Shown here: positions 1 through 64,000 of the stretch, piece after piece
How the letters are laid out: each line of letters starts with the position of its first letter
How positions within the stretch are numbered: position 1 is the first letter of the stretch
From: Vicinamibacterales bacterium
Lineage (GTDB): Bacteria; Acidobacteriota; Vicinamibacteria; Vicinamibacterales; SCN-69-37
DNA length: 64,000 nucleotides
Direction: 5' to 3'
NCBI GenBank assembly: GCA_040902895.1
Contig: JBBDWL010000056.1
Coordinates: 16,482 to 80,481 of the forward strand
Position numbers and translations under genes: made by a program
Notes under the pieces: model-generated
What the model saw: the letters and a program-made list of their open reading frames with translations, nothing else
Database searches by the model: none
What the model was told of the DNA's origin: nothing

Positions 1-1
1 C

Positions 2-1483
2 GCGCGGTTTCTCGACCGTACCGCGGCCCGGTTTGACGATGACCGGGAGGGACGCGTGGGCGTCGACGCGAAAGTCGTGGCGCGCGACGCGATGACGTTC
101 GACTTCACGGTGAATCCGGATTTCAGCCAGGTGGAATCGGACGAGCCGCAGGTCACCGTCAACCAGCGCTTCGAGGTGTTCTTTCCCGAGCGCCGGCCCT
201 TCTTCATCGAGAATGCCGGGTACTTTCAGACCCCCGTCACGTTGTTCTTCTCGCGCCGCATGCGCGATCCCCAGTTCGGCTCGCGCGCGACGGGCAAGAT
301 AGGCCGGTGGGCCGTCGGAGCGCTCGTTGCCGACGATCGCGCCCCGGGACAGGCGCTCGATCCCACCGATCCGTTCTTCAGCGATCGCACCTATAACGTG
401 GTCGGCCGCGCGCGGCGCGAGTTCGCGAACCAGAGCAGCATCGGCGCGCTCGTCACGTCGCGAGACTTCGGTCCTTCCTCGAATCGTGTCGGCTCGATTG
501 ACGCGCGCATCCGGCTCAACCCGCGCTGGTTCTTCACTGGACAGGCCGCGGTGAGTGATACAGAGACGCTTGCCGGCGAACATCAGCGCGACACCGCGTT
601 CTCCGCGTCGCTCGGCCGCGACACCCGCACGCTCGCCTACTCGCTGGTCTATCAGGACATCGGGCCTGACTTTCGCACGCAGCTCGGTTTCGTGCCGCGG
701 ACCGACATCAGGAAAGTCAACCAGTTCGTGGCGTACCGCTGGCGGCCTTCAAAAGGGCCGGTGCTTGCATTCGGGCCGAACTCGTTCCTGGATGTCACGT
801 GGAATCACGGCGGCGAGCTGCAGGATTGGGATGCGCGGTTTCCGTTTGAAGTAGCGTTTCGCCGGCAGAGCAGCGTGTCCGTGCGCCGCAGCGAGAGCAT
901 GACCCGCTTCGGCGGCACGAGATTCCGCCATCACGAGAACTTCGTGGTCGTCAACAGCAGCGCCCTGAGCTGGATGGACGCGTCCGCGGCGTACAGTCAG
1001 GGCACGCGGCCGAACTTCTTTCCCGCCGCGGGCGTGTCGCCGTTCCTCGCCGAGTACCGCGACATCCAGGCCGGGCTCACGCTGAGACCCATGTCGAGCC
1101 TGCTCATCGGCCAGTCGTACCTGCTCAGCCACCTCGCCGCAGGCGCCGGCAGCAGCCATCAGAGCCGCGTCTTCGACAACCACATCCTGCGCACGCGCGT
1201 GAACTACCAGTTCACGCGCGAGTTCTCGGCGCGCGCCATCCTCGACTACAACGGCATCTGGGCCAATCAGTCGCTCGTCGCACTCCATCAGGATCGCCGC
1301 TTCACGGCCGACCTGCTCTTCACCTATCTGTTGAATCCGGGAACGGCGGTGTATGTGGGCTACACCGACGGCTATGAAAACGTCGCGATCGACGATCTGG
1401 CTGGACTCCGGACGATTCGCCGGCCGACAACGTCGACAGGCAGACAGCTGTTCGTCAAGACCAGCTATCTACTCAGATTCTGA
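2..1483 (+). CDS. DUF5916-family outer-membrane protein (5' end lies outside window)
   Basis: The frame is open from the window edge, with no stop between 2 and 56. Motif VNPDFSQVESDEPQVTVNQRFEVFFPERRPFF is typical of DUF5916. The C-terminus ...SYLLRF ends in an aromatic residue, as in beta-barrel OMPs. Confidence 0.7.
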   Translation, partial: ARFLDRTAARFDDDREGRVGVDAKVVARDAMTFDFTVNPDFSQVESDEPQVTVNQRFEVFFPERRPFFIENAGYFQTPVTLFFSRRMRDPQFGSRATGKIGRWAVGALVADDRAPGQALDPTDPFFSDRTYNVVGRARREFANQSSIGALVTSRDFGPSSNRVGSIDARIRLNPRWFFTGQAAVSDTETLAGEHQRDTAFSASLGRDTRTLAYSLVYQDIGPDFRTQLGFVPRTDIRKVNQFVAYRWRPSKGPVLAFGPNSFLDVTWNHGGELQDWDARFPFEVAFRRQSSVSVRRSESMTRFGGTRFRHHENFVVVNSSALSWMDASAAYSQGTRPNFFPAAGVSPFLAEYRDIQAGLTLRPMSSLLIGQSYLLSHLAAGAGSSHQSRVFDNHILRTRVNYQFTREFSARAILDYNGIWANQSLVALHQDRRFTADLLFTYLLNPGTAVYVGYTDGYENVAIDDLAGLRTIRRPTTSTGRQLFVKTSYLLRF

Positions 1484-1510
1484 ACCGGTTCTTGCAACGG
1501 CCCGGCCGGC

Positions 1511-2275
1511 ATGCAGAATGACTTCGATTACGGCGTCCTGAGCCGCACGGCGCACCGGCCCTCGCCGATGCCCGATGAACCCTGGCTGATGACGCAGACC
1601 TGGCACGATCTGGCCTTCGTGCACTGGCCCGTGGATCAGCAGCAGCTACTGAGCGCGCTGCCGGCGGGAATCGAGCTGGACATCTTCGAAGGTCAGGCCT
1701 GGATCGGTCTCGTGCCGTTCCACATGACCAACGTCGCGCCGCGCGGCGTGCCGGCGCTGCCGTGGGTTTCGGCGTTTCCAGAGCTGAATGTCAGAACATA
1801 TGTCGTGGCCAAAGAGAGGCCTGGCGTGTACTTCTTCAGCCTCGATGCCGGCAATCCGGTTGCGGTCGGACTCGCGCGCTCGATGCTGCATCTTCCCTAT
1901 TATTCGGCGGTGATGAGCGTGACGCCGCGGCAGGACTGGTACGACTATCGAAGCCGCCGTGTCGGCGGGGACGGCATGCAGCCTGCGGAGCTCGATGCCA
2001 GCTACCGTCCGACCGGTCCCGTGTTCGAGCCGGCCGAAGGCACGCTCGAACATTTCCTCACCGAACGGTACTGCCTTTACACCGTTAATCCGGAGCACCG
2101 GCTGTTGCGCATCGACATTCACCACGCGCCATGGCCACTGCAGACTGGCGAGATCGTGCTCAACACCAACACCATGATCGAGCCTACCGGCGTGCGGCTG
2201 CCCGACATGGCGCCGCTGGTGCACTTCGCGAAACGTCAGGACATGGTGGCGTGGCGTTTGATGCAGGTCGCGTGA
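1511..2275 (+). CDS. DUF2071 (YqjF-like) domain protein
   Basis: ATG start at 1511. WHDLAFVHWPV...GQAWIGLVPFHM...ELNVRTYV resembles the DUF2071 family. Confidence 0.65.
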   Translation: MQNDFDYGVLSRTAHRPSPMPDEPWLMTQTWHDLAFVHWPVDQQQLLSALPAGIELDIFEGQAWIGLVPFHMTNVAPRGVPALPWVSAFPELNVRTYVVAKERPGVYFFSLDAGNPVAVGLARSMLHLPYYSAVMSVTPRQDWYDYRSRRVGGDGMQPAELDASYRPTGPVFEPAEGTLEHFLTERYCLYTVNPEHRLLRIDIHHAPWPLQTGEIVLNTNTMIEPTGVRLPDMAPLVHFAKRQDMVAWRLMQVA

Positions 2276-4735
2276 TCAGCCGCGGAGCGCAATCAAAGGA
2301 TCGACACGGGATGCGCGGCGCGCCGGCAGCGCGCACGCCGCCAGGCCCGCGGCGATCAGCACGACCACCGCGATCGAGAAAATCCTGACGTCGTTGGGCG
2401 CCACGAGAAACAGAAAGCTCTTCACCGTGAAGCTCAGATACCAGGCCGCCGCAGAGCCGGCGACGAGCCCCACGCCAATCAGCATGCCGGCATGTCGCAG
2501 CACCATGCGCACCACGTCGGCCGGCCGCGCGCCAAGAGCCATGCGCACCCCGATTTCCTGCGTGCGCTGCGCCACGACGTAGGCCATCACGCCGTACACG
2601 CCGGCTGACGCAATCAGGAGACCCAGCGCACCGAGCAGCGACAGCAGCGCCATGCTGAAGCGGCGCTGCGCAATCATGCGATCCATGTAGCCCTCGAGCG
2701 TGAACACGTCGCCTCGCAGGCGCTGCTCTTTGTTCACCGACCACACCGCCGCCTTCACGCCGGGCAAGACCTGCAGTGGATCGCGCGAGGTGCGAATCAC
2801 GAGGGCCGTGCTGGTCGTCTCGCCGAGCGGGACATACGCCTCCTGCCGCACCGGCGACTCGGGACCGAGGTGCCGGATGTCGCCGACGATGCCGACGACG
2901 ACACGCTCTTCGTCGTTGAGGGTGAACCGTTCGCCAAGCGCAGGCCTGCCCGGCCAGTACAGGCGCGCAGCCGCCTCGTTGATGACGGCGACCTTCTCGC
3001 TTCCTCCGCGATCATCGGCGTTGAGATACCGGCCCTGTCGCAGAGGCAGCTCCAGCATCTCGAGGTAACCCGGCGAGACGGATCGGAAGTCGAGATCCAG
3101 CCCGTCGCCTTCGAGCCTGCCGCGCCCGGGCAGCGAAATGACGTTCCGGTTCCAGCTTCCGGTAAGAGGGACGCCGCCGTTGACCGCGGCGACGTTCTCG
3201 ACGCCGGGGACGCGCCGGATGGCCGCCATCATGTCGTGGATGTACGGCACACCCTGCTTTGCCGCCTCGCGGATCATGCGGGTGCGCTCTTCGGGCGCCG
3301 CCGACGCGAGGCGCGCCACGTTGACCGGGATGCCGACGTTGATGGAGATCAGGTTCCGGTAATTGAACCCGGGATCGATCCGCATCAATTGCACGAAGCT
3401 GCCGGCGAAAAGTCCTGCGCCGACGAGCAGCAGCACGGCCAGCGCCACTTCGGCAACCACGAGCGCAGACCGGAGACGTCCGCCCTTCCCCGACGTCATG
3501 GAGCGGCCGCCGTCGCGCAGCGCATTCGTGATGTCGGGACGCGACGACTGCAGCGCCGGCAGCATGCCGAAGATCACGCCGGTCGCCAGCGCCGCACCCG
3601 CCGCGGCGAGCAGCACGCGGATGTCCATGCCGATCGACGTCACGCGCGGCAGGTTGGCCGGCAGCCAGGCCGTCAAGGCCGACACGCCGGCATACGCGGC
3701 CGCGACGCCGAACACGGCGCCGGTGCCCGAGAGCACCAGGCCTTCGATGACCAGTCCGCGCGCCAGACGCCAGCCGCTCGCGCCAAGCGCGGCGCGGATG
3801 CCCATCTCGCGCGCGCGCACGGTCGCGCGCGCGAGCATCAGGTTCGCAACGTTCGCGCAGGCAATCAGCAGCACGAGAATCACGGATCCGAGCAGCAGCA
3901 GCATCCACGATCGCACGCGGCCGACCAGATGATGATGCAGCGTCACGATGCGCGCGCGCCGGCCGTCGAACCATTTCGGGTGCGCGGCGTCGAGCCCCTG
4001 CATGATGCGGAGCATCTCATCCTGCGCCTGCGCGATCGTCACGCCCGGCTTCAACCGGCCGATCGCGAGCCAGTTGTAGCTGCGGCTCATGCGCGCACGC
4101 GATCTGTCCTCCTCGCGGATCGGCATCGGCACATAGAGTTCGGTCGGCTTCGGCGTTGCGACCGGATACTCGAAGCCTGGCGGCGTGACGCCGACGACCT
4201 CCCACGGCCCTTCGTTCAACTCGACCACCTTGCCGATCACATCCACCGCGCCGCCGTAGTGGCGCTGCCAGAAGCCGTGACTGAGAATCACCACACGATG
4301 CCGGCCATCGATCTCATCGTCTGCGCTGAACGCACGTCCGAGGGCCGGCATGACACGCAGCATCGGCAGGAACTCGTGCGAGAGGCGCTGCGCCGTGGCG
4401 TCGGCCGGTTCTCCGGCTTGCGTCTTCAATCGAAAGGTCGTCGAGCCGGTCGCGGCAAGCTGCGCGAAGGCCCGCTGTTCGGCGCGCCAGTCGAGGAAGG
4501 TCTGGATGGTCGTGGTGCCGCCGCCGAACGTCACCGGACGCTTCATGTCGTGCTCGAGGACGGCAACAAGCCGATCGTGCTCGTCGAATGGCAGCCCGCG
4601 CAGCACGACGGCGTCGACGACCGAGAAGACGGCCGTGGCCGCGCCGATGCCCAGCGTGAGCACCGAGAGCGCGACGAGCGTGAAGGTTGGCGACTGGCGG
4701 AGCGAGCGGAGGGCGGCACGCAGGTCTTCGCGCAT
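2276..4735 (-). CDS. ADOP-family duplicated FtsX/MacB-type permease
   Basis: 819 aa. N-terminus MREDLRAALRSLRQSPTFTLVALSVLTLGIGAATAVFSVVDAVVLRGLPF. It has two MacB_PCD-like periplasmic regions and two FtsX 4-TM blocks, ending in VDPLIALRG, typical of TIGR03434-type proteins. Confidence 0.9.
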   Translation of the reverse strand: MREDLRAALRSLRQSPTFTLVALSVLTLGIGAATAVFSVVDAVVLRGLPFDEHDRLVAVLEHDMKRPVTFGGGTTTIQTFLDWRAEQRAFAQLAATGSTTFRLKTQAGEPADATAQRLSHEFLPMLRVMPALGRAFSADDEIDGRHRVVILSHGFWQRHYGGAVDVIGKVVELNEGPWEVVGVTPPGFEYPVATPKPTELYVPMPIREEDRSRARMSRSYNWLAIGRLKPGVTIAQAQDEMLRIMQGLDAAHPKWFDGRRARIVTLHHHLVGRVRSWMLLLLGSVILVLLIACANVANLMLARATVRAREMGIRAALGASGWRLARGLVIEGLVLSGTGAVFGVAAAYAGVSALTAWLPANLPRVTSIGMDIRVLLAAAGAALATGVIFGMLPALQSSRPDITNALRDGGRSMTSGKGGRLRSALVVAEVALAVLLLVGAGLFAGSFVQLMRIDPGFNYRNLISINVGIPVNVARLASAAPEERTRMIREAAKQGVPYIHDMMAAIRRVPGVENVAAVNGGVPLTGSWNRNVISLPGRGRLEGDGLDLDFRSVSPGYLEMLELPLRQGRYLNADDRGGSEKVAVINEAAARLYWPGRPALGERFTLNDEERVVVGIVGDIRHLGPESPVRQEAYVPLGETTSTALVIRTSRDPLQVLPGVKAAVWSVNKEQRLRGDVFTLEGYMDRMIAQRRFSMALLSLLGALGLLIASAGVYGVMAYVVAQRTQEIGVRMALGARPADVVRMVLRHAGMLIGVGLVAGSAAAWYLSFTVKSFLFLVAPNDVRIFSIAVVVLIAAGLAACALPARRASRVDPLIALRG

Positions 4736-4771
4736 GGGTGTAAGACGATACCGCCGCGCGGCGCGTTGGCG

Positions 4772-5206
4772 TTAGAACGGGTTATCGGGGGAGGAGAGGT
4801 TCTGTTTCAGAAGGCTCATGACGCGCCGGTGGGCGAAGACCGCGTCGGGACTCTCCTGCAGCGCCATTTCATAGCGCTGGCCGAACGCCGACAGCACGTC
4901 GCGGCGCATGATGGTCGATCGAATTGCGTCGACCAATGCGGCGATCTCGTGGGGCGGCGACGCGTCGATCTCGAGCTCCTCGTCGATTCTGACGACCAGC
5001 GCGGAGATGCTCCGGAGCCATTCAAACCTGGGATGACTGAGCAGCAGCTGCAGCATGTCGCCGCTCGACTGTCGGCCGTGCTCGCCCTCATAGGCGGCAC
5101 GCTCCCAGTCGAGCAGCGTCTTGTGCAGCTCGAGAAGCGCGGGTCGAAGCTCGGCGAGCGCGCCGACGCCCGGTGTCGGGTCCTGCCGATCGGCCATCCT
5201 TCTCAA
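4772..5206 (-). CDS. hypothetical protein
   Basis: 144-aa ORF with protein-like, non-repetitive composition, located upstream of the ADOP permease on the same strand. No family recognised. Confidence 0.5.
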   Translation of the reverse strand: MRRMADRQDPTPGVGALAELRPALLELHKTLLDWERAAYEGEHGRQSSGDMLQLLLSHPRFEWLRSISALVVRIDEELEIDASPPHEIAALVDAIRSTIMRRDVLSAFGQRYEMALQESPDAVFAHRRVMSLLKQNLSSPDNPF

Positions 5207-5211
5207 GACTA

Positions 5212-5781
5212 CTAGCGATCGAGCCGCTGCAGAAGATCCTTCGCGCGCTCGAGATGCTGTTTCACTTCCGGCAGCGTCTTCGAGGCCCAGTCCTTGACGT
5301 CGGCGTGCTCGTCGTTCTTGTTCGCCTTGTTCTCGAGCGCATCGGCAGCATCCTCGTGCTCGTCGACCATTGCGTCGAGATACGCGCGATCGAACTCCGG
5401 CCCCGACAGCTTCGACAGCCGCTCGAACAGATCGTCGTGATCGTCGCGCGCGTCCGGTTTCGGCTCGACGTTGTGCCGCATCGCGATCCGCTTCAGCTCC
5501 GTGCCGGCGATCGTGTGCTTCTCGACCATCATCGCGCCAAAGGCCCTGACGTCGGCGCTCGCGCCGCGCTCCTGCGCGAGCCGCCCGAGTCTGACTTCCG
5601 CATCGCCGTCGGCGAGCTGCTGCTGCACCCAGCTGCGATCGACGTCGGCTGAAGTGCCTGCCGTGCCCGTCGTGCCGGCCGTGCCGGAGATGCGTTCGTC
5701 GGTCTTGTTGCTGTCACCGGCGCACGCCACGATCGCCGCCGACGTGACGAGCACGCCGAAATACTGCGTAAACCTCTTCAT
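5212..5781 (-). CDS. DUF4142 domain lipoprotein
   Basis: Start moved to the internal ATG (MKRFTQYFGVLVTSAAIVACAG, a lipobox-like signal). Repeated ...DVRAFGAMMVEKHT... and DRAYLDAMVDEHEDA motifs are typical of DUF4142. Confidence 0.75.
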   Translation of the reverse strand: MKRFTQYFGVLVTSAAIVACAGDSNKTDERISGTAGTTGTAGTSADVDRSWVQQQLADGDAEVRLGRLAQERGASADVRAFGAMMVEKHTIAGTELKRIAMRHNVEPKPDARDDHDDLFERLSKLSGPEFDRAYLDAMVDEHEDAADALENKANKNDEHADVKDWASKTLPEVKQHLERAKDLLQRLDR

Positions 5782-5899
5782 GTATGTGCTCCTCTCAAAA
5801 CCCGGAAAGCACTTGACGGCTGTGGTCTGCGCTACCACAGCCGTCTCAAAACCCGGCCTGAGGGGTTGCAACATCCAGACCCGGCTATTCTCTATAAGG

Positions 5900-6235
5900 A
5901 TGGGGCTGGTTTATTCGTCGGAAAAAGGACGCGTCTGTCCGAAGTGCGGCTGGCCCACGGACAACTGCCAGTGCAGTAATCCTCGCCCCGCTGCCGTTCC
6001 GGCTCGAGTGGTCGCCAAGCTGCGCATGGAAAAGAAGGGGCGCGGCGGCAAGACCGTCACGGTCGTGTATGACCTTCCTGAGAACGAAGCGTTTCTGAAG
6101 CAACTGTGTCAGGAGCTGAAACGCGCCTGCGGCACGGGTGGCGCGGTGACTGACGCGGGCGTCGAGATCCAGGGTGAGCAACGCGATCGCGTGCGCGCCC
6201 TGCTGCTCGAAAAGGGATGGACGGTTAAGGGCTGA
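5900..6235 (+). CDS. yciH: translation initiation factor SUI1/YciH family
   Basis: The 111-aa C-terminal part of track ORF 5471..6235, starting at ATG 5900: MGLVYSSEKGRVCPKCGWP...RMEKKGRGGKTVTVV...LKRACGTGG...IQGEQRDRV, the canonical SUI1 fold signature. Confidence 0.85.
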   Translation: MGLVYSSEKGRVCPKCGWPTDNCQCSNPRPAAVPARVVAKLRMEKKGRGGKTVTVVYDLPENEAFLKQLCQELKRACGTGGAVTDAGVEIQGEQRDRVRALLLEKGWTVKG

Positions 6236-7121
6236 CGAGGCGCGCGAGCAGCGGGCGGCGGTACTGCCACATCGCGATCGCGGCCAGTATGACGACGGTC
6301 GGCCACACGAACGGCAGCGTGCGCTCTCCGAATGTAATCGCGGCCATCACGGGCGGAGCAATCGGGCGCGGCAGCAGTTCATCGAGCGTCGGAGGCGGCG
6401 GCAGCTTTGTGGCGGCCGGCGCCAGCCGCTTCACCAGGTGCAGCGCCTCGTAATACGCCAGCCACGCCCGCGTGGGCACCACGTGAAACACCAGCTGCCG
6501 CGATTCGCCGATGAAATGCAGCGAGCCCTCATCCTGCAGGCGGCGCAGCACGTCGCGAATCTCGTATGCCGTGTCGAGCGGCGTGTTCACGAGGGCGATG
6601 TCGAAGGCCAGGCCCATCGCATGCGTCGGCACGTCGGTTCGCGCATTGCCGTTGGTGGCGCCAAGCGCGCGCTGATACTGCATGTGGCGCACGAGACTCG
6701 TGACTTCCACGGGACTCGACTTCACACGCGAGGCGATTTCATAGAGCAGGCCGAGCGCGGCCGGACGCGCGCCGAGATACGTGGCCTGATTGGCGAGATC
6801 CTTCTCGGCGATCGGATGCGCGCCCGCGAGCCGCGGCTCGACGTTGTATTCGAGCGGATCGTCCGGCAGCAGCGCGAGCTCGTGCTGCTCGATCGCCGCT
6901 TCGAGCTCCAGGCGATTGATGTACGCCGTGTGATCGACGAGCGGGCCATACTCCGCGCGCATGCGCCCGGCTGCGCGCCGGCTCTCGGAGCGCAGCTCAC
7001 CCATCATCATCTGCAACGCCTCGACGAACGCGGCGTCATCGGCAGCCGCCGGCCGGGCTGCCGCGGGCGCTGCAAGCAGAGAGAGGGCTATCGCCACCCG
7101 GGGAAGAAGGCCTCTTGTCAT
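6225..7121 (-). CDS. secreted LAS/peptidase-M15-like protein (putative)
   Basis: Signal peptide MTRGLLPRVAIALSLLAAPAAA. PTHAMGLAFDIAL matches the HxxGxAxD zinc-ligand motif of VanY/M15-type peptidases. The function is uncertain. Confidence 0.45.
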   Translation of the reverse strand: MTRGLLPRVAIALSLLAAPAAARPAAADDAAFVEALQMMMGELRSESRRAAGRMRAEYGPLVDHTAYINRLELEAAIEQHELALLPDDPLEYNVEPRLAGAHPIAEKDLANQATYLGARPAALGLLYEIASRVKSSPVEVTSLVRHMQYQRALGATNGNARTDVPTHAMGLAFDIALVNTPLDTAYEIRDVLRRLQDEGSLHFIGESRQLVFHVVPTRAWLAYYEALHLVKRLAPAATKLPPPPTLDELLPRPIAPPVMAAITFGERTLPFVWPTVVILAAIAMWQYRRPLLARLVSP

Positions 7122-7260
7122 CGTGGTAGATCCAGAATAGCGCCATGGTTATCTAAGTGCAAGAAACTAAAGGACTTATTGCACAGCTCTAAGCCCGGCC
7201 GTCTGCCGCCGTGCCTCATCCGGAAATGAAGGGGTATGAAACAATCGGGCGGTCAGCGCT

Positions 7261-7947
7261 ATGTTTACGAGTATTCAGGTCATCGGGCGGGGGCGTCTCG
7301 GCTCCGCGCTGGTCGAGCGGCTGCAGGCGCGGGGTCATGACGTGCGAGCGACGCCGGCGGAGCTTGTGGTGCTGTGTGTGCCAGACGCCGCGATCTCCGG
7401 CGTCGCGCAGGCGCTGGCTGAAGGGCCCTGGATCTGTCACATGAGTGGCGCGACACCGCTTGCTGCCTGCGCTCCGCACACCAAGCGGTTCAGCGTGCAT
7501 CCGCTGCAGACATTCCGGCGCGGTGGCGGCGCGGAACAGTTCGACGGAGCCTGGGCTGCAGTGACCGGCGAAAGTGCTGAGGCGCGCTCGAAGGCCGGCT
7601 GGCTTGCGGAAACGCTCGGGCTCACGTCATTCGCGCTCGACGATGAGATGCGCGGGCTGTATCACGCGGGCGCGGCGTTCGCGTCAAACTATCTGGTGAC
7701 GCTGCATGACGCCGCCGCGCGTGCGCTCGAAGCTGCGGGCGCGCCGCCCGAAGCGCTGATGCCACTGATGCGACGCACGATGGACAACGGATTCGAGCTG
7801 ACGGGACCAATCTCGCGCGGCGACTGGACGACCGTCGACGCGCACCTGCAGGCGCTCGCGCAACATCTGCCGGATCTCGAGCCGCTGTATCGCTCGCTCG
7901 CGGAGGCCACGGACCGGCGTCCGCCTCAGGACGGCCATCCGCTGTGA
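7261..7947 (+). CDS. Rossmann-fold plus DUF2520 domain protein (candidate ketopantoate reductase)
   Basis: N-terminal IQVIGRGRLGSAL dinucleotide-binding motif. The C-terminal YHAGAAFASNYLVTL...TGPISRGDW resembles DUF2520. The stop overlaps the panB start. Confidence 0.6.
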   Translation: MFTSIQVIGRGRLGSALVERLQARGHDVRATPAELVVLCVPDAAISGVAQALAEGPWICHMSGATPLAACAPHTKRFSVHPLQTFRRGGGAEQFDGAWAAVTGESAEARSKAGWLAETLGLTSFALDDEMRGLYHAGAAFASNYLVTLHDAAARALEAAGAPPEALMPLMRRTMDNGFELTGPISRGDWTTVDAHLQALAQHLPDLEPLYRSLAEATDRRPPQDGHPL

Positions 7948-8813
7948 CAGACGCGACATCGAAGCTGACGCTTGCCGACATCACGGCGACTGCTCGCCGC
8001 GGCGGACGCCTTGTCATGGTGACGGCGTACGACGCCTCGGCGGCGCGCCTTGCCGACGCCGCGGGCATCGACATCATCCTCGTCGGTGATTCCGCGGCGA
8101 TGACGGTGCTTGGGCACGATTCGACCCTTCCGGTCACGATGGACGAGATGCTGATGATGACGAGGGCGGTGACGCGCGTGACGCGGCGCGCCCTGGTTGT
8201 CGCCGACATGCCATTCGGTACCTATCAGCCGAGCGACGAACAGGCTGTGGCCAACGCGGTGCGGTTCGTGAAGGACGGCGGCGCCGACGCGGTGAAACTC
8301 GAAGGGGCCGGCCGCAGCCGCAGCCGCATCAGGGCGATTCGCGCCGCCGGTATCCCGGTCATGGGCCACGTCGGACTGACGCCGCAGTCGGTCGCTCTGC
8401 TCGGCGGCTATCGCGCGCAGGGCCGATCCGCCACGGATGCGCGCGGCATTTACGACGGCGCGCGAGGGCTGGAGCGCGCCGGGTGCTTCGCGGTGGTGCT
8501 CGAGGCGATCCCCGCCTCCATCGCGGCGCACATCACGAGCGCGCTGGCCATTCCGACGATCGGCATCGGCGCCGGTCCGTCGTGCGGCGGCCAGGTGCTG
8601 GTCTGGCACGATCTGCTTGGCCTGACGGAAGGCCATCTGCCCCGCTTCGTGAAACAGTACGCCTCGCTCTCGGCGACGATCCGCGAAGCGCTCGAAGCGT
8701 ATGCCGCCGACGTGCGCAGCGGCAGCTACCCGGAAGAGAAACACACCTACGGCATCACCGAGCCCGAGGCCGACGCGTTCGCCGCGGGGCTTCCTCACAA
8801 AGACGGCCGCTGA
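7944..8813 (+). CDS. panB: 3-methyl-2-oxobutanoate hydroxymethyltransferase
   Basis: VMVTAYDASAARLADAAGIDIILVGDSAAMTVLGHDSTLPVTMDEM...ADMPFGTYQ...VKLEG are classical PanB motifs. Confidence 0.93.
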   Translation: MTDATSKLTLADITATARRGGRLVMVTAYDASAARLADAAGIDIILVGDSAAMTVLGHDSTLPVTMDEMLMMTRAVTRVTRRALVVADMPFGTYQPSDEQAVANAVRFVKDGGADAVKLEGAGRSRSRIRAIRAAGIPVMGHVGLTPQSVALLGGYRAQGRSATDARGIYDGARGLERAGCFAVVLEAIPASIAAHITSALAIPTIGIGAGPSCGGQVLVWHDLLGLTEGHLPRFVKQYASLSATIREALEAYAADVRSGSYPEEKHTYGITEPEADAFAAGLPHKDGR

Positions 8814-8818
8814 AACGC

Positions 8819-9673
8819 ATGCTGCGTCTGCGCACGATTGCCGAGGTGCGATCGATCGTCGAGGGATGGAAACACGAGGGCCTCATGATTGGCCTCGTGC
8901 CCACGATGGGGGCGCTTCACGAAGGGCACCTGGCGCTGGTCGATCGTTCCCGCGCGCTGTCGGATCGCACCATCGTCAGCATCTTCGTGAATCCGACGCA
9001 GTTCGGCCCGGGGGAGGATTTCAGCCGGTATCCGCGGCAGGAAGACCGCGACTTCGCGCTGCTGGAGGCGCGCGGGTGCGACGCCGTGTTCAGCCCGGGC
9101 GTGGAAGAAATGTATCCGGACGCCGCCGGCGGCGCCGCGGACATCGCGACAACGGTCACCGTGGATGGCCTGAGCGATCGGCTCTGCGGCGTTCACAGGC
9201 CCGGTCACTTCAGCGGCGTCGCGACGGTCGTGCTGAAGCTTCTGCTGATCGTCTCACCGCACGTCGCGGTCTTCGGGGAAAAGGATTATCAGCAGCTTCA
9301 GGTGATCCGACGCATGGTGCGGGATCTGAACGTGCCGGTTGTCATCGAGGGCGTCGCGACCGTTCGCGAACCCGACGGTCTGGCGATGTCGTCACGCAAT
9401 GCCTACCTGGCGCCTGATCTGCGATCGAAAGCGCCGCTGCTGTATGCCACCCTGTCCTCCACGGCCGCCGCGATCAGGAATGGCGCCGATCCTGCCGGCG
9501 CAGTCGAGAAAGCCGCGACGCGGCTGCTCGAAGGCGGATTTCGATCGGTGGATTATGTGACGCTCGTGGACGGCCAGTCCCTCGAGACGTTACAGACTTT
9601 TTACGAGCCGGCGCGCCTGCTGGCGGCGGCCCGGCTGGGGACGACGCGATTGATCGACAGCGTCCCGGTGTAA
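8819..9673 (+). CDS. panC: pantoate--beta-alanine ligase
   Basis: Internal ATG at 8819 of track ORF 8483..9673: MLRLRTIAEVRSIVEGWKHEGLMIGLVPTMGALHEGHLALV...IFVNPTQFGPGEDF is the PanC signature. Confidence 0.93.
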   Translation: MLRLRTIAEVRSIVEGWKHEGLMIGLVPTMGALHEGHLALVDRSRALSDRTIVSIFVNPTQFGPGEDFSRYPRQEDRDFALLEARGCDAVFSPGVEEMYPDAAGGAADIATTVTVDGLSDRLCGVHRPGHFSGVATVVLKLLLIVSPHVAVFGEKDYQQLQVIRRMVRDLNVPVVIEGVATVREPDGLAMSSRNAYLAPDLRSKAPLLYATLSSTAAAIRNGADPAGAVEKAATRLLEGGFRSVDYVTLVDGQSLETLQTFYEPARLLAAARLGTTRLIDSVPV

Positions 9674-9720
9674 GATAGGCGCGCACTGCACAGTTTGACG
9701 CTTTTCCTCCTGGAGTTCCG

Positions 9721-12700
9721 ATGTTTAAATCAGTGAAATGGATGGGCATGCTCGCGCTTGCGGTCATGGCCTTGTCGACGACCGCGTTTGCCCAGACGGC
9801 GGCGACCGGAAATATTGAAGGCGTGGTGACCGATGCCACCGGCGGCGTGCTGCCCGGTGTCACCGTGGTCGTGCGCAACACCGAAACGAATGCGACGCGC
9901 GAAGTGGTGACGGATGAAAACGGCCGCTACCGCGCCGCGGCCCTGCAGCCCGGCACCTATGAAGTGACGGTCACCCTCGCCGGTTTCCAGGCGAACCCGG
10001 TCACGAATATCGCGGTGCTCGTCGGCCAGACGCACGCCGTAGATCTCCAGATGCGCCCCGCTGGCGTAGCCGAGACGGTTACGGTCAGTGGCGAGGCGCC
10101 GGTCATCGATACGACCCGTACCGACGTCAGCTCCGTCGTCGGCGAAGCCGCGATTGCCAACCTGCCGATCAATGGACGCCGGTGGGAGAACTTCGTGCTC
10201 CTGACGCCGGGTGTGACCAACGACGGCAACTTTGGCCTGGTGAGTTATCGCGGGATCTCGGGTCTCTACAACAACAACACGATCGACGGCGTCGACAATA
10301 ACCAGGCTTTCTTCTCGGAGGCCCGCGGTCGCACGCGCGCGTCGTACTCGGTCAGTCAGTCGGCCATACGCGAGTTTCAAGTCGGCGTCAGCAACTTTTC
10401 GGCGGAATTCGGCCGCGCCGCCGGCGGCACGGTCAACGCGGTCACGCGCTCCGGGACCAACAGCTCGAAGGGCGAAGTGTTCTACTTCATCCGCGACGAC
10501 AAATTCATGGCGCGCGAGCCGTTCGCGTCAGGCGTCCCCGACGAGCGCCGCCAGCAGTTCGGCGCCAGCGCCGGCGGACCGATCCGTCAGGACAAGATTT
10601 TCTACTTCGTGAACTTCGACCAGCAGTTGCGCGACTTCCCTGGATTTGTTCGCCCGTCCAACGCCGCCAACTTCTACGGGTTCAACTGCACGGCACCGGG
10701 ATGCGACGCGACCAGGAGCTTCTTCGAGGGCCTGGAGGGCTTCTTCGATCGCACGGGCAACAACCGCATCCTGCTCGGCAAGGTCGACACGCGCATCAAC
10801 GACAAACACACGCTGACGCTGCAGTACAACATGCACCGCTGGAACTCGACCAACGGCATTCAGACGCAGCCGATTCTGAGCGGCACGTCGAACCTCGCCA
10901 ACGGCGACGATATCGTCAAGACCGACTTCGGCGTCGCGACGCTCAACTCGGTGCTGACCAACCGTCTGATCAACGAGTTCCGCGTGCAGATTGGCCGCGA
11001 CTTCGAGGCACAGACACCGAACTCGGAAGGTCCGAGCACGACCGTGAGCAACGGCATCTCGTTTGGCATGCCGAACTTCCTGCCGCGGCCGAAGTATCCG
11101 GACGAGCGACGGTATCAGGTCATCAACAACATCACCTACTACGCCGGCGCGCACAGCATCAAGACCGGGCTCGACATCAACTACGTCACGCAGGACATCA
11201 TCAACCTGTTTCAGGGCGGCGGTGTGTACAGCTACAGCAACCTCCAGGCCATTGCGGCGGACTGCCCGCAAGGCGCATCAGGGTGCACGCGGCTGGCCGA
11301 CGCGACTCCGGGACGCCACTACAACAACTACATCCAGCAGTTCGACCTCCGGGGGGGCGGCCTGCGCGGCGACGCGTACTTCACGACGACCGACTACAAC
11401 TTCTTCATTCAGGACACGTGGAACGCCACGAAGCAGCTGACGGTCACCGCGGGACTGCGGTACGAGTATCAGCAGCTTCCCCAGCCGGGCGAAGCGGAAG
11501 TGAACGGGGTCGTGCTCAACGGCAATCCGGAGTACCCGCAGACGATGTCGTTCAACCAGGACACGAACAACTGGGGTCCGCGCATCGGCGCGAACTACGA
11601 CGTGTTCGGCGATCGCACCACGGTGCTCCGCGGCGGCTACGGCATCTATTTCGGCCGCACGAGCAACAGCGTGCTGTTCAGCGCCCTCACGAGCAACGCG
11701 GTGACGTTCGCCACGTACAGCTTCAACGCGTCGTCGGCCGGTGCGCCGACATATCCGAATGTGCTGACGGACCCGCCCACGACCACGGGCGCACGTCCAA
11801 ATATCCAGTACCTCTCGCCCGACCTCGAGCGGCCGGAGATCCACATGGCCGACCTGGTGCTCGAGCGCCAGCTGCCCTGGAACATGACCGGCTCGGTCTC
11901 GTACCTGTTCAGCAGGGGCACGAAGCTGCCGACCTTCATCGACCGCAACCTGCCGGCCGCGAGCGCGACGATCAACTATGTGCTGGACGGCGAAGTCGTC
12001 GGCACGGCGCCGTTCTATCGCGGCTCGAGACCCGACACCAAGGTCGGATCGGCCATCGAAGTCGTGAGCGACGTGGAGTCGACCTATCACGCGCTGGTGC
12101 TGCAGGCGAACAAGCGCTTCAGCCAGGGCCTGCTGTTCAACACGAGCTATACGCTGGCGAACGCGCGTGACACGGGCCAGAACTCGACGACCTTCATCTC
12201 GAACTTCATGACGGTGTTCGATCCGGCGAACATCGCGGCGGAAGAGGGCACCGCGAACAGCGACCGCCGTCACCGTTTCGTGGCGAGCTGGCACTATGCA
12301 CCGGGATTCCTCTACGGCGTGCAGGCCGGCGGCGTGGTCACGCTGGAAAGTGGGCTTCCACTCGACGCGACGATCGGCAGCGGCGGGTTGACGGGGACCG
12401 GCGCGGTGCTGACGACCGCCAGCAACGGCGCCGGCGGCACGTTCCGCGCGCCCTTCGAAGAGCGAAACGCCTATCGGCAGAGCGGGCGCAAGACGCTGGA
12501 CTTTCGCCTCTCCAAGGAATTCGGCCTTGGCGGCGGCAGGCGCCTCGTCGCGCTCGCCGAGGCGTTCAACCTGTTCAACTGGACCAACTACACGGGAGCC
12601 TCGAACCAGAAGTACAGAAGTTCCGGCAACGCCGTCTTCAATGCGGCGACCAATACGGTCACGATGAACCTGGTCGAACAGACCACATTCGGCAATCCGA

Positions 12701-12765
12701 GCTCCGCGAGCAACACGCTGTTCGGACCGCGCGACGTGCAGTTCGGCCTGAAGTTCATCTGGTAG
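9721..12765 (+). CDS. TonB-dependent receptor with N-terminal carboxypeptidase-regulatory-like domain
   Basis: 1014 aa with a signal peptide. TGNIEGVVTDATGGVLPGVTVVVRNTETNATREVVTDENGRYRAAALQPGTYEVTV is the CarboxypepD_reg domain. It also has plug/barrel regions and a C-terminal ...FGLKFIW. Confidence 0.88.
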   Translation: MFKSVKWMGMLALAVMALSTTAFAQTAATGNIEGVVTDATGGVLPGVTVVVRNTETNATREVVTDENGRYRAAALQPGTYEVTVTLAGFQANPVTNIAVLVGQTHAVDLQMRPAGVAETVTVSGEAPVIDTTRTDVSSVVGEAAIANLPINGRRWENFVLLTPGVTNDGNFGLVSYRGISGLYNNNTIDGVDNNQAFFSEARGRTRASYSVSQSAIREFQVGVSNFSAEFGRAAGGTVNAVTRSGTNSSKGEVFYFIRDDKFMAREPFASGVPDERRQQFGASAGGPIRQDKIFYFVNFDQQLRDFPGFVRPSNAANFYGFNCTAPGCDATRSFFEGLEGFFDRTGNNRILLGKVDTRINDKHTLTLQYNMHRWNSTNGIQTQPILSGTSNLANGDDIVKTDFGVATLNSVLTNRLINEFRVQIGRDFEAQTPNSEGPSTTVSNGISFGMPNFLPRPKYPDERRYQVINNITYYAGAHSIKTGLDINYVTQDIINLFQGGGVYSYSNLQAIAADCPQGASGCTRLADATPGRHYNNYIQQFDLRGGGLRGDAYFTTTDYNFFIQDTWNATKQLTVTAGLRYEYQQLPQPGEAEVNGVVLNGNPEYPQTMSFNQDTNNWGPRIGANYDVFGDRTTVLRGGYGIYFGRTSNSVLFSALTSNAVTFATYSFNASSAGAPTYPNVLTDPPTTTGARPNIQYLSPDLERPEIHMADLVLERQLPWNMTGSVSYLFSRGTKLPTFIDRNLPAASATINYVLDGEVVGTAPFYRGSRPDTKVGSAIEVVSDVESTYHALVLQANKRFSQGLLFNTSYTLANARDTGQNSTTFISNFMTVFDPANIAAEEGTANSDRRHRFVASWHYAPGFLYGVQAGGVVTLESGLPLDATIGSGGLTGTGAVLTTASNGAGGTFRAPFEERNAYRQSGRKTLDFRLSKEFGLGGGRRLVALAEAFNLFNWTNYTGASNQKYRSSGNAVFNAATNTVTMNLVEQTTFGNPSSASNTLFGPRDVQFGLKFIW

Positions 12766-12788
12766 GAACCGGCGTCGACAGAAGGCGC

Positions 12789-12817
12789 CGCCCACCGGGG
12801 CGGCTCTTTCTGTTTAA
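12789..12817 (+). terminator. rho-independent terminator after the TonB-dependent receptor
   Basis: GCCGCCC-accg-GGGCGGC stem-loop followed by tctttctgttt. Confidence 0.6.
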
Positions 12818-12830
12818 GGACGGTCGTGAT

Positions 12831-12849
12831 ATATGTCTACACGACATAT
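12831..12849. promoter_or_regulatory. candidate PadR operator (perfect 7-bp inverted repeat)
   Basis: ATATGTC-tacac-GACATAT, containing an ATGT...ACAT core like known PadR operators. It overlaps both candidate padR start codons (12833 and 12848). Confidence 0.45.
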
Positions 12850-13192
12850 GTCCAGGAAACTGACCGAGCGCGATCTCAAGCGAAGCAGCGCCGCCCTCCT
12901 CGTCCTCGCGCTGGTGGATAAGGGCCCGCGCCACGGCTACGAGATCGCCAAGGAAATCGAGAGCCAGTCGGGCGGGACCATCAGCTTCAACATCGCCTCG
13001 CTGTATCCCCTGCTCTACCGCCTCGAGCGGCGCGGATGGATCGTCGGCCAATGGCGCCAGCCGGCCGGCGAACGCAGACGACGCTTTTATCGCATCACCG
13101 CCGAAGGCCGCCGCACCCTGGCCGGCGAACGCGGGCTGTGGCAGTCCTTCGTGCTCGCCCTGGATCGAATCGCGGATCTCAAGAAGACCTGA
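12833..13192 (+). CDS. PadR-family transcriptional regulator
   Basis: LVLALVDKGPRHGYEIAKEIESQSGGTISFNIASLYPLLYRLERRGWIVGQW...RRFYRITAEGRR is the PadR winged helix. The start may instead be ATG 12848. Confidence 0.9.
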   Translation: MSTRHMSRKLTERDLKRSSAALLVLALVDKGPRHGYEIAKEIESQSGGTISFNIASLYPLLYRLERRGWIVGQWRQPAGERRRRFYRITAEGRRTLAGERGLWQSFVLALDRIADLKKT

Positions 13193-13193
13193 C

Positions 13194-14172
13194 GTGCCGA
13201 TGGACTGGCGTAGCCGCGTTCGAGAGGCCATGCCTCGCATCACGGGCGATACCCGCCGCGATGCCGACATCCACGACGAGCTTGCGCAGCACCTCGCCGA
13301 TCGCGAGCGCGATCTGCTGGCGGCCGGCGTGCCGGATGACTCCCGACTACTTTGCCGCGATGCGCATTCCCATCCTTCGCGGCCGCAGCTTCACGACGGC
13401 CGATCGCGCCGACGCACCGCGCGTCGTCATCGTCAACCAGGCACTGGCCCGGCAGCATTGGCCTGACGGCAATGCCGTAGGCAAACGGATCAACTTTCGC
13501 CCGGGTCAGATGCCCTGGTCGGAGATTGTCGGGATCGCCGGCGACACGCGCGACGAGGGCGCTGCGCAAGATGCTCCGCCGACCATCTACGTGCCATTCG
13601 CCCAGCGCGCTCCCAACTGGACCTGGATGTCGTGGCAGACATTGCTCGTCCGCGCACGAAACGGAGACGCCGAGGCGCTGGTGCCCGAGGTCCGATCGAC
13701 GCTCTGGTCGCTCGATCCCAACCTGCCGCTGCTGACGGTCTCGACGGTTGACGCGCTGCTGGCCGAACAGGAGGCAAGACGGCGGATGGCGGGGGCGCTG
13801 TTGCTCGCCTTCGCGATGCTTGCCGTCCTGCTGGCCACGATCGGCGTCTACGGCGTGATGTCGTACAGCGTGTCCGAGCAGCGCCAGGAGATCGGGATTC
13901 GGCTGGCACTGGGGGCGACGCCGTCGGCGGTGGCGTCAGCCATCGTTCGCCGGGGTCTGGTGCTGGCAGGCACAGGCGTCGTGATCGGGCTCGGTGCGGC
14001 CGCGGTGGCGACGCGGTCGCTCGGAACGTTGCTCTATCAGGTGGAGCCGACGGATCCATCGACATTCTCGGCCACCGCCGCCGTGCTGTTGGCAACCGCC
14101 ATGCTCGCTTCCTGGCTGCCTGCGCGGCGAGCGATGCGCGTCGATCCGATGATCGCGATGCGCGACGTGTAG
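13194..14172 (+). pseudogene. ADOP-family permease remnant (large internal deletion plus frame change)
   Basis: The frame starting at 13194 encodes only the ADOP N-terminal leader (MPMDWRSRVREAMPRITGD...DELAQHLADRERDLLAAGV). Near 13330-13340, reading switches to the frame of track ORF 13036..14172 (TPDYFAAMRIPILRGRSF...). That part corresponds to the last periplasmic domain plus the second FtsX block, ending VDPMIAMRDV. Intact paralogs in this window are 819 and 871 aa. Confidence 0.7.
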
Positions 14173-14180
14173 CAGCGAGG

Positions 14181-15143
14181 TCATCGTACGGCTGGCGGCG
14201 GCTCCCGGGTCGGCGGCGGCGGAATCCTCCGCCTGATCACGCCGGAATCGACGATCGCGCCGCTGCGCGAAATGACGTTGAAGAACATCTGATCGTCGAT
14301 AATCTCACCCGCGAAGAAGGTCAGATCGCTGTCAAACCCCTTGTCGGTGATACCAGAGCGCGTGTCGATATCGCTCTCGCGCAGCTTGCCGCCGGCGCCA
14401 ATCACGAAATACGTGATGCCGCGCTGCGGCTTCACGCGTTCGTAGAAGTGATCGTGCCCGGTGAACGCGACGCTCACGTTGTGGTTCACGAAGAGGGGCT
14501 CGAGCACTCTGCGCAGCCGCAGGTCGGAGCCGTGCCGGCCGCCTGAGGAGTACAGGGGGTGGTGGAAGAAGACAATCTTCCACTCGCTCGTCGATCCCTT
14601 CAATTCCTTCTCGACCCAGGCGATCTGTTCGGGCTCCATGTAACTGCTTTCGAGCGCGAAGAACCGCACGTCGGCCGCGGGGTTGAACGTGTAATACAGG
14701 CGCCCGTCCATGTTGAACAGCTTGTAATAGCGCTGTTCGCGCTGGTCGTGATTGCCCAGCGACGCATAGAACTTCACACCGGCATCCAGCAGGGGCTTGT
14801 ACGGCAGCTCGAACTTGTTCCTGAAGTCCTGCGGCCGCTCCGAGCCATAGAGATTGTCGCCAGTGAGGATCACGGTCTCGTACTTGAAGCGCGAGTGCAG
14901 CGCGGCCATCTGCGCGCCCATCTCGTACTGATCGCGATCTCCGGTCCCGAAGTCGCCAAGCACGCCGAACTTGAACGACCCGTCGCGGTTCGGCAGCTGC
15001 ACGACTCCCTGCGGCGCCTGCCGGGTTCCGCCGGATTGCGCGTCGCTCTCGCTGCAGGCAATCGCGCCTCCCGCGCCCACGGCGACGATGAGGAGCGCCA
15101 GCATCCACGCCATGCCCGCCAGCCGGCTAGCGAGGCAGCGCAT
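14181..15143 (-). CDS. calcineurin-like metallophosphoesterase (purple-acid-phosphatase-like)
   Basis: FGVLGDFGTGD...LTGDNLYG...GNHD...FFHHPLYSSG...FTGHDHFYER are metallophosphoesterase motifs. The start was chosen at MRCLASRLAG...; alternatives are 15182 and 15113. Confidence 0.85.
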   Translation of the reverse strand: MRCLASRLAGMAWMLALLIVAVGAGGAIACSESDAQSGGTRQAPQGVVQLPNRDGSFKFGVLGDFGTGDRDQYEMGAQMAALHSRFKYETVILTGDNLYGSERPQDFRNKFELPYKPLLDAGVKFYASLGNHDQREQRYYKLFNMDGRLYYTFNPAADVRFFALESSYMEPEQIAWVEKELKGSTSEWKIVFFHHPLYSSGGRHGSDLRLRRVLEPLFVNHNVSVAFTGHDHFYERVKPQRGITYFVIGAGGKLRESDIDTRSGITDKGFDSDLTFFAGEIIDDQMFFNVISRSGAIVDSGVIRRRIPPPPTREPPPAVR

Positions 15144-15777
15144 GTTCGATGTAATCCGCAATGGTGTGTGCATGGGCGTCAAGAAGAATGAGGGCGTCGC
15201 CGACGAACCGGTACTCGAGATCTTCCGTGAGCTTCGGCAGCGTCTGCAGCACGTCGGGCGGCACGGTCGTCAGCGGCACGGTGTCGGGATAGCGGGCGTT
15301 CACGACAAGCTTGTAGTCATTCAGGCTCAGCGGGTTCTCGTCCATGATCGATGCCTTCAACTGCTTGCCTCCGGGTCCTGCAAAGACGTCAGAGAGCAGG
15401 CGGAGGATCACCGGCCGCGCCTCGGGCGTGAAGATATCGCCTGGCTTTGCGGACGCGCGCTCCTGACGGATGCGCTGCTCGAACGCCCGCTGCCGCGCGT
15501 CGATCTGCTGCGGCGTGGCGTCAGTCGGCAGCTTCGGCAGCGCGTCTTCCACTTTCAGATGCAGATCCAGATACGCCTTCAGGCGGTCGTTCATGGTCGC
15601 GAGGGCTCTGGCCTCTTCGGGACTGAGCGGCCCAACGACTCGCTCGGTGGGCGGTGCATTCTCAGGACTTGCTGAGGTTGCGGGGGAAGGTTCCGGGGCT
15701 TCCTCTGCACGGCAGCCGCGGCATCCCGCGGTCGCAAGCACAGCGGTCATCGCTACACACAGGAATGCCGGGCGCAT
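15127..15777 (-). CDS. hypothetical lipoprotein
   Basis: MRPAFLCVAMTAVLATAGC is a lipoprotein signal. No family recognised. Confidence 0.55.
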   Translation of the reverse strand: MRPAFLCVAMTAVLATAGCRGCRAEEAPEPSPATSASPENAPPTERVVGPLSPEEARALATMNDRLKAYLDLHLKVEDALPKLPTDATPQQIDARQRAFEQRIRQERASAKPGDIFTPEARPVILRLLSDVFAGPGGKQLKASIMDENPLSLNDYKLVVNARYPDTVPLTTVPPDVLQTLPKLTEDLEYRFVGDALILLDAHAHTIADYIEHALPR

Positions 15778-15935
15778 GGAGGCCTCTCATGCACGATCCT
15801 CACCTGGCCTGCAGTTGCAGAGCTTGGGGTGCGAAAAAGAAGCCGGCGGCTGCGAGCACTGAAGCATTTGGATCGCTCGATCCTGAATCCGGCGCGACGG
15901 CGTGTACTGCACGCCCAAGGCGCCGCTCACCGTCA

Positions 15936-16097
15936 GCGTGTTGGCAGGCTGAACGCTGGGTGGTTTCGACCGAGGCGTTCGGCAGCTGCGGCCGGAAAAC
16001 CCATCGTCAATCCCACTTGTCCGCCCTCCTGGGCGCGGGACGATGCGGGAAAGACCGTCAGAGACAGAGCGGCCAGCAGTAGTGCGCGGATATACAT
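15936..16097 (-). CDS. small secreted peptide ORF (53 aa, below the ORF-track cutoff)
   Basis: Hand translation gives MYIRALLLAALSLTVFPASSRAQEGGQVGLTMGFPAAAAERLGRNHPAFSLPTR. A GGAGG sits 4 nt upstream of the ATG, and the N-terminus is signal-peptide-like. Confidence 0.3.
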
Positions 16098-16151
16098 CAG
16101 ACCTCCATTTTGGAATGTAATGCACGAAGGGGCGCGCCCGAGGAGCTGCGC

Positions 16152-16871
16152 TCAGGAATCGCAAAGACGCAGGAAAACAAAGCCGCGCTGCCGCAGCCGT
16201 GGCACCAGCAGCCTGACGGTACCCGCCGCATGACGCCGATCGGCGCGCGGATCGCGATGGTGTCCGTCGTGAATCACCACGATGTCGCCGGCTGAGGCTT
16301 TGCGAAGCAGCCGCGCGGCCACGCGTTCGGCGTTCGGTGTGCGCCACCAGTCCCAGTCCCACATGCCCCACGACCAGCCGGCCAGCGTGAAGCCGGCTTG
16401 CTCGAGCCCCTCGTACATCGCGCCGCTGCGCCATCCGGCATGCGGACGGAACAGGCGGCAGGGCTGCGCGCCGCTGATCGAAGCGATGCGATCGGCCTGG
16501 CGCCGCAGGTCGGCGGCAAAGGCGCGCGGCGCCGTGACCATGGGACGCCGGTTGCCGGTGTGCAGCGCAATCGCATGACCTTCGGCGGCGATGCGCTTCA
16601 CGATAGGCGCGGTCTCTGGCGTGATGTGACGATCGATGAGAAAGAACGTCGCGTGCACATCCTGCTCTTTCAGGGCATCGAGCAGTGCCGGCGTCCACGC
16701 CGGATTCGGCCCATCGTCGAAGGTCAGGTAGATTGCCGGCGGCGCGCCGGCCGGCTGCTTGACCCGCCAGAGCGAGTCACCGGGCCGAAAGGCCTCCAGC
16801 AGAAACGGAAACGGCGCGGTATGCGTGAGCGCGACGAGACCGCCGATGAGAATCAGCGCGAGGGCAAACAT
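16152..16871 (-). CDS. polysaccharide deacetylase (NodB homology domain) family protein
   Basis: IYLTFDDGPNPAWTPALLDALKEQDVHATFFLI...GHAIALHT are NodB motifs. It has an N-terminal TM segment. Confidence 0.85.
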   Translation of the reverse strand: MFALALILIGGLVALTHTAPFPFLLEAFRPGDSLWRVKQPAGAPPAIYLTFDDGPNPAWTPALLDALKEQDVHATFFLIDRHITPETAPIVKRIAAEGHAIALHTGNRRPMVTAPRAFAADLRRQADRIASISGAQPCRLFRPHAGWRSGAMYEGLEQAGFTLAGWSWGMWDWDWWRTPNAERVAARLLRKASAGDIVVIHDGHHRDPRADRRHAAGTVRLLVPRLRQRGFVFLRLCDS

Positions 16872-16898
16872 CCCTCAGATTATGCTCCTCGGCGCGCT

Positions 16899-18050
16899 TC
16901 AGAAGACGTGACTGAGCGCGAGGGCGGTGGTGTGGCCGCGGCGCTGGACGCGTTGTTCGATCTGCAGGCGCAGCGCCTGGCGAAAGGCCGCCGGGCCAAA
17001 CGGCAGGTGCACGTTGCCGTACAACAGCACCGCCGCGGGCGTGTTGGGCGCGGTGCGATCGTCGTAGCGGATGCCGGCGGCCAGCGCCCGCGAGACCGTG
17101 TACTCCCCGCCGACGCTGAAGCGCATGTCGGCGGAGGTGGGCGCCCAGAACCGGCCGGCCGCCGCCATGATCATGAAGCGCGGCGTGAGATCGCGCGTCA
17201 CGGCAAGCGACGCAAGGCGTCGATCGTCTCCAGCGAATGCGTGCGCACCGAACGTGTTCGTGCCCGATCGCCGGAAGGCTTCGACGAAGACGCCTTTCAG
17301 CCGGCCTTCAAGCTCGAAGCTGGCGGCGTCGGTGAAAGGAATCGTCAGCTCGCCCGCGAGCGGCAGCGTCACGCCGGCGAACCATCCATCCCCGGGCGAC
17401 CGATCCGTGCGCTGTTGATATTCCAGCCGCACGGCCGGCTGCCGTCCGGATGGAGAGAACGCGCGCAGGCTCGTCAAACGAGACGAGCTCGCGGCCGTGG
17501 CCGACGGCAGGCTGCTCGAGAACGCCAGCGGCTCGGAAAGCCCAAGGCGCTGCGAGACATCAATCTGATTCAACGCCCTGAACTGCCCCGCCGTAAGTGA
17601 CAGTCCGCTGCTGCTGGAAACCGGAATCCTGACAAAGAGATCTTCGAATCGCCCCGATCGGTTCACGAGATGTCCGTTGCCGCCGACGCTCAGGCTGAGC
17701 GCGCGCCATTCGATGAAGTACGCCGCGCCCCTGCCGCCAATCGGTCCGCTCGACAGGATCTCGACCCGGCCCGGGAAGCCTTTGGTGAAGTCTGCGCTGT
17801 GGCGGGCTTCGACGTCGAAGGTGTTCCAGACCGCCACGGGCACAGTCGAATGAGATGGCATTGGGCGGATGCCCTCGAAGCGATAGCCATTGGCGAGAAA
17901 CGCCAGCCCGCGCTCATTGAGGCGAGGTGGCGCTACGTGGCAATACGAACAATCGAGCTGATACTGGCGCGCGAACTGGGGCGTGGCCGCCAGCTCGAGA
18001 CCGCCGAGGAGGAAGAACGCGATAACGGCCCATGCGTGACGGTGCGGCAT
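16899..18050 (-). CDS. putative outer-membrane beta-barrel protein with an N-terminal CXXCH motif
   Basis: A signal peptide is followed by FARQYQLDCSYCHVAPPRLNERGLAFLANGYRF (CSYCH = CXXCH). The rest is beta-rich and ends ...ALSHVF with a terminal aromatic. Confidence 0.55.
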   Translation of the reverse strand: MPHRHAWAVIAFFLLGGLELAATPQFARQYQLDCSYCHVAPPRLNERGLAFLANGYRFEGIRPMPSHSTVPVAVWNTFDVEARHSADFTKGFPGRVEILSSGPIGGRGAAYFIEWRALSLSVGGNGHLVNRSGRFEDLFVRIPVSSSSGLSLTAGQFRALNQIDVSQRLGLSEPLAFSSSLPSATAASSSRLTSLRAFSPSGRQPAVRLEYQQRTDRSPGDGWFAGVTLPLAGELTIPFTDAASFELEGRLKGVFVEAFRRSGTNTFGAHAFAGDDRRLASLAVTRDLTPRFMIMAAAGRFWAPTSADMRFSVGGEYTVSRALAAGIRYDDRTAPNTPAAVLLYGNVHLPFGPAAFRQALRLQIEQRVQRRGHTTALALSHVF

Positions 18051-18071
18051 GGGCGCATTCTATAACTCAAA

Positions 18072-18869
18072 TTAGATATTTTGACCGATAAAAATACTTA
18101 CTTTGCCCTTTAGAGTCTCGACGCCATACGTGCGGATCCCTTCCTTTGCCGGCCCGCATCGCACCGCGCCCGAATTGACGTCGAACTGCGACCCATGCCA
18201 GAGGCACTGCACCGTCGATCCGATCATCACGCCGCCGGCAAGGGATCCCCCGCGGTGCGTGCAGCGATCGTCGAACGCTACGTACCCGTCTTCGGTGCGT
18301 CCAAGCGCGATGCGGCGTCCGCCGATGTGCAGCAGCTTCATCTGCCCCGGCTGCAGTTCGTCTTCTTCCGCCACCACGATGGCATCGGGCGATGCGTCAA
18401 ACGACGCCTCCTTCCACTTGCCCGCGCCGGCATAGCGGTGATCGACGCCAATCATGTTGCGATTGACGAGGGTGCCTCCGAGCCATCCCGCATAGAACAG
18501 CACCGCGGTGCCCGCCGCCTCGACGGCTATCGCCGCGGGCGCGGGATCGGAGGCGTCGCCTCTCATCGCGAGCGAAACGCCGAACAGCGCGAGCGCGGTC
18601 GTGTTCAGCAAACCGTGCATCCGCGCGCGCCGCTTGCCGGAGCTGCGCGGTGGCACCGTCGCAACGAAGTCGATGACGCCAGGCACGGCCGCCACCAGGC
18701 CGAAGACGATGCCCGCGTAGGCGAGATAGCGCGACGTCTCTGTGAACGATGGAATCTGCAGAAGCCACCCGGCCAGGTCGAAGAGCAGAGCGCCGGTGAG
18801 AAAGGCAAACGGAAACGGAATCAGGGCGGGATGCAGGGGGTGTCCCTGAAAGCTTGCTCGGCTGCGCAT
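18072..18869 (-). CDS. membrane DUF2231 domain fused to a Rieske [2Fe-2S] domain
   Basis: Start moved to the ATG preceded by GGAGGA. MRSRASFQGHPLHPALIPFPFAFLTGALLFD is DUF2231-like with multiple TM segments. The C-terminal CTHRGGSL...CLWHGSQF matches the Rieske CxH...CxxH motif. Confidence 0.8.
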   Translation of the reverse strand: MRSRASFQGHPLHPALIPFPFAFLTGALLFDLAGWLLQIPSFTETSRYLAYAGIVFGLVAAVPGVIDFVATVPPRSSGKRRARMHGLLNTTALALFGVSLAMRGDASDPAPAAIAVEAAGTAVLFYAGWLGGTLVNRNMIGVDHRYAGAGKWKEASFDASPDAIVVAEEDELQPGQMKLLHIGGRRIALGRTEDGYVAFDDRCTHRGGSLAGGVMIGSTVQCLWHGSQFDVNSGAVRCGPAKEGIRTYGVETLKGKVSIFIGQNI

Positions 18870-18912
18870 CGGTCCTCCGGCACCGCCCGCCTGCACATCC
18901 GTTGCCGCGCTA

Positions 18913-19815
18913 TCAGTACCCGGGCGGCAGCTTGCGCAGCAGCTCTGACGGCCGCTTTGGATTGCGATAGCCGCCCACCGTCCCGTCATACGCTTCGAGC
19001 GGGACGTCGTACCGCTCGCCTGTCGACGGGTCCTCCATCCGCGAATATCCCATCGTCCCCTCGCGTTGTCCCTGCGCGATGCGATCTTCCGAGAGGCCCT
19101 TTTGCCGCCACGTCTCGATGAGGCCCGAGTTGTCGAGCGGGTTGTTGCGCGGCAGCATCACGCCGTCCTGTCCCGCGAGTTCTCGCAGGTTGGTGGGCAC
19201 GATGCTTTGGGCGACGGCCGGAAGCCAGAGCTTGTCGCGATCCCATGACGCGGAAGGCGCCTGATGGAACATCAGAACGGCGGAATAGCGGCCGTAGCCC
19301 TGGCTGACGCCGACAGTGGCGCGCAAGGTGATTGGGATGCCGGCGGGCGTGGTGCCGGTCATGGCCACGTCTTCGGAGTGCCAGGGCCCCCAGATGCCCG
19401 GCTGGTCGGGGAGCCGGAATGATTCGCCGATGCTGAGCGTCGGGTTGACCTTCGGCATCATCATCTGCAGGAACTGGCGCGGCGTCATGCTTCCGAAGCC
19501 GCCGTGCAGAAGTGCGGACGAGACGCTCGTCGTGCCGTCGACCGCGCTGAGATCGACGCCATTGGCCGTTTCACTCACCGACCATGCAACCGGCGCCGAC
19601 CAGCGGAAATACCGGCCCTGTGAGTTGACGAGGATCGGGCGATCGAGCGCGGGCCCGCCTGACCCGGCGCGCGAAGAGCCTCCGGCGCCCGGCGCGGACC
19701 CGGCCGGGGGCGGAATGGTCGAACCCTCTTCAGGCACGGGCGCCTCCGGCTGCCGCGCGTACCAGAACACGGCAACGGCAACCAGCACGAGCAGGCCGGC
19801 AGCAAGTCGTTTCAC
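18913..19815 (-). CDS. hypothetical secreted/membrane-anchored protein
   Basis: N-terminal hydrophobic anchor MKRLAAGLLVLVAVAVFWY, followed by a Pro/Gly/Ser linker. No family recognised. Confidence 0.5.
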   Translation of the reverse strand: MKRLAAGLLVLVAVAVFWYARQPEAPVPEEGSTIPPPAGSAPGAGGSSRAGSGGPALDRPILVNSQGRYFRWSAPVAWSVSETANGVDLSAVDGTTSVSSALLHGGFGSMTPRQFLQMMMPKVNPTLSIGESFRLPDQPGIWGPWHSEDVAMTGTTPAGIPITLRATVGVSQGYGRYSAVLMFHQAPSASWDRDKLWLPAVAQSIVPTNLRELAGQDGVMLPRNNPLDNSGLIETWRQKGLSEDRIAQGQREGTMGYSRMEDPSTGERYDVPLEAYDGTVGGYRNPKRPSELLRKLPPGY

Positions 19816-19915
19816 GGCGGCTCCTTGGGAAATCGGGACGGTGCCGAGTATAGAGGATTCGCGAGTAGCGCTCGTAAGCTTGGCCTCAAGCCCGAGCTGA
19901 AGGTCACGATACTGA

Positions 19916-20143
19916 ATTCGCCTCGCCGCTACGGTCCGATTGCTCGATTTGAGCCTGCAGAAGCAGTTCTCGCTCGGTCAGGAGCGGTATCGGCTGAAGG
20001 TCATGTTCGACGCGTTCAACGTGCTGAACGAGAACGTGATTCTCGGGTACAGCAGCAACAACATGAGCTCGGCTGTCGTGACCCGCGTGTCGAGCATCGT
20101 GCCGCCGCGCGTCTTCCGCATCGGCGCGACGCTGAACTTCTAA
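19916..20143 (+). pseudogene. C-terminal remnant of a TonB-dependent receptor
   Basis: Only about 75 codons are open: ...LDLSLQKQFSLGQERYRLKVMFDAFNVLNENV...PRVFRIGATLNF, the last barrel strands with a terminal F. There is no ATG and no upstream barrel, and a minus-strand gene sits immediately upstream. Confidence 0.6.
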
Positions 20144-20184
20144 CGGTTGCCGGTAACCGGTAACCGGTGAGCCTCTGACACGGC

Positions 20185-20216
20185 GGGCCGGAGCATTGCT
20201 CCGGCCCGTTTTTTTT
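20185..20216 (+). terminator. rho-independent terminator
   Basis: GGGCCGGAGC-att-GCTCCGGCCC followed by G and T8. Confidence 0.8.
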
Positions 20217-20248
20217 GCCCATCGGCGACAGTGTGCTACCGTCCGGCA

Positions 20249-21112
20249 ATGCGCCGGGCTCTTGCCGCGTTTGTCGCAATACTCCTCCTGGCCGGTGCGC
20301 CTGATGCCAGGGGCACGGGGCTCGATGCCCTTGTCGATGCCGCCGCCGCGTACGTGCGCGACTATCAGCAGCAGCTGACCGCCATCATCGCCGACGAAAC
20401 CTACACGCAGCAGCTGCGCGCACAGACGCCTCTCGACAAGGGGATGGCGCGCACCAGGACGCTCATCAGCGAGATCTTCTTCATGTTCACGCCCGGCCAC
20501 GACTGGATGGCCATCCGCGATGTGATGTCCATGGACGGGCGGCCGGTTTCCGACCGGCCGGATTTGCGGTCGGCCCTGCAGTCGCTGGCGGCGCACGACG
20601 TGGCGCGCCGCTTCAAGGCGTACAACTCGCGCTATAACCTCGGACGGATCGTCCGGAACTTCAACGAACCGACACTCAGCCTGCTCGTGCTCGACGATGC
20701 GCATCGGTCGCGATTCCGGTTCGAGCGGAGCCGGACGCAGCGTCAAGGCGGCGAGGAGCTCGTGACGCTGTCATTTCGCGAGACCAGGGGGCCGACGCTC
20801 GTCCGGCAGCTGAATGGCGGACCGGCATACGCGAGGGGCGAGGTGACGATTGAACCGTCGACGGGACGGGTGACACGTGCCGTACTCGCGCTGGTGATCG
20901 ATCCGGTCAAGCTCACGCTGACGACGACCTATGCGCCGGATGCGCGGCTGGGGATCTGGGTCCCCGCGAGATTCGGCGAATGGTACGAGCACGGCCGCGC
21001 GCCGCGCAAGGACGCGCGCACGTTGCCGTCGGGCGACGCGCACGAGGAAATCGTCTGCGAAGCGAAGTACAGCAACTTCCGGCGCTTCGAAGTGAAGGCG
21101 AGCATCCGATGA
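20249..21112 (+). CDS. hypothetical secreted protein (first gene of the VWA operon)
   Basis: ATG at 20249 gives MRRALAAFVAILLLAGAPDARG (signal peptide). Its stop overlaps the next gene's start (ATGA). Confidence 0.55.
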   Translation: MRRALAAFVAILLLAGAPDARGTGLDALVDAAAAYVRDYQQQLTAIIADETYTQQLRAQTPLDKGMARTRTLISEIFFMFTPGHDWMAIRDVMSMDGRPVSDRPDLRSALQSLAAHDVARRFKAYNSRYNLGRIVRNFNEPTLSLLVLDDAHRSRFRFERSRTQRQGGEELVTLSFRETRGPTLVRQLNGGPAYARGEVTIEPSTGRVTRAVLALVIDPVKLTLTTTYAPDARLGIWVPARFGEWYEHGRAPRKDARTLPSGDAHEEIVCEAKYSNFRRFEVKASIR

Positions 21113-23148
21113 TCAAGATCCTGCTGCTGGGCGCCGTCCTCGTCGCGCAAGCACTGCCGGCGCAGCAGCCAACGTTCCGCGCGCGCGTCGATCAGGTGCT
21201 GGTCGACGTCGTCGTGACCGACAGGAACGACCGGCCCATAACGGATCTCTCTGCGGCCGACTTCGAGATTGTCGAGAACGGCCGCGTTCAGAAGATTACC
21301 GATTTTCAGTTCGTGTCAGTCCCTGTGTCGACGACGCCGCTCGAAGCCAGCACGCGCGAGGCACGCGCGGCTGCTCCGCTGCCGGATGTCGCGACCAACC
21401 GGCCGCCGGCATCCAACAGCCGGCTGTTCGTGCTGATCATCGACGACCTGCACATCATCGAGTCGGAGATCATCCCGGTCAAGCGCATCATCACCGATTT
21501 CCTGACGGCGCTCGCGCCGGACGACGAAGTCGGCGTGGTGTTCACGGGGCGATCGGATCTCGGCATCAACATCACGCGCGATCGCGCGCGCCTGCTCGCG
21601 GCGCTCGATCGGGTGCGAGACGCGATGGGCTTCGGGCTCGATGCGCTGCACCGGCTCCCTGGCGCCGGCGATCCGGTGATCGACGAGAAGCGCAAGCTGA
21701 AGTACAACGTCCCGGCTCAGTACCTTGGCGCGGCGATGCTCACGCTGATGAACGTCGCCGATGCCCTGGCGGACTCTCCGCATCCGCGACGTGCCATCGT
21801 CTTTGTCAGCGCCGGCTCGGCGCTCGATATGAGACCAAGTCTGAACTCCCCCGAGTACCAGGAGGCGATGGCGCTCCGCAATCGCATGACATCAGCCTAC
21901 GAGTACGCCCGGCGAGCGAATGTTCCGATCTATACGCTTGACCCGCGCGGCGGCCATACCATGCCCGAGGACGCCGTGCGCGGCGGTCTGGGGACGATAG
22001 GCGGCCTGACCGACGAGGTGCCGCTTGGCGGCAGAGCGGCGGTCGCCAAGGCTCGCCCCCACGAGCTCACTCGCGCACAAATCGCGCACAACATTCGGAT
22101 CCAGCAGCACAACCTGTCCGAGATCGCCATCAACACCGGCGGCCGTGCGTTCATCAATCAATCGAATCTGTCGCGTGCGGTGAACGAGATCGTTGCCGAG
22201 AACGGCAGCTATTACCTGCTGGGCTATTCACCCGAGCCGCTGACTCGCGACGGCAAGTTCCACGAGATCGACATCCGCGTGAAACGCGAGGGCGTTCGCG
22301 TACGCGGGCGCGACGGCTACGTCGCGCCGGCGGCGGCGCCAGGGTCAACGGACCCGGTCGAAGAGCTCAACACCGCCATGACGTCGGCCATCAACGTGAC
22401 AGGCATCGGGCTTCGGGGTGTTGCCACGCCACTCGGACCGGGTCCCAAAGGGACGTTAACGGCCGTCACGCTGCAGGTGACCTACCCCATGCTGCCAGGC
22501 AGCACGGCGCCGATCGACGACGTGCTGCGCGTGCATCTCACGGGACTCGATCCGGATGCGAAAGTCAAAGCCACCGCGGAGCACGCGTTCGCGTTCAAGG
22601 CGCAGCCGATGGATGCCGACCACGTGACGTTCCTGATCAACGGACTCATCGACCTTCCGCCGCAGCCGCTGACACTGCGGCTTGGACTGTCGAGCCGCGC
22701 GCTGGGGCGCGTCGGCATGGTGCAGCTCCCGATTCACCCGCCGAGAATTTCCGACTCGGCGCTGCACATGAGCGGCATCGCGATCGCCCTCGAAGGCCGC
22801 GCCGAACCGGCACTTGGCGGCGATCTGATTCGCAGTCTGGTGCCGTTTCAGCCGACGACTGCGCGCGCGTTTACGGCAGCCGATACGCTGCGCATCTTCG
22901 CGCGGACGTTCTGGGGATCGAAGGATGACAGCGTGCAGGTTACGTTCGGTGTGAGCGGGCCGAAAGACATCGCGCCACTGCCGATTTCGCTGGCGGCCGC
23001 GGCCGAGGGCAATCGCCGGCAGGCGACCTTCGAAACAACACTGCCGCTCGGCGGCCTGCCGCCGGGTGACTACGTGCTTCACGTCGAGGCGCGGCTGCCG
23101 AACAAGCAGACGGCGCGCCGCGACGTGCCGTTTCAGATAACACGATGA
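21109..23148 (+). CDS. VWA-domain protein, acidobacterial VWFA-related (TIGR03436-like), paralog 1
   Basis: MIKILLLGAVLVAQALPAQQPTFRARVDQVLVDVVVTDRNDRPITDLSAADFEIVENGRVQKITDF is the hallmark N-terminus. It also has a VWA-like core and a C-terminal GDYVLHVEARL Ig-like end. Confidence 0.85.
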   Translation: MIKILLLGAVLVAQALPAQQPTFRARVDQVLVDVVVTDRNDRPITDLSAADFEIVENGRVQKITDFQFVSVPVSTTPLEASTREARAAAPLPDVATNRPPASNSRLFVLIIDDLHIIESEIIPVKRIITDFLTALAPDDEVGVVFTGRSDLGINITRDRARLLAALDRVRDAMGFGLDALHRLPGAGDPVIDEKRKLKYNVPAQYLGAAMLTLMNVADALADSPHPRRAIVFVSAGSALDMRPSLNSPEYQEAMALRNRMTSAYEYARRANVPIYTLDPRGGHTMPEDAVRGGLGTIGGLTDEVPLGGRAAVAKARPHELTRAQIAHNIRIQQHNLSEIAINTGGRAFINQSNLSRAVNEIVAENGSYYLLGYSPEPLTRDGKFHEIDIRVKREGVRVRGRDGYVAPAAAPGSTDPVEELNTAMTSAINVTGIGLRGVATPLGPGPKGTLTAVTLQVTYPMLPGSTAPIDDVLRVHLTGLDPDAKVKATAEHAFAFKAQPMDADHVTFLINGLIDLPPQPLTLRLGLSSRALGRVGMVQLPIHPPRISDSALHMSGIAIALEGRAEPALGGDLIRSLVPFQPTTARAFTAADTLRIFARTFWGSKDDSVQVTFGVSGPKDIAPLPISLAAAAEGNRRQATFETTLPLGGLPPGDYVLHVEARLPNKQTARRDVPFQITR

Positions 23149-25154
23149 TGAGCAGGCTCGTGGCTGCGGTCTGGCTCCTGGCGACCACCGCCGCTGTCCA
23201 GCAGCCGACGTTCCGCGCGCGCGTCGACCACGTGCTCGTCGACGTCGTCGTCACCGATCGCAACGATCGGCCCGTCACGGATCTGACTGCCGCCGACTTC
23301 GAGATTGTCGAGAGCGGGCGGCGGCAGAAGATCACAGACTTTCAGTTCGTCTCGATTCCGGTGTCGCGCACGCCGCTCGAGGCCGACACCCGCGCCGCGC
23401 GCGCCGCAGTGGTGGTGCCTGACGTCGCGACGAACGCGCTGCCGGCGGCAGCGAGCCGGCTGTTCGTGCTCGTCATCGACGATTTGCACATCATCGAGTC
23501 GGAGATCGTTCCGGTAAAGAAGATCGTCACGGACTTCGTGACGTCGCTTGCGCCCGACGACGAAGTCGGCGTGGTCTTCACGGGACGATCCGATCTCGGC
23601 ATCAACCTCACGCGCGATCGCGGCCGCCTGCTCGCAGCGATCGATCGCATTCGCGAAGCGATGGGGTTCGGACTCGACGCGCTCCACCGGCTGCCGGGAG
23701 GCGGCGGCGATCCGGAGATCGATCAGCTGCGGAAGCTGAACAGAATTCCGATCAACTACGCGAAGTCGACGGCTCGTACGGTGCAGAACGTTGCCTCGGC
23801 TCTCGCCGGCTCGCCGCATCCCCGCCGCGCGATCGTGTTCGTGAGCGGCGGCGTCGCGATCGATCCGAATGCCTCGCTCAACGCCGAGGAGTTCCAGTGG
23901 TGGAGGGCCGTGCGTCAGGACCTGCTCGACACCTTCGGCAAGGCCCGCCAGGCCAGTGTTCCAATCTACACGCTCGACCCGCGCGGTCATACGATGCCGG
24001 AGGATGCCGTGCGGGGAGGCATCGGCACGATCGGCGGCCTGGGGCCGGGCTCGCGAAGCGACGCGGGCCCGAAGATGCGTGCGGAGATCGCACGCCGCAT
24101 CCGAATCCAGCAGAACTACCTCTCGGAGATGGCCATCAATACGGGCGGACGCGCGTTCATCAATCAGTCGAATCTGTCCAAGGCCGTCAGCGAGATCGTC
24201 GCGGAGAACGGAAGCTACTACCTGCTGGCCTACTCACCCACGCCGCTGGCCCGCGATGGGAAGTTTCACGACATCGAGGTAAAGGTCAGGCGTGACGGCG
24301 TCCGGGTACGGGGTCGTGATGGCTATCTGGCGCCATCGGCGGAAGCGGTGTCGACCGATCCGGTCGAAAGACTCAACGCCGCGATGACGTCGGCGATCAA
24401 CGTCAGCGGCATCGCCCTGCGCGCCGTCGCCACGCCGCTCGCGCAGGGCGAGAAAGGCATGCTGACGGCGGTGACGCTGCAGGTCACCTATCCCCTCGCG
24501 CCTGGCAGCACGGCGGCGATCGACGACGTGCTGCGTGTGCACATTTCGGGCCTCGATCCAGAGGCGAAGGTCAAGGCATCGTCGGAACATGCCTTTACGT
24601 TCAAGGCACAGCCGATCAACGCGGACCACGTGACCTTTCTCGTCAATGGCCTGATCGAACTGCCCGCCCAGCCGCTGACCCTGCGGATGGCGATTGCCAG
24701 CCGATCGCTCGGACGCGCCGGCATGGTGCAGCTGCCGATTGAGGCGCCGAAGCGCGATGAATCGCGGCTGCAGATGACCGGCATCGCGATCGGCCTCGAG
24801 GGCAGCGGCGAGCCTGCACTTGGCGGCGATGTGATTCGCGCGCTCGTGCCGTTTCAGCCGACGACGACCCGCGCGTTCGCGGCGGCCGACACACTGCGCA
24901 TCTTCACGCGCCTGTTCTGGGAGTCGAACGCGAGCCACCAGGCCGACCTCACGTTCGGTGTGAGGGGCCCATCAGCCATCCCGTCTCGTACGCTTCCGCT
25001 CTCTGCAATCGCCGACGGCAATCGGCGACAGGCGGCGTTCGAAACCACCCTGTCGCTGCAGAAGCTGGTGCCTGGGGATTACGTGCTACACGTCGAAGCG
25101 CGGCTGCCTGATGGTCAGACGGCGCGCCGCGACGTGCCGTTCAGGGTGCGATAG
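23145..25154 (+). CDS. VWA-domain protein (TIGR03436-like), paralog 2, tandem duplicate of paralog 1
   Basis: QQPTFRARVDHVLVDVVVTDRNDRPVTDLTAADFEIVESGRRQKITDF. It is collinear with and very similar to the preceding gene, with an ATGA overlap. Confidence 0.85.
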   Translation: MMSRLVAAVWLLATTAAVQQPTFRARVDHVLVDVVVTDRNDRPVTDLTAADFEIVESGRRQKITDFQFVSIPVSRTPLEADTRAARAAVVVPDVATNALPAAASRLFVLVIDDLHIIESEIVPVKKIVTDFVTSLAPDDEVGVVFTGRSDLGINLTRDRGRLLAAIDRIREAMGFGLDALHRLPGGGGDPEIDQLRKLNRIPINYAKSTARTVQNVASALAGSPHPRRAIVFVSGGVAIDPNASLNAEEFQWWRAVRQDLLDTFGKARQASVPIYTLDPRGHTMPEDAVRGGIGTIGGLGPGSRSDAGPKMRAEIARRIRIQQNYLSEMAINTGGRAFINQSNLSKAVSEIVAENGSYYLLAYSPTPLARDGKFHDIEVKVRRDGVRVRGRDGYLAPSAEAVSTDPVERLNAAMTSAINVSGIALRAVATPLAQGEKGMLTAVTLQVTYPLAPGSTAAIDDVLRVHISGLDPEAKVKASSEHAFTFKAQPINADHVTFLVNGLIELPAQPLTLRMAIASRSLGRAGMVQLPIEAPKRDESRLQMTGIAIGLEGSGEPALGGDVIRALVPFQPTTTRAFAAADTLRIFTRLFWESNASHQADLTFGVRGPSAIPSRTLPLSAIADGNRRQAAFETTLSLQKLVPGDYVLHVEARLPDGQTARRDVPFRVR

Positions 25155-25199
25155 CGCAGGCCCTCAGGCCTGCGTTCCACGCAGGGCTAAAGCCCTGCG
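25155..25199. terminator. two adjacent GC-rich hairpins between convergent genes
   Basis: CGCAGGCC-ctca-GGCCTGCG (25155-25174) and CGCAGGGC-taaa-GCCCTGCG (25180-25199). There is no T-tract. Confidence 0.45.
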
Positions 25200-26432
25200 C
25201 TACCGCCAGATTGCTTCCTGCGGCGGCAGCGTGGTCGCGAGATAGCCCTTGCGCGCGCGCACGGTCACGCCGTTTGCTTTGGCCTTCACTTCGATCTTGC
25301 GGAACTTGCCGTCCATCGTGGGATTCGACGGCTGATAGCCGATGACGTAGTAGGTACTCGTGTCGCGCGCGATGCGGCTGAACGCGGCCTTCATGTCGTC
25401 GGTGCCCTGCACCATGAAGCCGCCCGTGCCTGCCGTCAGGATGTTCGGTCCATCGTCACCCGAATCGAAGGTGAGTGAGCGTCCGGGATCGGCGCGCACG
25501 GCGTCGGTGTTGCCGGCCGAGCGATTGATCAGGCCGCGGCCGTCGATGGAATAGATCGTGACGCCGGCGCGCGCCGCCTGGCCGGCGAGCTTCTCGAGCG
25601 TCGCCCGCGCTTCGATCGAATAGAACCCCTCCGACATCAGCACGATCGTCTTGCGGCCGGCGTACTTGCCAAGGCTGGCGACGAGCGCCTGAATGCTCTG
25701 AACGGTCTGAGCGGTCAGAATCCGCGCCTGCCGCACGTACAGGCGCGCCTTGACCTGAATCTTGTTCTCCACATACTGAATGGCCCCGGGCATGTTGCAG
25801 TCCGGCTCCCACGGCGAGTCCTGGCAGGCTTTCACGCCGAGCCTGTTCGTCAGCTCGCGCGCGCCGTCGGCGACGCGCATGGCGTCGTGCTCGCTGGGAA
25901 TACGCGGAAACTCGCGGAACGGCGCGAGCAGCGACTCGCGTGTGTCGATCAACGGCTTGGCGGCGCGCACGCCCGAGAGCAGCGCGCCCTTGTCGGTCGT
26001 GAGCCGCGACTGGTGCAGCTCGCCGTTCACGAGCACGCCGCTGACGTCGCCCGGTCCGATGTGCTCCATGATGAACGACTCGGCGCCCTTCTTGACGCGC
26101 ATCAGGCCTTCCGCGCCGAGATGCCCGCTGTCGAACATCATCACGAACACACGATGCGCCCCCTCGGCCGGCCTGCCGGCCTCGTCGGCGGCGATCGACG
26201 ATGCGCGGGCCACCGGATCGTGAGTGACCAGATAGAACTGCTCGATCTTCTGGACCTGGCCGTTCTCGTAGAGCGTCAGGTCGTCCGGGCCGAGGCTCGG
26301 TACGAAATTGCCATTGTCATCGAGCACGATCGCGTCGACCTGCACGAGCGCGGTCGTCGTGCGGAAGGTCGGCTGCTGGGGGGCGGCCTGAAGAAGGACG
26401 CCACAAACGACGAGCCAGGTGATGCGAGCCAT
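25200..26432 (-). CDS. VWA-domain protein (TIGR03436-like), shorter paralog 3
   Basis: 410 aa. QQPTFRTTTALVQVDAIVLDDNGNFVPSLGPDDLTLYENGQVQKIEQF, followed by a VWA-like core. Confidence 0.8.
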   Translation of the reverse strand: MARITWLVVCGVLLQAAPQQPTFRTTTALVQVDAIVLDDNGNFVPSLGPDDLTLYENGQVQKIEQFYLVTHDPVARASSIAADEAGRPAEGAHRVFVMMFDSGHLGAEGLMRVKKGAESFIMEHIGPGDVSGVLVNGELHQSRLTTDKGALLSGVRAAKPLIDTRESLLAPFREFPRIPSEHDAMRVADGARELTNRLGVKACQDSPWEPDCNMPGAIQYVENKIQVKARLYVRQARILTAQTVQSIQALVASLGKYAGRKTIVLMSEGFYSIEARATLEKLAGQAARAGVTIYSIDGRGLINRSAGNTDAVRADPGRSLTFDSGDDGPNILTAGTGGFMVQGTDDMKAAFSRIARDTSTYYVIGYQPSNPTMDGKFRKIEVKAKANGVTVRARKGYLATTLPPQEAIWR

Positions 26433-26476
26433 CGAACGATTCCTTTCAGGGGCCGGAAGATGTCAGTATACAGGCG

Positions 26477-28342
26477 ATGAAGGCACTCGTCGCGGCCCGC
26501 GCGATCGCCGCCGTTGGGGTGGTGGTGTGGGCAGCCGGCGCAACGCCTTTACCGGGCCGGCAGCAGAGTCCTCCGCAGTTCCGGGCGCGTACCGACCTCG
26601 TCCAGGTCGACGTCGTCGTCCTTGATGCCGACGGCCGGCCGGTGCGCGGCCTGCAGGCGTCGGACTTCACGATTCTCGACCGCCGCAGGCCGCAGCCGAT
26701 CCAGACCTTCACGGAAATCAGCCACGCAGAGCCGGACAGCGCGGCCGGCCCGCGACCGCCCGCGGACGTGCGGCTCGACGTCGCCGACAACACCACGGCG
26801 AAGTCGCAGCGGGCGATCGTGCTGGTAATTCAGAACATGAACCTCCGCGAGAGCCGCGTGGCGCAGGTGAAGGAGGTCGCGGCGCGAGTCGTACGCGACC
26901 TTGGGCCGAGCGCGTCGATGGCATTGCTGTTCACGAGCGGCCATGGGAGTGTCGAGCTGACCGAGGACCGCGCGACACTGCTCGATGCGGTGGATGGATT
27001 CGGAAACGTGGGCGCGCTCGGTCTGGAGGCTTTCCTTCGCCTGCTGAAGAGCGTGCAGGACGCTGCGCGCCATCTGCAGGGCGACAACACGCGGCGGAAG
27101 GCGATCATCGTCATCGCCCCAGGCATGGGCGCGAACATCACCGGGCTCTACCAGGTCATGCGGCCGCGGCCGACCGGGAACCCGATCTATGACAAGAGCG
27201 GGACGCAGGAGCGGAGCGACATCGCGTTCCTGACGATGATGGATGCGTTGAGGCGTTCGAACGTCACGCTCTATGGCGTTGACCCGCGAACGCCAGTGCA
27301 GAACCTCGAAGAGCGCGCGCACGAAGGGCGTGATCAACCTGCTCTGCGGATGTTCGACGAGCATGAGCGACGGAAAGACTCCCTTGAGCTCTCGGCCGAA
27401 GCGTCAGGCGGGTTTGCCGTCATGGGCTCCCGCGGCCTCGACGCCGGCCTCAATCGCATCGTCGCGGATCTCGACAACTACTACCTGCTCGGCTTTTACG
27501 CGGAAGACCCGGACAGTGACAAGTGGCGCGACCTCGAGGTCACCGTCAACAGACCCGGCGTGATCGTGCGGCATCGCAAGGGCTATCGCGGTGGCGCGAA
27601 GCCGCCCAAACCGAAGAACAAGGATCCGATGGTGCAGCTGTCGGAAGGCGTCCTGCCACAGACGGACCTTCGGCTGCGCCTGTTCGCCACATCGGTGTCG
27701 CTGTCGCCGAAGTTGGCGAAAGTCGCGGTGTCGCTGGAGGCGCGCGATCCGGCGCTGACGGCGGCCGGATCGACGGGTGATCGCGTGACCGCCACGATTC
27801 TGGCGGTCGATCTGAAGCGCAGGAAGGTCGTGAAGCGTGTCGACCGGCGCGCCGACGTCGCACTCGGAGCCGACGAGGCCTATCAGTTTCCGTTCACGAT
27901 GGATCTGCCGCCAGGCCGATACCAGTTGCGCGCCTCGGCGGCGAGCGCTGCATCAGGCAAGTCAGGCAGCGTCTATCTCATGCTCGACGTTCCGGCGCAG
28001 CCGAGAGAGGGGATCGCGATCGCCGGCGCGTCACTGAGCCCGTCCGGGGACGGTGAGGCTGTTCTGCACGATCGAGCGTTCGGACCGGGCGACGTGCTGC
28101 ATGTCAGCTACTGGATCGCGCGCGCCGATCGCGCCGCAGCCGTCGCGTCGACGGTCGAGATTCTCGACAGTGGCGGCGCCGTGGTGTTCAACGCGGCACC
28201 GCACGTGCCGGACGGCGCAACCGCGCGCGTTCGGGCCGACGTCGCGTTGAAATCGCTCCCGCCGGGAAGCTATCGGCTGCGCATCATCGCGCGCAGCGGC
28301 GTCAGCGAAGCGGCGCGGGAGATTGGATTCGCGATCAGGTAG
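26477..28342 (+). CDS. VWA-domain protein (TIGR03436-like), paralog 4
   Basis: PPQFRARTDLVQVDVVVLDADGRPVRGLQASDFTILDRRRPQPIQTF. C-terminal PPGSYRLRIIARS. Confidence 0.8.
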   Translation: MKALVAARAIAAVGVVVWAAGATPLPGRQQSPPQFRARTDLVQVDVVVLDADGRPVRGLQASDFTILDRRRPQPIQTFTEISHAEPDSAAGPRPPADVRLDVADNTTAKSQRAIVLVIQNMNLRESRVAQVKEVAARVVRDLGPSASMALLFTSGHGSVELTEDRATLLDAVDGFGNVGALGLEAFLRLLKSVQDAARHLQGDNTRRKAIIVIAPGMGANITGLYQVMRPRPTGNPIYDKSGTQERSDIAFLTMMDALRRSNVTLYGVDPRTPVQNLEERAHEGRDQPALRMFDEHERRKDSLELSAEASGGFAVMGSRGLDAGLNRIVADLDNYYLLGFYAEDPDSDKWRDLEVTVNRPGVIVRHRKGYRGGAKPPKPKNKDPMVQLSEGVLPQTDLRLRLFATSVSLSPKLAKVAVSLEARDPALTAAGSTGDRVTATILAVDLKRRKVVKRVDRRADVALGADEAYQFPFTMDLPPGRYQLRASAASAASGKSGSVYLMLDVPAQPREGIAIAGASLSPSGDGEAVLHDRAFGPGDVLHVSYWIARADRAAAVASTVEILDSGGAVVFNAAPHVPDGATARVRADVALKSLPPGSYRLRIIARSGVSEAAREIGFAIR

Positions 28343-28390
28343 GCCGTGACGCTGGCAGGACTAGCTTTGGGATAATCGATTGGCACCCTA

Positions 28391-28648
28391 ATGGCTGTTG
28401 TCACAACACACGACGCGAAGAGAGGTTTCAGCAGCCTGCTGGACCGTGTGTGCCGCGGAGAAGAGATAGTGATCACCCGGAATGGCCGGCCGGTCGCGAG
28501 ACTGGTGCCGGAAAGCGCTCAGCCGCTCCACGACGTCAGGCGCAGCATTCAGGGACTTCGTGAGCTGCAACAGCGCATCCGGGCGCGAGCGCAGAGCAGG
28601 CTCTCCAATCGCGAGGTTCGCGCAGCGATTGAAAAAGGACGTCCTTGA
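28391..28648 (+). CDS. Phd/YefM-family antitoxin (no adjacent toxin)
   Basis: MAVVTTHDAKRGFSSLLDRVCRGEEIVITRNGRPVARLVP is the typical Phd/YefM N-terminus. Confidence 0.8.
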   Translation: MAVVTTHDAKRGFSSLLDRVCRGEEIVITRNGRPVARLVPESAQPLHDVRRSIQGLRELQQRIRARAQSRLSNREVRAAIEKGRP

Positions 28649-28663
28649 TCGCATGAGCGGCCA

Positions 28664-30772
28664 TCAGAACGCGATGAGTCTGCGCACGCGCTCGACGTCG
28701 GCCTGCAGCATGCGCGGCGCGAGCTCGATAAAGCGTTCGCCGAACGGGCGCGCCTCGTCGCGGCGCCCCATCTGCGCGAGATAGACCGTCAGGTTATAGA
28801 GCGCGTTGAGCTCGCGCGGTTCGATCGCGACGGCTCGCTTCCACGACTCGATCGCCGCCTCCTGCCGTCCGGTTTCCGCCAGCGCAACGCCGAGCGCCGT
28901 GTGCGCGCCGGCAAGATTCGGGTCTATCGCCAGCGCCGCTCTGAGCGACTGCTCCGCCGCAGCGTAGTTGCGCCGCCGCAGATGCGCGGCGCCGATGTTT
29001 TCATGCGCCAGCGCGTTCCGCGGATCGATCGCGAGCAGGCGCTCGAATGTTGAAATCGCCTGCGGCTCGCGATTCGCCAGCATGTAGGCGTTGCCGAGGC
29101 CGATCAGCGCATCCGGATCGCTGCCGGCGCTCGCCTCGAGCAGTTCTATCGCGCGCTGCGGTTGACCGGCCTCGGCAAGATACTGCCCAAGCTTGATCCG
29201 CACCTCACTCTGCGTGACGCCCGCCTTCAGCGCCGCCTCGAGGATCTCGATCGCGTCGCGCGCGCGACCCTGACGCCAGTACACGAGCGCGAGCTTGCGG
29301 TACGCGTCTTCGGTGTCGGCGCGGCGCGCAATCACCTGCCTGTACAACGCAATCGCTTCGTCCTGTCTGCCCTCCCGCTGCGCGTTGCCGGCCTGCGCCA
29401 GCATCTGCTCGATCACCACGAGCCGCTTCGGATCATCGTCCTCTGTATAGCGCTCGCGCACCGCCGCGCTGCCGCCGCCGATGTAGCCGAGCGATCGCAG
29501 CCGCTCGAGCGTTTCGGGCGACTCGGCCTGCGCGCGCGCGGGCGGCGCGACGTTGAAGGTTCGCAGCGTGTTGAACAGCACGCGCGCGCGGTCGGTCGAG
29601 CGCGCGGCGAGATTGCTGGCCTCCGCGGGATCGGCCGCCAGATCGTAGAGCTCGGGGATCGGCAGATCGATGTACTTCTCGCGGCCGGAGATGACACCGC
29701 GCAGCGGCGCCCATCCGCGTGCGACCGCCGCCGTCATCGCCTCGAAGTACGACGGCCGATCGTCGCCGCCTCGCGCCGCGATCACCGGAAGCAGCGAGGT
29801 GCCGGACACGGAAGGCGCTGCCGGCGCGCCCACCGCCTCGACCACCGTCGGCAGCAGATCGACGTGCCGCGCGGGCGAGGTGATGACGGCGCCTTCGCCG
29901 CGCACACCGCCGCCCGGCCGGATCTCCGCGACGATCAACGGCACGCGCAGCACCGGTTCATAGGCGAACAATCCGTGCGTAATCTCACCGTGGTCGCCCA
30001 GCGACTCGCCGTGATCGGCCGTCACGATGACGAGCGTCGGGCGCGAGCCCTGTTCGAGCTGCTTGAGCAGCGCGCCGAGCGCGAAGTCGGTCCAGGAGAC
30101 TTCCGCGAGATACGGATCGTTCGGAAACCGGGCGTTCCACTCTTCCGGTGCCTCGTACGTCGCATGCGGATCGTACAGATGCACCCACGACAGCCATTTG
30201 CCCGGCTGCTCTCCGATCCATTCGCGCGCCGGCGCAATCACCCGATCCGCGCGTCGCTCGCGCTCTCCCGCCTCGATACCGGAGGCGGCATCGAGCGTGT
30301 CGTCGTAGTGATCGAAGCCGGCGCCCACGCCGAACCGCCGATCCAGCGGGAATCCGCCAATGAAGGCGCCTGTTGCGAATCCCTGCGCCTTGAGCAGCGA
30401 GGCAATCGTCGGCATCGCCGGATCGAAGCGATACCCGGTGTTGTCGCGGATGCCGTGCTCGTACGGGTAACGGCCGCTGAGGATGCTGGCATGCGAGGGC
30501 AGCGTGACAACGGCGTGCGCGTGGGCGAAGTCGAACCGCGCGCCGCGCGCCGCAAGCCGGTCTAGATTCGGAGTGACGGCCCCGCCGCCGTACGACCCCA
30601 GGGCATCGGCCCGCAGCGTGTCGATGGTGACGATGAGCACGTTGCGATCGGGATCGACCTCGAGCGTAAAGTCGCGTGACCGGCCGAGTGCCCACCAGCC
30701 GGCGGCGAGCGCCGCGGCGGCGACGACCACCGCTCCGAGGGCCCGGACGCGTGAAACCTTTGACATCTGCAC
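28664..30772 (-). CDS. sulfatase-like (alkaline-phosphatase superfamily) enzyme fused to C-terminal TPR repeats, paralog 1
   Basis: VLIVTIDTLRADALGSYGG...AHAVVTLPSHASILSGRYPYEHG...VTADHGESLGDHG form the catalytic domain. The C-terminal half has multiple TPR-like repeats (AIALYRQVIARRADTEDAYRKLALVYWRQGR...). It has an N-terminal TM anchor, and the start is GTG at 30772 or ATG at 30766. Confidence 0.85.
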   Translation of the reverse strand: MQMSKVSRVRALGAVVVAAAALAAGWWALGRSRDFTLEVDPDRNVLIVTIDTLRADALGSYGGGAVTPNLDRLAARGARFDFAHAHAVVTLPSHASILSGRYPYEHGIRDNTGYRFDPAMPTIASLLKAQGFATGAFIGGFPLDRRFGVGAGFDHYDDTLDAASGIEAGERERRADRVIAPAREWIGEQPGKWLSWVHLYDPHATYEAPEEWNARFPNDPYLAEVSWTDFALGALLKQLEQGSRPTLVIVTADHGESLGDHGEITHGLFAYEPVLRVPLIVAEIRPGGGVRGEGAVITSPARHVDLLPTVVEAVGAPAAPSVSGTSLLPVIAARGGDDRPSYFEAMTAAVARGWAPLRGVISGREKYIDLPIPELYDLAADPAEASNLAARSTDRARVLFNTLRTFNVAPPARAQAESPETLERLRSLGYIGGGSAAVRERYTEDDDPKRLVVIEQMLAQAGNAQREGRQDEAIALYRQVIARRADTEDAYRKLALVYWRQGRARDAIEILEAALKAGVTQSEVRIKLGQYLAEAGQPQRAIELLEASAGSDPDALIGLGNAYMLANREPQAISTFERLLAIDPRNALAHENIGAAHLRRRNYAAAEQSLRAALAIDPNLAGAHTALGVALAETGRQEAAIESWKRAVAIEPRELNALYNLTVYLAQMGRRDEARPFGERFIELAPRMLQADVERVRRLIAF

Positions 30773-30810
30773 TAAGCTTACTCAGCCGGCGCATAATCGA
30801 GGCAAACCAC

Positions 30811-32997
30811 ATGACCAACGGCTCGATCGCCGTCCGGCGGCCCGTCGCCTTCACCGCGGCGGTGCTATGCCTGTCGCTGGCGGCTGACGCCCAGCAGCGC
30901 GCTCCTCTACAGTCTCAGCCCACGTTCCGCGCCGACGTCGAGCTCGTGCAGATCGACGTCGTCGTCGTCGACCAGAACGGCGCGCACGTCCGCGGCCTGA
31001 AGGCGAGCGACTTCGTCGTTCGCGATCGCGGGAAGCCGCAGACGGTTGCGGCGTTCGAGGAGATTTCGCATGAGCGGCCTGCGCGGACGATGGCCGATGC
31101 CGCCGCGCCGCCGCCGCCGCCACCGGCGCGACTCGACGTATCCAGTAATCAGACCGCGGCCGCCGATCGGCTGGTCGTGCTCGTCGTCGACGATCTGCAT
31201 CTCTGGCGGGGCCGCACGGCGACGGCGCAGTCGATCGCGCGCGGCATTCTCGACAGGCTTGGCCCCGACGCGTCCATGGCGGTGCTCTTCACCAGCGGCG
31301 AGCGAAGCACGCAGGTCACCGAGGACCGCGCACTTCTGCGCAACGCCATTGACACGCTCAAGGGACGGCAATCGGTGCGGCGGCCGAATCAGGCTGTCGA
31401 TGGCCAGCGCACGAAGCCGAACGATCCCGAAGCCAGCATGGACGCGCAGCTTGCGAACATTCAAGCGTCGCAGGACGTCAGCCTGCAGCAATTCGCCGAC
31501 AACATGAGCCTGTTTACGACGCTCGAGGAGGCCGCGCGCATGATGGGCCAAGGGGATGCGCGGCGGAAGGCCTTCGTGCTCGTCTCGGAAGGCATCTCGA
31601 AGAATCCCACCGGCATCTTCGGATCGATGCGCGAGACGCCACAGGCGCCCGCGGGGGGAGCGGCGTACGCCGCGACGGGTGACGCGGCAGCGACCATCGT
31701 GCCGCCACCGACGGCATACCACGACCTCGCGCTGATCGACATGATGGAGGCCATGCGGCGATCGAACGTCGCAACGTATGCGATCGACCCGCGAGGGGAA
31801 GTCACGTCCGAGGAGCGCGCGCTCGAGCTTCACCCGGAGCCTGTCAGCGGTGATCCTATCTTCCGCTGGAACGACCCGCTCCGCATTGCACAGGACGGCC
31901 TGACGACAATCGCGGAGGCATCGGGGGGCTTCGCCGTGGTCAACACCGACGACTTCGCGAGCGGAGTCGAACGCATCCTCGACGATCTCGATCACTACTA
32001 TCTGCTTGGCTTTTATCCGGCTGACCCGAAGCGGAAGGGATATCGGCGGCTCGACGTAAACGTGCCCGGGCACCCGGATTGGATCGTGCGATTCCGCAGC
32101 GGCTATCAGGTCGAAGGCGGGCAAACGAAGGAGACGAAGAACCAGACTCCGCTCGTCGCGCTCTCGGCAGGCGTGCTGCCGAAGACCGACCTCGATCTGC
32201 GTGTTGGCGCCGTGCCGCTGGCGCTCGAGAGCGCGCGCGAGACGCGCGTCGCGGTCACGCTCGAAGTGTCGGTGGACCGCTCGTCACTCGAAGATCCTGA
32301 CGGCAAGCTGCGCGACGAGCTGACGTACGAGATTCTCGCCGTCGATGAGAAGCACAAGACGGTCAAGCACGCGGGCGGACTGAAGGCGCGTGTGACGCTG
32401 TCGCCAAGCGGCGCCGGCCCGCCCGTGGTCGCAACGTATCAGGTCGCCGACACGATCTCTCTGCCGCCCGGCGCGTACCAGCTGCGCGTGGCCGCGCAGA
32501 GCATCCGGCTGAAAAAGGGCGGCAGCGTGTATCTGAATCTGGACGTGCCCGACTTCAGGCGCGCGCCCGTCACGATCGGCGGAATGGCCATCGGCTACGC
32601 GGCCGGCGCGCGCGTCACCGAAGCGCCGCCGATCGCCCGGCCGACGCCCGCTCAGCGTTCCGCGCGCATGGTCATCGCGCCGCCAGTGCCCGCACTGCCG
32701 TTCCCCGCAACGCTGGACCGCGCGTTCACAACGGATGATGTGTTGCGGGTCTATCTCGAGGTCGCGGGGGGAGGTGGACGCGCCGAGCGAATTCCGGGCC
32801 GTCTCGAAGTGCTCGCAGCCGATGGAAAGACCCCGCAGTCCTCGGTCGATTTCACGTCGGACGACCGCGGCCGCGTCAACCTCACGCTGCCGCTCGGCAA
32901 CCTCGACCCCGGCCCGTACATCCTCCGCGCCACGGTGGGGACCGGCTCCCAGGCTGTGACGCGCGACGTCGGCTTCTCGATCGCCGATGCGCGCTAG
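30811..32997 (+). CDS. VWA-domain protein (TIGR03436-like), paralog 5
   Basis: Internal ATG at 30811 (MTNGSIAVRRPVAFTAAVLCLSLAADA). QPTFRADVELVQIDVVVVDQNGAHVRGLKASDFVVRDRGKPQTVAAF. Confidence 0.85.
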   Translation: MTNGSIAVRRPVAFTAAVLCLSLAADAQQRAPLQSQPTFRADVELVQIDVVVVDQNGAHVRGLKASDFVVRDRGKPQTVAAFEEISHERPARTMADAAAPPPPPPARLDVSSNQTAAADRLVVLVVDDLHLWRGRTATAQSIARGILDRLGPDASMAVLFTSGERSTQVTEDRALLRNAIDTLKGRQSVRRPNQAVDGQRTKPNDPEASMDAQLANIQASQDVSLQQFADNMSLFTTLEEAARMMGQGDARRKAFVLVSEGISKNPTGIFGSMRETPQAPAGGAAYAATGDAAATIVPPPTAYHDLALIDMMEAMRRSNVATYAIDPRGEVTSEERALELHPEPVSGDPIFRWNDPLRIAQDGLTTIAEASGGFAVVNTDDFASGVERILDDLDHYYLLGFYPADPKRKGYRRLDVNVPGHPDWIVRFRSGYQVEGGQTKETKNQTPLVALSAGVLPKTDLDLRVGAVPLALESARETRVAVTLEVSVDRSSLEDPDGKLRDELTYEILAVDEKHKTVKHAGGLKARVTLSPSGAGPPVVATYQVADTISLPPGAYQLRVAAQSIRLKKGGSVYLNLDVPDFRRAPVTIGGMAIGYAAGARVTEAPPIARPTPAQRSARMVIAPPVPALPFPATLDRAFTTDDVLRVYLEVAGGGGRAERIPGRLEVLAADGKTPQSSVDFTSDDRGRVNLTLPLGNLDPGPYILRATVGTGSQAVTRDVGFSIADAR

Positions 32998-35086
32998 TCT
33001 TCGTCCCCGCGCGCGTCAATCCGCAGCCGTCGCGGCGGCCATGCTCGGGCTGTCTTTCTCGCTCGGCGCTCAGCAGAGCACGCCCTCACGCCCGCAGACT
33101 ACGTTCCGCGCCGGCGTCGAGCTCGTTCAGGTCGACGTCGTCGTCGTCGACCAGAAAGGCACGCACATTCGCGGGTTGAAGGCGAGCGACTTCGCCATCA
33201 CCGACCGCAAGAAGCCGCAGACGATCGCGGCGTTCGAGGAAGTGACGCACGAACGGCCGCGTGCCGCCGAGGCGTCGCCGGCGAGTGCGGCGCCGGTGCG
33301 GATGGACGTCGCGAGCAACCAGAGCGTGCAGGCGCATCGCCTGGTCGTGATGGTGATCGACGATCTGCACATCTATCGAGGGCGCGTTGATAGGGCAAAG
33401 ACGATCGCGAAGGACGTGCTTGCGAAGCTCGGGGGCGACGCCTCGATGGCCGTTCTCTTCACCAGCGGCGAGCACAGCACGGAGGTGACGGAAGATCGAT
33501 CGATGCTGCTGGCAGCGATCGACACGCTTCAAGGGCGAAAGGCGGTACGCCGGCCAACCGCCGCCATCGATCGGCAGAAGATGGCCGCGGGCGGCGGGGA
33601 AACCGGGCGGCCGTTTGAGGAAATCGCCGACGCCCAAAGCGCATCACTGCAGGACTTCTTCGACAACATGTCGAAATACAAAGCGCTCGACGACGCCGCG
33701 CGGTTGCTCGGTCAGGGTGATGCAAGGCGAAAGGCGTTCGTCCTCATCTCAGAAGGCATCGCGAGGGATCTGACAGGCGTGTTCGATGCGGCGAATGCGG
33801 AGGGCCATCACGCCCTGGCGCTGCGCAACATGATGAACTCGATGCGGCGATCCAACGTCGTCACGTACGGCATCGATCCGAGGGGACACGTCTCGACTCA
33901 GAACCTGGCGCTCGAATTGTTCCCGAGTCCGCAAGGCTTCGACGTGCACGATCCGGTGTTTTTCTGGCACAACCCGGTTCGTCTGGCGCAGAACGGCTTG
34001 AGGGGCCTGGCTGAAGCGTCGGGCGGCTTTGCCGTGGTCGACACCGACGACTTCACGGCCGGCATCGATCGCATCATCGACGACCTCGATCATTACTACC
34101 TCCTCGGGTTCTACCCGAACGATCCCGGCAAGAAGGGCTATCGGCCGCTCGACGTCAGCATCTCCGCGCATCCTGAATGGCAAGTCCGCTTCCGCAAGGG
34201 TTATCGCGCGGAAGGGCCTCCGAAGCCGCCCGTCAACAAGAACCCGCTGGCCGCGCTCATGTCTGGCGCGCTGCCCGACTCGTCGCTGCCCCTGCGCCTT
34301 CATGCGGTGCCGCTTGGGCAGGCGTCCGGAGGCGACACGCGGATTGAGCTGGCGATCGAAGTCTCGGTGCCGCGGACGGCCGTGGAGGAAGCAGACGGCA
34401 AGCTGCGCGACGAGTTGAAGTACGAGGTCGTGGTCGTCGACGAGAAAAGAGCAAAGATTCGGTCGCTCGGCGGCCTGACGGCGCGTGTGACGTTGTCACC
34501 GACGGCCGGCCGCGACACGGCGCCCGACGTCGCGACCTATCAGGTGGCGCAGACGATCGCGCTACCGCCGGGACGGTTCCAGCTGCGCCTCGCCGCGCAA
34601 AGCAGCAAGCTCGCCCGGGGCGGCAGTGTGTATCTGCACCTGAACGTGCCCGACGTAAGGCGCGATGCGCTGTCGATTGGCGGACTCGCGGTAGGTTACG
34701 CGAACGGATCGCGGATCGCGACAGCCGTGGCGACTCCCCCGCCGGTGAGTCGCGCGCGGCGCTCGGCGCGCATGGCCGCGGCTCCTCCGCCGCTCCCCGC
34801 GCTGCCGTTCCCGCCGACGCTGGATCGCGAATTCGCGAGCGACGATCTGCTGCGCGTGTACTTCGAGGTCACGGCGCGCGATCGGCGCGAACCGGCTGCC
34901 GGGGTATTGGAGATCGTGGGAGCCGATGCCGGCGCGGCACACCGCTCGCTGCCCTTCACGGTCGACGACCGCGGCCGCGCCGATTTTCAGGTGTCACTCG
35001 CCGGCCTGCCGCCCGGCGCCTACATCCTGCGCGCCCAACTTACGGCCGGCCCGAAGGCGGAGATCGGGATCGCGATCAAAAAATAG
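32987..35086 (+). CDS. VWA-domain protein (TIGR03436-like), paralog 6
   Basis: QTTFRAGVELVQVDVVVVDQKGTHIRGLKASDFAITDRKKPQTIAAF. It is collinear with paralog 5 and overlaps it by 11 nt. Confidence 0.85.
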   Translation: MRASLRPRARQSAAVAAAMLGLSFSLGAQQSTPSRPQTTFRAGVELVQVDVVVVDQKGTHIRGLKASDFAITDRKKPQTIAAFEEVTHERPRAAEASPASAAPVRMDVASNQSVQAHRLVVMVIDDLHIYRGRVDRAKTIAKDVLAKLGGDASMAVLFTSGEHSTEVTEDRSMLLAAIDTLQGRKAVRRPTAAIDRQKMAAGGGETGRPFEEIADAQSASLQDFFDNMSKYKALDDAARLLGQGDARRKAFVLISEGIARDLTGVFDAANAEGHHALALRNMMNSMRRSNVVTYGIDPRGHVSTQNLALELFPSPQGFDVHDPVFFWHNPVRLAQNGLRGLAEASGGFAVVDTDDFTAGIDRIIDDLDHYYLLGFYPNDPGKKGYRPLDVSISAHPEWQVRFRKGYRAEGPPKPPVNKNPLAALMSGALPDSSLPLRLHAVPLGQASGGDTRIELAIEVSVPRTAVEEADGKLRDELKYEVVVVDEKRAKIRSLGGLTARVTLSPTAGRDTAPDVATYQVAQTIALPPGRFQLRLAAQSSKLARGGSVYLHLNVPDVRRDALSIGGLAVGYANGSRIATAVATPPPVSRARRSARMAAAPPPLPALPFPPTLDREFASDDLLRVYFEVTARDRREPAAGVLEIVGADAGAAHRSLPFTVDDRGRADFQVSLAGLPPGAYILRAQLTAGPKAEIGIAIKK

Positions 35087-35140
35087 GGGACGGGTCTCGA
35101 TTTTACGGTTTCTGTAAAATCGAGACCCGTCCCCTATTTT
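35080..35140. repeat. long perfect palindrome (27-bp stem, 7-nt loop), copy 1 of a repeated element; likely bidirectional terminator
   Basis: AAATAGGGGACGGGTCTCGATTTTAC-ggtttct-GTAAAATCGAGACCCGTCCCCTATTT. It contains the stop codons of both convergent genes (TAG at 35084-86 and CTA at 35134-36). Confidence 0.85.
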
Positions 35141-37326
35141 GTTAAGTACGCCGCGATCTGTTCGCGCTCGCGCGCGAAGAACGCGAGCGGCGCGGTGTCG
35201 ATGAACTGGCGGCCGTAATGTCTGGCTTCTTCGCGGCGGCCGGCCGACGCGAGCTCCAGCCACAGGTTATAGAGCGCGTTGAACTCGGCGCCGTCGAGCG
35301 CGACCGCGCGCTTCCAGCTCTCGATCGCCTCGCCCTTGCGGCCGGTGCCTGACAGAATCACGCCCATGATCGTGTGCGCACCGGCCAACGTCGCATCGGC
35401 CTCGAGCGCTTTCCGCGCGTAGCCCTCCGCCTGCTGCATCTTCGCGATCGCCGCATCCGCGTTGCCGAGCGCCAGTGCCTCGCGCAGCGTCATCGACGCG
35501 AGATTCTGAAATGCCAGCGCGTTGGTGGCATCGAGTGCCAGCACGCGATCGAACGTGCGCACGGCGTCGCCGTACCGTCCCGCCGCGCCATACGCGATTC
35601 CCAGACCGTTCAGGGCCTCGACATCATCGGTCGGCATCCCTTCGAGGAGCGCAATGGCGCGCGCAGGGTCGCCACCGCTCTCCGCCAGATACACGCCAAG
35701 GCGCACACGAAGATCGCGATCGGGCGCGCCGGCGCGCAGGCCCTGCTCGAGCGTGGCGATCGCCTTCTGCGGCTGCCCGCCTTCCCAGTACTGATACGAC
35801 AACGTGATGTAGGCGTCGGCCGTGTCGGGACGCCGCGCGATCGCGCCCTCGAGCAGCCGGATGCCCTCGTCGCGCCGCCCTTCCTGAAACGCCTCTGACG
35901 CGCGGTGCAGATCGCGATCGACCTCGACGAGCCGCTTCGGATCGTCGTCCTCGGTATAGCGATCGCGCGCCGGTGCGCTGCCCGTGACATAGCCAAGCGA
36001 ACGCAAGGCTTCGCGCGCTTCCGCCGATTCCTGTCCCGGCCGGTTCGGCGGCGCCACGTTGAAGCCGCGCAGCATGTTCGCCATCACCTGCACGCGGTCG
36101 CGCGCGCTTGCCGCCAGATTGGTGTGCTCGCCGGGATCGGCCGCCAGATCGTAGAGCTCCGGAATCGGCAGATCGATGTACTTGCTGCGTTCGACGATGA
36201 CGCCGCGCAGCGGCGCCCAGCCGCGCACGAGGTTGTAGGTCATGGCCTCGAAGTACGCAGGCCGGTCGGCGCTCTGGCCGTCGCCGACGAGCGGCGCGAG
36301 CGATACGCCCGGCAGCGCCGCCGCGCCCTCGACGCTCGCGAGGTCCAGCACGGTCGGCGCGATGTCAATGTGCCGCACGGGCGTGTCGACGACGACGCCC
36401 CTCGACTTCGCTCGGGGCAAGCCCGCGGTGCCGTTCGAGCCTGCCCCACGGCCCCCTGGCTCGACCACCGCGACGATCAGCGGCACGCGCAGCGTCGGCT
36501 CGTACGCGAACATTGCGTGCGTCAGCTCGCCATGCTCGCCGAGGCTCTCGCCGTGATCCGACGTCACGATCACAAGCGTGGGGCGCGACAATGTCGCCAG
36601 CCTGTCGAACAGCGGGCCGAGTGCCTGATCGGTCCACGCGACTTCGCCGTGGTACGGCTGCGCCGGGTAACCCGCCAGGTGTGGCTCCGGCGGCTTGTAC
36701 GGCGAATGCGGATCGAAAACGTGCACCCACGAGAAGAACTTCTGCTGCTGTGCGCCGATCCACTGGACCGCCCGCGCGACGACCTGGTCCGCCGGACGCT
36801 CCGGCATCGAGATCGCAATCGCGCCCCTCAGCTCCGGCATCTCATCGTCGTACACGTCGAATCCGGGCGCGAGGCCGAAGCGCTTCGTCACCGGAAACCC
36901 GCCGACGAACGCGCCGGTCGCGAACCCCGCCGCCTTCAGCCACGTCGCGAGCGTCTCGGTCCCGTCCTTCACGCGGAAGCCGCTGTTGTCGCGCATGCCA
37001 TGCTCATACGGCAGGCGTCCGGTAAGGATGCTGGTGTGCGACGGCAGCGTCACCACGGCGTGCGCGTGCGCGAACGAGAAGCGCGCGCCGCCGGCGGCGA
37101 GCCGATCGAGATTCGGCGTGCGCGCCGGTCCGCCGTACGACGACAGCGCATCTGCCCGTAGCGTGTCGATGGTGACGATGAGGATGTTGCGATCGGGCCG
37201 CGGCTCGAGCACGAACGGGCTCGAGCGCGGCCACCAGAGGACCAGCGCGCCCGCGAGGCCGAGCGCCGCCACCGCGGCGGCGGCCCAGGCCGGCGCGCGG
37301 CCGCGCGACGCGCGGCGAGGGATCAT
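35134..37326 (-). CDS. sulfatase-like (alkaline-phosphatase superfamily) enzyme fused to C-terminal TPR repeats, paralog 2
   Basis: ILIVTIDTLRADALSSYGG...AHAVVTLPSHTSILTGRLPYEHG...VTSDHGESLGEHG plus C-terminal TPR repeats. It is collinear with 28664..30772. Confidence 0.85.
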   Translation of the reverse strand: MIPRRASRGRAPAWAAAAVAALGLAGALVLWWPRSSPFVLEPRPDRNILIVTIDTLRADALSSYGGPARTPNLDRLAAGGARFSFAHAHAVVTLPSHTSILTGRLPYEHGMRDNSGFRVKDGTETLATWLKAAGFATGAFVGGFPVTKRFGLAPGFDVYDDEMPELRGAIAISMPERPADQVVARAVQWIGAQQQKFFSWVHVFDPHSPYKPPEPHLAGYPAQPYHGEVAWTDQALGPLFDRLATLSRPTLVIVTSDHGESLGEHGELTHAMFAYEPTLRVPLIVAVVEPGGRGAGSNGTAGLPRAKSRGVVVDTPVRHIDIAPTVLDLASVEGAAALPGVSLAPLVGDGQSADRPAYFEAMTYNLVRGWAPLRGVIVERSKYIDLPIPELYDLAADPGEHTNLAASARDRVQVMANMLRGFNVAPPNRPGQESAEAREALRSLGYVTGSAPARDRYTEDDDPKRLVEVDRDLHRASEAFQEGRRDEGIRLLEGAIARRPDTADAYITLSYQYWEGGQPQKAIATLEQGLRAGAPDRDLRVRLGVYLAESGGDPARAIALLEGMPTDDVEALNGLGIAYGAAGRYGDAVRTFDRVLALDATNALAFQNLASMTLREALALGNADAAIAKMQQAEGYARKALEADATLAGAHTIMGVILSGTGRKGEAIESWKRAVALDGAEFNALYNLWLELASAGRREEARHYGRQFIDTAPLAFFAREREQIAAYLTK

Positions 37327-38201
37327 TGCGGGGCGGCGATGCCCGCGAGGACCTTCACGCCATCGCGGCGCGCGCCCACCTGCACGATCTGCGGCGTGCC
37401 CGACGGACGCGCATAGGTGACCTCATACTGATGCGCCAGCGAAGAGGCGTAGTCTCGCATCAGCACCTCGACCGCATTGTCTGTGAAGACGACCTCACGC
37501 CGTCCGCCGCCAACCTGCACGAAACGATTGAGCACAATGTCACGTGCCGGATTCTCGAGTGATCCCTTCTGCACCGAGACGGCCCAGACCTGCGAGCGCG
37601 ACGCGATCAACGAGGTCAGAACCCGCTGGGGCTGCTGACTGCTGACTTCTTTGCTCGGCTCGACGTTGACAATGACGATCGCGCGCCGCGGGGTCTTCTG
37701 CCTCGCGAGGGCCCGGGTGGTCGCGTCAAGCGCCTCGAGCAGCACCGAAGCCGCGCGCTGTTTCGGATAGACCCGTGCGGTTGCTTTCAGGAACTCCTGA
37801 TGGTCGCTCGTGAAGTCCTTGATCTCGACCGCGGCCTGCCCGAACTCCCATAGAGCCATCTGCGACTGCGGACTTTCCTTCGCGATGGTCTCGACGAAGG
37901 CTTTCAGGCCGGCGCGGATGTCCTGGATGAATACCTGCGCTTCGGTCGTCGTGTCGATCAGCAGCACGATGGCGAGCGGCTGCTCCGACTTCTTCACCGA
38001 CACGATCTCGCGATCGATGTTGTCTTCCCGGATCGCGAAGTCGGCGGCGGTCATGTCGGTCACCGGCTTGCCTTTGTCGTCGATCACCGAGACGAAGATC
38101 GTTTTCTGGGCGGCCTGCGTGCCCACGGCCACGGCGCCGAGCGACACGATCAGGGCGAGACACGACAGGGGAACGAGCCGGCGGTGCGCGCGCGCAGTCA
38201 T
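37323..38201 (-). CDS. short VWA-like secreted protein (TIGR03436-like N-terminal architecture)
   Basis: A signal peptide is followed by IFVSVIDDKGKPVTDMTAADFAIREDNIDREIVSV and LAIVLLIDTTTE...PRRAIVIV. The stop overlaps the start of the sulfatase-like gene. Confidence 0.65.
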   Translation of the reverse strand: MTARAHRRLVPLSCLALIVSLGAVAVGTQAAQKTIFVSVIDDKGKPVTDMTAADFAIREDNIDREIVSVKKSEQPLAIVLLIDTTTEAQVFIQDIRAGLKAFVETIAKESPQSQMALWEFGQAAVEIKDFTSDHQEFLKATARVYPKQRAASVLLEALDATTRALARQKTPRRAIVIVNVEPSKEVSSQQPQRVLTSLIASRSQVWAVSVQKGSLENPARDIVLNRFVQVGGGRREVVFTDNAVEVLMRDYASSLAHQYEVTYARPSGTPQIVQVGARRDGVKVLAGIAAPQ

Positions 38202-38241
38202 AACAGGACCTCCTGGGGCAGTATACCTTCGCGGGCCGCGG

Positions 38242-39123
38242 TCACCGGATCATCGGCGACAGGCGCACCCGGTTGCCGCAGCGGCAGTCCATGGTGACGG
38301 GCGCGACCGGCTGACTCGAGGGCCGCGCGAAGGTCACGACATATTGCGAGGCGAGGCTCGCGGCCACCTGCGTCAGAAGGGTTTCGAGGCCGGCGGCTTC
38401 CGCCGCGAATACGCGAAGTCCCCCGCTCGATTTCGTCACGGCATCGAGCACCGAGTCGCGGCGCCTGGCGGACTGTCCAGGACCGCGCACCGAGATGGCC
38501 CAGTACGTGGCGCCCGACGCGCTCACGGCCTTCGCCGCGCGCGTCATCATCGCCTCATCGCCGCCTTCAACGGAGTGCAGATCCACCGACACGATCGCGC
38601 GCCGGGGCATCGGCCTCGCGCGAAGTCTCGTTGACGCGTCGTCCAGGGCCTCCAGCAGCTTGGCATCCGACGGCAGATTCGGATAGATGCGCGCGACGGC
38701 GAAATCCAGTTTCTCTGCCGGGACATCGAAATCGGCGACGGTCACGGGCGCGCCTCCGAACTCGGTGAGTGAGAGTGCCGTCCCGGGGGCATGAGCGCGG
38801 ATGGCCACGACAAACGCGGCAAACGAGGTGCGGATGTCGCGCACCGGCGCCTGCGATCCCATTGGCGGCTTCACGGTGTCGACCAGCATCGCAACGGAGA
38901 GCGGTTCGTCCGACAACGACGCGTCGATCACCTCGCGCGTCGCACTGCCCTCGCGCACGACGAAATCGGCGGCCGTCAGGCCAGCTACCGGCGCACCGGG
39001 GTTGGCTAACACGGTCACCAGCACGGTCAGGCGGTTCGGATGCTGGATGTCAGAGAAAGAGCGAGCCTCGGGCGCCAGTGACAAAAGCACTGCAGCAAGG
39101 GCCGCTGCGATGAGAGCGCGCAT
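38242..39123 (-). CDS. short VWA-like secreted protein, paralog of 37323..38201
   Basis: LTVLVTVLANPGAPVAGLTAADFVVREGSATREVIDA, LSVAMLVDTV...PRRAIVSV. Same length and layout as the neighbouring gene. Confidence 0.65.
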   Translation of the reverse strand: MRALIAAALAAVLLSLAPEARSFSDIQHPNRLTVLVTVLANPGAPVAGLTAADFVVREGSATREVIDASLSDEPLSVAMLVDTVKPPMGSQAPVRDIRTSFAAFVVAIRAHAPGTALSLTEFGGAPVTVADFDVPAEKLDFAVARIYPNLPSDAKLLEALDDASTRLRARPMPRRAIVSVDLHSVEGGDEAMMTRAAKAVSASGATYWAISVRGPGQSARRRDSVLDAVTKSSGGLRVFAAEAAGLETLLTQVAASLASQYVVTFARPSSQPVAPVTMDCRCGNRVRLSPMIR

Positions 39124-39239
39124 CGGACACTCCGTTTTCGGGTCGCAAGCGCTGGCAGCCTATTATGCCGCCGAAGCTAGTCGACAACCAACTGGCATAT
39201 ACTTAGGTATACGGCAACGGTCAAGGAGGGAATCCGACC

Positions 39240-39467
39240 ATGCAGCGCAGAGCCAAGGTGTTCCTGAACAATCGCAGCCAGGCCGTGCGGTTGCCGAAGG
39301 AGTTCCAGTTCACGACCGGCGAGGTTTTCATTCGCAAAGAGGGTGAGGATGTGATCCTGTCGCCCCGGCCAACGGATTGGGGACCCTATCTCGAGAGCGG
39401 TCCCGTTGCGTCCGACGCGTTCATGGAGAACGTCGAGGATCTGCCCGTACAGGAGCGCGAGCCCTGA
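39240..39467 (+). CDS. vapB: AbrB/SpoVT-type VapB antitoxin
   Basis: [24 protein letters not shown] is the VapB AbrB-fold signature. AAGGAGGG Shine-Dalgarno upstream. Confidence 0.88.
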   Translation: MQRRAKVFLNNRSQAVRLPKEFQFTTGEVFIRKEGEDVILSPRPTDWGPYLESGPVASDAFMENVEDLPVQEREP

Positions 39468-39904
39468 TGGCCCGCTACATGCTGGACACGGATATCTGTT
39501 CGTACATCATGAAGCGTTCGCACCCAACGGTGTTGAAGCGGCTGCGGGCGATTCCCGTGACAGATGTCAGTATTTCAGTCATCAGCCAATCAGCACTGCT
39601 CTACGGCGTTGAAGTCTCGCCGCGGCGCACGCAGGATGCTGCGGCGCTCAAGGCATTTCTTCCCCACGTCGAGGTTCTCGAGTTTCCCGGTGACGCCGCG
39701 CTTCACTATGCCCAGATACGTGCTGACCTGAAAACACGTGGCCGGATGATCGGCGCCAACGATCTCTTCATCGCCGCTCACGCACGCAGTCTTGGGCTCA
39801 GGCTCGTCACCAACAACACCGCCGAGTTCGGGCGCGTGAAAGGCCTGACGCTCGAGAACTGGACGCGGGCCGTTCGTCGTTCTCGCTCAAAGGCCGACGA
39901 ATAG
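39467..39904 (+). CDS. vapC: PIN-domain VapC toxin
   Basis: Internal ATG at 39467 overlaps the vapB stop (TGATG). MARYMLDTDICSYIM...NDLFIAAHARSLGLRLVTNNTAEF contains the PIN acidic residues. Confidence 0.88.
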   Translation: MARYMLDTDICSYIMKRSHPTVLKRLRAIPVTDVSISVISQSALLYGVEVSPRRTQDAAALKAFLPHVEVLEFPGDAALHYAQIRADLKTRGRMIGANDLFIAAHARSLGLRLVTNNTAEFGRVKGLTLENWTRAVRRSRSKADE

Positions 39905-40287
39905 CTGCGGGACGAAACTCGCCGCGCGGCAGCAGGCCAAGTCGACTCCCAATCAGCGATCGCCGGTGCGACGAGCGACGACAATCGTGACGTCGTCGCG
40001 ATCGCGGGAGAAATCGCGGTAGAGCACGCCTGCAATCAGAGCCGGATCCCGCTCGGCGAGACCGGCGTAATCGCTCAGGCCTGTCTCGCCTGATGCCTCC
40101 GCGTTCCGTGCGTGGGGAGATACGAAACCGGAACGCGGGAATGACTCTCGCACGAACCCTGACGAATACGTTTGCTGGCATCCGGCCAGTTGAGGCGCCT
40201 GGGTTCATCGCTGCGCAGTTTGTGGGGCGGTGCTCGCCATGGCGCGATAGAATCCCTGCGCCAACCCCTGCCAACTGAGGCGGATCC

Positions 40288-41676
40288 ATGCGGAAGACCC
40301 GGCCTGTTCTGATTTCGGCGATCGTGATCGGTGCGCTGGCGGCGGCGCTCCCGTCGGCCGCGCCGCGCCTCGCGGACGTCGAGCCGCTCATGGCTCGGTT
40401 TCTCGCCGACAGCAACGTCGTCGGCGTCTCGGTCGGCGTAGAACGCGGCCGCGACGTCATCGTCCGCGGCGGGTGGGGACTGGCGGACCGCGGAACCGGC
40501 CGGAAGGCAACCGCGCAAACAGTCTACCGCCTGGGATCGAGCAGCAAGCAGTTCACCGCGGCCCTGGTGATGAAACTGGTCGAGCGCGGAATGGTCGGCC
40601 TGGACGACCCCGTCGATCGACACCTGCCGCAGATGCCCCGCAAGTGGCTCGGCATCACCGTCCGGCAGCTGCTCAATCACACCTCCGGCGTGCCCAACAC
40701 CAGCGACGCCGGATCCAGCAGTTGGGCGAAGAAGCTGTCGCCGGCGGGACTATTGGCGCTCGTCAGCGGCCGCGGCCTGCAGTTTCCAGCCGGGTCGACG
40801 TTCGCCTACAGCAACAGCAACTACGTCATGCTCGGCCAGATCGCGGAGCGCCACTATGGCAAACCGCTCCCGCAAATCTTCGCCGACGAATTGTTCGGCC
40901 CGCTCAACCTGACATCGACGCGGTACTGCGAAGACGAATACGGCGCGAATGGTCAGGCGATGCCGTACATACGCAACGGCGATCGCGTCGAAGACGCACC
41001 GTACTGGAGCGTCACGCACGGTTTTGGCTCGGGCTGCATCTGCTCGACCGTCGCCGACATCGCCGAGTGGAATCGCGCGCTGCACGGCGGCAAGGTGGTC
41101 AGCGCCTCGTCGTACGCGCAGATGACCGCCCCCCAGGGCGCGGCAGCGGCGGCAGGGCTCGGCTCGGCAGGATTCGGCTTCGGTCTGATGGCGGGGAGCG
41201 TGGCTGGACGGCCGGCGCTGCTTCACGGCGGAACCGTTCCGGGTTTTATCGCGATGCCGGCCTGGCTGCCAGCCGAACAGTTGTCGATCGTCATCCTAAT
41301 GAACACGCGACGGACGCCACACACGGGCTTCCTGTTGCGCGATCTCGCGCGACTTGCACTCGGCGATCCTGTGACGATCGTTCCGGTTCAGACTGGACCG
41401 CCGCCCGATGCCGCCGCGCTCAGACCGTTGGCGGGCACCTACATCATCAACGTCCCCGGCCGTGCGCGCCAGATCAGATTCTGGGTCGATGGCAAGACCC
41501 TCATGAGCCAAGCCGCGGGCGAAGACCGTATTCCGCTGCGGCCAGCCGGGCCGCACGCATTCGGAGCCGCCTACGACTGGTCGGTTCGCTTCACATTCAA
41601 CGTCGCAAGCGGCGCGGCGACCAGCCTGACGTTCGAGCAAGGCGGCTCGACGTTCACCGGACTGCGGAAGCGCTGA
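40288..41676 (+). CDS. beta-lactamase-family serine hydrolase
   Basis: Signal peptide. YRLGSSSKQFTAALVMKLVERG contains the SxxK motif. YSNSNY is the YxN-like motif. Confidence 0.85.
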   Translation: MRKTRPVLISAIVIGALAAALPSAAPRLADVEPLMARFLADSNVVGVSVGVERGRDVIVRGGWGLADRGTGRKATAQTVYRLGSSSKQFTAALVMKLVERGMVGLDDPVDRHLPQMPRKWLGITVRQLLNHTSGVPNTSDAGSSSWAKKLSPAGLLALVSGRGLQFPAGSTFAYSNSNYVMLGQIAERHYGKPLPQIFADELFGPLNLTSTRYCEDEYGANGQAMPYIRNGDRVEDAPYWSVTHGFGSGCICSTVADIAEWNRALHGGKVVSASSYAQMTAPQGAAAAAGLGSAGFGFGLMAGSVAGRPALLHGGTVPGFIAMPAWLPAEQLSIVILMNTRRTPHTGFLLRDLARLALGDPVTIVPVQTGPPPDAAALRPLAGTYIINVPGRARQIRFWVDGKTLMSQAAGEDRIPLRPAGPHAFGAAYDWSVRFTFNVASGAATSLTFEQGGSTFTGLRKR

Positions 41677-41831
41677 CCGCGCTTCGTTCGAGCCAAGAAC
41701 AAACCGGGTTAATTGAACGGCCTTCCCTACGGAGTGCGCTTCCACCTTTGGCGAGATGGAGTCTCGTTCCAGGCGAAGTGCCACCTAGAAATGGAACTCG
41801 GCGCGAGTCGCCGAAATTCGCACGTTGAAAT

Positions 41832-41921
41832 TGGCGGAGAGAGTGGGATTCGAACCCACGGTAGGGTTACCCCTACACACGCTTTCCAAGCGTGCTCCTT
41901 CAACCACTCGGACATCTCTCC
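41832..41921 (-). tRNA. tRNA-Ser (anticodon GGA), CCA encoded
   Basis: The reverse complement reads GGAGAGATGTCCGAGTGGTTGAAGGAGCACGCTTGGAAAGCGTGTGTAGGGGTAACCCTACCGTGGGTTCGAATCCCACTCTCTCCGCCA. It folds by hand into a 7-bp acceptor stem, an anticodon stem CACGC/GCGTG with loop TTGGAAA, a long variable arm, and a GTGGG-TTCGAAT-CCCAC T-arm. Confidence 0.93.
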
Positions 41922-42084
41922 GTTTCGAATCAACGACTTACAGACATCGCTCTGACGAAGAATCCGTATTGTGTCAGACCTCCTATTCTGCCGCGATCAC
42001 TTAACGAGATTCGGTCCCCACCATTCTCCTTCGAGAGCGACGAGACTGCTCCAGACTAAACCGAGCGCACATCGACTACGAGAC

Positions 42085-42450
42085 TTAATGACTGGCCCGT
42101 CGTTTTGGACGGACAAATTCCGCGACCTCATCCTCGGTGATTCGTTCTGTCGTCTTCTCAAGCAGAAGGGCCGCAAGCTGCATCGGTTCGACGCGGACAC
42201 CCCCATGTTCGCGAACCTTCGCAGAGATCATCTCGAGGCGCTTGAGCGTGCGTGGCGCGAGTGGAACGAGCCGCCGCTCGACCCAGCGCGGGTCGGTTGG
42301 CCGCCCGCCACCGGTCGGTACGCTGAAGCGAGCCTCGATGTCCGCCAACAACTGCATCGCCCCGAAGTAGCCACCTGTGGCAGACACTTTTCCTGGACGT
42401 TCCGCTCCGAGCGCGAGGGCGATCTTGTCCATGTTCAGATGCGTCTTCAT
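42085..42450 (-). CDS. hypothetical protein (last gene of the nuclease operon)
   Basis: 121 aa: MKTHLNMDKIALALGAERPGKVSATGGYFGAMQLLADIEARF...PTDPRWVERRLVPLAPRTLKRLE. GGAGAAG Shine-Dalgarno upstream, and the start lies 3 nt after the upstream stop. Confidence 0.55.
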   Translation of the reverse strand: MKTHLNMDKIALALGAERPGKVSATGGYFGAMQLLADIEARFSVPTGGGRPTDPRWVERRLVPLAPRTLKRLEMISAKVREHGGVRVEPMQLAALLLEKTTERITEDEVAEFVRPKRRASH

Positions 42451-42453
42451 GGT

Positions 42454-42900
42454 CTACTTCTCCGCAAAGTGGCGGATAGCGAGGTACTCATCCCCGATCA
42501 CCAGGCCGATCTCGCCCTGGCGGGCATCGCGTCCCATCATCCGGCAGAAGCTCGCGAGCTCGGCGAGCTTCCGGGGATTCTGAATGTCGCCGGGCGTCGT
42601 GTAACAGTGCATGACGACGGGCTCGTCCTTGACGAGTACTCCGCCTCTTTCGTCATCACGCCAGATGCCCTTCGCCTTCGGATACGCCGTTGCCCCTCCG
42701 AAGACGCGCCCGAACATGTCCAGCGCGGCGTCGACCCATTGGTTTTGGTTCACGGCCGTCGTCCCGTCACGTTCGACGCTTGGCACGAACAGAACGACCA
42801 GGACGCTTTTGCGGCCCTCATGAAGTGCGACCCTTTGCCGTCGCGACGGCCGACGCTTCTTCGCCACACGATCAATATAGATCGTGCTTTCTCGCAACAC
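42454..42900 (-). CDS. hypothetical protein
   Basis: This is the C-terminal, protein-like part of track ORF 42454..43293 (...LVVLFVPSVERDGTTAVNQNQWVDAALDMFGRVFGGATAYPKAKGIWRDDERGGVLVKDEPVVMHCYT...). The start is uncertain (GTG 42900, TTG 42897 or GTG 42867), and the upstream part of the ORF overlaps the ERCC4 gene out of frame. Confidence 0.45.
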   Translation of the reverse strand: MLRESTIYIDRVAKKRRPSRRQRVALHEGRKSVLVVLFVPSVERDGTTAVNQNQWVDAALDMFGRVFGGATAYPKAKGIWRDDERGGVLVKDEPVVMHCYTTPGDIQNPRKLAELASFCRMMGRDARQGEIGLVIGDEYLAIRHFAEK

Positions 42901-42983
42901 AAGCGCTTCGCCCCGGCGGGTATGCGACGCGTGACGGCGCGTCTCTGGGCGAAGATGATCCGCCGGGAGCCGGACCAGCGTCG

Positions 42984-43772
42984 TCAGGAGACGACGTTGC
43001 GAATTCGTTGGGCTTTGCTCGGTCCAATACCGCGGACCTGCACCAACAGGCCGGGGTCGGCCGTGATGACACGCTCGACAGATCCGAAATGCACTAAGAG
43101 GCGGTTCGCCAGTGCCGGACCGACGCCCGGCAGCCCTTGCAGCATGTACAGTTTCCGCGATGCGAGGCGTTTCGGTTGCCGGTCGTATCGTTGGAGAACC
43201 GGGGGATTGGTTCTCGCCAGTTGCCCGGCGAGCAGTCGCAGGATGCGGAGCGAGTCTTCCGGATTGCGTGCGTGAATCACCGGAAGCCGCCACATCACCG
43301 CCAACGAAAGTACCGCGCCCTTCAGCGCGTGCGTGTGAACGTCGGGCATCGGCGCAGGCGCGGGCCCTTCGAGGAGAACGATTGGCCGGTGGGGGCTTCG
43401 CGCGAGCGCTGCCGCCTGGGGAAAGAGTCGTCCATCCACAAGCGAAGTCGCGAAATCCGCGTACGTTTTTCGTTCGATGAGGATACCGCCATCGATGAGG
43501 TAGTCACCGACGGCAAGACGCTCCATGCGAATGTCGAACTCTCCGCATCCGCGTGCGAGATCGAGCAATGCGGCGTTTCGCTCAGAACAGTCGACGCGAA
43601 GCTGCCATTGCCTCGCGACGTTCGCGACGCCGACACTCTCGGCATTTCGATCAACGGCGGAGACGCGCATCATCTGGAGGGGAAAGCCAAAGGTCCGCAG
43701 TCTGGTGAAACAATCAACGAGAGTTGCAAAGTGCCTCGGCGCTTGCGCGCCTCCGCATGACCTACCATCCAC
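42984..43772 (-). CDS. XPF/ERCC4-family nuclease with C-terminal (HhH)2 domain
   Basis: LRVDCSERNAALL...LAVGDYLIDGGILIERKTYADFATSLVDGRLFPQAAAL...IVLLEG contains the GDY...ERK...D ERCC4 active-site signature. LQGLPGVGPALANRLLVHFGSVERV...VRGIGPSKAQRI forms two helix-hairpin-helix motifs. The start is uncertain (GTG 43772 or ATG 43673). Confidence 0.8.
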   Translation of the reverse strand: MDGRSCGGAQAPRHFATLVDCFTRLRTFGFPLQMMRVSAVDRNAESVGVANVARQWQLRVDCSERNAALLDLARGCGEFDIRMERLAVGDYLIDGGILIERKTYADFATSLVDGRLFPQAAALARSPHRPIVLLEGPAPAPMPDVHTHALKGAVLSLAVMWRLPVIHARNPEDSLRILRLLAGQLARTNPPVLQRYDRQPKRLASRKLYMLQGLPGVGPALANRLLVHFGSVERVITADPGLLVQVRGIGPSKAQRIRNVVS

Positions 43773-43896
43773 GACGAACCATCAACGAGGGTCCGTTTTC
43801 CAGACGGTTGGAGTCTCATCAATGTTTAACGTGGGCTGAGAGCCAGACCCACATGACCGCACGCTCCTCCGACCTTCCCCATGAACTGTTGCCGTG

Positions 43897-44193
43897 TCAG
43901 GACAGCTCGCCAAGCGCGGCGTCGTCCTGGTCGTACGCTTCGATCGTCGTCTTCGCGTTCGTCGTCTTCAGCGCCTGTTCGAGCAGGCGAATCTCTCGCG
44001 CGACGCGCGTCACGAGACGGTCGAGCACTTTCACGTCATAAACGGGCTCCTTCACGATCTCCTTGTCGGCAGAGGCACCGTAGAAGCGCCGCTCCCGATG
44101 GGCGTTGTCGTTGCGAAGCGCCAGAAGTTCTTCGTGGCGCTTTTTCAAGGTCTTGAGCCATGCCAGCCCTTCATTGATCGTGATTTGAGCCAT
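43897..44193 (-). CDS. hypothetical protein (predicted helical, first gene of the nuclease operon)
   Basis: 98 aa: MAQITINEGLAWLKTLKKRHEELLALRNDN...VYDVKVLDRLVTRVAREIRLLEQALKTTNA. GAAGGTGA Shine-Dalgarno upstream of the ATG. Confidence 0.5.
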   Translation of the reverse strand: MAQITINEGLAWLKTLKKRHEELLALRNDNAHRERRFYGASADKEIVKEPVYDVKVLDRLVTRVAREIRLLEQALKTTNAKTTIEAYDQDDAALGELS

Positions 44194-44263
44194 CGGTTCA
44201 CCTTCGTCGCGGCCTCACAACGCGCCGACGACGACGATGGCATCGTCGTCGAACGGTTGTCAA

Positions 44264-44305
44264 ATGAGATCTGCCGCATGAGATCTGCCGCATGTGATTC
44301 TGCGG
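44264..44305. repeat. 14-nt tandem direct repeat (two perfect copies plus one degenerate) in an intergenic region
   Basis: ATGAGATCTGCCGC ATGAGATCTGCCGC ATGTGATTCTGCGG. Each perfect unit contains the AGATCT palindrome. It lies 71-112 nt upstream of the 43897..44193 start. Confidence 0.8.
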
Positions 44306-44438
44306 AGGTCTGTACGAGGTCATCGTGATATGGAGGGCCAGACGAAGACCGAAGCGATCCGCCGCATCGCACGACGATCACATGTGCCGGCCAACTCGGT
44401 CAGGTCGCAAGAATCGACAACCGTCGCCGCATGCGTGA

Positions 44439-44702
44439 TCATCGCGAACCGAGCGCGGCTAGGTCGGAGTCGACCGACGCATAACGGACCGCCATCTCGA
44501 GAAAGAATCGCGCGTGAAAGAACGCCTCCACGATGGGCCGCGTCACCAGCGTCCAGCGATCATTGTCAGCAGTCGTGAACTCTTTGCCGGTTCCTTGGCG
44601 AACGATCTGGAGAAACCATGGATGCAGCGGACGGTCTGGAAGGAGGCCTCTGAGCTGCCGAACAATGCTGTCGGTCTGCTGCTGAAGCCAGAACACTTTC
44701 AA
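44439..44702 (-). CDS. hypothetical protein (weak call, TTG/GTG start only)
   Basis: 87-aa ORF starting 25 nt downstream of vapC. No ATG start and no recognised family, so it may be a gene fragment. Confidence 0.3.
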   Translation of the reverse strand: MKVFWLQQQTDSIVRQLRGLLPDRPLHPWFLQIVRQGTGKEFTTADNDRWTLVTRPIVEAFFHARFFLEMAVRYASVDSDLAALGSR

Positions 44703-44727
44703 GCTTACGCCGGCTCAACGAGCGTCT

Positions 44728-45150
44728 TCAGCGGCGAGTGACCGCCCAGTCTTCCCATTTTAGTCCGGGCACGCGCGCGAACTCCTTCGCGTTGGAGGTC
44801 ACAAGTGTCGCGCCACGCCGTCGCGCTTGGCCGGCGAGAAGCACATCATAGGCCCCAATCGGTTTTCCGATCGCTTCGAGCTCGGCGCGGACCGTTCCAG
44901 CCGTGCGCGCGTCGTCCTCGTCGAACAGTGTCCACTCCAGCGGGCCGGCAAAGAACGCCTCGAGCCGCTGCGTGTTGCTGTCTTTGCGCTGGCGCTTCGC
45001 GACGCCGTACCACAGCTCGAATGCGACGATCGACGACAGCAGGATGACGCTCCTCCGAACCACCGCTCGCTGGAATCGCCGACGCACGTTGACCTCGGAG
45101 CCGTTGATCAACGCGATGCACGCGTTCGTGTCGATCAAGTACTTCGTCAT
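44728..45150 (-). CDS. vapC: PIN-domain VapC toxin
   Basis: [17 protein letters not shown]...[26 protein letters not shown]. It overlaps the vapB stop by 4 nt. Confidence 0.88.
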
Positions 45151-45386
45151 TCGAACACGTCTCGCTCGGGCGTCGGGGGCTGCTGTCGTCCTTCCGGCAT
45201 GAAGGCTTCATCCGACAATCGATCGAGTTCGGCGAACCATGCCGAGACGTCCGTGAACATCGGTTCCACGAGCAGACCTCGCCCGGCGCGGCGCACCCTG
45301 ACGCGGTCTCCCTCGAACCTGAACTCGCGCGGCAACCGCACGGCCTGGCTGCGTCCGTTCTTGAATAGCTTGGCGGTGGCGGTCAC
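45147..45386 (-). CDS. vapB: AbrB/SpoVT-type VapB antitoxin
   Basis: (V)[23 protein letters not shown]. The start was re-set to the GTG preceded by AAGGAGGAG. The track's ATG at 45410 lies inside a promoter-like direct repeat. Confidence 0.85.
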
Positions 45387-45543
45387 AGGCTCCTCCTTGA
45401 TATATACCATTAGTATATACCAATCACGTGGACCTTCCTAGACCGCACATCAGAGGAGCAGGAGCCGTCGGCATGGTCTTCGACCAGCATCCGCTCGTGA
45501 CGGCACGCCGGTAGGATTCCGCTCCCAGTGCTGCGAACTCGAC

Positions 45544-46047
45544 TCAGCGATACAACCGCACGTCGTCGATCAGAAACGCGAACGTGCGCGGATCATCGAG
45601 CGCGGCGATCAGGATCCGGCGAAGGCCGCGGCCGTCGATGCCGCTCTCGGCGAACGACAGATCGACGACTGCCCATTCCGGCCCTGCCCGGAAGTCCAGG
45701 CGCGCAATCGGCGCCGACCCGGTGACGCCGTACAGGTAGACGCGGTATTCGCCGCCGTCGCCGCGAGCGCGAAACCGCAGTCCTTTAAACGCCGAGAGGT
45801 TGGCGCCGAGCGCCGGCGTGGACCCCGGCCTGAACTCGGCCCCGGCGTAGCGAACGCGGGCACCCGGACGCAGGATGCCGCGCACGCGCAACGCACCGGG
45901 TGTGCCCCCCGCGCCGCCGCGCACCACCTGGAGTGACACGGACGAGGCGCCGCCGGCGGCCGAATCGCTCGAAGTCTCCCAGCCCGCTCCAAAGCGTACG
46001 CGCGGCAAACCGCCGATCGCGTCGGCTTCGTCGAAGTCGCTCACCAT
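45544..46047 (-). CDS. CIA30-like / carbohydrate-binding-like domain protein (possibly the tail of a disrupted fusion)
   Basis: VSDFDEADAIGG...GGASSVSLQVV...LSAFKGLRFRARGDGGEYRVYL...FLIDDVRLYR resembles NADH:ubiquinone complex I intermediate-associated protein 30-type domains. Confidence 0.5.
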   Translation of the reverse strand: MVSDFDEADAIGGLPRVRFGAGWETSSDSAAGGASSVSLQVVRGGAGGTPGALRVRGILRPGARVRYAGAEFRPGSTPALGANLSAFKGLRFRARGDGGEYRVYLYGVTGSAPIARLDFRAGPEWAVVDLSFAESGIDGRGLRRILIAALDDPRTFAFLIDDVRLYR

Positions 46048-47074
46048 TCCCGATTCCGCGCCCGCGGGCGGTGGACCTCCGAGCCTCGTGCAGCGCGCGC
46101 ACTGTCGCGAGCGCGTTCTCGAGCCGCTTGCGGGTCTGCGCCCGGGGCGGAAGCGGAGGCGCCTCCGTGAGGCTCTTCACATCCCCCAAGAAGAGACGGG
46201 GACCAAGGTACGGATCGCCGACAGTCGCCGCACCGCGGGACTCGCCGCTTGCGCTGGCCAGCACGGCAAGGGTCGGCACGACGAACGCGTGGTGCTCCGC
46301 CACAAAGCGCCCGAAGTCCGGGCGCGGCATGCGGTCGGCGAAGGCGTGGACGATGCCGTCGGCGCCCGCCGCAATCGCCATGCGCGCGCCGTCGCCGCTG
46401 CCGATGTGCACCACGGCCAATTTGTTTCGCGCATGCGTCGCGACAACGACAGCGCGCAGCGTCGCCGAGTCCAGCGTCGGCACGGATATCCCGAGCTGCG
46501 ATCCCGCTTCGTGGACGATCTTGATGTAGTCGGAGCCCTCCCCGATGCGCGCATCGATGAAGGCCTGCGCCTCCGTCGCGTTCGCAAGTGTGGGAATCGG
46601 GACCCCGTATTGCGTGCCGTGGCCGTTTGGGGCCGTGACAAGCGTACCGGCCGAGAAGAGATCGGCGCGATCCGCCGCCGTGCCGGCGGCTTGTTCAGCC
46701 TTCATCGCGCGCATCGTCGGCAGCGCCGTGAACATGTCGAGGTGCGTCATCACGCCGAACGCCAGCGCGCCCTTGAGACTCGAGCGGGACTGACTATGCG
46801 TGTGCGAATCGATGAGGCCTGGAAGCAGCGTCCGTCCCTCGCCCCTGACCTCGACGGCGCCGGACGGGACCGAAACCGTCTCACCCGGCAACGCGATTGC
46901 GGCGATCCTGCGACGTTCAAGCACCACGGTCGCCGAGTCGATCAGCTTCGTCCCGTCGAACACCCGGACATTGCGGATGACCACCGGCGGCGACTCCGGC
47001 TCCTGGGCTGGCGCATCGAATCCGGCGAAGAGGTTGGCTAGGAGCGGGAGGACGAGCACGGCGATCGTGTTCAT
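45785..47074 (-). pseudogene. amidohydrolase-family protein, apparently disrupted at the C-terminus
   Basis: Signal peptide MNTIAVLVLPLLANLFA. VVIRNVRVFDGT...LLPGLIDSHTHS...IKIVHEAG...AVVHIGSG is native-looking up to ...TVRALHEA (near 46070). After that the ORF becomes an Arg-rich nonsense tail, and the expected AGTDA...H...D C-terminal third is absent in all frames. Confidence 0.55.
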
Positions 47075-47282
47075 GGGGACCGTCCGGGGTCCGGGCATGC
47101 GGATCGGGCCGGCGAGGTTTCGCATCCGAGTCGTCTGCCTTTCATGCTAGCCCCGCTTCGCGCTGGCGATGGGACTCTCCACCGACGAGGTCACACGTTA
47201 TCTCGGGGAGCCGGCGCGCCGCGCTGGATGTCGATTCCCGACCCGCCCGTTCGACAAGTGAGAAGAATCGGAAGGAGACACG

Positions 47283-47768
47283 GTGATGGCGAGGACAAAG
47301 ATCTATACGCATTTCTGGTACGCAACGGGAGCGGAGGAGGCGGCGACGTTCTATGCCTCAATCTTTCCGGATTCGCGGGTCAACGGGGTCTGGGCCCTGC
47401 CCACCGAGTCCCCGAGCGGGCCGGCAGGTTCGGTCAAGATCGTCGACTTTACGCTGTTTGGTCAGCGGTTCCAGGCCATGACCGCTGGCCCCCACCACGA
47501 CTTCAACGACGCTATCTCCATCGTCGTGGACTGTGACGACCAGGCGGAGATCGATCGCTACTGGAACGCGCTCCTCGACGGCGGCGGCAAGCCGCAGGCC
47601 TGCGGCTGGTTGATCGATCGGTTCGGCCTGAGATGGCAGATCGTCCCGGCGAGGCTGGACGACATGATGCGCGACACCGACACGGCTCGCGCAAGACGGG
47701 TCGCGGACGCCATGCTGAAAATGGTCAAACTCGATATCGCGACGCTGGAGAAGGCTTACGGGTCATAA
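47283..47768 (+). CDS. VOC-superfamily protein, PhnB/3-demethylubiquinone-9 methyltransferase-like domain
   Basis: KIYTHFWYATGAEEAATFYASIFPDSRV...FTLFGQRFQAMTAGPHHDFNDAISIVVDCDDQAEIDRYWNALLDGGGKPQACGWLIDRFGLRWQIVP. Confidence 0.8.
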   Translation: MMARTKIYTHFWYATGAEEAATFYASIFPDSRVNGVWALPTESPSGPAGSVKIVDFTLFGQRFQAMTAGPHHDFNDAISIVVDCDDQAEIDRYWNALLDGGGKPQACGWLIDRFGLRWQIVPARLDDMMRDTDTARARRVADAMLKMVKLDIATLEKAYGS

Positions 47769-47866
47769 GCCTGCGAGACGCAGGCGGGGCGATCGGTCGC
47801 GGAGGGTGCGGACCTAAACCTTTGCCCTTTCTCAGCTGATGCAACGGCCGAGCTTGCACCCATCGC

Positions 47867-49003
47867 ATGGCGGTGAACACCGGGCTAAAATCGCACACAC
47901 CGAGCCTCTCGATGCGCCTCTCACCGAAACGACCCCGCACGCGGCGCCAGAAGACCGATGACAGCCTTCGCGTGGAGCGTGAGCGCGCCGATCATGCGCT
48001 CCAGAACGAGTTGGCGGCGATCGACGAAACCGCCGACGCTGTCATCAACCGCGCTCGCTCGCGTGCGGACGATGTGCTCGCGGCGGCGAGAGGGCGCGTC
48101 GATCGCGAGGCGGCCTCTGCGAGTCCCCAGGCGCATTCGCTGCTCCTGCGCGAACGAGCGCGCGACGATCAAGTGCTGCGCGACGAGCGTACCGCGGCGG
48201 ACGCGGTCCTGCGCGATGAGCGCGCGGAGAAGAGCGCCGTCCTGGCGAATGAACGACAGGATACGGATACGAATCTTCTCACCGAGCGCACCGCCTCGGA
48301 CGACGCCGTGGCCACGCGGGATGAGTTCCTCGGCATCGTCAGCCACGATCTGCGCCACTTGCTGAACGCCGTGATGGGATTCTCCGTCTTGATCGCGAAG
48401 GTGGCCCCGCAGAAGACCCATGAAGGAGAGGTCGTCGGGTACGCGCAACGCATTCAACGTTCCGGCGTCCGTATGAACCGGCTGATTGGCGACCTGCTGG
48501 ATGTCGTGAGCATCAACGCAGGACAGCTTGCCGTGACCAGCGAGCCTGGAAGCGCAGATGCCGTAGTCGCGGAGGTGGTCGAAACGTTTCTGGAGCCTGC
48601 TGCCGCCAGCGGGATATCCCTCACGACGGAGATTCCGCCCACCCTGCCGCCCGCGCTCTTCGACCATGCGCGAATACTGCAAGTGCTGTCCAATTTGCTG
48701 AGTAACGCGATCAAGTTCAGTCCGGCGGGGAGCACGGTGGTGCTGCGGGTGGAGCGGGATGGCCGCCATCTGCGGTTCGCTGTGGCCGACCGCGGCATCG
48801 GCATCGCGCCGGATCACGTAGACACCATCTTCATGCGGTTCGTTCAACTTGCCGGGAGGGAGCGGCGGGGTGTCGGCCTCGGGCTTTACATCTCGAAATG
48901 CATCGTTCAGGGACACGGCGGCCGCATCTGGGTGGAAAGCCAGCGGGGTAAGGGCAGCACGTTTTTCTTCACGGTCCCGATCGTCGAGAAGTCTGGTAGT
49001 TGA
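47867..49003 (+). CDS. soluble sensor histidine kinase (HisKA plus HATPase_c) with a repeat-rich N-terminus
   Basis: FLGIVSHDLRHLLNAVMGF is the H-box. LSNLLSNAIKFSP, DRGIGI and GVGLGLYISKCIVQGHGGRIWVES are the N/G boxes. No TM segments are visible. Confidence 0.88.
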   Translation: MAVNTGLKSHTPSLSMRLSPKRPRTRRQKTDDSLRVERERADHALQNELAAIDETADAVINRARSRADDVLAAARGRVDREAASASPQAHSLLLRERARDDQVLRDERTAADAVLRDERAEKSAVLANERQDTDTNLLTERTASDDAVATRDEFLGIVSHDLRHLLNAVMGFSVLIAKVAPQKTHEGEVVGYAQRIQRSGVRMNRLIGDLLDVVSINAGQLAVTSEPGSADAVVAEVVETFLEPAAASGISLTTEIPPTLPPALFDHARILQVLSNLLSNAIKFSPAGSTVVLRVERDGRHLRFAVADRGIGIAPDHVDTIFMRFVQLAGRERRGVGLGLYISKCIVQGHGGRIWVESQRGKGSTFFFTVPIVEKSGS

Positions 49004-50121
49004 CGCCTGTGCCACTCGCAGAATTTATCGAACGCCATCACGACGAGATCATCAGTGAGTTCAGTGCATTCGCACGAACACTGATGCCGGCCGGTTCCGA
49101 CGAAATCGATCTGCGTGACCACGCCAAAGAGATGCTGATGGCGATCACACAGGATCTGAGAACGAAGCAGAGCGCCGAAGAGCAATCGGAAAAATCCAAA
49201 GGGCATGGTTCGGAGAACGTCATGGCGGGCTCTGGACGCCTTCACGCCGAGGGGCGCCTTGAGCATGGGTTCACTCCGGGCCAGATGCTCGCCGAATTCC
49301 GCGCCCTTCGCGCCTCCGTGTTAAGGCTCTACGAGCGCTCCGGCCACACGGATATCGCAGGCGTGACGAGATTCAACGAGGCGATCGATGAAGTGCTGAC
49401 GGAGTCGATCACGCGCTACGCGATGAAGACCGACCTCTATCGAGACCAGTTTATCGGGATCCTGAGTCACGACTTGCGCGGTCCCCTTGGCGCGATATCC
49501 GCTGGCGCCGCTGTGTTGGCCGCTTCCGCCGCCGACGACCAGCGTCAGGCGAGAGTCGCTGCGCGCATCCTGAACAGCACTCACCGAATGGAGCGCATGA
49601 TCAGCGATCTTCTGGATCTGACGCGCACACGTCTCGGCGGTTCCATTCCATTGAAGCGCGTCGGAACAGACCTGCAGCAACTGTGCGAAGAGGTCATCCT
49701 CGAGGTGCAGGCCGCACATGCGCAGGCCGTTGTGCACTTCAGCGCGAGCGGGAACCTGACCGGTGAATGGGATCCTGATCGACTCGCGCAAGTCGTGTCG
49801 AACTTGCTCGGCAACGCGATCCAGCATGGAGGCGGAGGTCCGATCACGCTCGACGCGCATGGCACGGCCGAGACCGTCACACTTCGTGTGCACAATGGAG
49901 GCACGCCGATCCCCACCGCCGCACAACCCTCGATTTTCGAGCCGCTCGCCCGAGCAGCCTCGGATAGCCCGCAGAGCATCGGCCTCGGGCTGTTCATCGC
50001 ACGAGCCATCGTCACCGCGCATGGCGGCGACATCCGCGTCACCTCGGGAGAAGACTCAGGCACGACATTCGAAGTGGTCCTTCCAAGTCACGGCTCCTCG
50101 TCATCTGATGACGTGATATGA
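49000..50121 (+). CDS. soluble sensor histidine kinase with RsbRD_N-like N-terminal domain
   Basis: The TTG start overlaps the upstream stop. LAEFIERHHDEIISEFSAFARTL is the N-terminal domain. FIGILSHDLRGPLGAI is the H-box. VSNLLGNAIQHG...GLGLFIARAIVTAHGGDIRV is the ATPase region. Confidence 0.85.
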   Translation: MTPVPLAEFIERHHDEIISEFSAFARTLMPAGSDEIDLRDHAKEMLMAITQDLRTKQSAEEQSEKSKGHGSENVMAGSGRLHAEGRLEHGFTPGQMLAEFRALRASVLRLYERSGHTDIAGVTRFNEAIDEVLTESITRYAMKTDLYRDQFIGILSHDLRGPLGAISAGAAVLAASAADDQRQARVAARILNSTHRMERMISDLLDLTRTRLGGSIPLKRVGTDLQQLCEEVILEVQAAHAQAVVHFSASGNLTGEWDPDRLAQVVSNLLGNAIQHGGGGPITLDAHGTAETVTLRVHNGGTPIPTAAQPSIFEPLARAASDSPQSIGLGLFIARAIVTAHGGDIRVTSGEDSGTTFEVVLPSHGSSSSDDVI

Positions 50122-50128
50122 TGACGCC

Positions 50129-50371
50129 ATGCGCACGATTGTCGAACTGCCGGAGGAACAGCTCGAGGCCCTTGACGCCCTCTGCCGCCGGGAAAAGATT
50201 TCGCGAGCGGAGGGCATCCGCCGCGCGGTCGCGGTGCTCGTGCGCCAGCGTGCTGCCGGCGCCGGCCGCGCATTCGGCCTGTGGCGCGACCGGCCGGAGG
50301 ATGGGCTCGCATATCAGCGACGTATGCGAAAGGAATGGGATGCGGCGCCGGCGAGACGGCGGAGCCGATGA
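50129..50371 (+). CDS. ribbon-helix-helix (CopG-type) VapB-like antitoxin
   Basis: MRTIVELPEEQLEALDALCRREKISRAEGIRRAVAVLV is the RHH pattern. ATGA overlap with the following PIN gene. Confidence 0.8.
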   Translation: MRTIVELPEEQLEALDALCRREKISRAEGIRRAVAVLVRQRAAGAGRAFGLWRDRPEDGLAYQRRMRKEWDAAPARRRSR

Positions 50372-50733
50372 AGGCGCTGTTCGACACGAACATCCTGGTC
50401 GACTACTTGAACGGCATCGAGGCTTCACGGATCGAGATCGAGCGCTATGACGAGCGCGCGATTAGCGTCATTACCTGGATGGAAGTGCTCGCCGGCGTCC
50501 GGAACGCCGACGAAGAAGACGTGACAGAGATGTTTCTGCGCGACTTCAGAACCGTCGACCTGACGCGCCGGGTTGCGCGTGACGCCGTCGGTATTCGGCG
50601 CCAGCATCGCATCGGCCTCCCTGATGCCATCATCTGGGCCACGGCTCGATCGGAGTCCGCGCTGCTCGTGACGCGCAACACGAAAGACTTCCCCGCCACC
50701 GATCCCGGTGTGCGAATTCCTTATTCGACCTAG
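50368..50733 (+). CDS. vapC: PIN-domain VapC toxin
   Basis: Internal ATG at 50368: MKALFDTNILVDYLNG...ITWMEVLAG...LPDAIIWATARSESALLVTRNTKDF. Confidence 0.85.
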   Translation: MKALFDTNILVDYLNGIEASRIEIERYDERAISVITWMEVLAGVRNADEEDVTEMFLRDFRTVDLTRRVARDAVGIRRQHRIGLPDAIIWATARSESALLVTRNTKDFPATDPGVRIPYST

Positions 50734-50816
50734 CGGCGGCGCCGCCGTCGTGTCCTCTTGCTTTCCAAAAGGAGGTGTGTCACTCTCTTTTGGGAAACCA
50801 AAAGGACTGACCGCGC

Positions 50817-51164
50817 ATGCGCAGAAAGAAAGACGTCCAGCAAGGCTCATTGGCGCTGATGGTGCTCAAGACGCTCGACGTCCTGGGTCCCCAGCACGGT
50901 TACGGTCTCGCCAAACGCATCGAGCAGATCAGCGGCGACGTGCTCTCGGTCAACCAGGGCACCCTCTATCCCCTGCTGTTGAAGCTGGAACAGGACGGCG
51001 CCATCACATCGCAGTGGGGACCCTCTGACAATAATCGGCGGGCGCGCTTCTATCGCGTGACCGCCGCCGGCCGCCGGCAACTTCAGGCGGAAAGACGAAG
51101 CTGGGAAGAGACGATGGCGCTGGTCGGCCGGTTCTTTGAGGTGAAGGCGGAGGACGTCCCATGA
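50817..51164 (+). CDS. PadR-family transcriptional regulator
   Basis: LALMVLKTLDVLGPQHGYGLAKRIEQISGDVLSVNQGTLYPLLLKLEQDGAITSQW...RARFYRVTAAGRR. Confidence 0.9.
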   Translation: MRRKKDVQQGSLALMVLKTLDVLGPQHGYGLAKRIEQISGDVLSVNQGTLYPLLLKLEQDGAITSQWGPSDNNRRARFYRVTAAGRRQLQAERRSWEETMALVGRFFEVKAEDVP

Positions 51165-53776
51165 AGCTGCTGAGGCGATTCTTCAGACGGCTGCTTGTCG
51201 CGACGACAGGACGCCACGACGAGGCGCGGATGAGGGAGGAGCTCGAGGCCCACCTCGAGATGCAGACCGCCGAAAACATCCGCGCAGGCAGGTCCCCGGA
51301 AGAGGCGCGACGCCAGGCCGTGCTCGCGTTCGGGCCGATCGAAGCCATCAAAGGCAGCTACCGCGACCAGCAGGGCCTGGCCATCGTCGACGACTTCGTG
51401 CAGGACGTGCGCTATGCGTGGAGACAGCTTCGGAAGTCTCCGTTGTTCACGTTCACGGCGGTCACCTCGCTCGCCATGGGCATCGGCGCGAATGCCGCGG
51501 TGTTCATCGTCGTCGAGCGGCTGCTGCTTCGGCCGCTGCCCGTCTCCAACCCGCACGAGCTCGTCTACGTTACCGATGACCGTATTCTCACCCAGCCGAG
51601 CCCGCGTTTCTCATATCCGTTCTACGCCGTTTTACGTGAGACCCGCACGCTCAACGGCCTCGCGGCCCGCTTCGCGCTCGGCGTCAACGTCGCCGTCAAC
51701 GACCAGATCGTGAGAGCAAACGGCGAGCTCGTTTCCGGTAATTACTTCGATGTCATCGGCGCGGGTACGAGTGCGGGCCGGTCTCTTTCTCCCCTCGACG
51801 ACACAGCACCGGGCGCGCACCCGGTGGCGGTGATCAGCGAGCGGTTCTGGCGGCGTGTGTTCGCGGCCGACCGGGCTCTCGTCGGCCGAAGTGTGCGTCT
51901 CAACGAGCACGACTTCACCATCGTGGGCGTCGCGGCCGAGGGTTTCTCGGGCATCTCCGCTGGGAATCCCACGGACATCTGGATTCCGCTCGCAATGCAG
52001 CGAGAGCTGGGCCGGGGTCTGCTCACCGAGGCGCGAACAAACTGGCTCGAGATCCTCGGACGGCTCCGTCCTGGCACAGACCGGCACCAGGCGGCGGATG
52101 CCATCAATCGCGAGCTGCAGCAGCGTGCGTCCGGCCCTTCACCGCCGTCGCCCACAAGACTCCTGGTGCTCCTGCCGGGCCATCGAGGCAGCTCGCCAAT
52201 GGGCGAAGAGCGGCGCACGGCGCTCATGGCGCTGTTTGCGCTTGCCGGATTCGCGCTGGTGCTGGCCTGCGTCAACATCGCGTCGCTCGCCGCGGTGCGG
52301 TCGGCGGCCCGGGAAAAAGAAATGGCGATACGCCTGGCGATCGGGGCCTATCGCTCGCGCCTGACGCGGCAACTGCTCACCGAAGGACTCGTGCTCGCCG
52401 CGCTCGGAGGCGTGATCGGATCGCTGATTGCGTCCCCGCTTGCTCGCGCGCTGGTCTCGGCACAATCGATCACGATCGACCTCGATTCGAGCCTGGGGTT
52501 GCCCGTCGTGCTGTTTGTTTTCCTCTTGTCCGTGCTTGCCGGCATTGCGGTCGCCTTGCTGCCGATCCTCTCGTCCCGAAGAATCGGGCCCCTGCGAAGG
52601 AGGCGGTTCCGCCGCGTCACGGCGCAAGACGTGGTCGTGTCGCTGCAGATAGCCATGGCATTGTCGATGCTGATCGGCGCGTCGCTGCTGGTGCAGAGCG
52701 TGCGCACCCTCAGGTCGGTCGATCCGGGCTTCCGTGCAGACAATCTGTTGATCGCCAGGCTCGATCCCAAGGCGGCCGGGTACGACTCGAACCGGATCAA
52801 CCGTTTCTGGAACGCTGTGCTGGAAGAGCTGACGCAGATCCCCGGCGCTCGAAGCGTGTCGCTGGCCGGAACGGTGCCGCTGGCTCCCACCCGCCAGCGG
52901 CAGCCGTGGGTCAATCCGGCCTCAGGAGAAAAACTGGAGATCGACACCAATTACGTCGGACCGGCCTACTTCCAGACGCTCGGGATCCCGCTTGTCGGCG
53001 GGCGCGAATTTACCAAAGACGATCGTCGCGAATCACGGATGGTCCTGATCGTGAACGAACACCTCGCGCGGACGTTCTGGCCCGGGCAGGATCCGATCGG
53101 CAAGGGTATTCGTCTGCCGGACTCTGGCAAGCCGATCGCTGAAGTCGCGGGCGTCGTGCGCGACGTGAAATATCGTGACCTTCGCGACGAGGCCGGCCCG
53201 ATGTTCTATCGCCCGGTGCTGCAGACACATTCGTCGGATGCCATGACGGTGCACCTTCGCGCGTCGGGCGATCCGTATGCGCTCGTCAACGCCCTGCGGC
53301 TCGCGATACAGCGCATCGATCGCAACGTTCCGTTGTTCCAGATCACCACGCTCGAGGAACAGCTCGACACGTCGTTCGCGCAGACGCGCCAGGCGGCGAT
53401 GCTGAGCGGAGCGTTCGGTGTGATCGCGCTGCTGTTGAGCGGCATCGGCATCTATGGCGTCACGGCACTCGCCGTCCGTCGCCGCACGCGTGATATCGGC
53501 ATTCGCATGGCACTCGGCGCCCGGCGTGGCGATATTGCCCGCGCGATTGGCGCCCGCGGCATCGCGATCATCGCGATCGGCCTTTCTCTCGGTGTGCTGG
53601 GCGCGTTCGGGTTCACGGAGCTGACGGCGACGCTGATGCAGGGCGGAAAGGCCCTCGACGCCCGGACCTTCGTGTCGATGACGGCGCTGCTGGCGTTCGT
53701 CTCATTGCTCGCGTTCGCGATTCCTGTTCGCGCGGCCACGCGGCTGGATGCGCTCGCGGCGATTCGACACGAATAG
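51161..53776 (+). CDS. ADOP-family duplicated FtsX/MacB-type permease
   Basis: 871 aa with the start overlapping the padR stop. Leader ...REELEAHLEMQTAENIRAGRSPEEARRQA, then two PCD plus FtsX modules, ending LDALAAIRHE. Confidence 0.9.
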   Translation: MKLLRRFFRRLLVATTGRHDEARMREELEAHLEMQTAENIRAGRSPEEARRQAVLAFGPIEAIKGSYRDQQGLAIVDDFVQDVRYAWRQLRKSPLFTFTAVTSLAMGIGANAAVFIVVERLLLRPLPVSNPHELVYVTDDRILTQPSPRFSYPFYAVLRETRTLNGLAARFALGVNVAVNDQIVRANGELVSGNYFDVIGAGTSAGRSLSPLDDTAPGAHPVAVISERFWRRVFAADRALVGRSVRLNEHDFTIVGVAAEGFSGISAGNPTDIWIPLAMQRELGRGLLTEARTNWLEILGRLRPGTDRHQAADAINRELQQRASGPSPPSPTRLLVLLPGHRGSSPMGEERRTALMALFALAGFALVLACVNIASLAAVRSAAREKEMAIRLAIGAYRSRLTRQLLTEGLVLAALGGVIGSLIASPLARALVSAQSITIDLDSSLGLPVVLFVFLLSVLAGIAVALLPILSSRRIGPLRRRRFRRVTAQDVVVSLQIAMALSMLIGASLLVQSVRTLRSVDPGFRADNLLIARLDPKAAGYDSNRINRFWNAVLEELTQIPGARSVSLAGTVPLAPTRQRQPWVNPASGEKLEIDTNYVGPAYFQTLGIPLVGGREFTKDDRRESRMVLIVNEHLARTFWPGQDPIGKGIRLPDSGKPIAEVAGVVRDVKYRDLRDEAGPMFYRPVLQTHSSDAMTVHLRASGDPYALVNALRLAIQRIDRNVPLFQITTLEEQLDTSFAQTRQAAMLSGAFGVIALLLSGIGIYGVTALAVRRRTRDIGIRMALGARRGDIARAIGARGIAIIAIGLSLGVLGAFGFTELTATLMQGGKALDARTFVSMTALLAFVSLLAFAIPVRAATRLDALAAIRHE

Positions 53777-53806
53777 CGGGCATCCGCTTACAATGCGCGC
53801 GGAGGA

Positions 53807-54859
53807 ATGCCCATGCGCGCGCTCATCGCGGTAGCCCTGCTTCTGCTGGCCTTGCCATCCCCGGTTCACGCTCAGGCCTCTTTCACGGCCGGCGGCATCA
53901 CCGCGGCGCCCGGCACTACCGCATCCGGCACCATCCAGATTCCCGCACGCGCGGGAGACGACGGAACGTCGCTGCCGATCTCGATCGTGCACGGCGCGAG
54001 ACCGGGGCCGGTGCTGGCGCTCGTCGCCGGCGTGCACGGCCAGGAATACACGCCGATCCTCGCGCTTCAGAAGCTGCGCACCGCGATCGATCCGAAGACC
54101 CTGAGCGGCACCGTCATCATGGTGCACGTCGCGAACATGCCGTCGTATCTGGCGCGCACGATTTATTACTCGCCCGTCGACAACAAGAACCTGAATCGCG
54201 TGTTTCCCGGCAAGGCGGACGGCACGATCTCGGAGCGAATCGCCAACGTCATCACGCGAGAGGTCATCGAGCGCGCGACACACGTGGTGGACCTTCACTG
54301 CGGCGACGGCAACGAGTCGCTGCGGCCGTACTTGTACTGGATCACCAGCGGCGGCGAGAAAGTCGCCGAAGCCGGACGGCAGATGGCGCTCGCCTTCGGG
54401 ATGGATCACATCGTCGTCGATCGCGAGCGGCCCACAGACCCGGCCGCCTCGCTGTATTTGTCGAACACCGCGATCACCCGCGGCAAGCCGGCACTCACGA
54501 TCGAGTCGGGCGGCATGGGCGAGATTCACACCGACGACATCCTGCGCATCGAGCGCGGCGTGTGGGGCCTGATGAAGCATCTCGCGATGACCGCGACGGG
54601 ACCCGATCCCGTTGTGGCGCCGGTGATGCTGGAGCGCAGCGCCGTGCTTCGCAGCAACTTCACCGGCATCTTTCACGCAATGGTTGAGAAGGGACAGACC
54701 GTGGCCGCGGGCGCGGTGATCGGACGCGTGACCGACTTTCACGGAAAGGTGCTGGAAGAGATCAAGGCGCCGTTCGCCGGCGAAATTCTCTATGTCGTCG
54801 GCACTCCCGCGATGAACAAAGGCGAACCCGTGGGCTTCATCGGTGCGACGGCGAAATAG
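53807..54859 (+). CDS. succinylglutamate desuccinylase/aspartoacylase (M14-like) family protein
   Basis: Signal peptide. ALVAGVHGQEYTPILAL...NLNRVFPGKADGTISERIA...HVVDLHCGD are typical AstE/AspA family motifs. Confidence 0.8.
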   Translation: MPMRALIAVALLLLALPSPVHAQASFTAGGITAAPGTTASGTIQIPARAGDDGTSLPISIVHGARPGPVLALVAGVHGQEYTPILALQKLRTAIDPKTLSGTVIMVHVANMPSYLARTIYYSPVDNKNLNRVFPGKADGTISERIANVITREVIERATHVVDLHCGDGNESLRPYLYWITSGGEKVAEAGRQMALAFGMDHIVVDRERPTDPAASLYLSNTAITRGKPALTIESGGMGEIHTDDILRIERGVWGLMKHLAMTATGPDPVVAPVMLERSAVLRSNFTGIFHAMVEKGQTVAAGAVIGRVTDFHGKVLEEIKAPFAGEILYVVGTPAMNKGEPVGFIGATAK

Positions 54860-54917
54860 CGGGACTGCGCGCTGAGCCCGCCTGCGTCGCTTCTACGCCT
54901 TAGCTGTAGGAGGGATC

Positions 54918-55241
54918 ATGCGGATGTTCATCGCAGCGGCGATCGCCGCTGTCGTCGCGACGCCGGCTTTCGCGCAGCCGCGGCCGCCGGCGAGCATCGA
55001 TGCCAGCGTGGCGCTGGGGCTGGTCTGGCACGGCGCGATCGTCGGCGACGACGATCCGAAGGAGGCGGGCGCGGTGCGGCCGATTGTGTCGTTCATCGCG
55101 CGCGGGCAGCTGCACCGGCTGGCGGGTTTCACGTTCGAGAGCACGCTCGAGCCGATGGGCCTCGACAATCCGCACTTCGACGAGCGTCTGCACAGCCTGC
55201 ATCTGCTGGCCGGCATCGAGATCGGGCGTGCCATCCCCTGA
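54918..55241 (+). CDS. hypothetical secreted protein
   Basis: AGGAGGGA Shine-Dalgarno upstream. Signal peptide MRMFIAAAIAAVVATPAFA. No family recognised, and it may be truncated. Confidence 0.4.
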   Translation: MRMFIAAAIAAVVATPAFAQPRPPASIDASVALGLVWHGAIVGDDDPKEAGAVRPIVSFIARGQLHRLAGFTFESTLEPMGLDNPHFDERLHSLHLLAGIEIGRAIP

Positions 55242-55365
55242 GGTGATCGCGCGCGCGTCGTACTCCCACGGCGCCTTCTCGTGGATGGCCGGTGTGCAGG
55301 TGCCGTTCACGTGGCGCCGATAGCCATCGCTGCTCTGATACCATCGCACGTCGGCTGTCCTGATC

Positions 55366-56721
55366 GTGCCCAGTTACCGCTTCAGCAACTTCGTGCTCTC
55401 GCCGCAACGGCGTGTTCTCGTCCGCGACGGGGTCGAGCTGCCGCTGATCCCGCGCTATTTCGATCTGCTCGTGCTGCTCGTCGAGCGGCGCCACGAGGCC
55501 GTGCATCGCCGCGAGATCTTCGATCGCGTCTGGAACGACGTCATCGTCTCCGACAGCGCGCTCAACCAGGCCATCCGCACGATCCGGCGCACGCTTGGCG
55601 ACGACTCGCGCGAGCCGCGCTTCGTACGCACGGTCTCGCGCCACGGGTATCGGTTTGTGTTTCCGGATGTCATCGAAGCGCCGGACGACAACGGCGTCGT
55701 CATGGCGCCGCCGCAACCAGTTCCGAATGCCGCCCCGCCCGGCCCGCCATCGCCCGCGGAGGATTTCGAGCCGCTCCTCGCGCGCATCACGCAGCACGGG
55801 GACGAGGAGGATCGGCGCGACGCCGCCGAAATGCTGCACGGCCTGGGCACGGCAGAAGCGCTTCGGCGGCTGGGCACGCGACCGGGACACGCGCGGGCGC
55901 GCGCCCTGCTGCGCGACACGCGGTGGGAGGCGCCCGGCGCCGCGGACGTGCCGATCGTCGGCGCGCCCGATCCTGTTGGTGTGGCGCGCGAGCTGGTCGC
56001 GCTGCGATTACGGCGCGCCGCGCGGCTGGTGGCCCTCCGCTGGGCAGGCGCATCGGTAGGCGGCGGACTCGCAGGAGCGATCGCGGGCGGAGCCGGCGGA
56101 CTGATCCTCGCGGCGCTGCCCGGACACGATGCGCCGATCGGTGTTGCAGCGGTGTTGGCGGTGATCGGCGCAGGATGCGGCGCGATCGGCGGCGCGGGGG
56201 TCGGCGCGGGACTCGCGGTAGCAGAAGCGACGGCGCGCTCGTTCCGCATTGCCGCTCTCGTATTCGGCGGCGCGCTTGGCGGCGGCCTCGCCGGACTCTC
56301 GGCGCAGTGGCTGGGCCGGTGGGGTCTGGCTGCCCTGGTCGGGTTGAACGTCAACGTCGGCGGCGCGCTCGAAGGGCTGCTGATCGGCGCCGCAGCCGGG
56401 CTTGGCTACGCCGCAGCCACCCGCCGCACCGAAGGGGGCATGGCCGCGCCCAGAGGACGGCGCCGCCTGCAGACGGCCGCGCTCACGGCTGTGCTGTGCG
56501 GTCTGGCAGCACTCGTGATCGCGCTCCAGGGACGCCCGCTCGTTGGCGGCACGGTCCACGCGATCGCCCGCGCCGCGGAGGGATCCCAGGTCACGCTTGC
56601 CCCGCTCGGGCATCTGGTCGGCGAGCCGGACTTTGGGCCCCTCTCCCAGGCCATCATCGGGTTCGGCGAAGGCGCCCTGTTCGGCTTCGGCCTCGCCTAC
56701 GGCCTCACGCGCCGCCCGTAA
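55366..56721 (+). CDS. CadC/ToxR-like winged-helix (OmpR-type DNA-binding) regulator fused to a Gly/Ala-rich multi-TM domain
   Basis: YRFSNFVLSPQRRVLVRDGVELPLIPRYFDLLVLLVERRHEAVHRREIFDRVWNDVIVSDSALNQAIRTIRRTLGDD...FVRTVSRHGYRFV is trans_reg_C-like. The C-terminal half has repeated GGxxGxxxGGAGG-type hydrophobic segments. Confidence 0.8.
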   Translation: MPSYRFSNFVLSPQRRVLVRDGVELPLIPRYFDLLVLLVERRHEAVHRREIFDRVWNDVIVSDSALNQAIRTIRRTLGDDSREPRFVRTVSRHGYRFVFPDVIEAPDDNGVVMAPPQPVPNAAPPGPPSPAEDFEPLLARITQHGDEEDRRDAAEMLHGLGTAEALRRLGTRPGHARARALLRDTRWEAPGAADVPIVGAPDPVGVARELVALRLRRAARLVALRWAGASVGGGLAGAIAGGAGGLILAALPGHDAPIGVAAVLAVIGAGCGAIGGAGVGAGLAVAEATARSFRIAALVFGGALGGGLAGLSAQWLGRWGLAALVGLNVNVGGALEGLLIGAAAGLGYAAATRRTEGGMAAPRGRRRLQTAALTAVLCGLAALVIALQGRPLVGGTVHAIARAAEGSQVTLAPLGHLVGEPDFGPLSQAIIGFGEGALFGFGLAYGLTRRP

Positions 56722-56782
56722 AAACAGGGGACGGGTCTCTATTTTTCGTTTTTTGAAAAATAGAGACCCGTCCCCTGTTTTT
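56720..56782. repeat. long perfect palindrome (28-bp stem, 7-nt loop), copy 2 of the repeated element; likely terminator
   Basis: AAAAACAGGGGACGGGTCTCTATTTTTC-gtttttt-GAAAAATAGAGACCCGTCCCCTGTTTTT. It shares the GGGGACGGGTCTC core with copy 1 and overlaps the TAA stop of the upstream gene. Confidence 0.85.
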
Positions 56783-56852
56783 TCACCCAAATCTCACATA
56801 TCCCTCACCGGTCGCTCAAGACTTCGCGCGCGCCGGCGCCCATCCTCGGGGC

Positions 56853-57326
56853 ATGCATACCTTCGCGCCCGTCAGCAGCTGCAGACACACGACCCTCGAG
56901 ATCGCGACGGAACATCGAACCCAGTTCGTCGATCTAACCGAACGGATCGAAACCTTCATCGCCGGCGAAGGATTCCAGGCCGGCCTCGTCAACATCCAGA
57001 GCCGGCACACCACCACCGCCATCATCGTCAACGAACACGAGCCGCTGCTGCTGAGCGATTTCGCGTCGCTGCTCGCCAGGGCGGTGCCGCGGCACGCGCT
57101 GTACCGGCACGACGACATGCGCCAGCGGACCGTCAACCTGACGCCCGAGGAACGCGAGAACGGCTTTTCGCATTGTCGCGCGCTGCTGCTCGGGGCGGCG
57201 GTGTGCCTCAACGTGACCGACGGCCGACTGCAACTGGGGCGGTGGCAGCGCGTGTTCCTCGTGGAGCTCGACGGCCCCCGCGATCGCGAGGTGTCGGTGC
57301 TGCTGCTCGGAGATGTCGGCCGGTGA
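56853..57326 (+). CDS. yjbQ: YjbQ/UPF0047 family (secondary thiamine-phosphate synthase-like) protein
   Basis: ...FVDLTERIETFIAGEGFQAGLVNIQSRHTTTAIIVNEHEP...NGFSHCRALLLGAAVCLNVTDGRLQLGRWQRVFLVELDGPR. Confidence 0.85.
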   Translation: MHTFAPVSSCRHTTLEIATEHRTQFVDLTERIETFIAGEGFQAGLVNIQSRHTTTAIIVNEHEPLLLSDFASLLARAVPRHALYRHDDMRQRTVNLTPEERENGFSHCRALLLGAAVCLNVTDGRLQLGRWQRVFLVELDGPRDREVSVLLLGDVGR

Positions 57327-57338
57327 ACGTGAAGATGG

Positions 57339-57878
57339 TCACGCGCGCGTGCGCGGATGTCTCAGCGCCTTCGCGAGCGCACTGAAGGCGGCCACCATGT
57401 CCTGGCGGCTGTAATGGGCGTTGCGGCCGCTTGGATTCGGCAGCACCCACACCGCTGCGGCGCCGAGCCGATCTACCGTGCGTCCGGGCCTCACGGTTTT
57501 CACGCCAGGAAAGATCGCGCGATACACCGTGATGCCGACGAGCGCGACGATCTCCGGTTTGTAGCGCCGCACTTTGCGCTCGAGCGCCGCGCGGCCGGCA
57601 CGCAGCTCCATCAGCGTCAGATCGTTCACGCCCGGCGTCGGCCTCGCCACCAGGTTGGTCACGCCATATCCCCACTCCGGCAGCCGGTCATCGTCAACAT
57701 GCGAGACAGGCTCGGGCACGAGGTTGCTTTCGTGCAGCAGCTTCCAGAACGTGTTGGACGGCCCGGCGAAGTGATGGCCGCTGAGCGCCGATCGCACGCC
57801 CGGGTTGATGCCGACCAACAGTACCCGCACGCCGGGATTGATGCGATCCTTCAGCCGCAGATGCTCGTAATCGACCAT
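57339..57878 (-). CDS. mug: G/U mismatch-specific DNA glycosylase
   Basis: VLLVGINPGVRSALSGHHFAGPSNTFWKLLHESNLV matches the Mug GINPG...N.FW signature. Confidence 0.85.
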   Translation of the reverse strand: MVDYEHLRLKDRINPGVRVLLVGINPGVRSALSGHHFAGPSNTFWKLLHESNLVPEPVSHVDDDRLPEWGYGVTNLVARPTPGVNDLTLMELRAGRAALERKVRRYKPEIVALVGITVYRAIFPGVKTVRPGRTVDRLGAAAVWVLPNPSGRNAHYSRQDMVAAFSALAKALRHPRTRA

Positions 57879-57887
57879 AATCGGCGC

Positions 57888-58286
57888 ATGAATTTTCTGT
57901 TCAAGGAAGAGCCCGAGAACTACTCATACGATGCCTTCTCGAAAGACAAGCGCACGACGTGGACAGGCGTGCGCAATCCAGCCGCGCAAAAACACCTGCG
58001 CTCGGTGAAGAAAGGCGATCGCATCTTCTACTACCACACGGGTGACGAAAAGGCCGTGGTCGGCATCGCGAAAGCGCTGAAGAACGCCTACGCCGCTCCC
58101 GACGGCGCCGGCCATGTCGTCGACATCGCACCGGTGAAAAAGCTGAAGCGTCCCGTGACGCTCGCCGAGATCAAGAAGGACCGCCGCTTCGCGCAACTGC
58201 CGCTCGTGCGCGTGCCGCGCCTCTCGGTGATGCCGATCGATGACGATGTGTTCGAGGCGATACTCAAAATGTCAGGAACGACGTAA
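57888..58286 (+). CDS. EVE (PUA-like) domain protein
   Basis: Internal ATG at 57888: MNFLFKEEPENYSYDAFSKDKRTTWTGVRNPAAQKHLRSVKKGDRIFYYHTGDEKAVVGIAKAL...LVRVPRLSVMPI. Confidence 0.8.
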   Translation: MNFLFKEEPENYSYDAFSKDKRTTWTGVRNPAAQKHLRSVKKGDRIFYYHTGDEKAVVGIAKALKNAYAAPDGAGHVVDIAPVKKLKRPVTLAEIKKDRRFAQLPLVRVPRLSVMPIDDDVFEAILKMSGTT

Positions 58287-58287
58287 A

Positions 58288-58307
58288 CGGACAGGCTAAA
58301 GCCTGTC
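58288..58307. terminator. GC-rich hairpin between convergent genes
   Basis: GGACAGGC-taaa-GCCTGTCC. It has the same GGC-TAAA-GCC loop context as the hairpin at 25180-25199. Confidence 0.4.
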
Positions 58308-58308
58308 C

Positions 58309-60507
58309 CTACGGAGTCCTGCGTAGGAACAAACATCCCAGCGGCGGCAGCGTCAGCAGCAAAGAATGATCGCGGCCGTGCGAGCGGATCGGTTCGGTGC
58401 GCACGCCGCCGGCATTGCCCACGTTGCTGCCGCCGTAGATCATCGAGTCGCTGTTGAGCGCCTCGCGGTAGAAGCCGTCGCGCAGCACGCCGATGCGATA
58501 ACCCTCGCGCACGACGGGCGTCCAGTTGACGATGACCACCAGCTGGCTGTCTGCGTCGTCGCCGTGGCGGACGAATGACACGACGCTGTTCTCCGAATCG
58601 GCGCAATCGAGCCAGTCGAAGCCCGAGGCGTCGAAGTCGCGCTCGAACAACGCCGGCTCCGACGCGTAGAACGCATTCAGGTCGCGCACCCACTGTTGAA
58701 TGCCGGCGTGGCGAGGCGAATCCAGCAGATGCCAGTCGAGGCTCTCCTCGGCCGTCCATTCCCGCCACTGCCCGAACTCGCTGCCCATGAACATCAATTT
58801 CTTCCCGGGATGCGCGTACATGAAGCCATAGAGCAGCCGCAGCGTGGCGGCCTTCTGCCACTCGTCGCCCGGCATTTTCGCGATCATCGAGCCCTTGCCG
58901 TGCACGACCTCGTCGTGCGAAAACGGCAGGATGAAGTTCTCGGTCCAGGCATAGAGCAGCGAGAACGTCAGGTGGTGGTGCTCCCATTTGCGATGCACGG
59001 GATCCTTCGACGCGTACGTCAGCACGTCGTGCATCCAGCCCATGTTCCATTTGAACGTAAAGCCGAGGCCGCCGGCGTACACGGGCCGGCTCACCGCCGG
59101 GAACGCGGTCGATTCCTCGGCGATAATCGCCGCGCCGGGATGGCGCTCGTGCGCGACTTCGTTCAGCCGCCGCACGAAGTCGACGGCTTCCAGATTCTCC
59201 CGGCCGCCGTGGCGGTTCGGCACCCACTCGCCTGCCTTGCGTGAGTAATCGAGATACAGCATCGATGCGACGGCATCGACGCGAAGCCCGTCGACATGGA
59301 ACTCGTCGAGCCAGAAGAGCGCGTTGCTGGTCAGGAAGTTGCGCACTTCGTTGCGACCGTAGTTGAAGATCAGCGTCCCCCAGTCCTGATGCTCGCCCTG
59401 GCGCGGATCCTCGTGTTCGTACAGCGCGGTGCCGTCGAATCGCGCGAGACCATGCGCATCCTTCGGAAAGTGCCCAGGCACCCAGTCGAGAATCACGCCC
59501 AGGCCTTCGCTGTGGCACGCATCGACGAACAGCTTGAAATCCTCGGGCGGCCCGAAGCGGCTGGTCGGGGCATAGAAGCCCGTCACCTGATAGCCCCACG
59601 ATCCGCTGAATGGATGCTCCATCACCGGCATCAGCTCGATGTGCGTGAAGCCCTGCTGCTTCGCGTACGGCACCAGCGACGTCGCAAGCTCGCGGTACGT
59701 CAGCATGCGATGGCCGTGATCGGGACTCCTGCGCCATGAGCCGAGATGCGCTTCGTAGATCGCCATGGGACGATTGAGCGCGGTGCCGCGCGCATCGCGC
59801 GCCAGCATCCACGGCTCGTCGGTCCACTCGAAGTGATGCGCATCGTGCGTGATGCCCGCCGTCTGCGGCGGCACTTCGAAGAACGATCCGAAAGGATCGA
59901 CCTTGTGCAGAATGGCGCCCGCCGGCGTCCGAATCTCGAATTTGTAGCGCTCGCCTTCGCGCACGCCCGGAATGAACATCTCCCACACGCCGTTCGGCAC
60001 GACGGCGCGCATCGCGTGCACGCGGCCGTCCCACCCGTTGAAGTCGCCGACCACGCTCACGCGCTGGGCGTTGGGAGCCCAGACGGAGAAATAGAATCCA
60101 TCCACGCCGTCGATCGCCAGGCGGTGCGCCCCGAAGCGCTGCCACAGCTGCAGCAGATTGCCTTCGGCGAACAGGTGCGCGTCGTACGGTGAGAACACGG
60201 CCGCGAAGCGGTAGGGATCCTGCGCCTGATGCATCGAGCCGTCGGGATAGGTCACCCGCAGCTCGTACTGCAGCGGCAGGGGCGCATCCTCGAGGACGAT
60301 CTCGAACACGCCGGCATGATGCCGGCGCGCCAGCTCCCGCGTCTCTGACGGCCGCACGATCTCGACGCGCGCGGCGGCGGGGTGAAACGCACGGACCGCT
60401 GTGCCTTTGCCACGAGGCAGCGTGTGTGGTCCGAGAATCGCGAAGGGATCGTTGTTCGCGCCGGACGCAAGCAGTTCAATGGCGCGATCGAGACCAGAAA
60501 CAGGCAT
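58309..60507 (-). CDS. glgB: 1,4-alpha-glucan branching enzyme
   Basis: 732 aa. ...FSVWAPNAQRVSVVGDFNGWDG...YEAHLGSWR...GFTHIELMPVMEHPFSGSWGYQVTGFYAPTSRFG...DWVPGHF...HVDGLRVDAVASMLY are the GH13 GlgB motifs. Confidence 0.95.
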   Translation of the reverse strand: MPVSGLDRAIELLASGANNDPFAILGPHTLPRGKGTAVRAFHPAAARVEIVRPSETRELARRHHAGVFEIVLEDAPLPLQYELRVTYPDGSMHQAQDPYRFAAVFSPYDAHLFAEGNLLQLWQRFGAHRLAIDGVDGFYFSVWAPNAQRVSVVGDFNGWDGRVHAMRAVVPNGVWEMFIPGVREGERYKFEIRTPAGAILHKVDPFGSFFEVPPQTAGITHDAHHFEWTDEPWMLARDARGTALNRPMAIYEAHLGSWRRSPDHGHRMLTYRELATSLVPYAKQQGFTHIELMPVMEHPFSGSWGYQVTGFYAPTSRFGPPEDFKLFVDACHSEGLGVILDWVPGHFPKDAHGLARFDGTALYEHEDPRQGEHQDWGTLIFNYGRNEVRNFLTSNALFWLDEFHVDGLRVDAVASMLYLDYSRKAGEWVPNRHGGRENLEAVDFVRRLNEVAHERHPGAAIIAEESTAFPAVSRPVYAGGLGFTFKWNMGWMHDVLTYASKDPVHRKWEHHHLTFSLLYAWTENFILPFSHDEVVHGKGSMIAKMPGDEWQKAATLRLLYGFMYAHPGKKLMFMGSEFGQWREWTAEESLDWHLLDSPRHAGIQQWVRDLNAFYASEPALFERDFDASGFDWLDCADSENSVVSFVRHGDDADSQLVVIVNWTPVVREGYRIGVLRDGFYREALNSDSMIYGGSNVGNAGGVRTEPIRSHGRDHSLLLTLPPLGCLFLRRTP

Positions 60508-60699
60508 CAGGGCCTCGGGCCTGCAAGAGCCGTGAACGAAATCGGCGTGCGCACGGGCTTAACGATACTCATCTTTGGAGGCAGCCCGGCCGATCGCCTG
60601 CAATCCAGCCGAGCTGCCGAGGGACGCGATCTTGCAGTTTCCGGATGAGGAACGCCGCCGCTTATGGCCGGCGACCTTTTTTGACAGGAGACGAAACAC

Positions 60700-60927
60700 A
60701 TGGCCGATCGCAACCGTCCAGACCTCGACCGCGAACAGCGCGGGTCGTCGAATCCGAATCAGACCGACCGTCCCGAAAACCGCGGCACGCAGCCCAGCGA
60801 TACCGGAATGCCCGGCTCCAAGGGCACCGAGGACCAGAACCAGAACATCGGTGACAGCGACAAGGGCGTCGGCAGCGAAAGCGAGAACCGCAACATCGAA
60901 GGCGACGAGAATCTGAACCGTCGCTAA
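60700..60927 (+). CDS. small hydrophilic, low-complexity (intrinsically disordered-like) protein
   Basis: AGGAGA Shine-Dalgarno 7 nt upstream of the ATG. 75 aa rich in D/E/N/Q/G/R/S with no hydrophobic core, followed by a structured hairpin. Confidence 0.45.
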   Translation: MADRNRPDLDREQRGSSNPNQTDRPENRGTQPSDTGMPGSKGTEDQNQNIGDSDKGVGSESENRNIEGDENLNRR

Positions 60928-60935
60928 ACGCTCAA

Positions 60936-60980
60936 CAGGCCCGGCCGTGTTCCACCTCGCGCGGAACCCGACCGGGCCTG
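60936..60980 (+). terminator. nested stem-loop after the small hydrophilic ORF
   Basis: CAGGCCCGG...CCGGGCCTG outer stem enclosing a GTTCC...GGAAC inner stem. There is no T-tract. Confidence 0.4.
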
Positions 60981-61034
60981 AATAATTTCCAGCCGAGCTT
61001 CCGATCGGGAACATCGCTTGCTACGACCTCATGC

Positions 61035-61571
61035 GTGACACCGCACGCCTCGGAAGTCCTTGTCGTCGAAGACGATCTGCCGACCCGCGAGATGTGCGTA
61101 TTCCTCTTGTCGCAGGCAGGTCTTCGCGTGCGCGCGGCGCACAATGGCCGGCAAGCCCTTGATTTATGTCTCGAGGAGCTGCCGGCGCTGGTGCTGACCG
61201 ACCTGCGCCTGCCGGGTCTCGACGGCTACGAGCTCGCGCGCGAGCTTCACACCGCGTTTGGAGAAGCGACGCCGCCGGTGATCGCCATTACCGGCTTCGT
61301 GCCTGCGGATGATGACCTCCGGCTGGAACAGGCGCGGTTTCACCGGCTGCTCGTGAAACCCGTGGCCCCGAAACTGCTCGTGGATGCCGTGAAGGAGGCA
61401 ATCAGTATGGCCAACGTAAAAGTCCCGTCGAACCCAACGCAGCAGCCGGGCCGGCAGGCCGGTCAGGATCCACAGCAGGGAAACAAACGCGAGCCTGGTT
61501 CTCCGCAGCAGCCTGATTACAGCGGACACAAGGACAAGGAAGAGCTCGGCGGCAAGGCCCCGAAGCATTAG
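61035..61571 (+). CDS. stand-alone response-regulator receiver domain with a disordered Q/P/G/K-rich tail
   Basis: GTG start. VLVVEDDLPTREMCVFLLSQAGLRVRAAHNGRQALDL...LVLTDLRLPGLDGYELAREL...LLVKPVAPKLL is the REC domain, with no output domain. The tail is NPTQQPGRQAGQDPQQGNKREPGSPQQPD... Confidence 0.8.
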   Translation: MTPHASEVLVVEDDLPTREMCVFLLSQAGLRVRAAHNGRQALDLCLEELPALVLTDLRLPGLDGYELARELHTAFGEATPPVIAITGFVPADDDLRLEQARFHRLLVKPVAPKLLVDAVKEAISMANVKVPSNPTQQPGRQAGQDPQQGNKREPGSPQQPDYSGHKDKEELGGKAPKH

Positions 61572-62521
61572 GGACGCGGCCAGACCAGTCGAAGCGCGGT
61601 GCCCCAAGGATCGGCCGCGGTCCACATGCCGGCGGCGTCCTCAACTCGATAGCCGGCATTCGCAAGACTTTGCGCCGCCGCGGCAGCATCCTCGCTCCGC
61701 GGTACGACGATGTCCCACGCGAGCAGCTGTGCCTGATCGGCAGATGGGGCCGGCGCCCACGACCAGGTGTTGGCGGCGAGATGATGGTGGTAGCCGCCGG
61801 CTGACATGAACAGCGCGCCCGGATAGCTCCACACCACTTTGTCGAAGCCGAGACCGGCGTGATAGAACGCCGCGGCCTCGGTGAGATCTCCCACGTGCAG
61901 ATGGACGTGACCGAGCACGGTGCCGGCGGGCATGCCGGTCCAGACAACGCTGCCTCCCGCCGCAGCGAGATCGCCGGCGTCGAGCGGCTCGGTGGTCATC
62001 GCGAGCTCGCGGCCATCCACCTGCCAGCCGGCGCGCGGCCGATCGGCGTAGACCTCGATGCCCAGGCCATCGGGATCGGTCAGATAGATGGCTTCGCTCA
62101 CGAGGTGATCCGCCATGCCGGCGCGCGCGCCAATCGACGCGAGATGCCGGACGAAGCGTCCAAGCGACGGCCGATCGGGCAACAGGATCGCGAAGTGATA
62201 CAGCCCGAGCGCTCCGCGCGGCGCGGGACGCACGTTCGGTCCCGAATGCAGCTCGACGATCGCGTTGCTGGCGCCGTGCGGGCCGAGTGACGCGGTTCGT
62301 TCGCGGCGGTCGAGCACGCGCAGGCCGAGCGTCTGTTGGTAGTAAGCGATCGACCGGTCCAGATCGACGACTTGCAGGTGCACGGCACCGAGGCGGGTCT
62401 CGTCGGGCAGCCGATAGGCCGGCGGGCGGATGCCGTAGCTGTCAGCGATCGCGAATATCCCCCAGCAATGCGACCAGCGTCTTGAGGTCGCGCTTGCTGA
62501 TGTGTCCGAGCTGCTCGGCAT
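61568..62521 (-). CDS. two-domain VOC-family (glyoxalase/extradiol dioxygenase-like) protein
   Basis: LGAVHLQVVDLDRSIAYYQQTLGLRVL... and LGHVHLHVGDLTEAAAFYHAGLGFDKV... are two VOC modules. The start is uncertain, because the ATG at 62521 overlaps the marR end by 80 nt. Confidence 0.75.
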   Translation of the reverse strand: MPSSSDTSASATSRRWSHCWGIFAIADSYGIRPPAYRLPDETRLGAVHLQVVDLDRSIAYYQQTLGLRVLDRRERTASLGPHGASNAIVELHSGPNVRPAPRGALGLYHFAILLPDRPSLGRFVRHLASIGARAGMADHLVSEAIYLTDPDGLGIEVYADRPRAGWQVDGRELAMTTEPLDAGDLAAAGGSVVWTGMPAGTVLGHVHLHVGDLTEAAAFYHAGLGFDKVVWSYPGALFMSAGGYHHHLAANTWSWAPAPSADQAQLLAWDIVVPRSEDAAAAAQSLANAGYRVEDAAGMWTAADPWGTALRLVWPRP

Positions 62522-62990
62522 GAATCTCGTCGATGCGGTCGTCGAGCCGCGCGAGCAGGTCGCTGCCCTTCTTCGTAATGCGCGTGCTGACGAGACGCCG
62601 GTCTTCCGTGCCGCGCTCGCGGACGATCATCCCCATCTCTTCCATGCGGTCGAGAAGCCGGGTGACGTCAGGGACGGCTCTCACCAGCCGGCATCCAACT
62701 TCATTGCGACAAAGCCCCGTCTCGCCGGAGCCGCGAAGAATCCGGAGCACGTTGTACTGGGTCGGCGTGATGTCGTAGGGCTTCAACGCCTGCGCAAGCG
62801 AATGCTCGAGCACGGCCGCGGTGCGCACGATGCTGAGATACGCCTCTTCCTCGATGCGCTTGATCGGGATGGCCTGTTTCAGTTCTTCCTGGAGCTTTGA
62901 GGGCACACCGGGAGTATAAGTGTTGTCACACGTATTGTCAAACCGCTTCCCGCTCGCAATCGCCCGGCGGCCAGCCAACTCCTGTGACAC
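62442..62990 (-). CDS. MarR-family transcriptional regulator
   Basis: ITPTQYNVLRILRGSGETGLCRNEVGCRLVRAVPDVTRLLDRMEEMGMIVRERGTEDRRLVSTRITKKG. The start may instead be GTG 62906. Confidence 0.85.
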   Translation of the reverse strand: MSQELAGRRAIASGKRFDNTCDNTYTPGVPSKLQEELKQAIPIKRIEEEAYLSIVRTAAVLEHSLAQALKPYDITPTQYNVLRILRGSGETGLCRNEVGCRLVRAVPDVTRLLDRMEEMGMIVRERGTEDRRLVSTRITKKGSDLLARLDDRIDEIHAEQLGHISKRDLKTLVALLGDIRDR

Positions 62991-63034
62991 TTCCGTGACA
63001 CTTCACGCCGCCGTGCTTCGTATGATGCGAGGTC

Positions 63035-63865
63035 GTGTTTCTCGGCATCATTCATCGCGAGATCGCACAGACGACGCCCGCCCCGGCGGAACACCAGGCC
63101 GATGGCGTTCGGTGGCGCACATGTCTGCGCGAGGTGGTGTTCCTCGAGCGTGAAACGCCCGCGAGTGCGGGGCGCGGCGCGCAACCGATGCGCGGCGCCG
63201 AGGCCTACGCCTTTCTGCTCGAAACGATCTGCGGACTCCACTCTCGGATGCTGGGAGAAACGCAGGTGCTCGGCCAGTTCCGCGCGTTTCTCGCGTCGCT
63301 TTCGCCTGTCGATGCGCCATGGCTCGACGCGGTGGGCCAGCAGCTGATCGCGGATGCGCGCGCGATCCGCGAGCGCCATCTTCGAGGGCTCGGGTCGCGC
63401 TCGTACGGCAGCGCCGTCAGGCGATACCTGACGGGCGCCGAGACGGTGACGCTCGTCGGCGCCGGGGCGCTCGCCCGCGAGCTCCTGCCCTATCTCTCGG
63501 AAGGCCGTCGCGTGGATCGGTGGACACGGCAGGATGTCGCCGGCGCGCCAGGCCGAGCTGCATCCCCCGCGCCCGCCGTCCTCGTCATTGCCGCGCCGCT
63601 TCGCGCCGGCGGCATCGAAGCCGTCGCGCGCTGCTACACCTCGTTGATCCGGATCGTCGACCTGCGCGATGCCGAAGCGCGCGACGTGCTCTCGATTGCC
63701 ACGCCTGTCATCTCGCTCGACGACGTGTTTGCGGATGTTGCCGCAACGTCGGCCGCGGTCGACGAGCGCGTGGAGAGCGCGCGCCGCGAGATCCAGGGCA
63801 TGGCCGCTGCATTCGAGCGCCGGCATCAGCTGCGGCCGTTCGGATGGGACGATCTGTGCGCCTGA
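63035..63865 (+). CDS. glutamyl-tRNA reductase-like protein (short form)
   Basis: GAEAYAFLLETICGLHSRMLGETQVLGQFRAF resembles the HemA GLDSMVLGEPQILGQVK catalytic region. LVGAGALARELLPYL is NADP-binding-like. It is only 276 aa, lacking the usual C-terminal dimerisation region. Confidence 0.55.
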   Translation: MFLGIIHREIAQTTPAPAEHQADGVRWRTCLREVVFLERETPASAGRGAQPMRGAEAYAFLLETICGLHSRMLGETQVLGQFRAFLASLSPVDAPWLDAVGQQLIADARAIRERHLRGLGSRSYGSAVRRYLTGAETVTLVGAGALARELLPYLSEGRRVDRWTRQDVAGAPGRAASPAPAVLVIAAPLRAGGIEAVARCYTSLIRIVDLRDAEARDVLSIATPVISLDDVFADVAATSAAVDERVESARREIQGMAAAFERRHQLRPFGWDDLCA

Positions 63866-64000
63866 GAGTCCTCACCCGCGCCAGCGATCTGGCGCGGCTT
63901 CAGGGACACATCGTCAAGCGCCGGCTGCAGACCGTCTGGCCATCAGCCGATGTCGTGCTCACGGTCAGGGAATCGGCCGGTGACGCCAATCCTCACACGC
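63856..64000 (+). CDS. hemC: porphobilinogen deaminase, N-terminal part (runs off window)
   Basis: Hand translation from GTG 63856 gives MRLRVLTRASDLARLQGHIVKRRLQTVWPSADVVLTVRESAGDANPH..., which resembles the HemC N-terminus (lrIgTRgS.LA..Q...T.GD). It overlaps the upstream stop. Confidence 0.5.
   Translation, partial: MRLRVLTRASDLARLQGHIVKRRLQTVWPSADVVLTVRESAGDANPHT

Follow-up and report, generated by a model that had tools for sequence, protein, structure and literature searches.

The window analysed here, a 64-kb stretch of DNA from a Vicinamibacterales bacterium (Acidobacteriota), contains 11 genes at 20.2–39.1 kb that encode six TIGR03436 VWA proteins (V1–V6), two short VWA-like proteins (v7, v8), two sulfatase-fold/TPR fusion enzymes (S1 and S2; S-TPR), and the protein g0. 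All eight VWA-like ORFs of the window lie inside this 19-kb cluster and none outside it. The genes are located where the initial annotation had placed them, although it listed twelve, eleven of them assigned to three recurring types; we count eleven and ten, respectively, with g0 representing a separate family outside these types. The features of the cluster are as follows:

20182..20210, + strand: terminator-like hairpin, 13-pair stem followed by a T-run, directly 5' of g0
20231..21112, + strand: g0, ~290 aa, secreted; its stop overlaps the V1 start
21106..23148, + strand: V1, long VWA, 680 aa (TIGR03436 186.7 bits)
23145..25154, + strand: V2, tandem V1 paralogue, 669 aa (TIGR03436 187.5 bits)
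25200..26432, - strand: V3, short-form TIGR03436, 410 aa (190.6 bits)
26477..28342, + strand: V4, long VWA, 621 aa (TIGR03436 177.4 bits)
28664..30772, - strand: S1, sulfatase-fold/TPR fusion (PF00884 1.7e-38, PF01663 2.3e-15, TPR families)
30811..32997, + strand: V5, long VWA, 728 aa (TIGR03436 159 bits)
32987..35086, + strand: V6, tandem V5 paralogue, 699 aa (TIGR03436 173.3 bits)
35087..35133, both strands: bidirectional intrinsic-terminator-like hairpin, perfect 20-pair stem with T-runs on both strands
35134..37326, - strand: S2, S-TPR paralogue, 730 aa (PF00884 8e-42, PF01663 6e-15, TPR)
37323..38201, - strand: v7, short secreted VWA-like, 292 aa (VWA_2 30.9 bits, cut-off 27; TIGR03436 68.5 bits); its stop overlaps the S2 start
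38242..39123, - strand: v8, short secreted VWA-like, 293 aa (TIGR03436 40 bits, below cut-off)

The first hairpin delimits the cluster on its left side. The overlapping junctions described earlier were found at four positions and span 4–11 bp (g0/V1 7 bp, V1/V2 4 bp, V5/V6 11 bp, and S2/v7 4 bp). V4 converges with S1 and diverges from V3, V5 and V6 form a pair running toward S2 with V5 in front, and S2 is the final gene of a v8-v7-S2 unit. The proposal that VWA pairs face a TPR enzyme twice thus holds for V5-V6, but the first module consists of a single V4 facing S1. Because they are convergent, the VWA/S pairs are in many cases not co-transcribed, and V6 and S2 are parted by the second hairpin, which occupies the entire gap between them.

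V1–V6 all exceed the curated TIGR03436 cut-off of 81.25 bits over the full model (159–190 bits), in agreement with their earlier description as long TIGR03436-like proteins of 410–728 aa. The two secreted proteins of ~290 aa were likewise recovered as v7 and v8, which remain under this cut-off (68 and 40 bits), with v7 exceeding that of Pfam VWA_2. Sequence identity is 68% between V1 and V2, 53% between V5 and V6, and 37% between v7 and v8. Three of the six proteins V1–V6 match the strict N-terminal motif previously ascribed to all of them, but V1 and V2 deviate at one position and V4 reads PPQFR. As anticipated for most of the six, a C-terminal G-x-Y-x-L-x-(V/A/I) segment is present: the five long proteins have it, within the second of two predicted beta-sandwich domains, and V3 lacks these domains. 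AF2 models confirm the predicted VWA fold for V3 (pLDDT 82; nearest Foldseek matches BatA/BatB) and V4 (pLDDT 87), the latter with N-terminal beta strands, the VWA domain, and two C-terminal beta-sandwiches that resemble transglutaminase/FXIII C-terminal barrels, RbmA, integrin, and ITIH1. V1 carries a signal peptide, a MIDAS-less VWA domain, and a C-terminal extension aligning full-length with V4–V6; all other long forms likewise align end to end with V4, the only one for which the beta-sandwich was modelled. The long VWAs have an adhesin- or matrix-like architecture. The DxSxS MIDAS serines were absent from all 44 V3-type and 62 long-type sequences examined, the position reading D-D-L-H-I in V1 and D-E/S-G-H-L in V3; the VWA domains of these subfamilies have lost the motif. 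A Ser/Thr-containing N-terminal peptide, P-T-F-R-S/T-T-T, is conserved with invariant F23 and T27 and is predicted to be disordered (pLDDT <50 for residues 1–22). Signal peptides or anchors are seen in the translations of the cluster proteins, which are predicted to be secreted or envelope-located, as originally proposed.

The g0 protein had no match in Pfam or NCBIfam and belongs to a large family (2417 representative clusters at E≤1e-3). A 57%-identical orthologue adjoins V3 in metagenome locus L084, and the TIGR03436 proteins P0404, P0440, P0445, and P0489 carry a g0 domain as a C-terminal fusion; g0 is also part of the gene set.

In addition to PF00884, S1 and S2 both match several TPR families and have a hydrophobic anchor at the N-terminus, bearing out their description as membrane-anchored alkaline phosphatase (AP)-superfamily enzymes with TPRs. 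They are 56% identical and represent anciently diverged paralogues of one signal-anchored enzyme with a C-terminal TPR arm of ~250 aa. The label “sulfatase-like” fits their fold but not their catalysis, since the formylglycine motif is absent: T90 of S1 aligns with the Cys/Ser that becomes formylglycine in sulfatases of solved structure, and 159 of 160 family members have Thr at this position, within T-L-P-S-H, and His at +4 from the nucleophile. Residues D51, T52, D253, and H254 are conserved in S-TPR enzymes, the Asp and His residues being the putative metal ligands. The nucleophile loop of S1 matches ENPP1/ENPP3 best, ahead of any sulfatase, and the Xac NPP structure 2gsn was matched at 6e-8. 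PF01663 scores above cut-off in both enzymes and covers only their N-terminal part (profile positions 1–68 in S1 and 2–220 in S2), with the remaining catalytic domain, SGSH_C included, being sulfatase-like. S1 and S2 unite a type-I-sulfatase fold with an NPP/ENPP-type active-site loop, and the active-site residues point to phosphoester chemistry. That they are nevertheless genuine type I sulfatases desulfating sulfated glycans or matrix polymers is highly improbable, although sulfatases are what they match best over the full length (PF00884; structures of choline-, GlcNAc-6-, and GalNAc-6-sulfatases). The C/S-x-P-x-R motif is replaced, no NCBIfam sulfatase equivalog comes near its cut-off (123 vs. 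433 bits and similar), and the window genes scanned include no anaerobic sulfatase-maturase or FGE gene. A role as formylglycine sulfatases was rejected on the basis of the Thr nucleophile.

The VWA and S-TPR genes had been described as a fixed association, to be followed up by a neighbourhood census. The association is real but limited to certain subfamilies rather than TIGR03436-wide. Of 79 metagenome loci with a long VWA at their centre, 13 contain S-TPR genes, which in 12 of these 13 lie within 280 bp of the VWA gene (Fisher-combined p ~1e-9, and ~4e-8 for the six loci with ~13–20 kb total flank, in a set of loci that are not phylogenetically independent and in several cases have identical spacing). 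An adjacent S gene occurs for 6 of 11 V5/V6 orthologues that have sufficient flank to the left and right, for none of 15 long VWAs with ≤42% identity to V5/V6 in loci with room, and not within 10 kb of three V4 homologues on Mb-scale contigs. Five of six loci centred on V3 orthologues (55%–85% identity) contain S-TPR genes. Viewed from the enzymes, 19 of 80 S-TPR loci have a TIGR03436-like gene within 10 kb and 61 have none, so a VWA partner is not a general requirement of the enzyme family. The association recurs with orthologous partners but is not fixed, neither for TIGR03436 nor for the enzyme family as a whole.

Where the pairing occurs, partners are paralogue-specific. Locus L084 repeats the gene order of the window as v7> S2> S1> <v8 <v8' V3> <g0, with orthologues 40%–77% identical to the window's genes, and L092 and L097 do so with V5/V6 orthologues included. 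The convergent layout of a long VWA facing an S gene, claimed from the window alone, recurs in seven independent metagenome loci, and VWA/S-TPR pairing also exists in Thermoanaerobaculia in a different arrangement. S1 orthologues (61%–69% identity) were found in L081–L085, L091, L092, L097, and L101, with a 48%-identical V4 orthologue adjoining the S1 orthologue in L091. S2 orthologues (55%–77%) have v7 orthologues, V5/V6 orthologues, or both as partners: V5 orthologues (43%–52%) are directly beside S2 in at least 10 metagenome loci, V6 orthologues are followed by S2 in L097 and L101, and v7 orthologues are immediately upstream of S2 in L083, L084, L097, L098, and L101. Orthologues of v8 (42%–46%) are present in L082, L084, and L097. 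V3 is the conserved partner of S1-type enzymes, and the partner sets are v7/v8 and V5/V6 with S2, and V3 (and V4) with S1.

Acidobacteriota have both families in highly expanded form (paralogue families of VWA proteins and TonB receptors are listed for Solibacter; PMC3174227), and V1/V2 and V5/V6 are recent tandem duplicates, as would be expected if two independently expanded families without a functional link had met by chance or in a duplication hotspot. This explanation is disfavoured and very unlikely, because orthologous pairs recur in many loci of other genomes and metagenomes, where their orientation and surrounding genes vary. Moreover, an S gene, if present, is nearly always the immediate neighbour, and adjacency is restricted to particular VWA subfamilies.

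The commonest neighbour of the S-TPR family across Acidobacteriota is a CarboxypepD_reg outer-membrane barrel, directly adjacent in 34 of 80 loci (22 of these co-directional; median gap 138 bp), rather than a VWA gene. The predominant layout is “OMP> S> S> S>”, S genes often stand in tandem arrays, barrel genes occur in five of six V3-centred loci, and a second AP-superfamily enzyme (PF01663) recurs in S-TPR/VWA neighbourhoods. Together with the NPP-type active site, these observations would fit a scavenging locus similar to a PUL, in which S-TPR enzymes act as periplasmic phosphodiesterases on organophosphate polymers imported by SusC-like barrels and the VWA proteins either serve as accessory binders or just happen to be encoded nearby. 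We consider this rather unlikely. No barrel gene adjoins S1 or S2 in the window, where the nearest (9721–12762) lies ~7.5 kb from the cluster edge; TPR arms and a membrane anchor are unusual among catabolic periplasmic enzymes; no regulator or Pho-type signal was found; and the paralogue-specific VWA pairing and the g0-VWA fusions are left unexplained.

Another possibility, of similarly low probability, is a maturation system in which the VWA/beta-sandwich proteins are secreted adhesins or matrix proteins and the S-TPR enzymes their dedicated modifiers, recognizing the substrate through the TPRs and acting in other genomes alongside a sortase and glycosyltransferases of the PMT_2(GT-C)-TPR type. 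Within the AP superfamily, EptC and PptA attach phospho-forms to proteins, and the eukaryotic TMTC enzymes are GT-C/TPR protein O-mannosyltransferases. The likeness of V4 to matrix and adhesion proteins, the pairing of one enzyme paralogue per VWA subfamily, and the disordered Ser/Thr-containing peptide would suit such a system, as would the PMT_2-TPR genes in four and the sortase in two of the six V3-centred loci. However, the window contains neither PMT_2 nor sortase genes, and sortase-adjacent VWAs in other genomes lack an LPXTG tail. Furthermore, S-TPR enzymes have a single N-terminal anchor, whereas EptA/PptA/LtaS-type transferases use a multi-pass membrane domain for the lipid donor. A role in assembling or modifying an adhesive or matrix layer, as suggested at the outset, is one of several possibilities; the observation behind that suggestion is confirmed and its interpretation partly supported.

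The region represents a real and conserved extracytoplasmic gene module in Vicinamibacterales. Our best reading as a whole, to which we assign a probability of about one half, is that it encodes enzyme-adaptor complexes that are specific to each paralogue and reside in the periplasm or outer envelope. Each enzyme would use its TPR arm to bind its cognate VWA/beta-sandwich protein(s), and the complexes would act on a macromolecular substrate by hydrolysing or transferring phosphoester groups rather than sulfate esters, probably in cooperation with the SusC-like barrels. This conserved yet uncharacterised cluster of a soil acidobacterium offers a first functional handle on the large TIGR03436-type family.

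Among known systems, TIGR03436 (acidobact_VWFA) describes an Acidobacteria-specific VWA paralogue expansion without assigned function or partner, with which V1–V6 share the signal peptide, the N-terminal F-R...V-D-V-V-V block, and the VWA fold. Unlike the family at large, the V3, V5/V6, and short v7/v8 types have a dedicated S-TPR neighbour, and their subfamilies lack the DxSxS MIDAS motif kept by a sortase-adjacent TIGR03436 member. The Bat (Bacteroides aerotolerance) operon, with BatA/BatB VWA proteins and BatB/BatC/BatE TPR proteins, is likewise an envelope module joining VWA with TPR proteins, and the top Foldseek matches of the V3 model include the VWA structures of BatA-like 4jdu and BatB 3ibs. 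In contrast to Bat, the cluster has no MoxR ATPase or DUF58 genes, its VWA proteins have cleavable signal peptides in place of membrane anchors and lack the MIDAS motif, and its TPRs are fused to an AP-superfamily enzyme. Like NPP/ENPP (PF01663), the enzymes have a Thr nucleophile within T-x-P-x-H and, after it, (S/T)-G-x-Y-P-x-x-H-G-I-x-D-N, a segment in which the S1 loop aligns with ENPP1/3, but the match is N-terminal only, and a membrane anchor and TPR arm are added. With type I sulfatases (PF00884), they share the overall fold, the N-terminal Asp, and the D-H-G metal ligands, but the formylglycine Cys/Ser is replaced by Thr and the Arg at +4 by His. Finally, unlike PUL-type clusters, the cluster has no adjacent barrel gene in the window, and neither SusD nor glycoside hydrolases were seen, whereas many Acidobacteriota loci resemble SusC-type TonB-dependent transporter/PUL loci in having a barrel gene followed by co-directional AP-superfamily arrays.

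The eleven genes between 20.2 and 39.1 kb of the window (G+C content of ~65%) form a 19-kb cluster of VWA-like paralogs and TPR-fused sulfatase-fold enzymes. Gene calls and matches to TIGR03436, PF00884 and TPR models confirm this description from the initial annotation, as well as its inventory of gene types, with the correction that the count is 11 and not 12.

Genes of the cluster (coordinates, strand, product)
20231-21112, + strand: g0, secreted protein, 293 aa
21106-23148, + strand: V1, long VWA protein, 680 aa
23145-25154, + strand: V2, long VWA protein, 669 aa
25200-26432, - strand: V3, short-form VWA protein, 410 aa
26477-28342, + strand: V4, long VWA protein, 621 aa
28664-30772, - strand: S1, sulfatase-fold enzyme with C-terminal TPR arm (S-TPR), 702 aa
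30811-32997, + strand: V5, long VWA protein, 728 aa
32987-35086, + strand: V6, long VWA protein, 699 aa
35134-37326, - strand: S2, S-TPR enzyme, 730 aa
37323-38201, - strand: v7, short VWA-like protein, 292 aa
38242-39123, - strand: v8, short VWA-like protein, 293 aa

A search for VWA-like ORFs outside the cluster, in the other 45 kb of the window, found none. The closest paralogs are V1 and V2 (68% identity), followed by S1/S2 (56%), V5/V6 (53%) and v7/v8 (37%), while V4 is ~35% identical to V5/V6 and V3 ~27% identical to the other VWA proteins. The translations of all eleven genes start with a signal peptide or signal anchor. Modules of VWA pairs facing an enzyme had been proposed, the first "pair" of which is a single gene. 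Four gene junctions overlap, and the divergent start codons of V3 and V4 (26432/26477) and of S1 and V5 (30772/30811) lie only 44 and 38 bp apart, so that the two promoters in each gap must overlap, either mutually or with adjoining coding sequence. A search of these two gaps revealed no sigma-70-like site, and the sigma-70 consensus scan yielded sites no more frequently than in shuffled sequence. The entire 47-bp convergent gap between V6 and S2 (35087-35133) is occupied by a perfect 20-pair hairpin with T-runs on both strands, which looks like a textbook-style bidirectional terminator, and a second hairpin is located before g0. Rfam and tRNA scans returned nothing regulatory inside the cluster. 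Its flanks encode a DUF2231-Rieske fusion protein (18072-18989), a PIN-domain protein (39377-39904) and a tRNA-Ser(GGA) (41832-41921). Three genes for MacB_PCD/FtsX-type permeases are present in the window (2279-4735, 13036-14169, 51161-53773), and the same family occurs near three of the homologous S-TPR/V3 loci that we retrieved (L081, L083, L086).

Both S-TPR enzymes have a single N-terminal hydrophobic segment, directly followed by the catalytic domain. S1 shares 100% identity with a protein encoded on a 153-kb contig of a Vicinamibacterales MAG. PF00884 matches S1 at 1.7e-38 (133 bits) and S2 at 8e-42 (144 bits), and with SGSH_C scores of 45 bits in S2 and 24.5 bits in S1, the latter below the cut-off of 29.3, we counted the combination of PF00884 and a sulfatase-like C-terminal subdomain that characterizes type I sulfatases as present. 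Scores against the sulfatase NCBIfam equivalogs are far under their cut-offs. In addition to many TPR families, the enzymes carry PF01663 (about 1e-15), which covers positions 1-68 of 342 in S1 and 2-220 of 342 in S2 and thus falls short of a full-length NPP match. Seven residues are invariant in 10 aligned S proteins (D51, T52, T90, H94, H203, D253, H254). Compared to solved sulfatases, T90 of the S1 motif T90-L-P-S-H94 occupies the column of the formylglycine-forming Cys/Ser and H94 that of the Arg. Among the 167 family ORFs from all fetched loci, the nucleophile is a Thr in 159/160 and the residue at +4 a His in 159/160. The C/S-x-P-x-R formylglycine motif is absent from S1 and S2, so a reading of these enzymes as true sulfatases was rejected, and such a function is essentially excluded although they share the scaffold of this class.

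In a search with the 27-residue nucleophile loop of S1 (VVTLPSHASILSGRYPYEHGIRDNTGY), ENPP1 and ENPP3 outranked every sulfatase and aligned residue for residue, the aligned Thr being the catalytic residue of ENPPs. S1 also contains the NPP/ENPP signature T-F/L-P-N/S-H followed by the loop G-x-Y-P-x-x-H-G-I-x-D-N, and a longer N-terminal segment matches a Xanthomonas NPP at 6e-8. The enzymes thus combine the scaffold of sulfatases with a metal site that is Thr-based and of the NPP type, for which phosphoester chemistry would be the expected activity. Judged by their sequences, the S-TPR enzymes are phosphoesterase-type enzymes and not sulfatases.

V1 to V6 score 159-190.6 bits against the whole TIGR03436 (acidobact_VWFA) model, covering positions 1-321 of 324 or more, and are members of this family at its curated NCBIfam cut-off of 81.25 bits. 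At 68.5 and 40.2 bits, v7 and v8 are under this cut-off and are thus relatives rather than members by that criterion; v7 is above the Pfam VWA_2 cut-off. The strict wording of the N-terminal motif reported for the long VWA proteins fits only three of the six long-type and V3 proteins, and not the others. In an AF2 model of V3 (pLDDT 82), the VWA domain carries a long helical insertion and is preceded by beta strands at the N-terminus and followed by closing ones. The best PDB matches of this model are BatB (3ibs), the Bacteroides aerotolerance-related protein 4jdu, CMG2, and integrin I-domains. In the V4 model (pLDDT 87), two extra C-terminal beta-sandwich domains (399-505 and 513-620) resemble the C-terminal barrels of transglutaminase/FXIII, the Vibrio biofilm scaffold RbmA, integrin, and ITIH1. 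The VWA domains of both models adopt the Rossmann-like fold, as indicated by matches to BatA/BatB, the CD11b I-domain, CMG2, ITIH1, and integrin. The MIDAS motif D-x-S-x-S is replaced by D-E/S-G-H-L in 44 V3-type and D-D-L-H-I in 62 long-type sequences, which lack both serines and share a conserved His at motif position 4.

The VWA proteins may themselves be the substrates of the S enzymes, and the cluster would then serve the maturation of adhesin or matrix proteins after secretion or on the way to it, in line with the initial annotation; we regard this as unlikely. In the alignment of 62 V4-type sequences, R485, S490, G497, V499, P506, R533, and F535 are invariant (V4 residues 477-535), and the high conservation in the first C-terminal beta-sandwich suggests that this domain carries a binding surface and is not a spacer. 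In two loci of a Gram-negative lineage (L082, 18708-20202; L085, 19261-20729), a short TIGR03436-type VWA gene is followed by a sortase gene; this VWA protein retains a canonical DxSGS MIDAS and lacks an LPXTG-type C-terminal signal.

The first gene of the cluster, g0, represents a large family of secreted proteins of about 290 aa (2417 representative clusters at 50% identity) for which neither Pfam nor NCBIfam has a model. The g0 domain forms the C-terminal part of fusions with a TIGR03436 domain in at least four proteins (P0404, P0440, P0445, P0489), which independently connects g0 with the VWA proteins.

Conservation of the gene neighborhood was assessed from three directions. Among 80 genome loci encoding S1/S2 relatives, mostly from Acidobacteriota, 19 contain a TIGR03436-like ORF within 10 kb, a figure not much limited by sensitivity since one iteration of the HMM, first built from the window paralogs only, gained a single locus. 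In seven loci, no more than 500 bp separate the ORF from the S match. A TIGR03436-like ORF is present in 10 of the 11 loci with an identity to S1 of 46% or higher. The commonest neighbors of S genes are other S paralogs, with one to five S genes called in 67 loci and two or more in 45, and an outer-membrane barrel with CarboxypepD_reg and OMP_b-brl_4 domains. The barrel gene is found in 46/80 loci and directly adjacent in 34/80, the count of adjacent genes being a lower bound as GC3-based gene calling failed on 13 low-GC loci. In 22 of these 34 cases, barrel and S gene are co-directional in this order (median gap 138 bp), and tandem S arrays typically follow a barrel gene ('OMP> S> S> S>'; L013, L015, L020, L022, L025, L027-L036, and others). 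FG-GAP/ASPIC-UnbV proteins and a PF01663 enzyme are further neighbors. The layout differs in Thermoanaerobaculia (VWA<VWA<TPR-lipoprotein< followed by OMP>S>S>, with all genes co-directional in L050). Here, long VWA genes (two in most of the loci) and a TPR lipoprotein gene lie divergent from OMP>S>S> in L022, L031, and L033-L035, and co-directional with it in L050. A G-N-C-x-x-F motif in the N-terminal half of the lipoprotein recalls transglutaminase-like proteases. Barrels next to phosphoesterase-type enzymes might also indicate a PUL-like unit for organophosphate scavenging with the VWA proteins as accessories, which we consider about as unlikely as the maturation pathway; the sole window counterpart of the neighbors typical of other V3- and S-centered loci is a CarboxypepD_reg barrel gene at 9721-12762.

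V3 has many orthologs (55-85% identity), 13 of which appear to share contigs with S1 orthologs, judging by equal contig sizes. In five of the six V3 orthologs examined on long contigs, S-TPR genes lie within 10 kb. In L084, BLAST against the window proteins revealed the order v7(55%)>S2(77%)>S1(69%)> <v8(44%) <v8'(40%) V3(62%)> <g0(57%), which is the order of the window. The six V3-centered loci also contain CarboxypepD_reg barrels (5/6), PMT_2 (GT-C) and TPR fusions (4/6), the VWA-sortase pair (two loci), and further short VWA and TPR proteins. On these Vicinamibacterales-like contigs, PMT_2 (GT-C glycosyltransferase) genes next to the V3, S-TPR, and barrel genes are located at 11333-13216 and 17203-19104 in L081, 11307-13262 in L082, 14964-16025 in L083, and 14808-17051 in L085; they are fused to TPR in L081, L082, and L085, and in L083 the TPR is encoded by a separate downstream ORF. 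No PMT_2 or sortase domain was detected among the scanned window genes.

Finally, 79 metagenome loci were retrieved with the V4-type alignment, 13 of which encode an S-TPR; in 12/13, it is no more than 280 bp away from the VWA gene. Assuming uniform placement in the flanks at hand, the combined p by Fisher's method is ~1e-9, and ~4e-8 when restricted to the six loci whose flanks total ~13-20 kb. These values are rough, as the loci are not phylogenetically independent. Chance co-localization is nevertheless essentially excluded and not tenable as an explanation. The S-adjacent VWA proteins are V5/V6 orthologs (43-52% identity) and the paired enzymes S2 orthologs (55-77%), seven of these pairs being convergent as in the window. 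Gene order in L097 is v7>V6>S2>S1> <v8 V3>, and in L092 <V3 .. <S1 V5> <S2 v7>. Since these two and ten further loci pair V5/V6 orthologs with S2, we dropped the interpretation, first suggested by L084, that the long VWA genes are insertions into a VWA-free core. Considering long VWA genes flanked by 2.5 kb or more on each side, an S gene is adjacent to 6/11 of those with >42% identity to V5/V6, compared to 0/15 of the more distant ones, and three V4 homologs on Mb-scale contigs have housekeeping surroundings with no S gene nearby. The predicted adjacency of VWA and sulfatase-TPR genes thus holds for particular subfamilies and not for TIGR03436 at large: the envelope module is real and conserved, and is limited to these subfamilies.

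Adjacency is paralog-specific, linking S1 with V3 (and V4), and S2 with v7/v8 and V5/V6. The proteins combine extracytoplasmic location signals with a Thr/metal active site in S1/S2 and MIDAS-less VWA domains, with beta-sandwich tails modeled for V4. TPR arms and VWA/beta-sandwich domains may both serve as protein-protein interaction modules, in which case the TPR arm of each S enzyme would hold its cognate VWA protein or proteins. Such enzyme-adaptor complexes would form in the periplasm or outer envelope and may act on phosphoester-bearing macromolecules, possibly linked to SusC-like barrels, as suggested by the wider context of the enzyme family. We infer this general enzyme-adaptor model as the simplest of the readings, with a probability of roughly 0.5. 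A further-reaching form of it is tentative and probably goes too far, namely that the S-TPR proteins represent a new enzyme class that uses a Thr nucleophile and is guided by TPRs. Each enzyme would then act on its own MIDAS-less VWA/beta-sandwich protein, or be under the control of that protein, within an envelope enzyme-adaptor or protein phospho-modification system that has not been described before.

Few groups of soil bacteria are as abundant as the Acidobacteriota, especially the Vicinamibacterales, and to our knowledge their largest lineage-specific families are without known function; the 'sulfatase-like' TPR fusions, the CarboxypepD_reg barrels, and the TIGR03436 VWA proteins are among these. 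If VWA subfamilies are dedicated partners of enzyme paralogs of the phosphoesterase type, these expansions become a testable hypothesis, with defined protein pairs to co-express and a defined chemistry to assay, and the annotation 'sulfatase-like hydrolase/transferase' could be corrected; organic-phosphorus turnover or surface/matrix biology in soil may then be concerned as well. An enzyme-adaptor or phospho-modification system would give a role to particular TIGR03436 subfamilies and to the equally expanded sulfatase-TPR family of soil Acidobacteriota. The interest of the cluster thus lies in defined, testable protein pairs in a dominant, poorly understood soil phylum.

Compared to known systems, S1 and S2 combine an NPP/ENPP-like nucleophile with a sulfatase-like scaffold and are full members of neither class. 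Models of EptA and MCR match them weakly (E 1e-5), but they lack the multi-pass N-terminal membrane domain of EptA/PptA/LtaS-type transferases. Sortase-dependent VWA surface proteins differ in having a sortase gene and an LPXTG signal, with no sortase found in the scanned window genes. A role in defense was rejected, as no PADLOC family matched the nine cluster proteins searched at E<=1e-3 and all proteins are secreted. Literature searches found no paper naming TIGR03436, nothing on von Willebrand, sulfatase, and TPR proteins in Acidobacteria, for VWA paralogs of Acidobacteria only a Ku paper that is unrelated, and only community surveys for Vicinamibacter sulfatase. The Solibacter genome paper lists VWA proteins among expanded paralog families with no assigned function (PMC3174227). 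Among modules described so far, the Bat envelope operon comes closest and likewise unites VWA and TPR proteins, but its MoxR-type AAA+ ATPase and DUF58 genes and membrane-anchored VWA proteins are missing here, and membership was rejected as no MoxR or DUF58 domains occur in the cluster or the scanned flanking genes. We regard the cluster as an uncharacterized variant of the VWA and TPR envelope theme.

Follow-up and report, generated by a model that had tools for sequence, protein, structure and literature searches.

Does a short XPF-type nuclease gene in a bacterial genome belong to a single system with the small genes around it? Short XPF nucleases are textbook repair enzymes of archaea and eukaryotes, and we know of no bacterial representative that has been studied. 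In a Vicinamibacterales bacterium (contig JBBDWL010000056.1), an ERCC4-type gene lies among three small genes, and the initial annotation of this DNA read all four as one tight operon encoding a novel nuclease system. Here, we analysed the locus within a stretch of 64,000 nt (the window), to which all positions refer. Our preferred reading, to which we give a probability of roughly 45%, is that the locus combines two accessory modules, each self-contained, within a variable, toxin-antitoxin (TA)-rich islet: a 98-aa protein (A98), a structured RNA and the ERCC4 nuclease on the one hand, and the protein pair C148-D121 on the other, each with the role proposed below.

Layout of the locus

As originally described, the four ORFs are present and co-directional on the minus strand. 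They correspond to A98 (43897-44193), ERCC4 (longest ORF of 262 aa from the first GTG, 42984-43772), C148 (longest ORF of 148 aa, 42454-42900) and D121 (42085..42450). Lengths of 98 and 121 aa were retained for A98 and D121, whereas the 262-aa nuclease is shortened to 229 aa and the third protein, previously given as about 149 aa, most likely to 137 aa. The islet is bounded at its low-coordinate side by a tRNA-Ser(GGA) gene (41832..41921, minus strand; predicted by ARAGORN, Rfam tRNA score 58.6 bits) and at its high-coordinate side by a VapBC pair (44728-45410), made up of the PIN protein VapC (44728-45150, minus strand; Pfam PIN, E 1.8e-16) and a MazE/AbrB-type VapB (45147-45410, minus strand; Pfam MazE_antitoxin, E 4e-9). 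The GC content is approximately 0.59-0.64 across 41.5-45.5 kb compared with 0.66-0.73 in the flanks. The TA neighbour and the lower-GC islet reported before were therefore recovered, and the location varies between genomes. In the closest relative, L105, other genes intervene between ERCC4 and the tRNA-like stretch.

The claim of a tight operon did not survive closer inspection. A98 and ERCC4 are 223 nt apart, a distance occupied by a conserved structured RNA, and the 116 nt between ERCC4 and C148 hold a conserved promoter/operator. The last junction is as had been stated, with a 3-nt gap between C148 and D121 (TAG-acc-ATG) and the sequence GGAGAAG within the upstream gene. A search for intrinsic terminators from A98 to D121 predicted none.

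The nuclease is of the short XPF type

The likeness of the nuclease to short archaeal XPF proteins and the presence of two HhH motifs, both noted by eye at first, were borne out by profile searches. The 262-aa ORF matched the Pfam ERCC4 family (PF02732) with an E-value of 3.8e-19 and 69.4 bits (cut-off 24), and HHH_5 (45.8 bits), HHH_2 (34.4 bits) and HHH (PF00633, in two stretches) also scored above the Pfam cut-offs. In the PDB, the XPF structures 2bgw/2bhn were matched with E ~8e-27; Aeropyrum pernix XPF (2bgw) aligned end to end (E 7.6e-27, residues 27-227 vs 13-213), and the Hef HhH domain 1x2i aligned as well. The NCBIfam Hef nuclease profile was matched over positions 569-775 of 781 (E 5e-47), with scores far under the equivalog cut-offs (160 vs 610 bits for Hef and 73 vs 300 bits for archaeal Xpf). 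The catalytic motif GDY...ERKtyaD is intact (G56-D57-Y58 ... E67-R68-K69-T-Y-A-D73, plus D28 and E31) and lines up with the motif of the A. pernix protein. Among 25 aligned homologues, D28, E31, R32, G56, D57, Y58, E67, K69 and D73 are invariant and R68 is nearly so.

Homologous clusters, of which there are 993, carry the JGI names ERCC4, ERCC4-type nuclease or FANCM. As the homologues are 229-235 aa long, we placed the start at ATG 43673 (42984..43673, minus strand). The N-terminal SF2 helicase domain by which Hef and FANCM are defined is not present in the resulting 229-aa protein. Judged by its sequence, the protein is a short XPF/Hef-type ERCC4-(HhH)2 nuclease of a bacterium, and we infer a homodimer-type endonuclease that is specific for DNA structure (flap/fork-type) and acts in repair or recombination. 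A role in DNA repair is also indicated by helicase genes near its homologues: of 80 loci, 5 have a RecQ-type (4 loci) or MrfA/Hrq1-type helicase (1 locus) within ~1.5 kb and 4 have an SNF2 helicase, which lies within ~1 kb in L058 and L074 and ~3 kb away in L005 and L019.

A conserved structured RNA follows A98

The spacer between A98 and ERCC4 contains an element of ~215 nt (43671..43886, minus strand), which, given its strong covariation support, is a structured non-coding RNA that has not been described before. It is built from a long closing stem (P1/P1b), a hairpin P2, a stem P3 enclosing the hairpin P3a, whose loop has 7 nt, and a hairpin with a GNRA tetraloop, and its 3' strand terminates at the ATG of ERCC4. 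Of the 34 pairs predicted by RNAalifold, 13 show compensatory changes. In a 47-pair structure, 92% of the cells were paired compared with 40-52% in slid controls, and double changes were seen at 18 of the 47 pairs versus 5-9 in slid controls and 10.1 ± 1.9 in shuffles, none of which (0/500) reached this value. The minimum free energy is -92.2 kcal/mol, with a z-score of -3.46 on the gene strand and -0.84 on the opposite strand, and the abundant G-U pairs are consistent with the gene strand only. At the DNA level, the element is conserved between loci, including those with a different gene downstream.

A scan with Rfam 15 gave no match to 43671-43886, and in the window only the tRNA-Ser passed the gathering threshold; at E<=10 there was again nothing inside the element and two chance matches elsewhere, in the 5' end of ERCC4 and in the A98 leader. 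A search of the literature for an ERCC4-associated RNA motif returned nothing relevant. A coding function of the spacer was rejected, as indels do not come in threes, open frames vary by locus and variation tracks pairing, not codon thirds. By our own reasoning from its anatomy, we also set aside a retron, a type III TA RNA, 6S RNA and an omega/bridge-RNA, there being no reverse transcriptase, tandem repeats, rod-like fold, or large nuclease or recombinase gene.

Upstream of A98, a -35-like TTGACA (44258-44263) is followed by a perfect palindrome, CGACGACGATG-C-CATCGTCGTCG (44229-44251). This stretch (44229..44263, minus strand) is kept in all aligned loci and forms the left edge of the conserved unit; the DNA further upstream is unrelated. 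The 17-nt core of the palindrome has a single exact or one-mismatch site within the 64-kb window. The LexA motif of Acidobacterium is GTTC-N7-GTTC, and a LexA box was discarded since the palindrome is unlike this motif and is unique in the window.

A98 itself was found in 560 protein clusters; the best 120 share 86-99% identity and are each named 'hypothetical protein'. Substitutions are strongly biased towards third codon positions (4103 vs 887 and 318 at the other two), and a comparison of the window with locus L098 gave 36 synonymous codon changes and one non-synonymous change. On the pattern of these substitutions, A98 is a real gene under very strong purifying selection. An AF2 model (pLDDT 72) places helices at residues 6-39 and 54-81, and the protein is thus predicted to fold as a helical hairpin, followed by an acidic tail at the C-terminus. 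Foldseek returned no significant match to this model, with generic coiled-coil hairpins only (E > 2) and no homology to RNA-binding proteins, and matches to DUF6847 and the DIP1984 family were weak and sub-threshold, for which reason both were dismissed.

A98 and the RNA form a unit with a proposed link to the nuclease

The conserved unit consists of the promoter/palindrome, A98 and the RNA, and was seen in Vicinamibacterales-like Acidobacteriota and not outside these. A98 and the RNA are always found together, and matches to a covariance model of the RNA adjoin A98 in every case. The 98-aa helical protein that had been noted ahead of ERCC4 does recur upstream of this gene in the closest relatives, but it is tied to the RNA element rather than to the nuclease. 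Depending on the genome, hypothetical genes, recR, IS21 or WD40/HTH genes neighbour the unit, and a search for terminal repeats around it gave nothing convincing.

How close is the link between this unit and ERCC4? The nuclease gene lies downstream of ~14 of the ~30 intact units, with another gene or none after the remainder. It could be argued that ERCC4 is a stand-alone accessory repair nuclease and that A98 and the RNA, for example as a small ribonucleoprotein, an sRNA with its chaperone or a 3'-UTR element, form an unrelated unit upstream of a recombination hot spot, where various genes including ERCC4 come to lie. Such an arrangement would account for intact A98-RNA units that stand without ERCC4 or ahead of unrelated genes (L100, L108, L115, L118), where a PQQ dehydrogenase gene, a formylglutamate amidohydrolase gene, convergent genes or no gene follow, and for the Cys-rich 107-aa gene that takes the place of ERCC4 in L093, L094, L097, L120 and L124. 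L094 even has a second, partial A98-RNA copy behind the cargo genes, which fits an exchange of cargo via homologous recombination between A98-RNA alleles. ERCC4 homologues elsewhere also have no A98-RNA unit, and it is wholly missing from acidobacterial ERCC4 genes at 50-72% identity. However, no other gene is found downstream nearly as often as ERCC4, and in most loci with ERCC4 in this place its start lies 0-15 nt from the last paired base of the RNA. In addition, remnants of the ERCC4 5' end (ATGATGCACGTTCC...) persist in L106, L109 and L110, suggesting that the nuclease gene is ancestral to the unit and not an arrival, and internal deletions have repeatedly spared the promoter end of A98 and the final ~45 nt of the RNA, which are left joined in front of ERCC4 (L117, L127). 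A nuclease that owes nothing to A98 and the RNA thus strikes us as somewhat unlikely.

We therefore favour a first module (44263-42984) that would be one transcription unit composed of the promoter with its palindromic operator, A98, the RNA and ERCC4; both the RNA boundaries and the co-transcription of A98, the RNA and ERCC4 are inferred from conservation. The RNA would be the leader of ERCC4. The ATG of the nuclease has no Shine-Dalgarno sequence, and the 20-25 nt ahead of it lie in the 3' strand of the closing stem, so that folding of the RNA would be expected to gate translation. A98 is possibly the RNA-binding partner. The A98-RNA unit is internally deleted in ~10 of 35 genomes, and in L117, L127 and L088 ERCC4 is retained although A98 and the greater part of the RNA have been lost, so the nuclease is not strictly dependent on them. 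Conversely, as intact A98-RNA units occur without ERCC4, a role confined to the cis-regulation of ERCC4 cannot explain everything. The persistence of the pair where ERCC4 was lost leads us to propose that A98 and the RNA have an additional role of their own, independent of the nuclease.

C148 and D121 are a separate, widespread pair

C148 is preceded by its own promoter (42868..42902, minus strand), composed of a -35 TTGTGT (42897-42902), a 17-nt spacer and a -10 TATATT (42874-42879), the latter sitting inside the palindrome ACGATC-TATAT-TGATCGT (42868-42885). A TTGC..-N17-CGATCTATATTGATCG arrangement precedes C148 in most of 80 loci from many phyla. Based on this promoter and on the comparison of homologues, C148 most likely starts at GTG 42867 (42454..42867, minus strand; 137 aa), and the upstream 'residues' in longer gene calls are promoter DNA. 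With the start codon directly after the -10 palindrome, the mRNA would be leaderless or nearly so. Of 80 genomes, which span at least 8 phyla, 76 have D121 directly after C148, with a gap of ~3 nt.

Neither protein could be assigned to a family in Pfam, PADLOC or NCBIfam. C148 has more than 2000 homologous clusters, and its AF2 model (pLDDT 79, pTM 0.71) gave as best Foldseek match the phage SAM lyase Svi3-3 (6zm9; E 2.8e-6, TM 0.63, 15% identity), followed by SAM-AMP lyase (9gab) and CutA1; 9lqe is likewise among the best matches. Matching structures in BFVD comprise many uncharacterised phage proteins and annotated SAM hydrolases, and a profile search of the PDB with the C148 alignment gave no meaningful sequence match. 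Invariant residues of C148 are Y62, D71/D72 and Q117-G-E119. In Svi3-3, the substrate is bound by a G-x-Y motif (G56, Y58), a Glu (E69) and a Gln-Glu pair (Q104-E105) (PMC7877911). The roughly corresponding order of these residues is suggestive, the equivalence being one of order and not of superposition. We predict that C148 adopts a SAM-lyase-like/CutA-like alpha-beta fold, and the protein is a candidate for the enzymatic or toxic partner of a TA-like pair.

D121 has 451 representatives among its relatives, with the consensus GGRxTDPxW..R.VPL...TL.RL..LA...G..VEP.Q.AALLLE; searches of Pfam and the PDB with the alignment or the sequence gave no match. Its C-terminal half shows a ribbon-helix-helix-like pattern, and D121 is therefore probably a DNA-binding regulator or antitoxin. 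In one relative, P0480, an N-terminus resembling D121 is joined to the toxin-binding domain of Xre_MbcA_ParS_C antitoxins. We propose that the second module (42902-42085) is an unrelated, horizontally spreading two-gene cassette, in which a -35/-10 promoter with a palindromic operator of its own would drive a near-leaderless mRNA for a SAM-lyase-fold protein and its ribbon-helix-helix-like partner. Most likely, this would be an autoregulated TA-like or regulator-enzyme pair.

One system, two modules or a defence module

The initial annotation took the four genes for one conserved, multi-component nuclease system. Such a system is in line with the co-directional genes and the lack of a predicted terminator, and the same gene order recurs in some metagenomic contigs (L081, L085, L088). 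Yet the A98 copies in these contigs are identical (L081, L085) or truncated (L088), so that they are probably not independent examples. ERCC4 is found near only 3 of 80 C148-D121 loci, and the pair is present in only ~5 of 28 acidobacterial ERCC4 loci. The pair is independent, having its own conserved promoter/operator, and A98 is tied to the RNA and missing from L019 and L021, where ERCC4 and the pair do occur together. For the most part, the partners are not conserved beside ERCC4 homologues, which the initial annotation had itself named as counting against its reading, and at ~40% identity A98, C148 and D121 are all absent nearby. We hence consider a single four-gene system highly improbable and correct this attractive reading as wrong. 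ERCC4 genes with identity as low as 58% still have C148-D121 behind them (L019, L021), and ERCC4 3' remnants lie upstream of C148 in L090, L091 and L144. From this recurrence, the two modules may be functionally linked to some degree within Acidobacteriota.

The locus had also been placed in a defence or mobile-element context. What holds of this is the accessory, TA-rich, lower-GC and variable setting; PADLOC matches in the neighbourhood and close viral relatives were not found. A module for anti-phage or anti-plasmid defence or for selfish addiction, with the nuclease as effector and the RNA or the small protein as sensor or inhibitor, and with or without C148-D121, would explain the patchy distribution, the variable location, the frequent decay and the TA neighbours in the lower-GC islet. 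The very high conservation of C148 across phyla, which points to frequent horizontal transfer, is also compatible with it. On the other hand, PADLOC-DB 2.0 gave a significant match neither for the four proteins (best E 0.011 across 30 residues) nor for 10 proteins encoded nearby, a PHROGs scan of the unknown proteins gave no relatives, and A98 and C148 were absent from viral contigs (IMG/VR for C148). With viral ERCC4 relatives at only 23-29% identity, a phage origin was likewise rejected. A literature search for bacterial ERCC4 defence systems yielded nothing relevant. Moreover, XPF nucleases are specific for structure, not sequence, the persistence of ERCC4 without intact A98 and RNA counts against an essential antidote, and the helicase neighbours in other phyla indicate repair. 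We judge a defence or addiction function to be improbable.

A bolder version of the two-module reading, which we regard as distinctly unlikely, holds that A98 and the RNA are an undescribed ribonucleoprotein or RNA switch gating an XPF nuclease and, at the same time, that C148-D121 represents a new TA or defence family acting through the breakdown of SAM or a nucleotide cofactor. If true, a bacterial XPF-family nuclease would stand at the centre of an RNA-controlled accessory genome-maintenance or defence module. Should C148 prove to break down SAM or a related cofactor, it would represent a new type of chromosomal toxin or defence effector. The locus is a compact, testable example of a bacterial short XPF nuclease. 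New here are a large structured RNA that is missing from Rfam and tied to A98, on which purifying selection is extreme, and the C148 pair, which defines a family so far without annotation, comprising more than 2000 protein clusters, spanning at least 8 phyla and having a conserved near-leaderless promoter/operator.

Comparison with known systems

The nuclease has the same two-domain architecture and length as short archaeal XPF (A. pernix, 2bgw/2bhn) and as the nuclease and (HhH)2 part of Hef, and it shares with these the GDXnERKX3D signature and the upstream acidic residues. It differs in having a host without PCNA, in lacking a PCNA-interaction tail and a helicase domain, and in the RNA and 98-aa protein ahead of its gene, which have no archaeal counterpart. 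The RNA, in turn, resembles translational riboswitches and protein-binding leaders in that the 3' strand of P1 lies at the start region of the next gene, and in its multi-helix junction, long P1, conserved unpaired segments and GNRA tetraloop. Unlike these, it belongs to no Rfam family, has no Shine-Dalgarno sequence to sequester, is linked to the upstream gene and outlasts the change or loss of the downstream gene.

The best structural matches of C148 are phage SAM lyases (Svi3-3, T3 SAMase) and the SAM-AMP lyase of CorA-associated type III CRISPR. Whereas C148 is encoded on a bacterial chromosome, is paired with a regulator and has no detectable sequence similarity to the phage enzymes, the order of its invariant Tyr, its acidic residues and its Q-x-E motif roughly and suggestively matches that in SAM lyases. 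This enzyme-like SAM-lyase/CutA fold, as predicted, is not a known toxin fold and sets the C148-D121 pair apart from type II TA systems with reverse gene order (for example HigBA, MqsRA) and a ribbon-helix-helix antitoxin. With such systems, the pair has in common two small genes only 3 nt apart, a palindrome over the -10 as putative operator, a wide horizontal spread, surroundings rich in TA genes and a member of the partner family that is fused to Xre_MbcA_ParS_C.

The ERCC4 nuclease gene and its surroundings

The locus on the minus strand at 42085-44193 indeed contains the four co-directional open reading frames described in the initial annotation, namely A98, coding for a 98-aa protein (43897-44193), the gene for an XPF-type nuclease, referred to as ERCC4 (42984-43772, 262 aa from the first GTG), and the two downstream genes C148 (42454-42900, 148 aa) and D121 (42085-42450, 121 aa). 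A tRNA-Ser(GGA) gene (41832-41921) lies directly downstream and a VapBC pair (44728-45410) upstream. As a second VapBC module (39240-39904), composed of a MazE-type VapB (39240-39467) and a PIN-domain VapC (39467-39904) on the plus strand, is found beyond the tRNA-Ser gene and a beta-lactamase-family gene, the islet is bracketed by VapBC. The GC content is ~0.59-0.64 over 41.5-45.5 kb, compared to 0.66-0.73 on both flanks, in agreement with the proposed lower-GC islet beside a toxin-antitoxin (TA) module. Between VapC and A98, an 87-aa ORF without a family match (44439-44702, minus strand) is 96% kept in L003 and L105 and 57-63% in L014 and L132 (L-numbers denote fetched genomic loci of relatives); in L132, its homologue comes after a truncated A98. 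In L105, the most closely related genome, the position that C148-D121 has in the window is taken, between ERCC4 and the tRNA, by the gene for a LexA DNA-binding domain protein of 191 aa (7276-7851).

The assignment as a bacterial XPF/ERCC4-(HhH)2 nuclease is well founded. The 262-aa ORF scores 69 bits against Pfam ERCC4 (cut-off 24) and matches three helix-hairpin-helix families above their Pfam cut-offs, the C-terminal nuclease part of the NCBIfam 'Hef nuclease' is matched with an E-value of 5e-47, and the Aeropyrum pernix XPF crystal structures (2bgw/2bhn) align over the full length (E ~8e-27). In 25 homologues, the GDY...ERKxxxD signature is conserved together with the upstream D and E, each of these residues being invariant apart from R68, which is nearly so. 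The protein is thus a genuine member of the short XPF/Hef-type ERCC4-(HhH)2 nucleases and lacks a helicase domain; 'ERCC4-type nuclease' is the name that source pipelines already give to such proteins. The homologues (993 clusters) are typically 229-235 aa long, and their alignment to the query begins at the ATG at 43673, which sets the length of the actual protein at 229 aa.

To compare neighbourhoods, 80 genomic loci with ERCC4 relatives were fetched. A98 is located upstream of ERCC4 in the closest acidobacterial (Vicinamibacterales-like) loci and in no others. None of A98, C148 and D121 is found beside the relatives of ~40% identity within this set (from Brocadia, Planctomycetota, Verrucomicrobiota, Desulfobacterales, Bacteroidales and others), whose contexts are lineage-specific. 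Other acidobacterial ERCC4 genes, with 50-72% identity, stand alone amid miscellaneous genes, often PIN/DUF433 TA genes. A helicase is encoded within ~1.5 kb of ERCC4 in 5 of the 80 loci, four of RecQ type, with RecQ_Zn_bind, RQC and HRDC domains (L008, L049) or RecQ_Zn_bind only (L050, L080), and one of MrfA/Hrq1 type (L062). SNF2 helicases are found 76 nt downstream (L058), ~1 kb to either side (L074) or ~3 kb away (L005, L019). This helicase adjacency is far above chance expectation and suggests that the ERCC4 family acts in repair or recombination. The arrangement in L008, L049, L050, L062, L080, L058 and L074, which come from several phyla, resembles a 'split Hef/FANCM'.

On balance, we favour a nuclease of repair type that is accessory and forms part of a small RNA/protein module. 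The patchiness, decay, TA neighbours and relocation seen for the locus speak for an accessory or selfish character. A defence or addiction module ranks third of four readings: PADLOC gave no match for any locus component or neighbour, PHROG gave none, and no close relatives turned up in IMG/VR. Of the defence or mobile-element context initially proposed, the accessory, relocating character stands, whereas these searches and the helicase neighbours speak against the defence part. Broken ERCC4 genes, with a frameshift, a split or a missing GDY region, are frequent (L081, L089, L035, L104), which fits a dispensable gene.

A98 and a structured RNA form the conserved unit

For A98, 560 homologous clusters were found. 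The top 120 share at least 86% identity, and all named homologues are labelled hypothetical. Substitutions are overwhelmingly third-position and synonymous; the 39 nucleotide differences between the window and L098 amount to 36 synonymous codons and one non-synonymous change. A98 is thus a genuine, very strongly constrained protein. Its AF2 model shows a hairpin of two helices and an acidic tail that is disordered; for this model, Foldseek, suggested for the unknown proteins at the outset, returned nothing specific.

Across loci, conservation begins at a TTGACA box followed by the palindrome CGACGACGATG-C-CATCGTCGTCG (44229-44251), the core of which has no second close match within the window. 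It extends across A98 and, at the DNA level, across the entire 223-nt 'intergenic' stretch, and ends sharply at ...CTTTCCCCTCCAG, directly 5' of the ERCC4 ATG. Just upstream of the A98 promoter, the 14-nt unit ATGAGATCTGCCGC is present as a perfect tandem duplication (44264-44291), which was not found in the other aligned loci.

A second set of 35 genomes, retrieved with A98 as bait, revealed that A98 and the spacer block are the conserved unit and that the downstream gene is variable. ERCC4 follows ~14 of the ~30 intact copies; the remaining ones are followed by a Cys-rich 107-aa ORF (in one lineage), by unrelated genes, or by nothing on that strand. The Cys-rich ORF (possibly 128 aa), which has no Pfam family, takes the place of ERCC4 ~80 nt past the RNA element in L093, L094, L097, L120 and L124, and is followed in some loci by DUF433/PIN TA genes. 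In L106, L109 and L110, the first codons of ERCC4 alone remain, indicating that ERCC4 was probably there ancestrally, with repeated losses since. About 10 of the 35 genomes carry internally deleted units, and intact units adjoin different genes in different genomes (hypothetical genes, recR, IS21, WD40/HTH genes), so that the unit behaves as an accessory, relocating module and not as a housekeeping operon. A second, partial copy in L094 (7985-8214; A98 residues 50-98 and the first ~68 nt of the RNA), located past the cargo genes, suggests that cargo is exchanged via recombination between A98-RNA alleles.

The spacer (RNA element, 43671-43886, minus strand) has the properties of a structured RNA. 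RNAalifold, run on 23 sequences, gave 34 pairs, 13 of them with compensatory changes, and two additional helices, P3 and P3a, were identified by eye. P3 (AUUGAUGAG/CUCGUUGAU) covaries to AUGGAUCAC/GUGAGUCGU, and in the inner hairpin P3a, which has a constant 7-nt loop, CCGU/ACGG changes to UCCA/UGGA and to GUCC/GGAC. In the resulting model of 47 pairs and seven helices, 92% of cells are paired, compared to 40-52% with slid partners, and 18 pairs show double changes, compared to 5-9 when the partners are slid and 10.1+-1.9 when columns are shuffled, the observed count being reached in none of 500 shuffles. The gene strand folds with -92.2 kcal/mol (z -3.46), the opposite strand with a z of -0.84; together with the abundant G-U pairs, this asymmetry indicates that the RNA is read in the gene direction. 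A conserved peptide was ruled out, as indels are not multiples of three, open frames differ by locus, and variation tracks base pairing. The element has no match in Rfam 15 even at E<=10, and in a covariance-model search it was detected solely beside A98, and neither the distant ERCC4 homologues nor those C148 loci that were tested had it. It contains two copies of CUCGUUGAU (43709-43724 and 43777-43792); in the MFE fold of the window sequence, the distal copy is the partner of AUUGAUGAG, while covariation supports the proximal one, and an alternative (switching) structure in the lineage of the window is possible.

In the long closing stem, P1, the 3' strand spans the 20-25 nt before the ERCC4 ATG, ahead of which there is no Shine-Dalgarno sequence. 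For this reason, the RNA might serve as a leader gating ERCC4 translation, possibly joined by A98; as with all functional statements on this locus, this is what we infer. Since A98 and the RNA are also retained where ERCC4 is missing, they must in addition do something that does not involve the nuclease. That they are functionally unrelated to ERCC4 is a strong alternative, and mere adjacency of unrelated units is our second-ranked reading. A98 as a partner of ERCC4, as initially suggested, agrees with its upstream position in the closest loci, but not with the many intact copies lacking the nuclease gene. Either way, a 215-nt structured RNA absent from Rfam and coupled to a highly constrained 98-aa protein is new.

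C148-D121 is an independent gene pair

More than 2000 homologous clusters were found for C148, which received no family assignment in the scans run. Used as bait, it recovered 80 genomes at 62-92% identity (Acidobacteriota, Planctomycetota, Rokubacteria, Myxococcota, Gemmatimonadota, Latescibacterota, Chloroflexota and others). D121 directly follows in 76 of them, ERCC4 is nearby in three, all Acidobacteriota, and A98 in none. In nearly all loci, C148 is preceded by a TTGC.. -35 element, a 17-nt spacer and the palindrome CGATC-TATAT-TGATCG, which holds the -10 element, with the start codon 5-12 nt past it. The window has this promoter at 42868-42902, and C148 starts there at the GTG at 42867, giving 137 aa. 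Its own conserved promoter and the linkage to D121 indicate that the pair is an independent, near-leaderless transcription unit, which is probably autoregulated, with ACGATCTATATTGATCGT as a candidate binding site for the D121 protein. With this promoter and the structured RNA between A98 and ERCC4, the tight operon first described does not hold, and the conserved four-gene system ranks last, given the partnerless ERCC4 relatives of ~40% identity and the rarity of ERCC4 near C148.

The pair is still next to an ERCC4 of 58% identity in L019 and L021, and ERCC4 3' remnants lie upstream of C148 in L090, L091 and L144, showing that the adjacency is old within one acidobacterial lineage, where a local functional link is conceivable. 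In L019 / L152 (MELF01000023.1), an ERCC4 copy lies on either side of C148-D121, both with 59% identity to the window protein.

D121, for which 451 representative relatives were found, shows a ribbon-helix-helix-like (RHH) pattern in its C-terminal half. In one relative, P0480 (205 aa), a D121-like N-terminal domain is fused to an Xre_MbcA_ParS_C antitoxin (toxin-binding) domain, linking the family to RES/ParT-type antitoxins, and other C148-D121 copies sit amid HigB, HEPN/MNT and TumE genes. The pair is best interpreted as a TA-like or regulator-enzyme cassette that arrived beside ERCC4 in one acidobacterial lineage. Such a very widespread pair of a predicted SAM-lyase-fold gene and an RHH-like gene with a conserved promoter/operator is also new.

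The fold prediction stems from the AF2 model of C148 (pLDDT 79, pTM 0.71). Its nearest fold is the phage SAM lyase Svi3-3 (6zm9; E 2.8e-6, TM 0.63); SAM-AMP lyase and CutA1-like trimers are also among the closest, and many uncharacterised phage proteins match in structure. Similarity to these structures was not found at the sequence level. Svi3-3 binds SAM through a G-x-Y / Glu / Gln-Glu set (PMC7877911), which the invariant C148 residues Y62, D71/D72 and Q117-G-E119 loosely recall in residue order.
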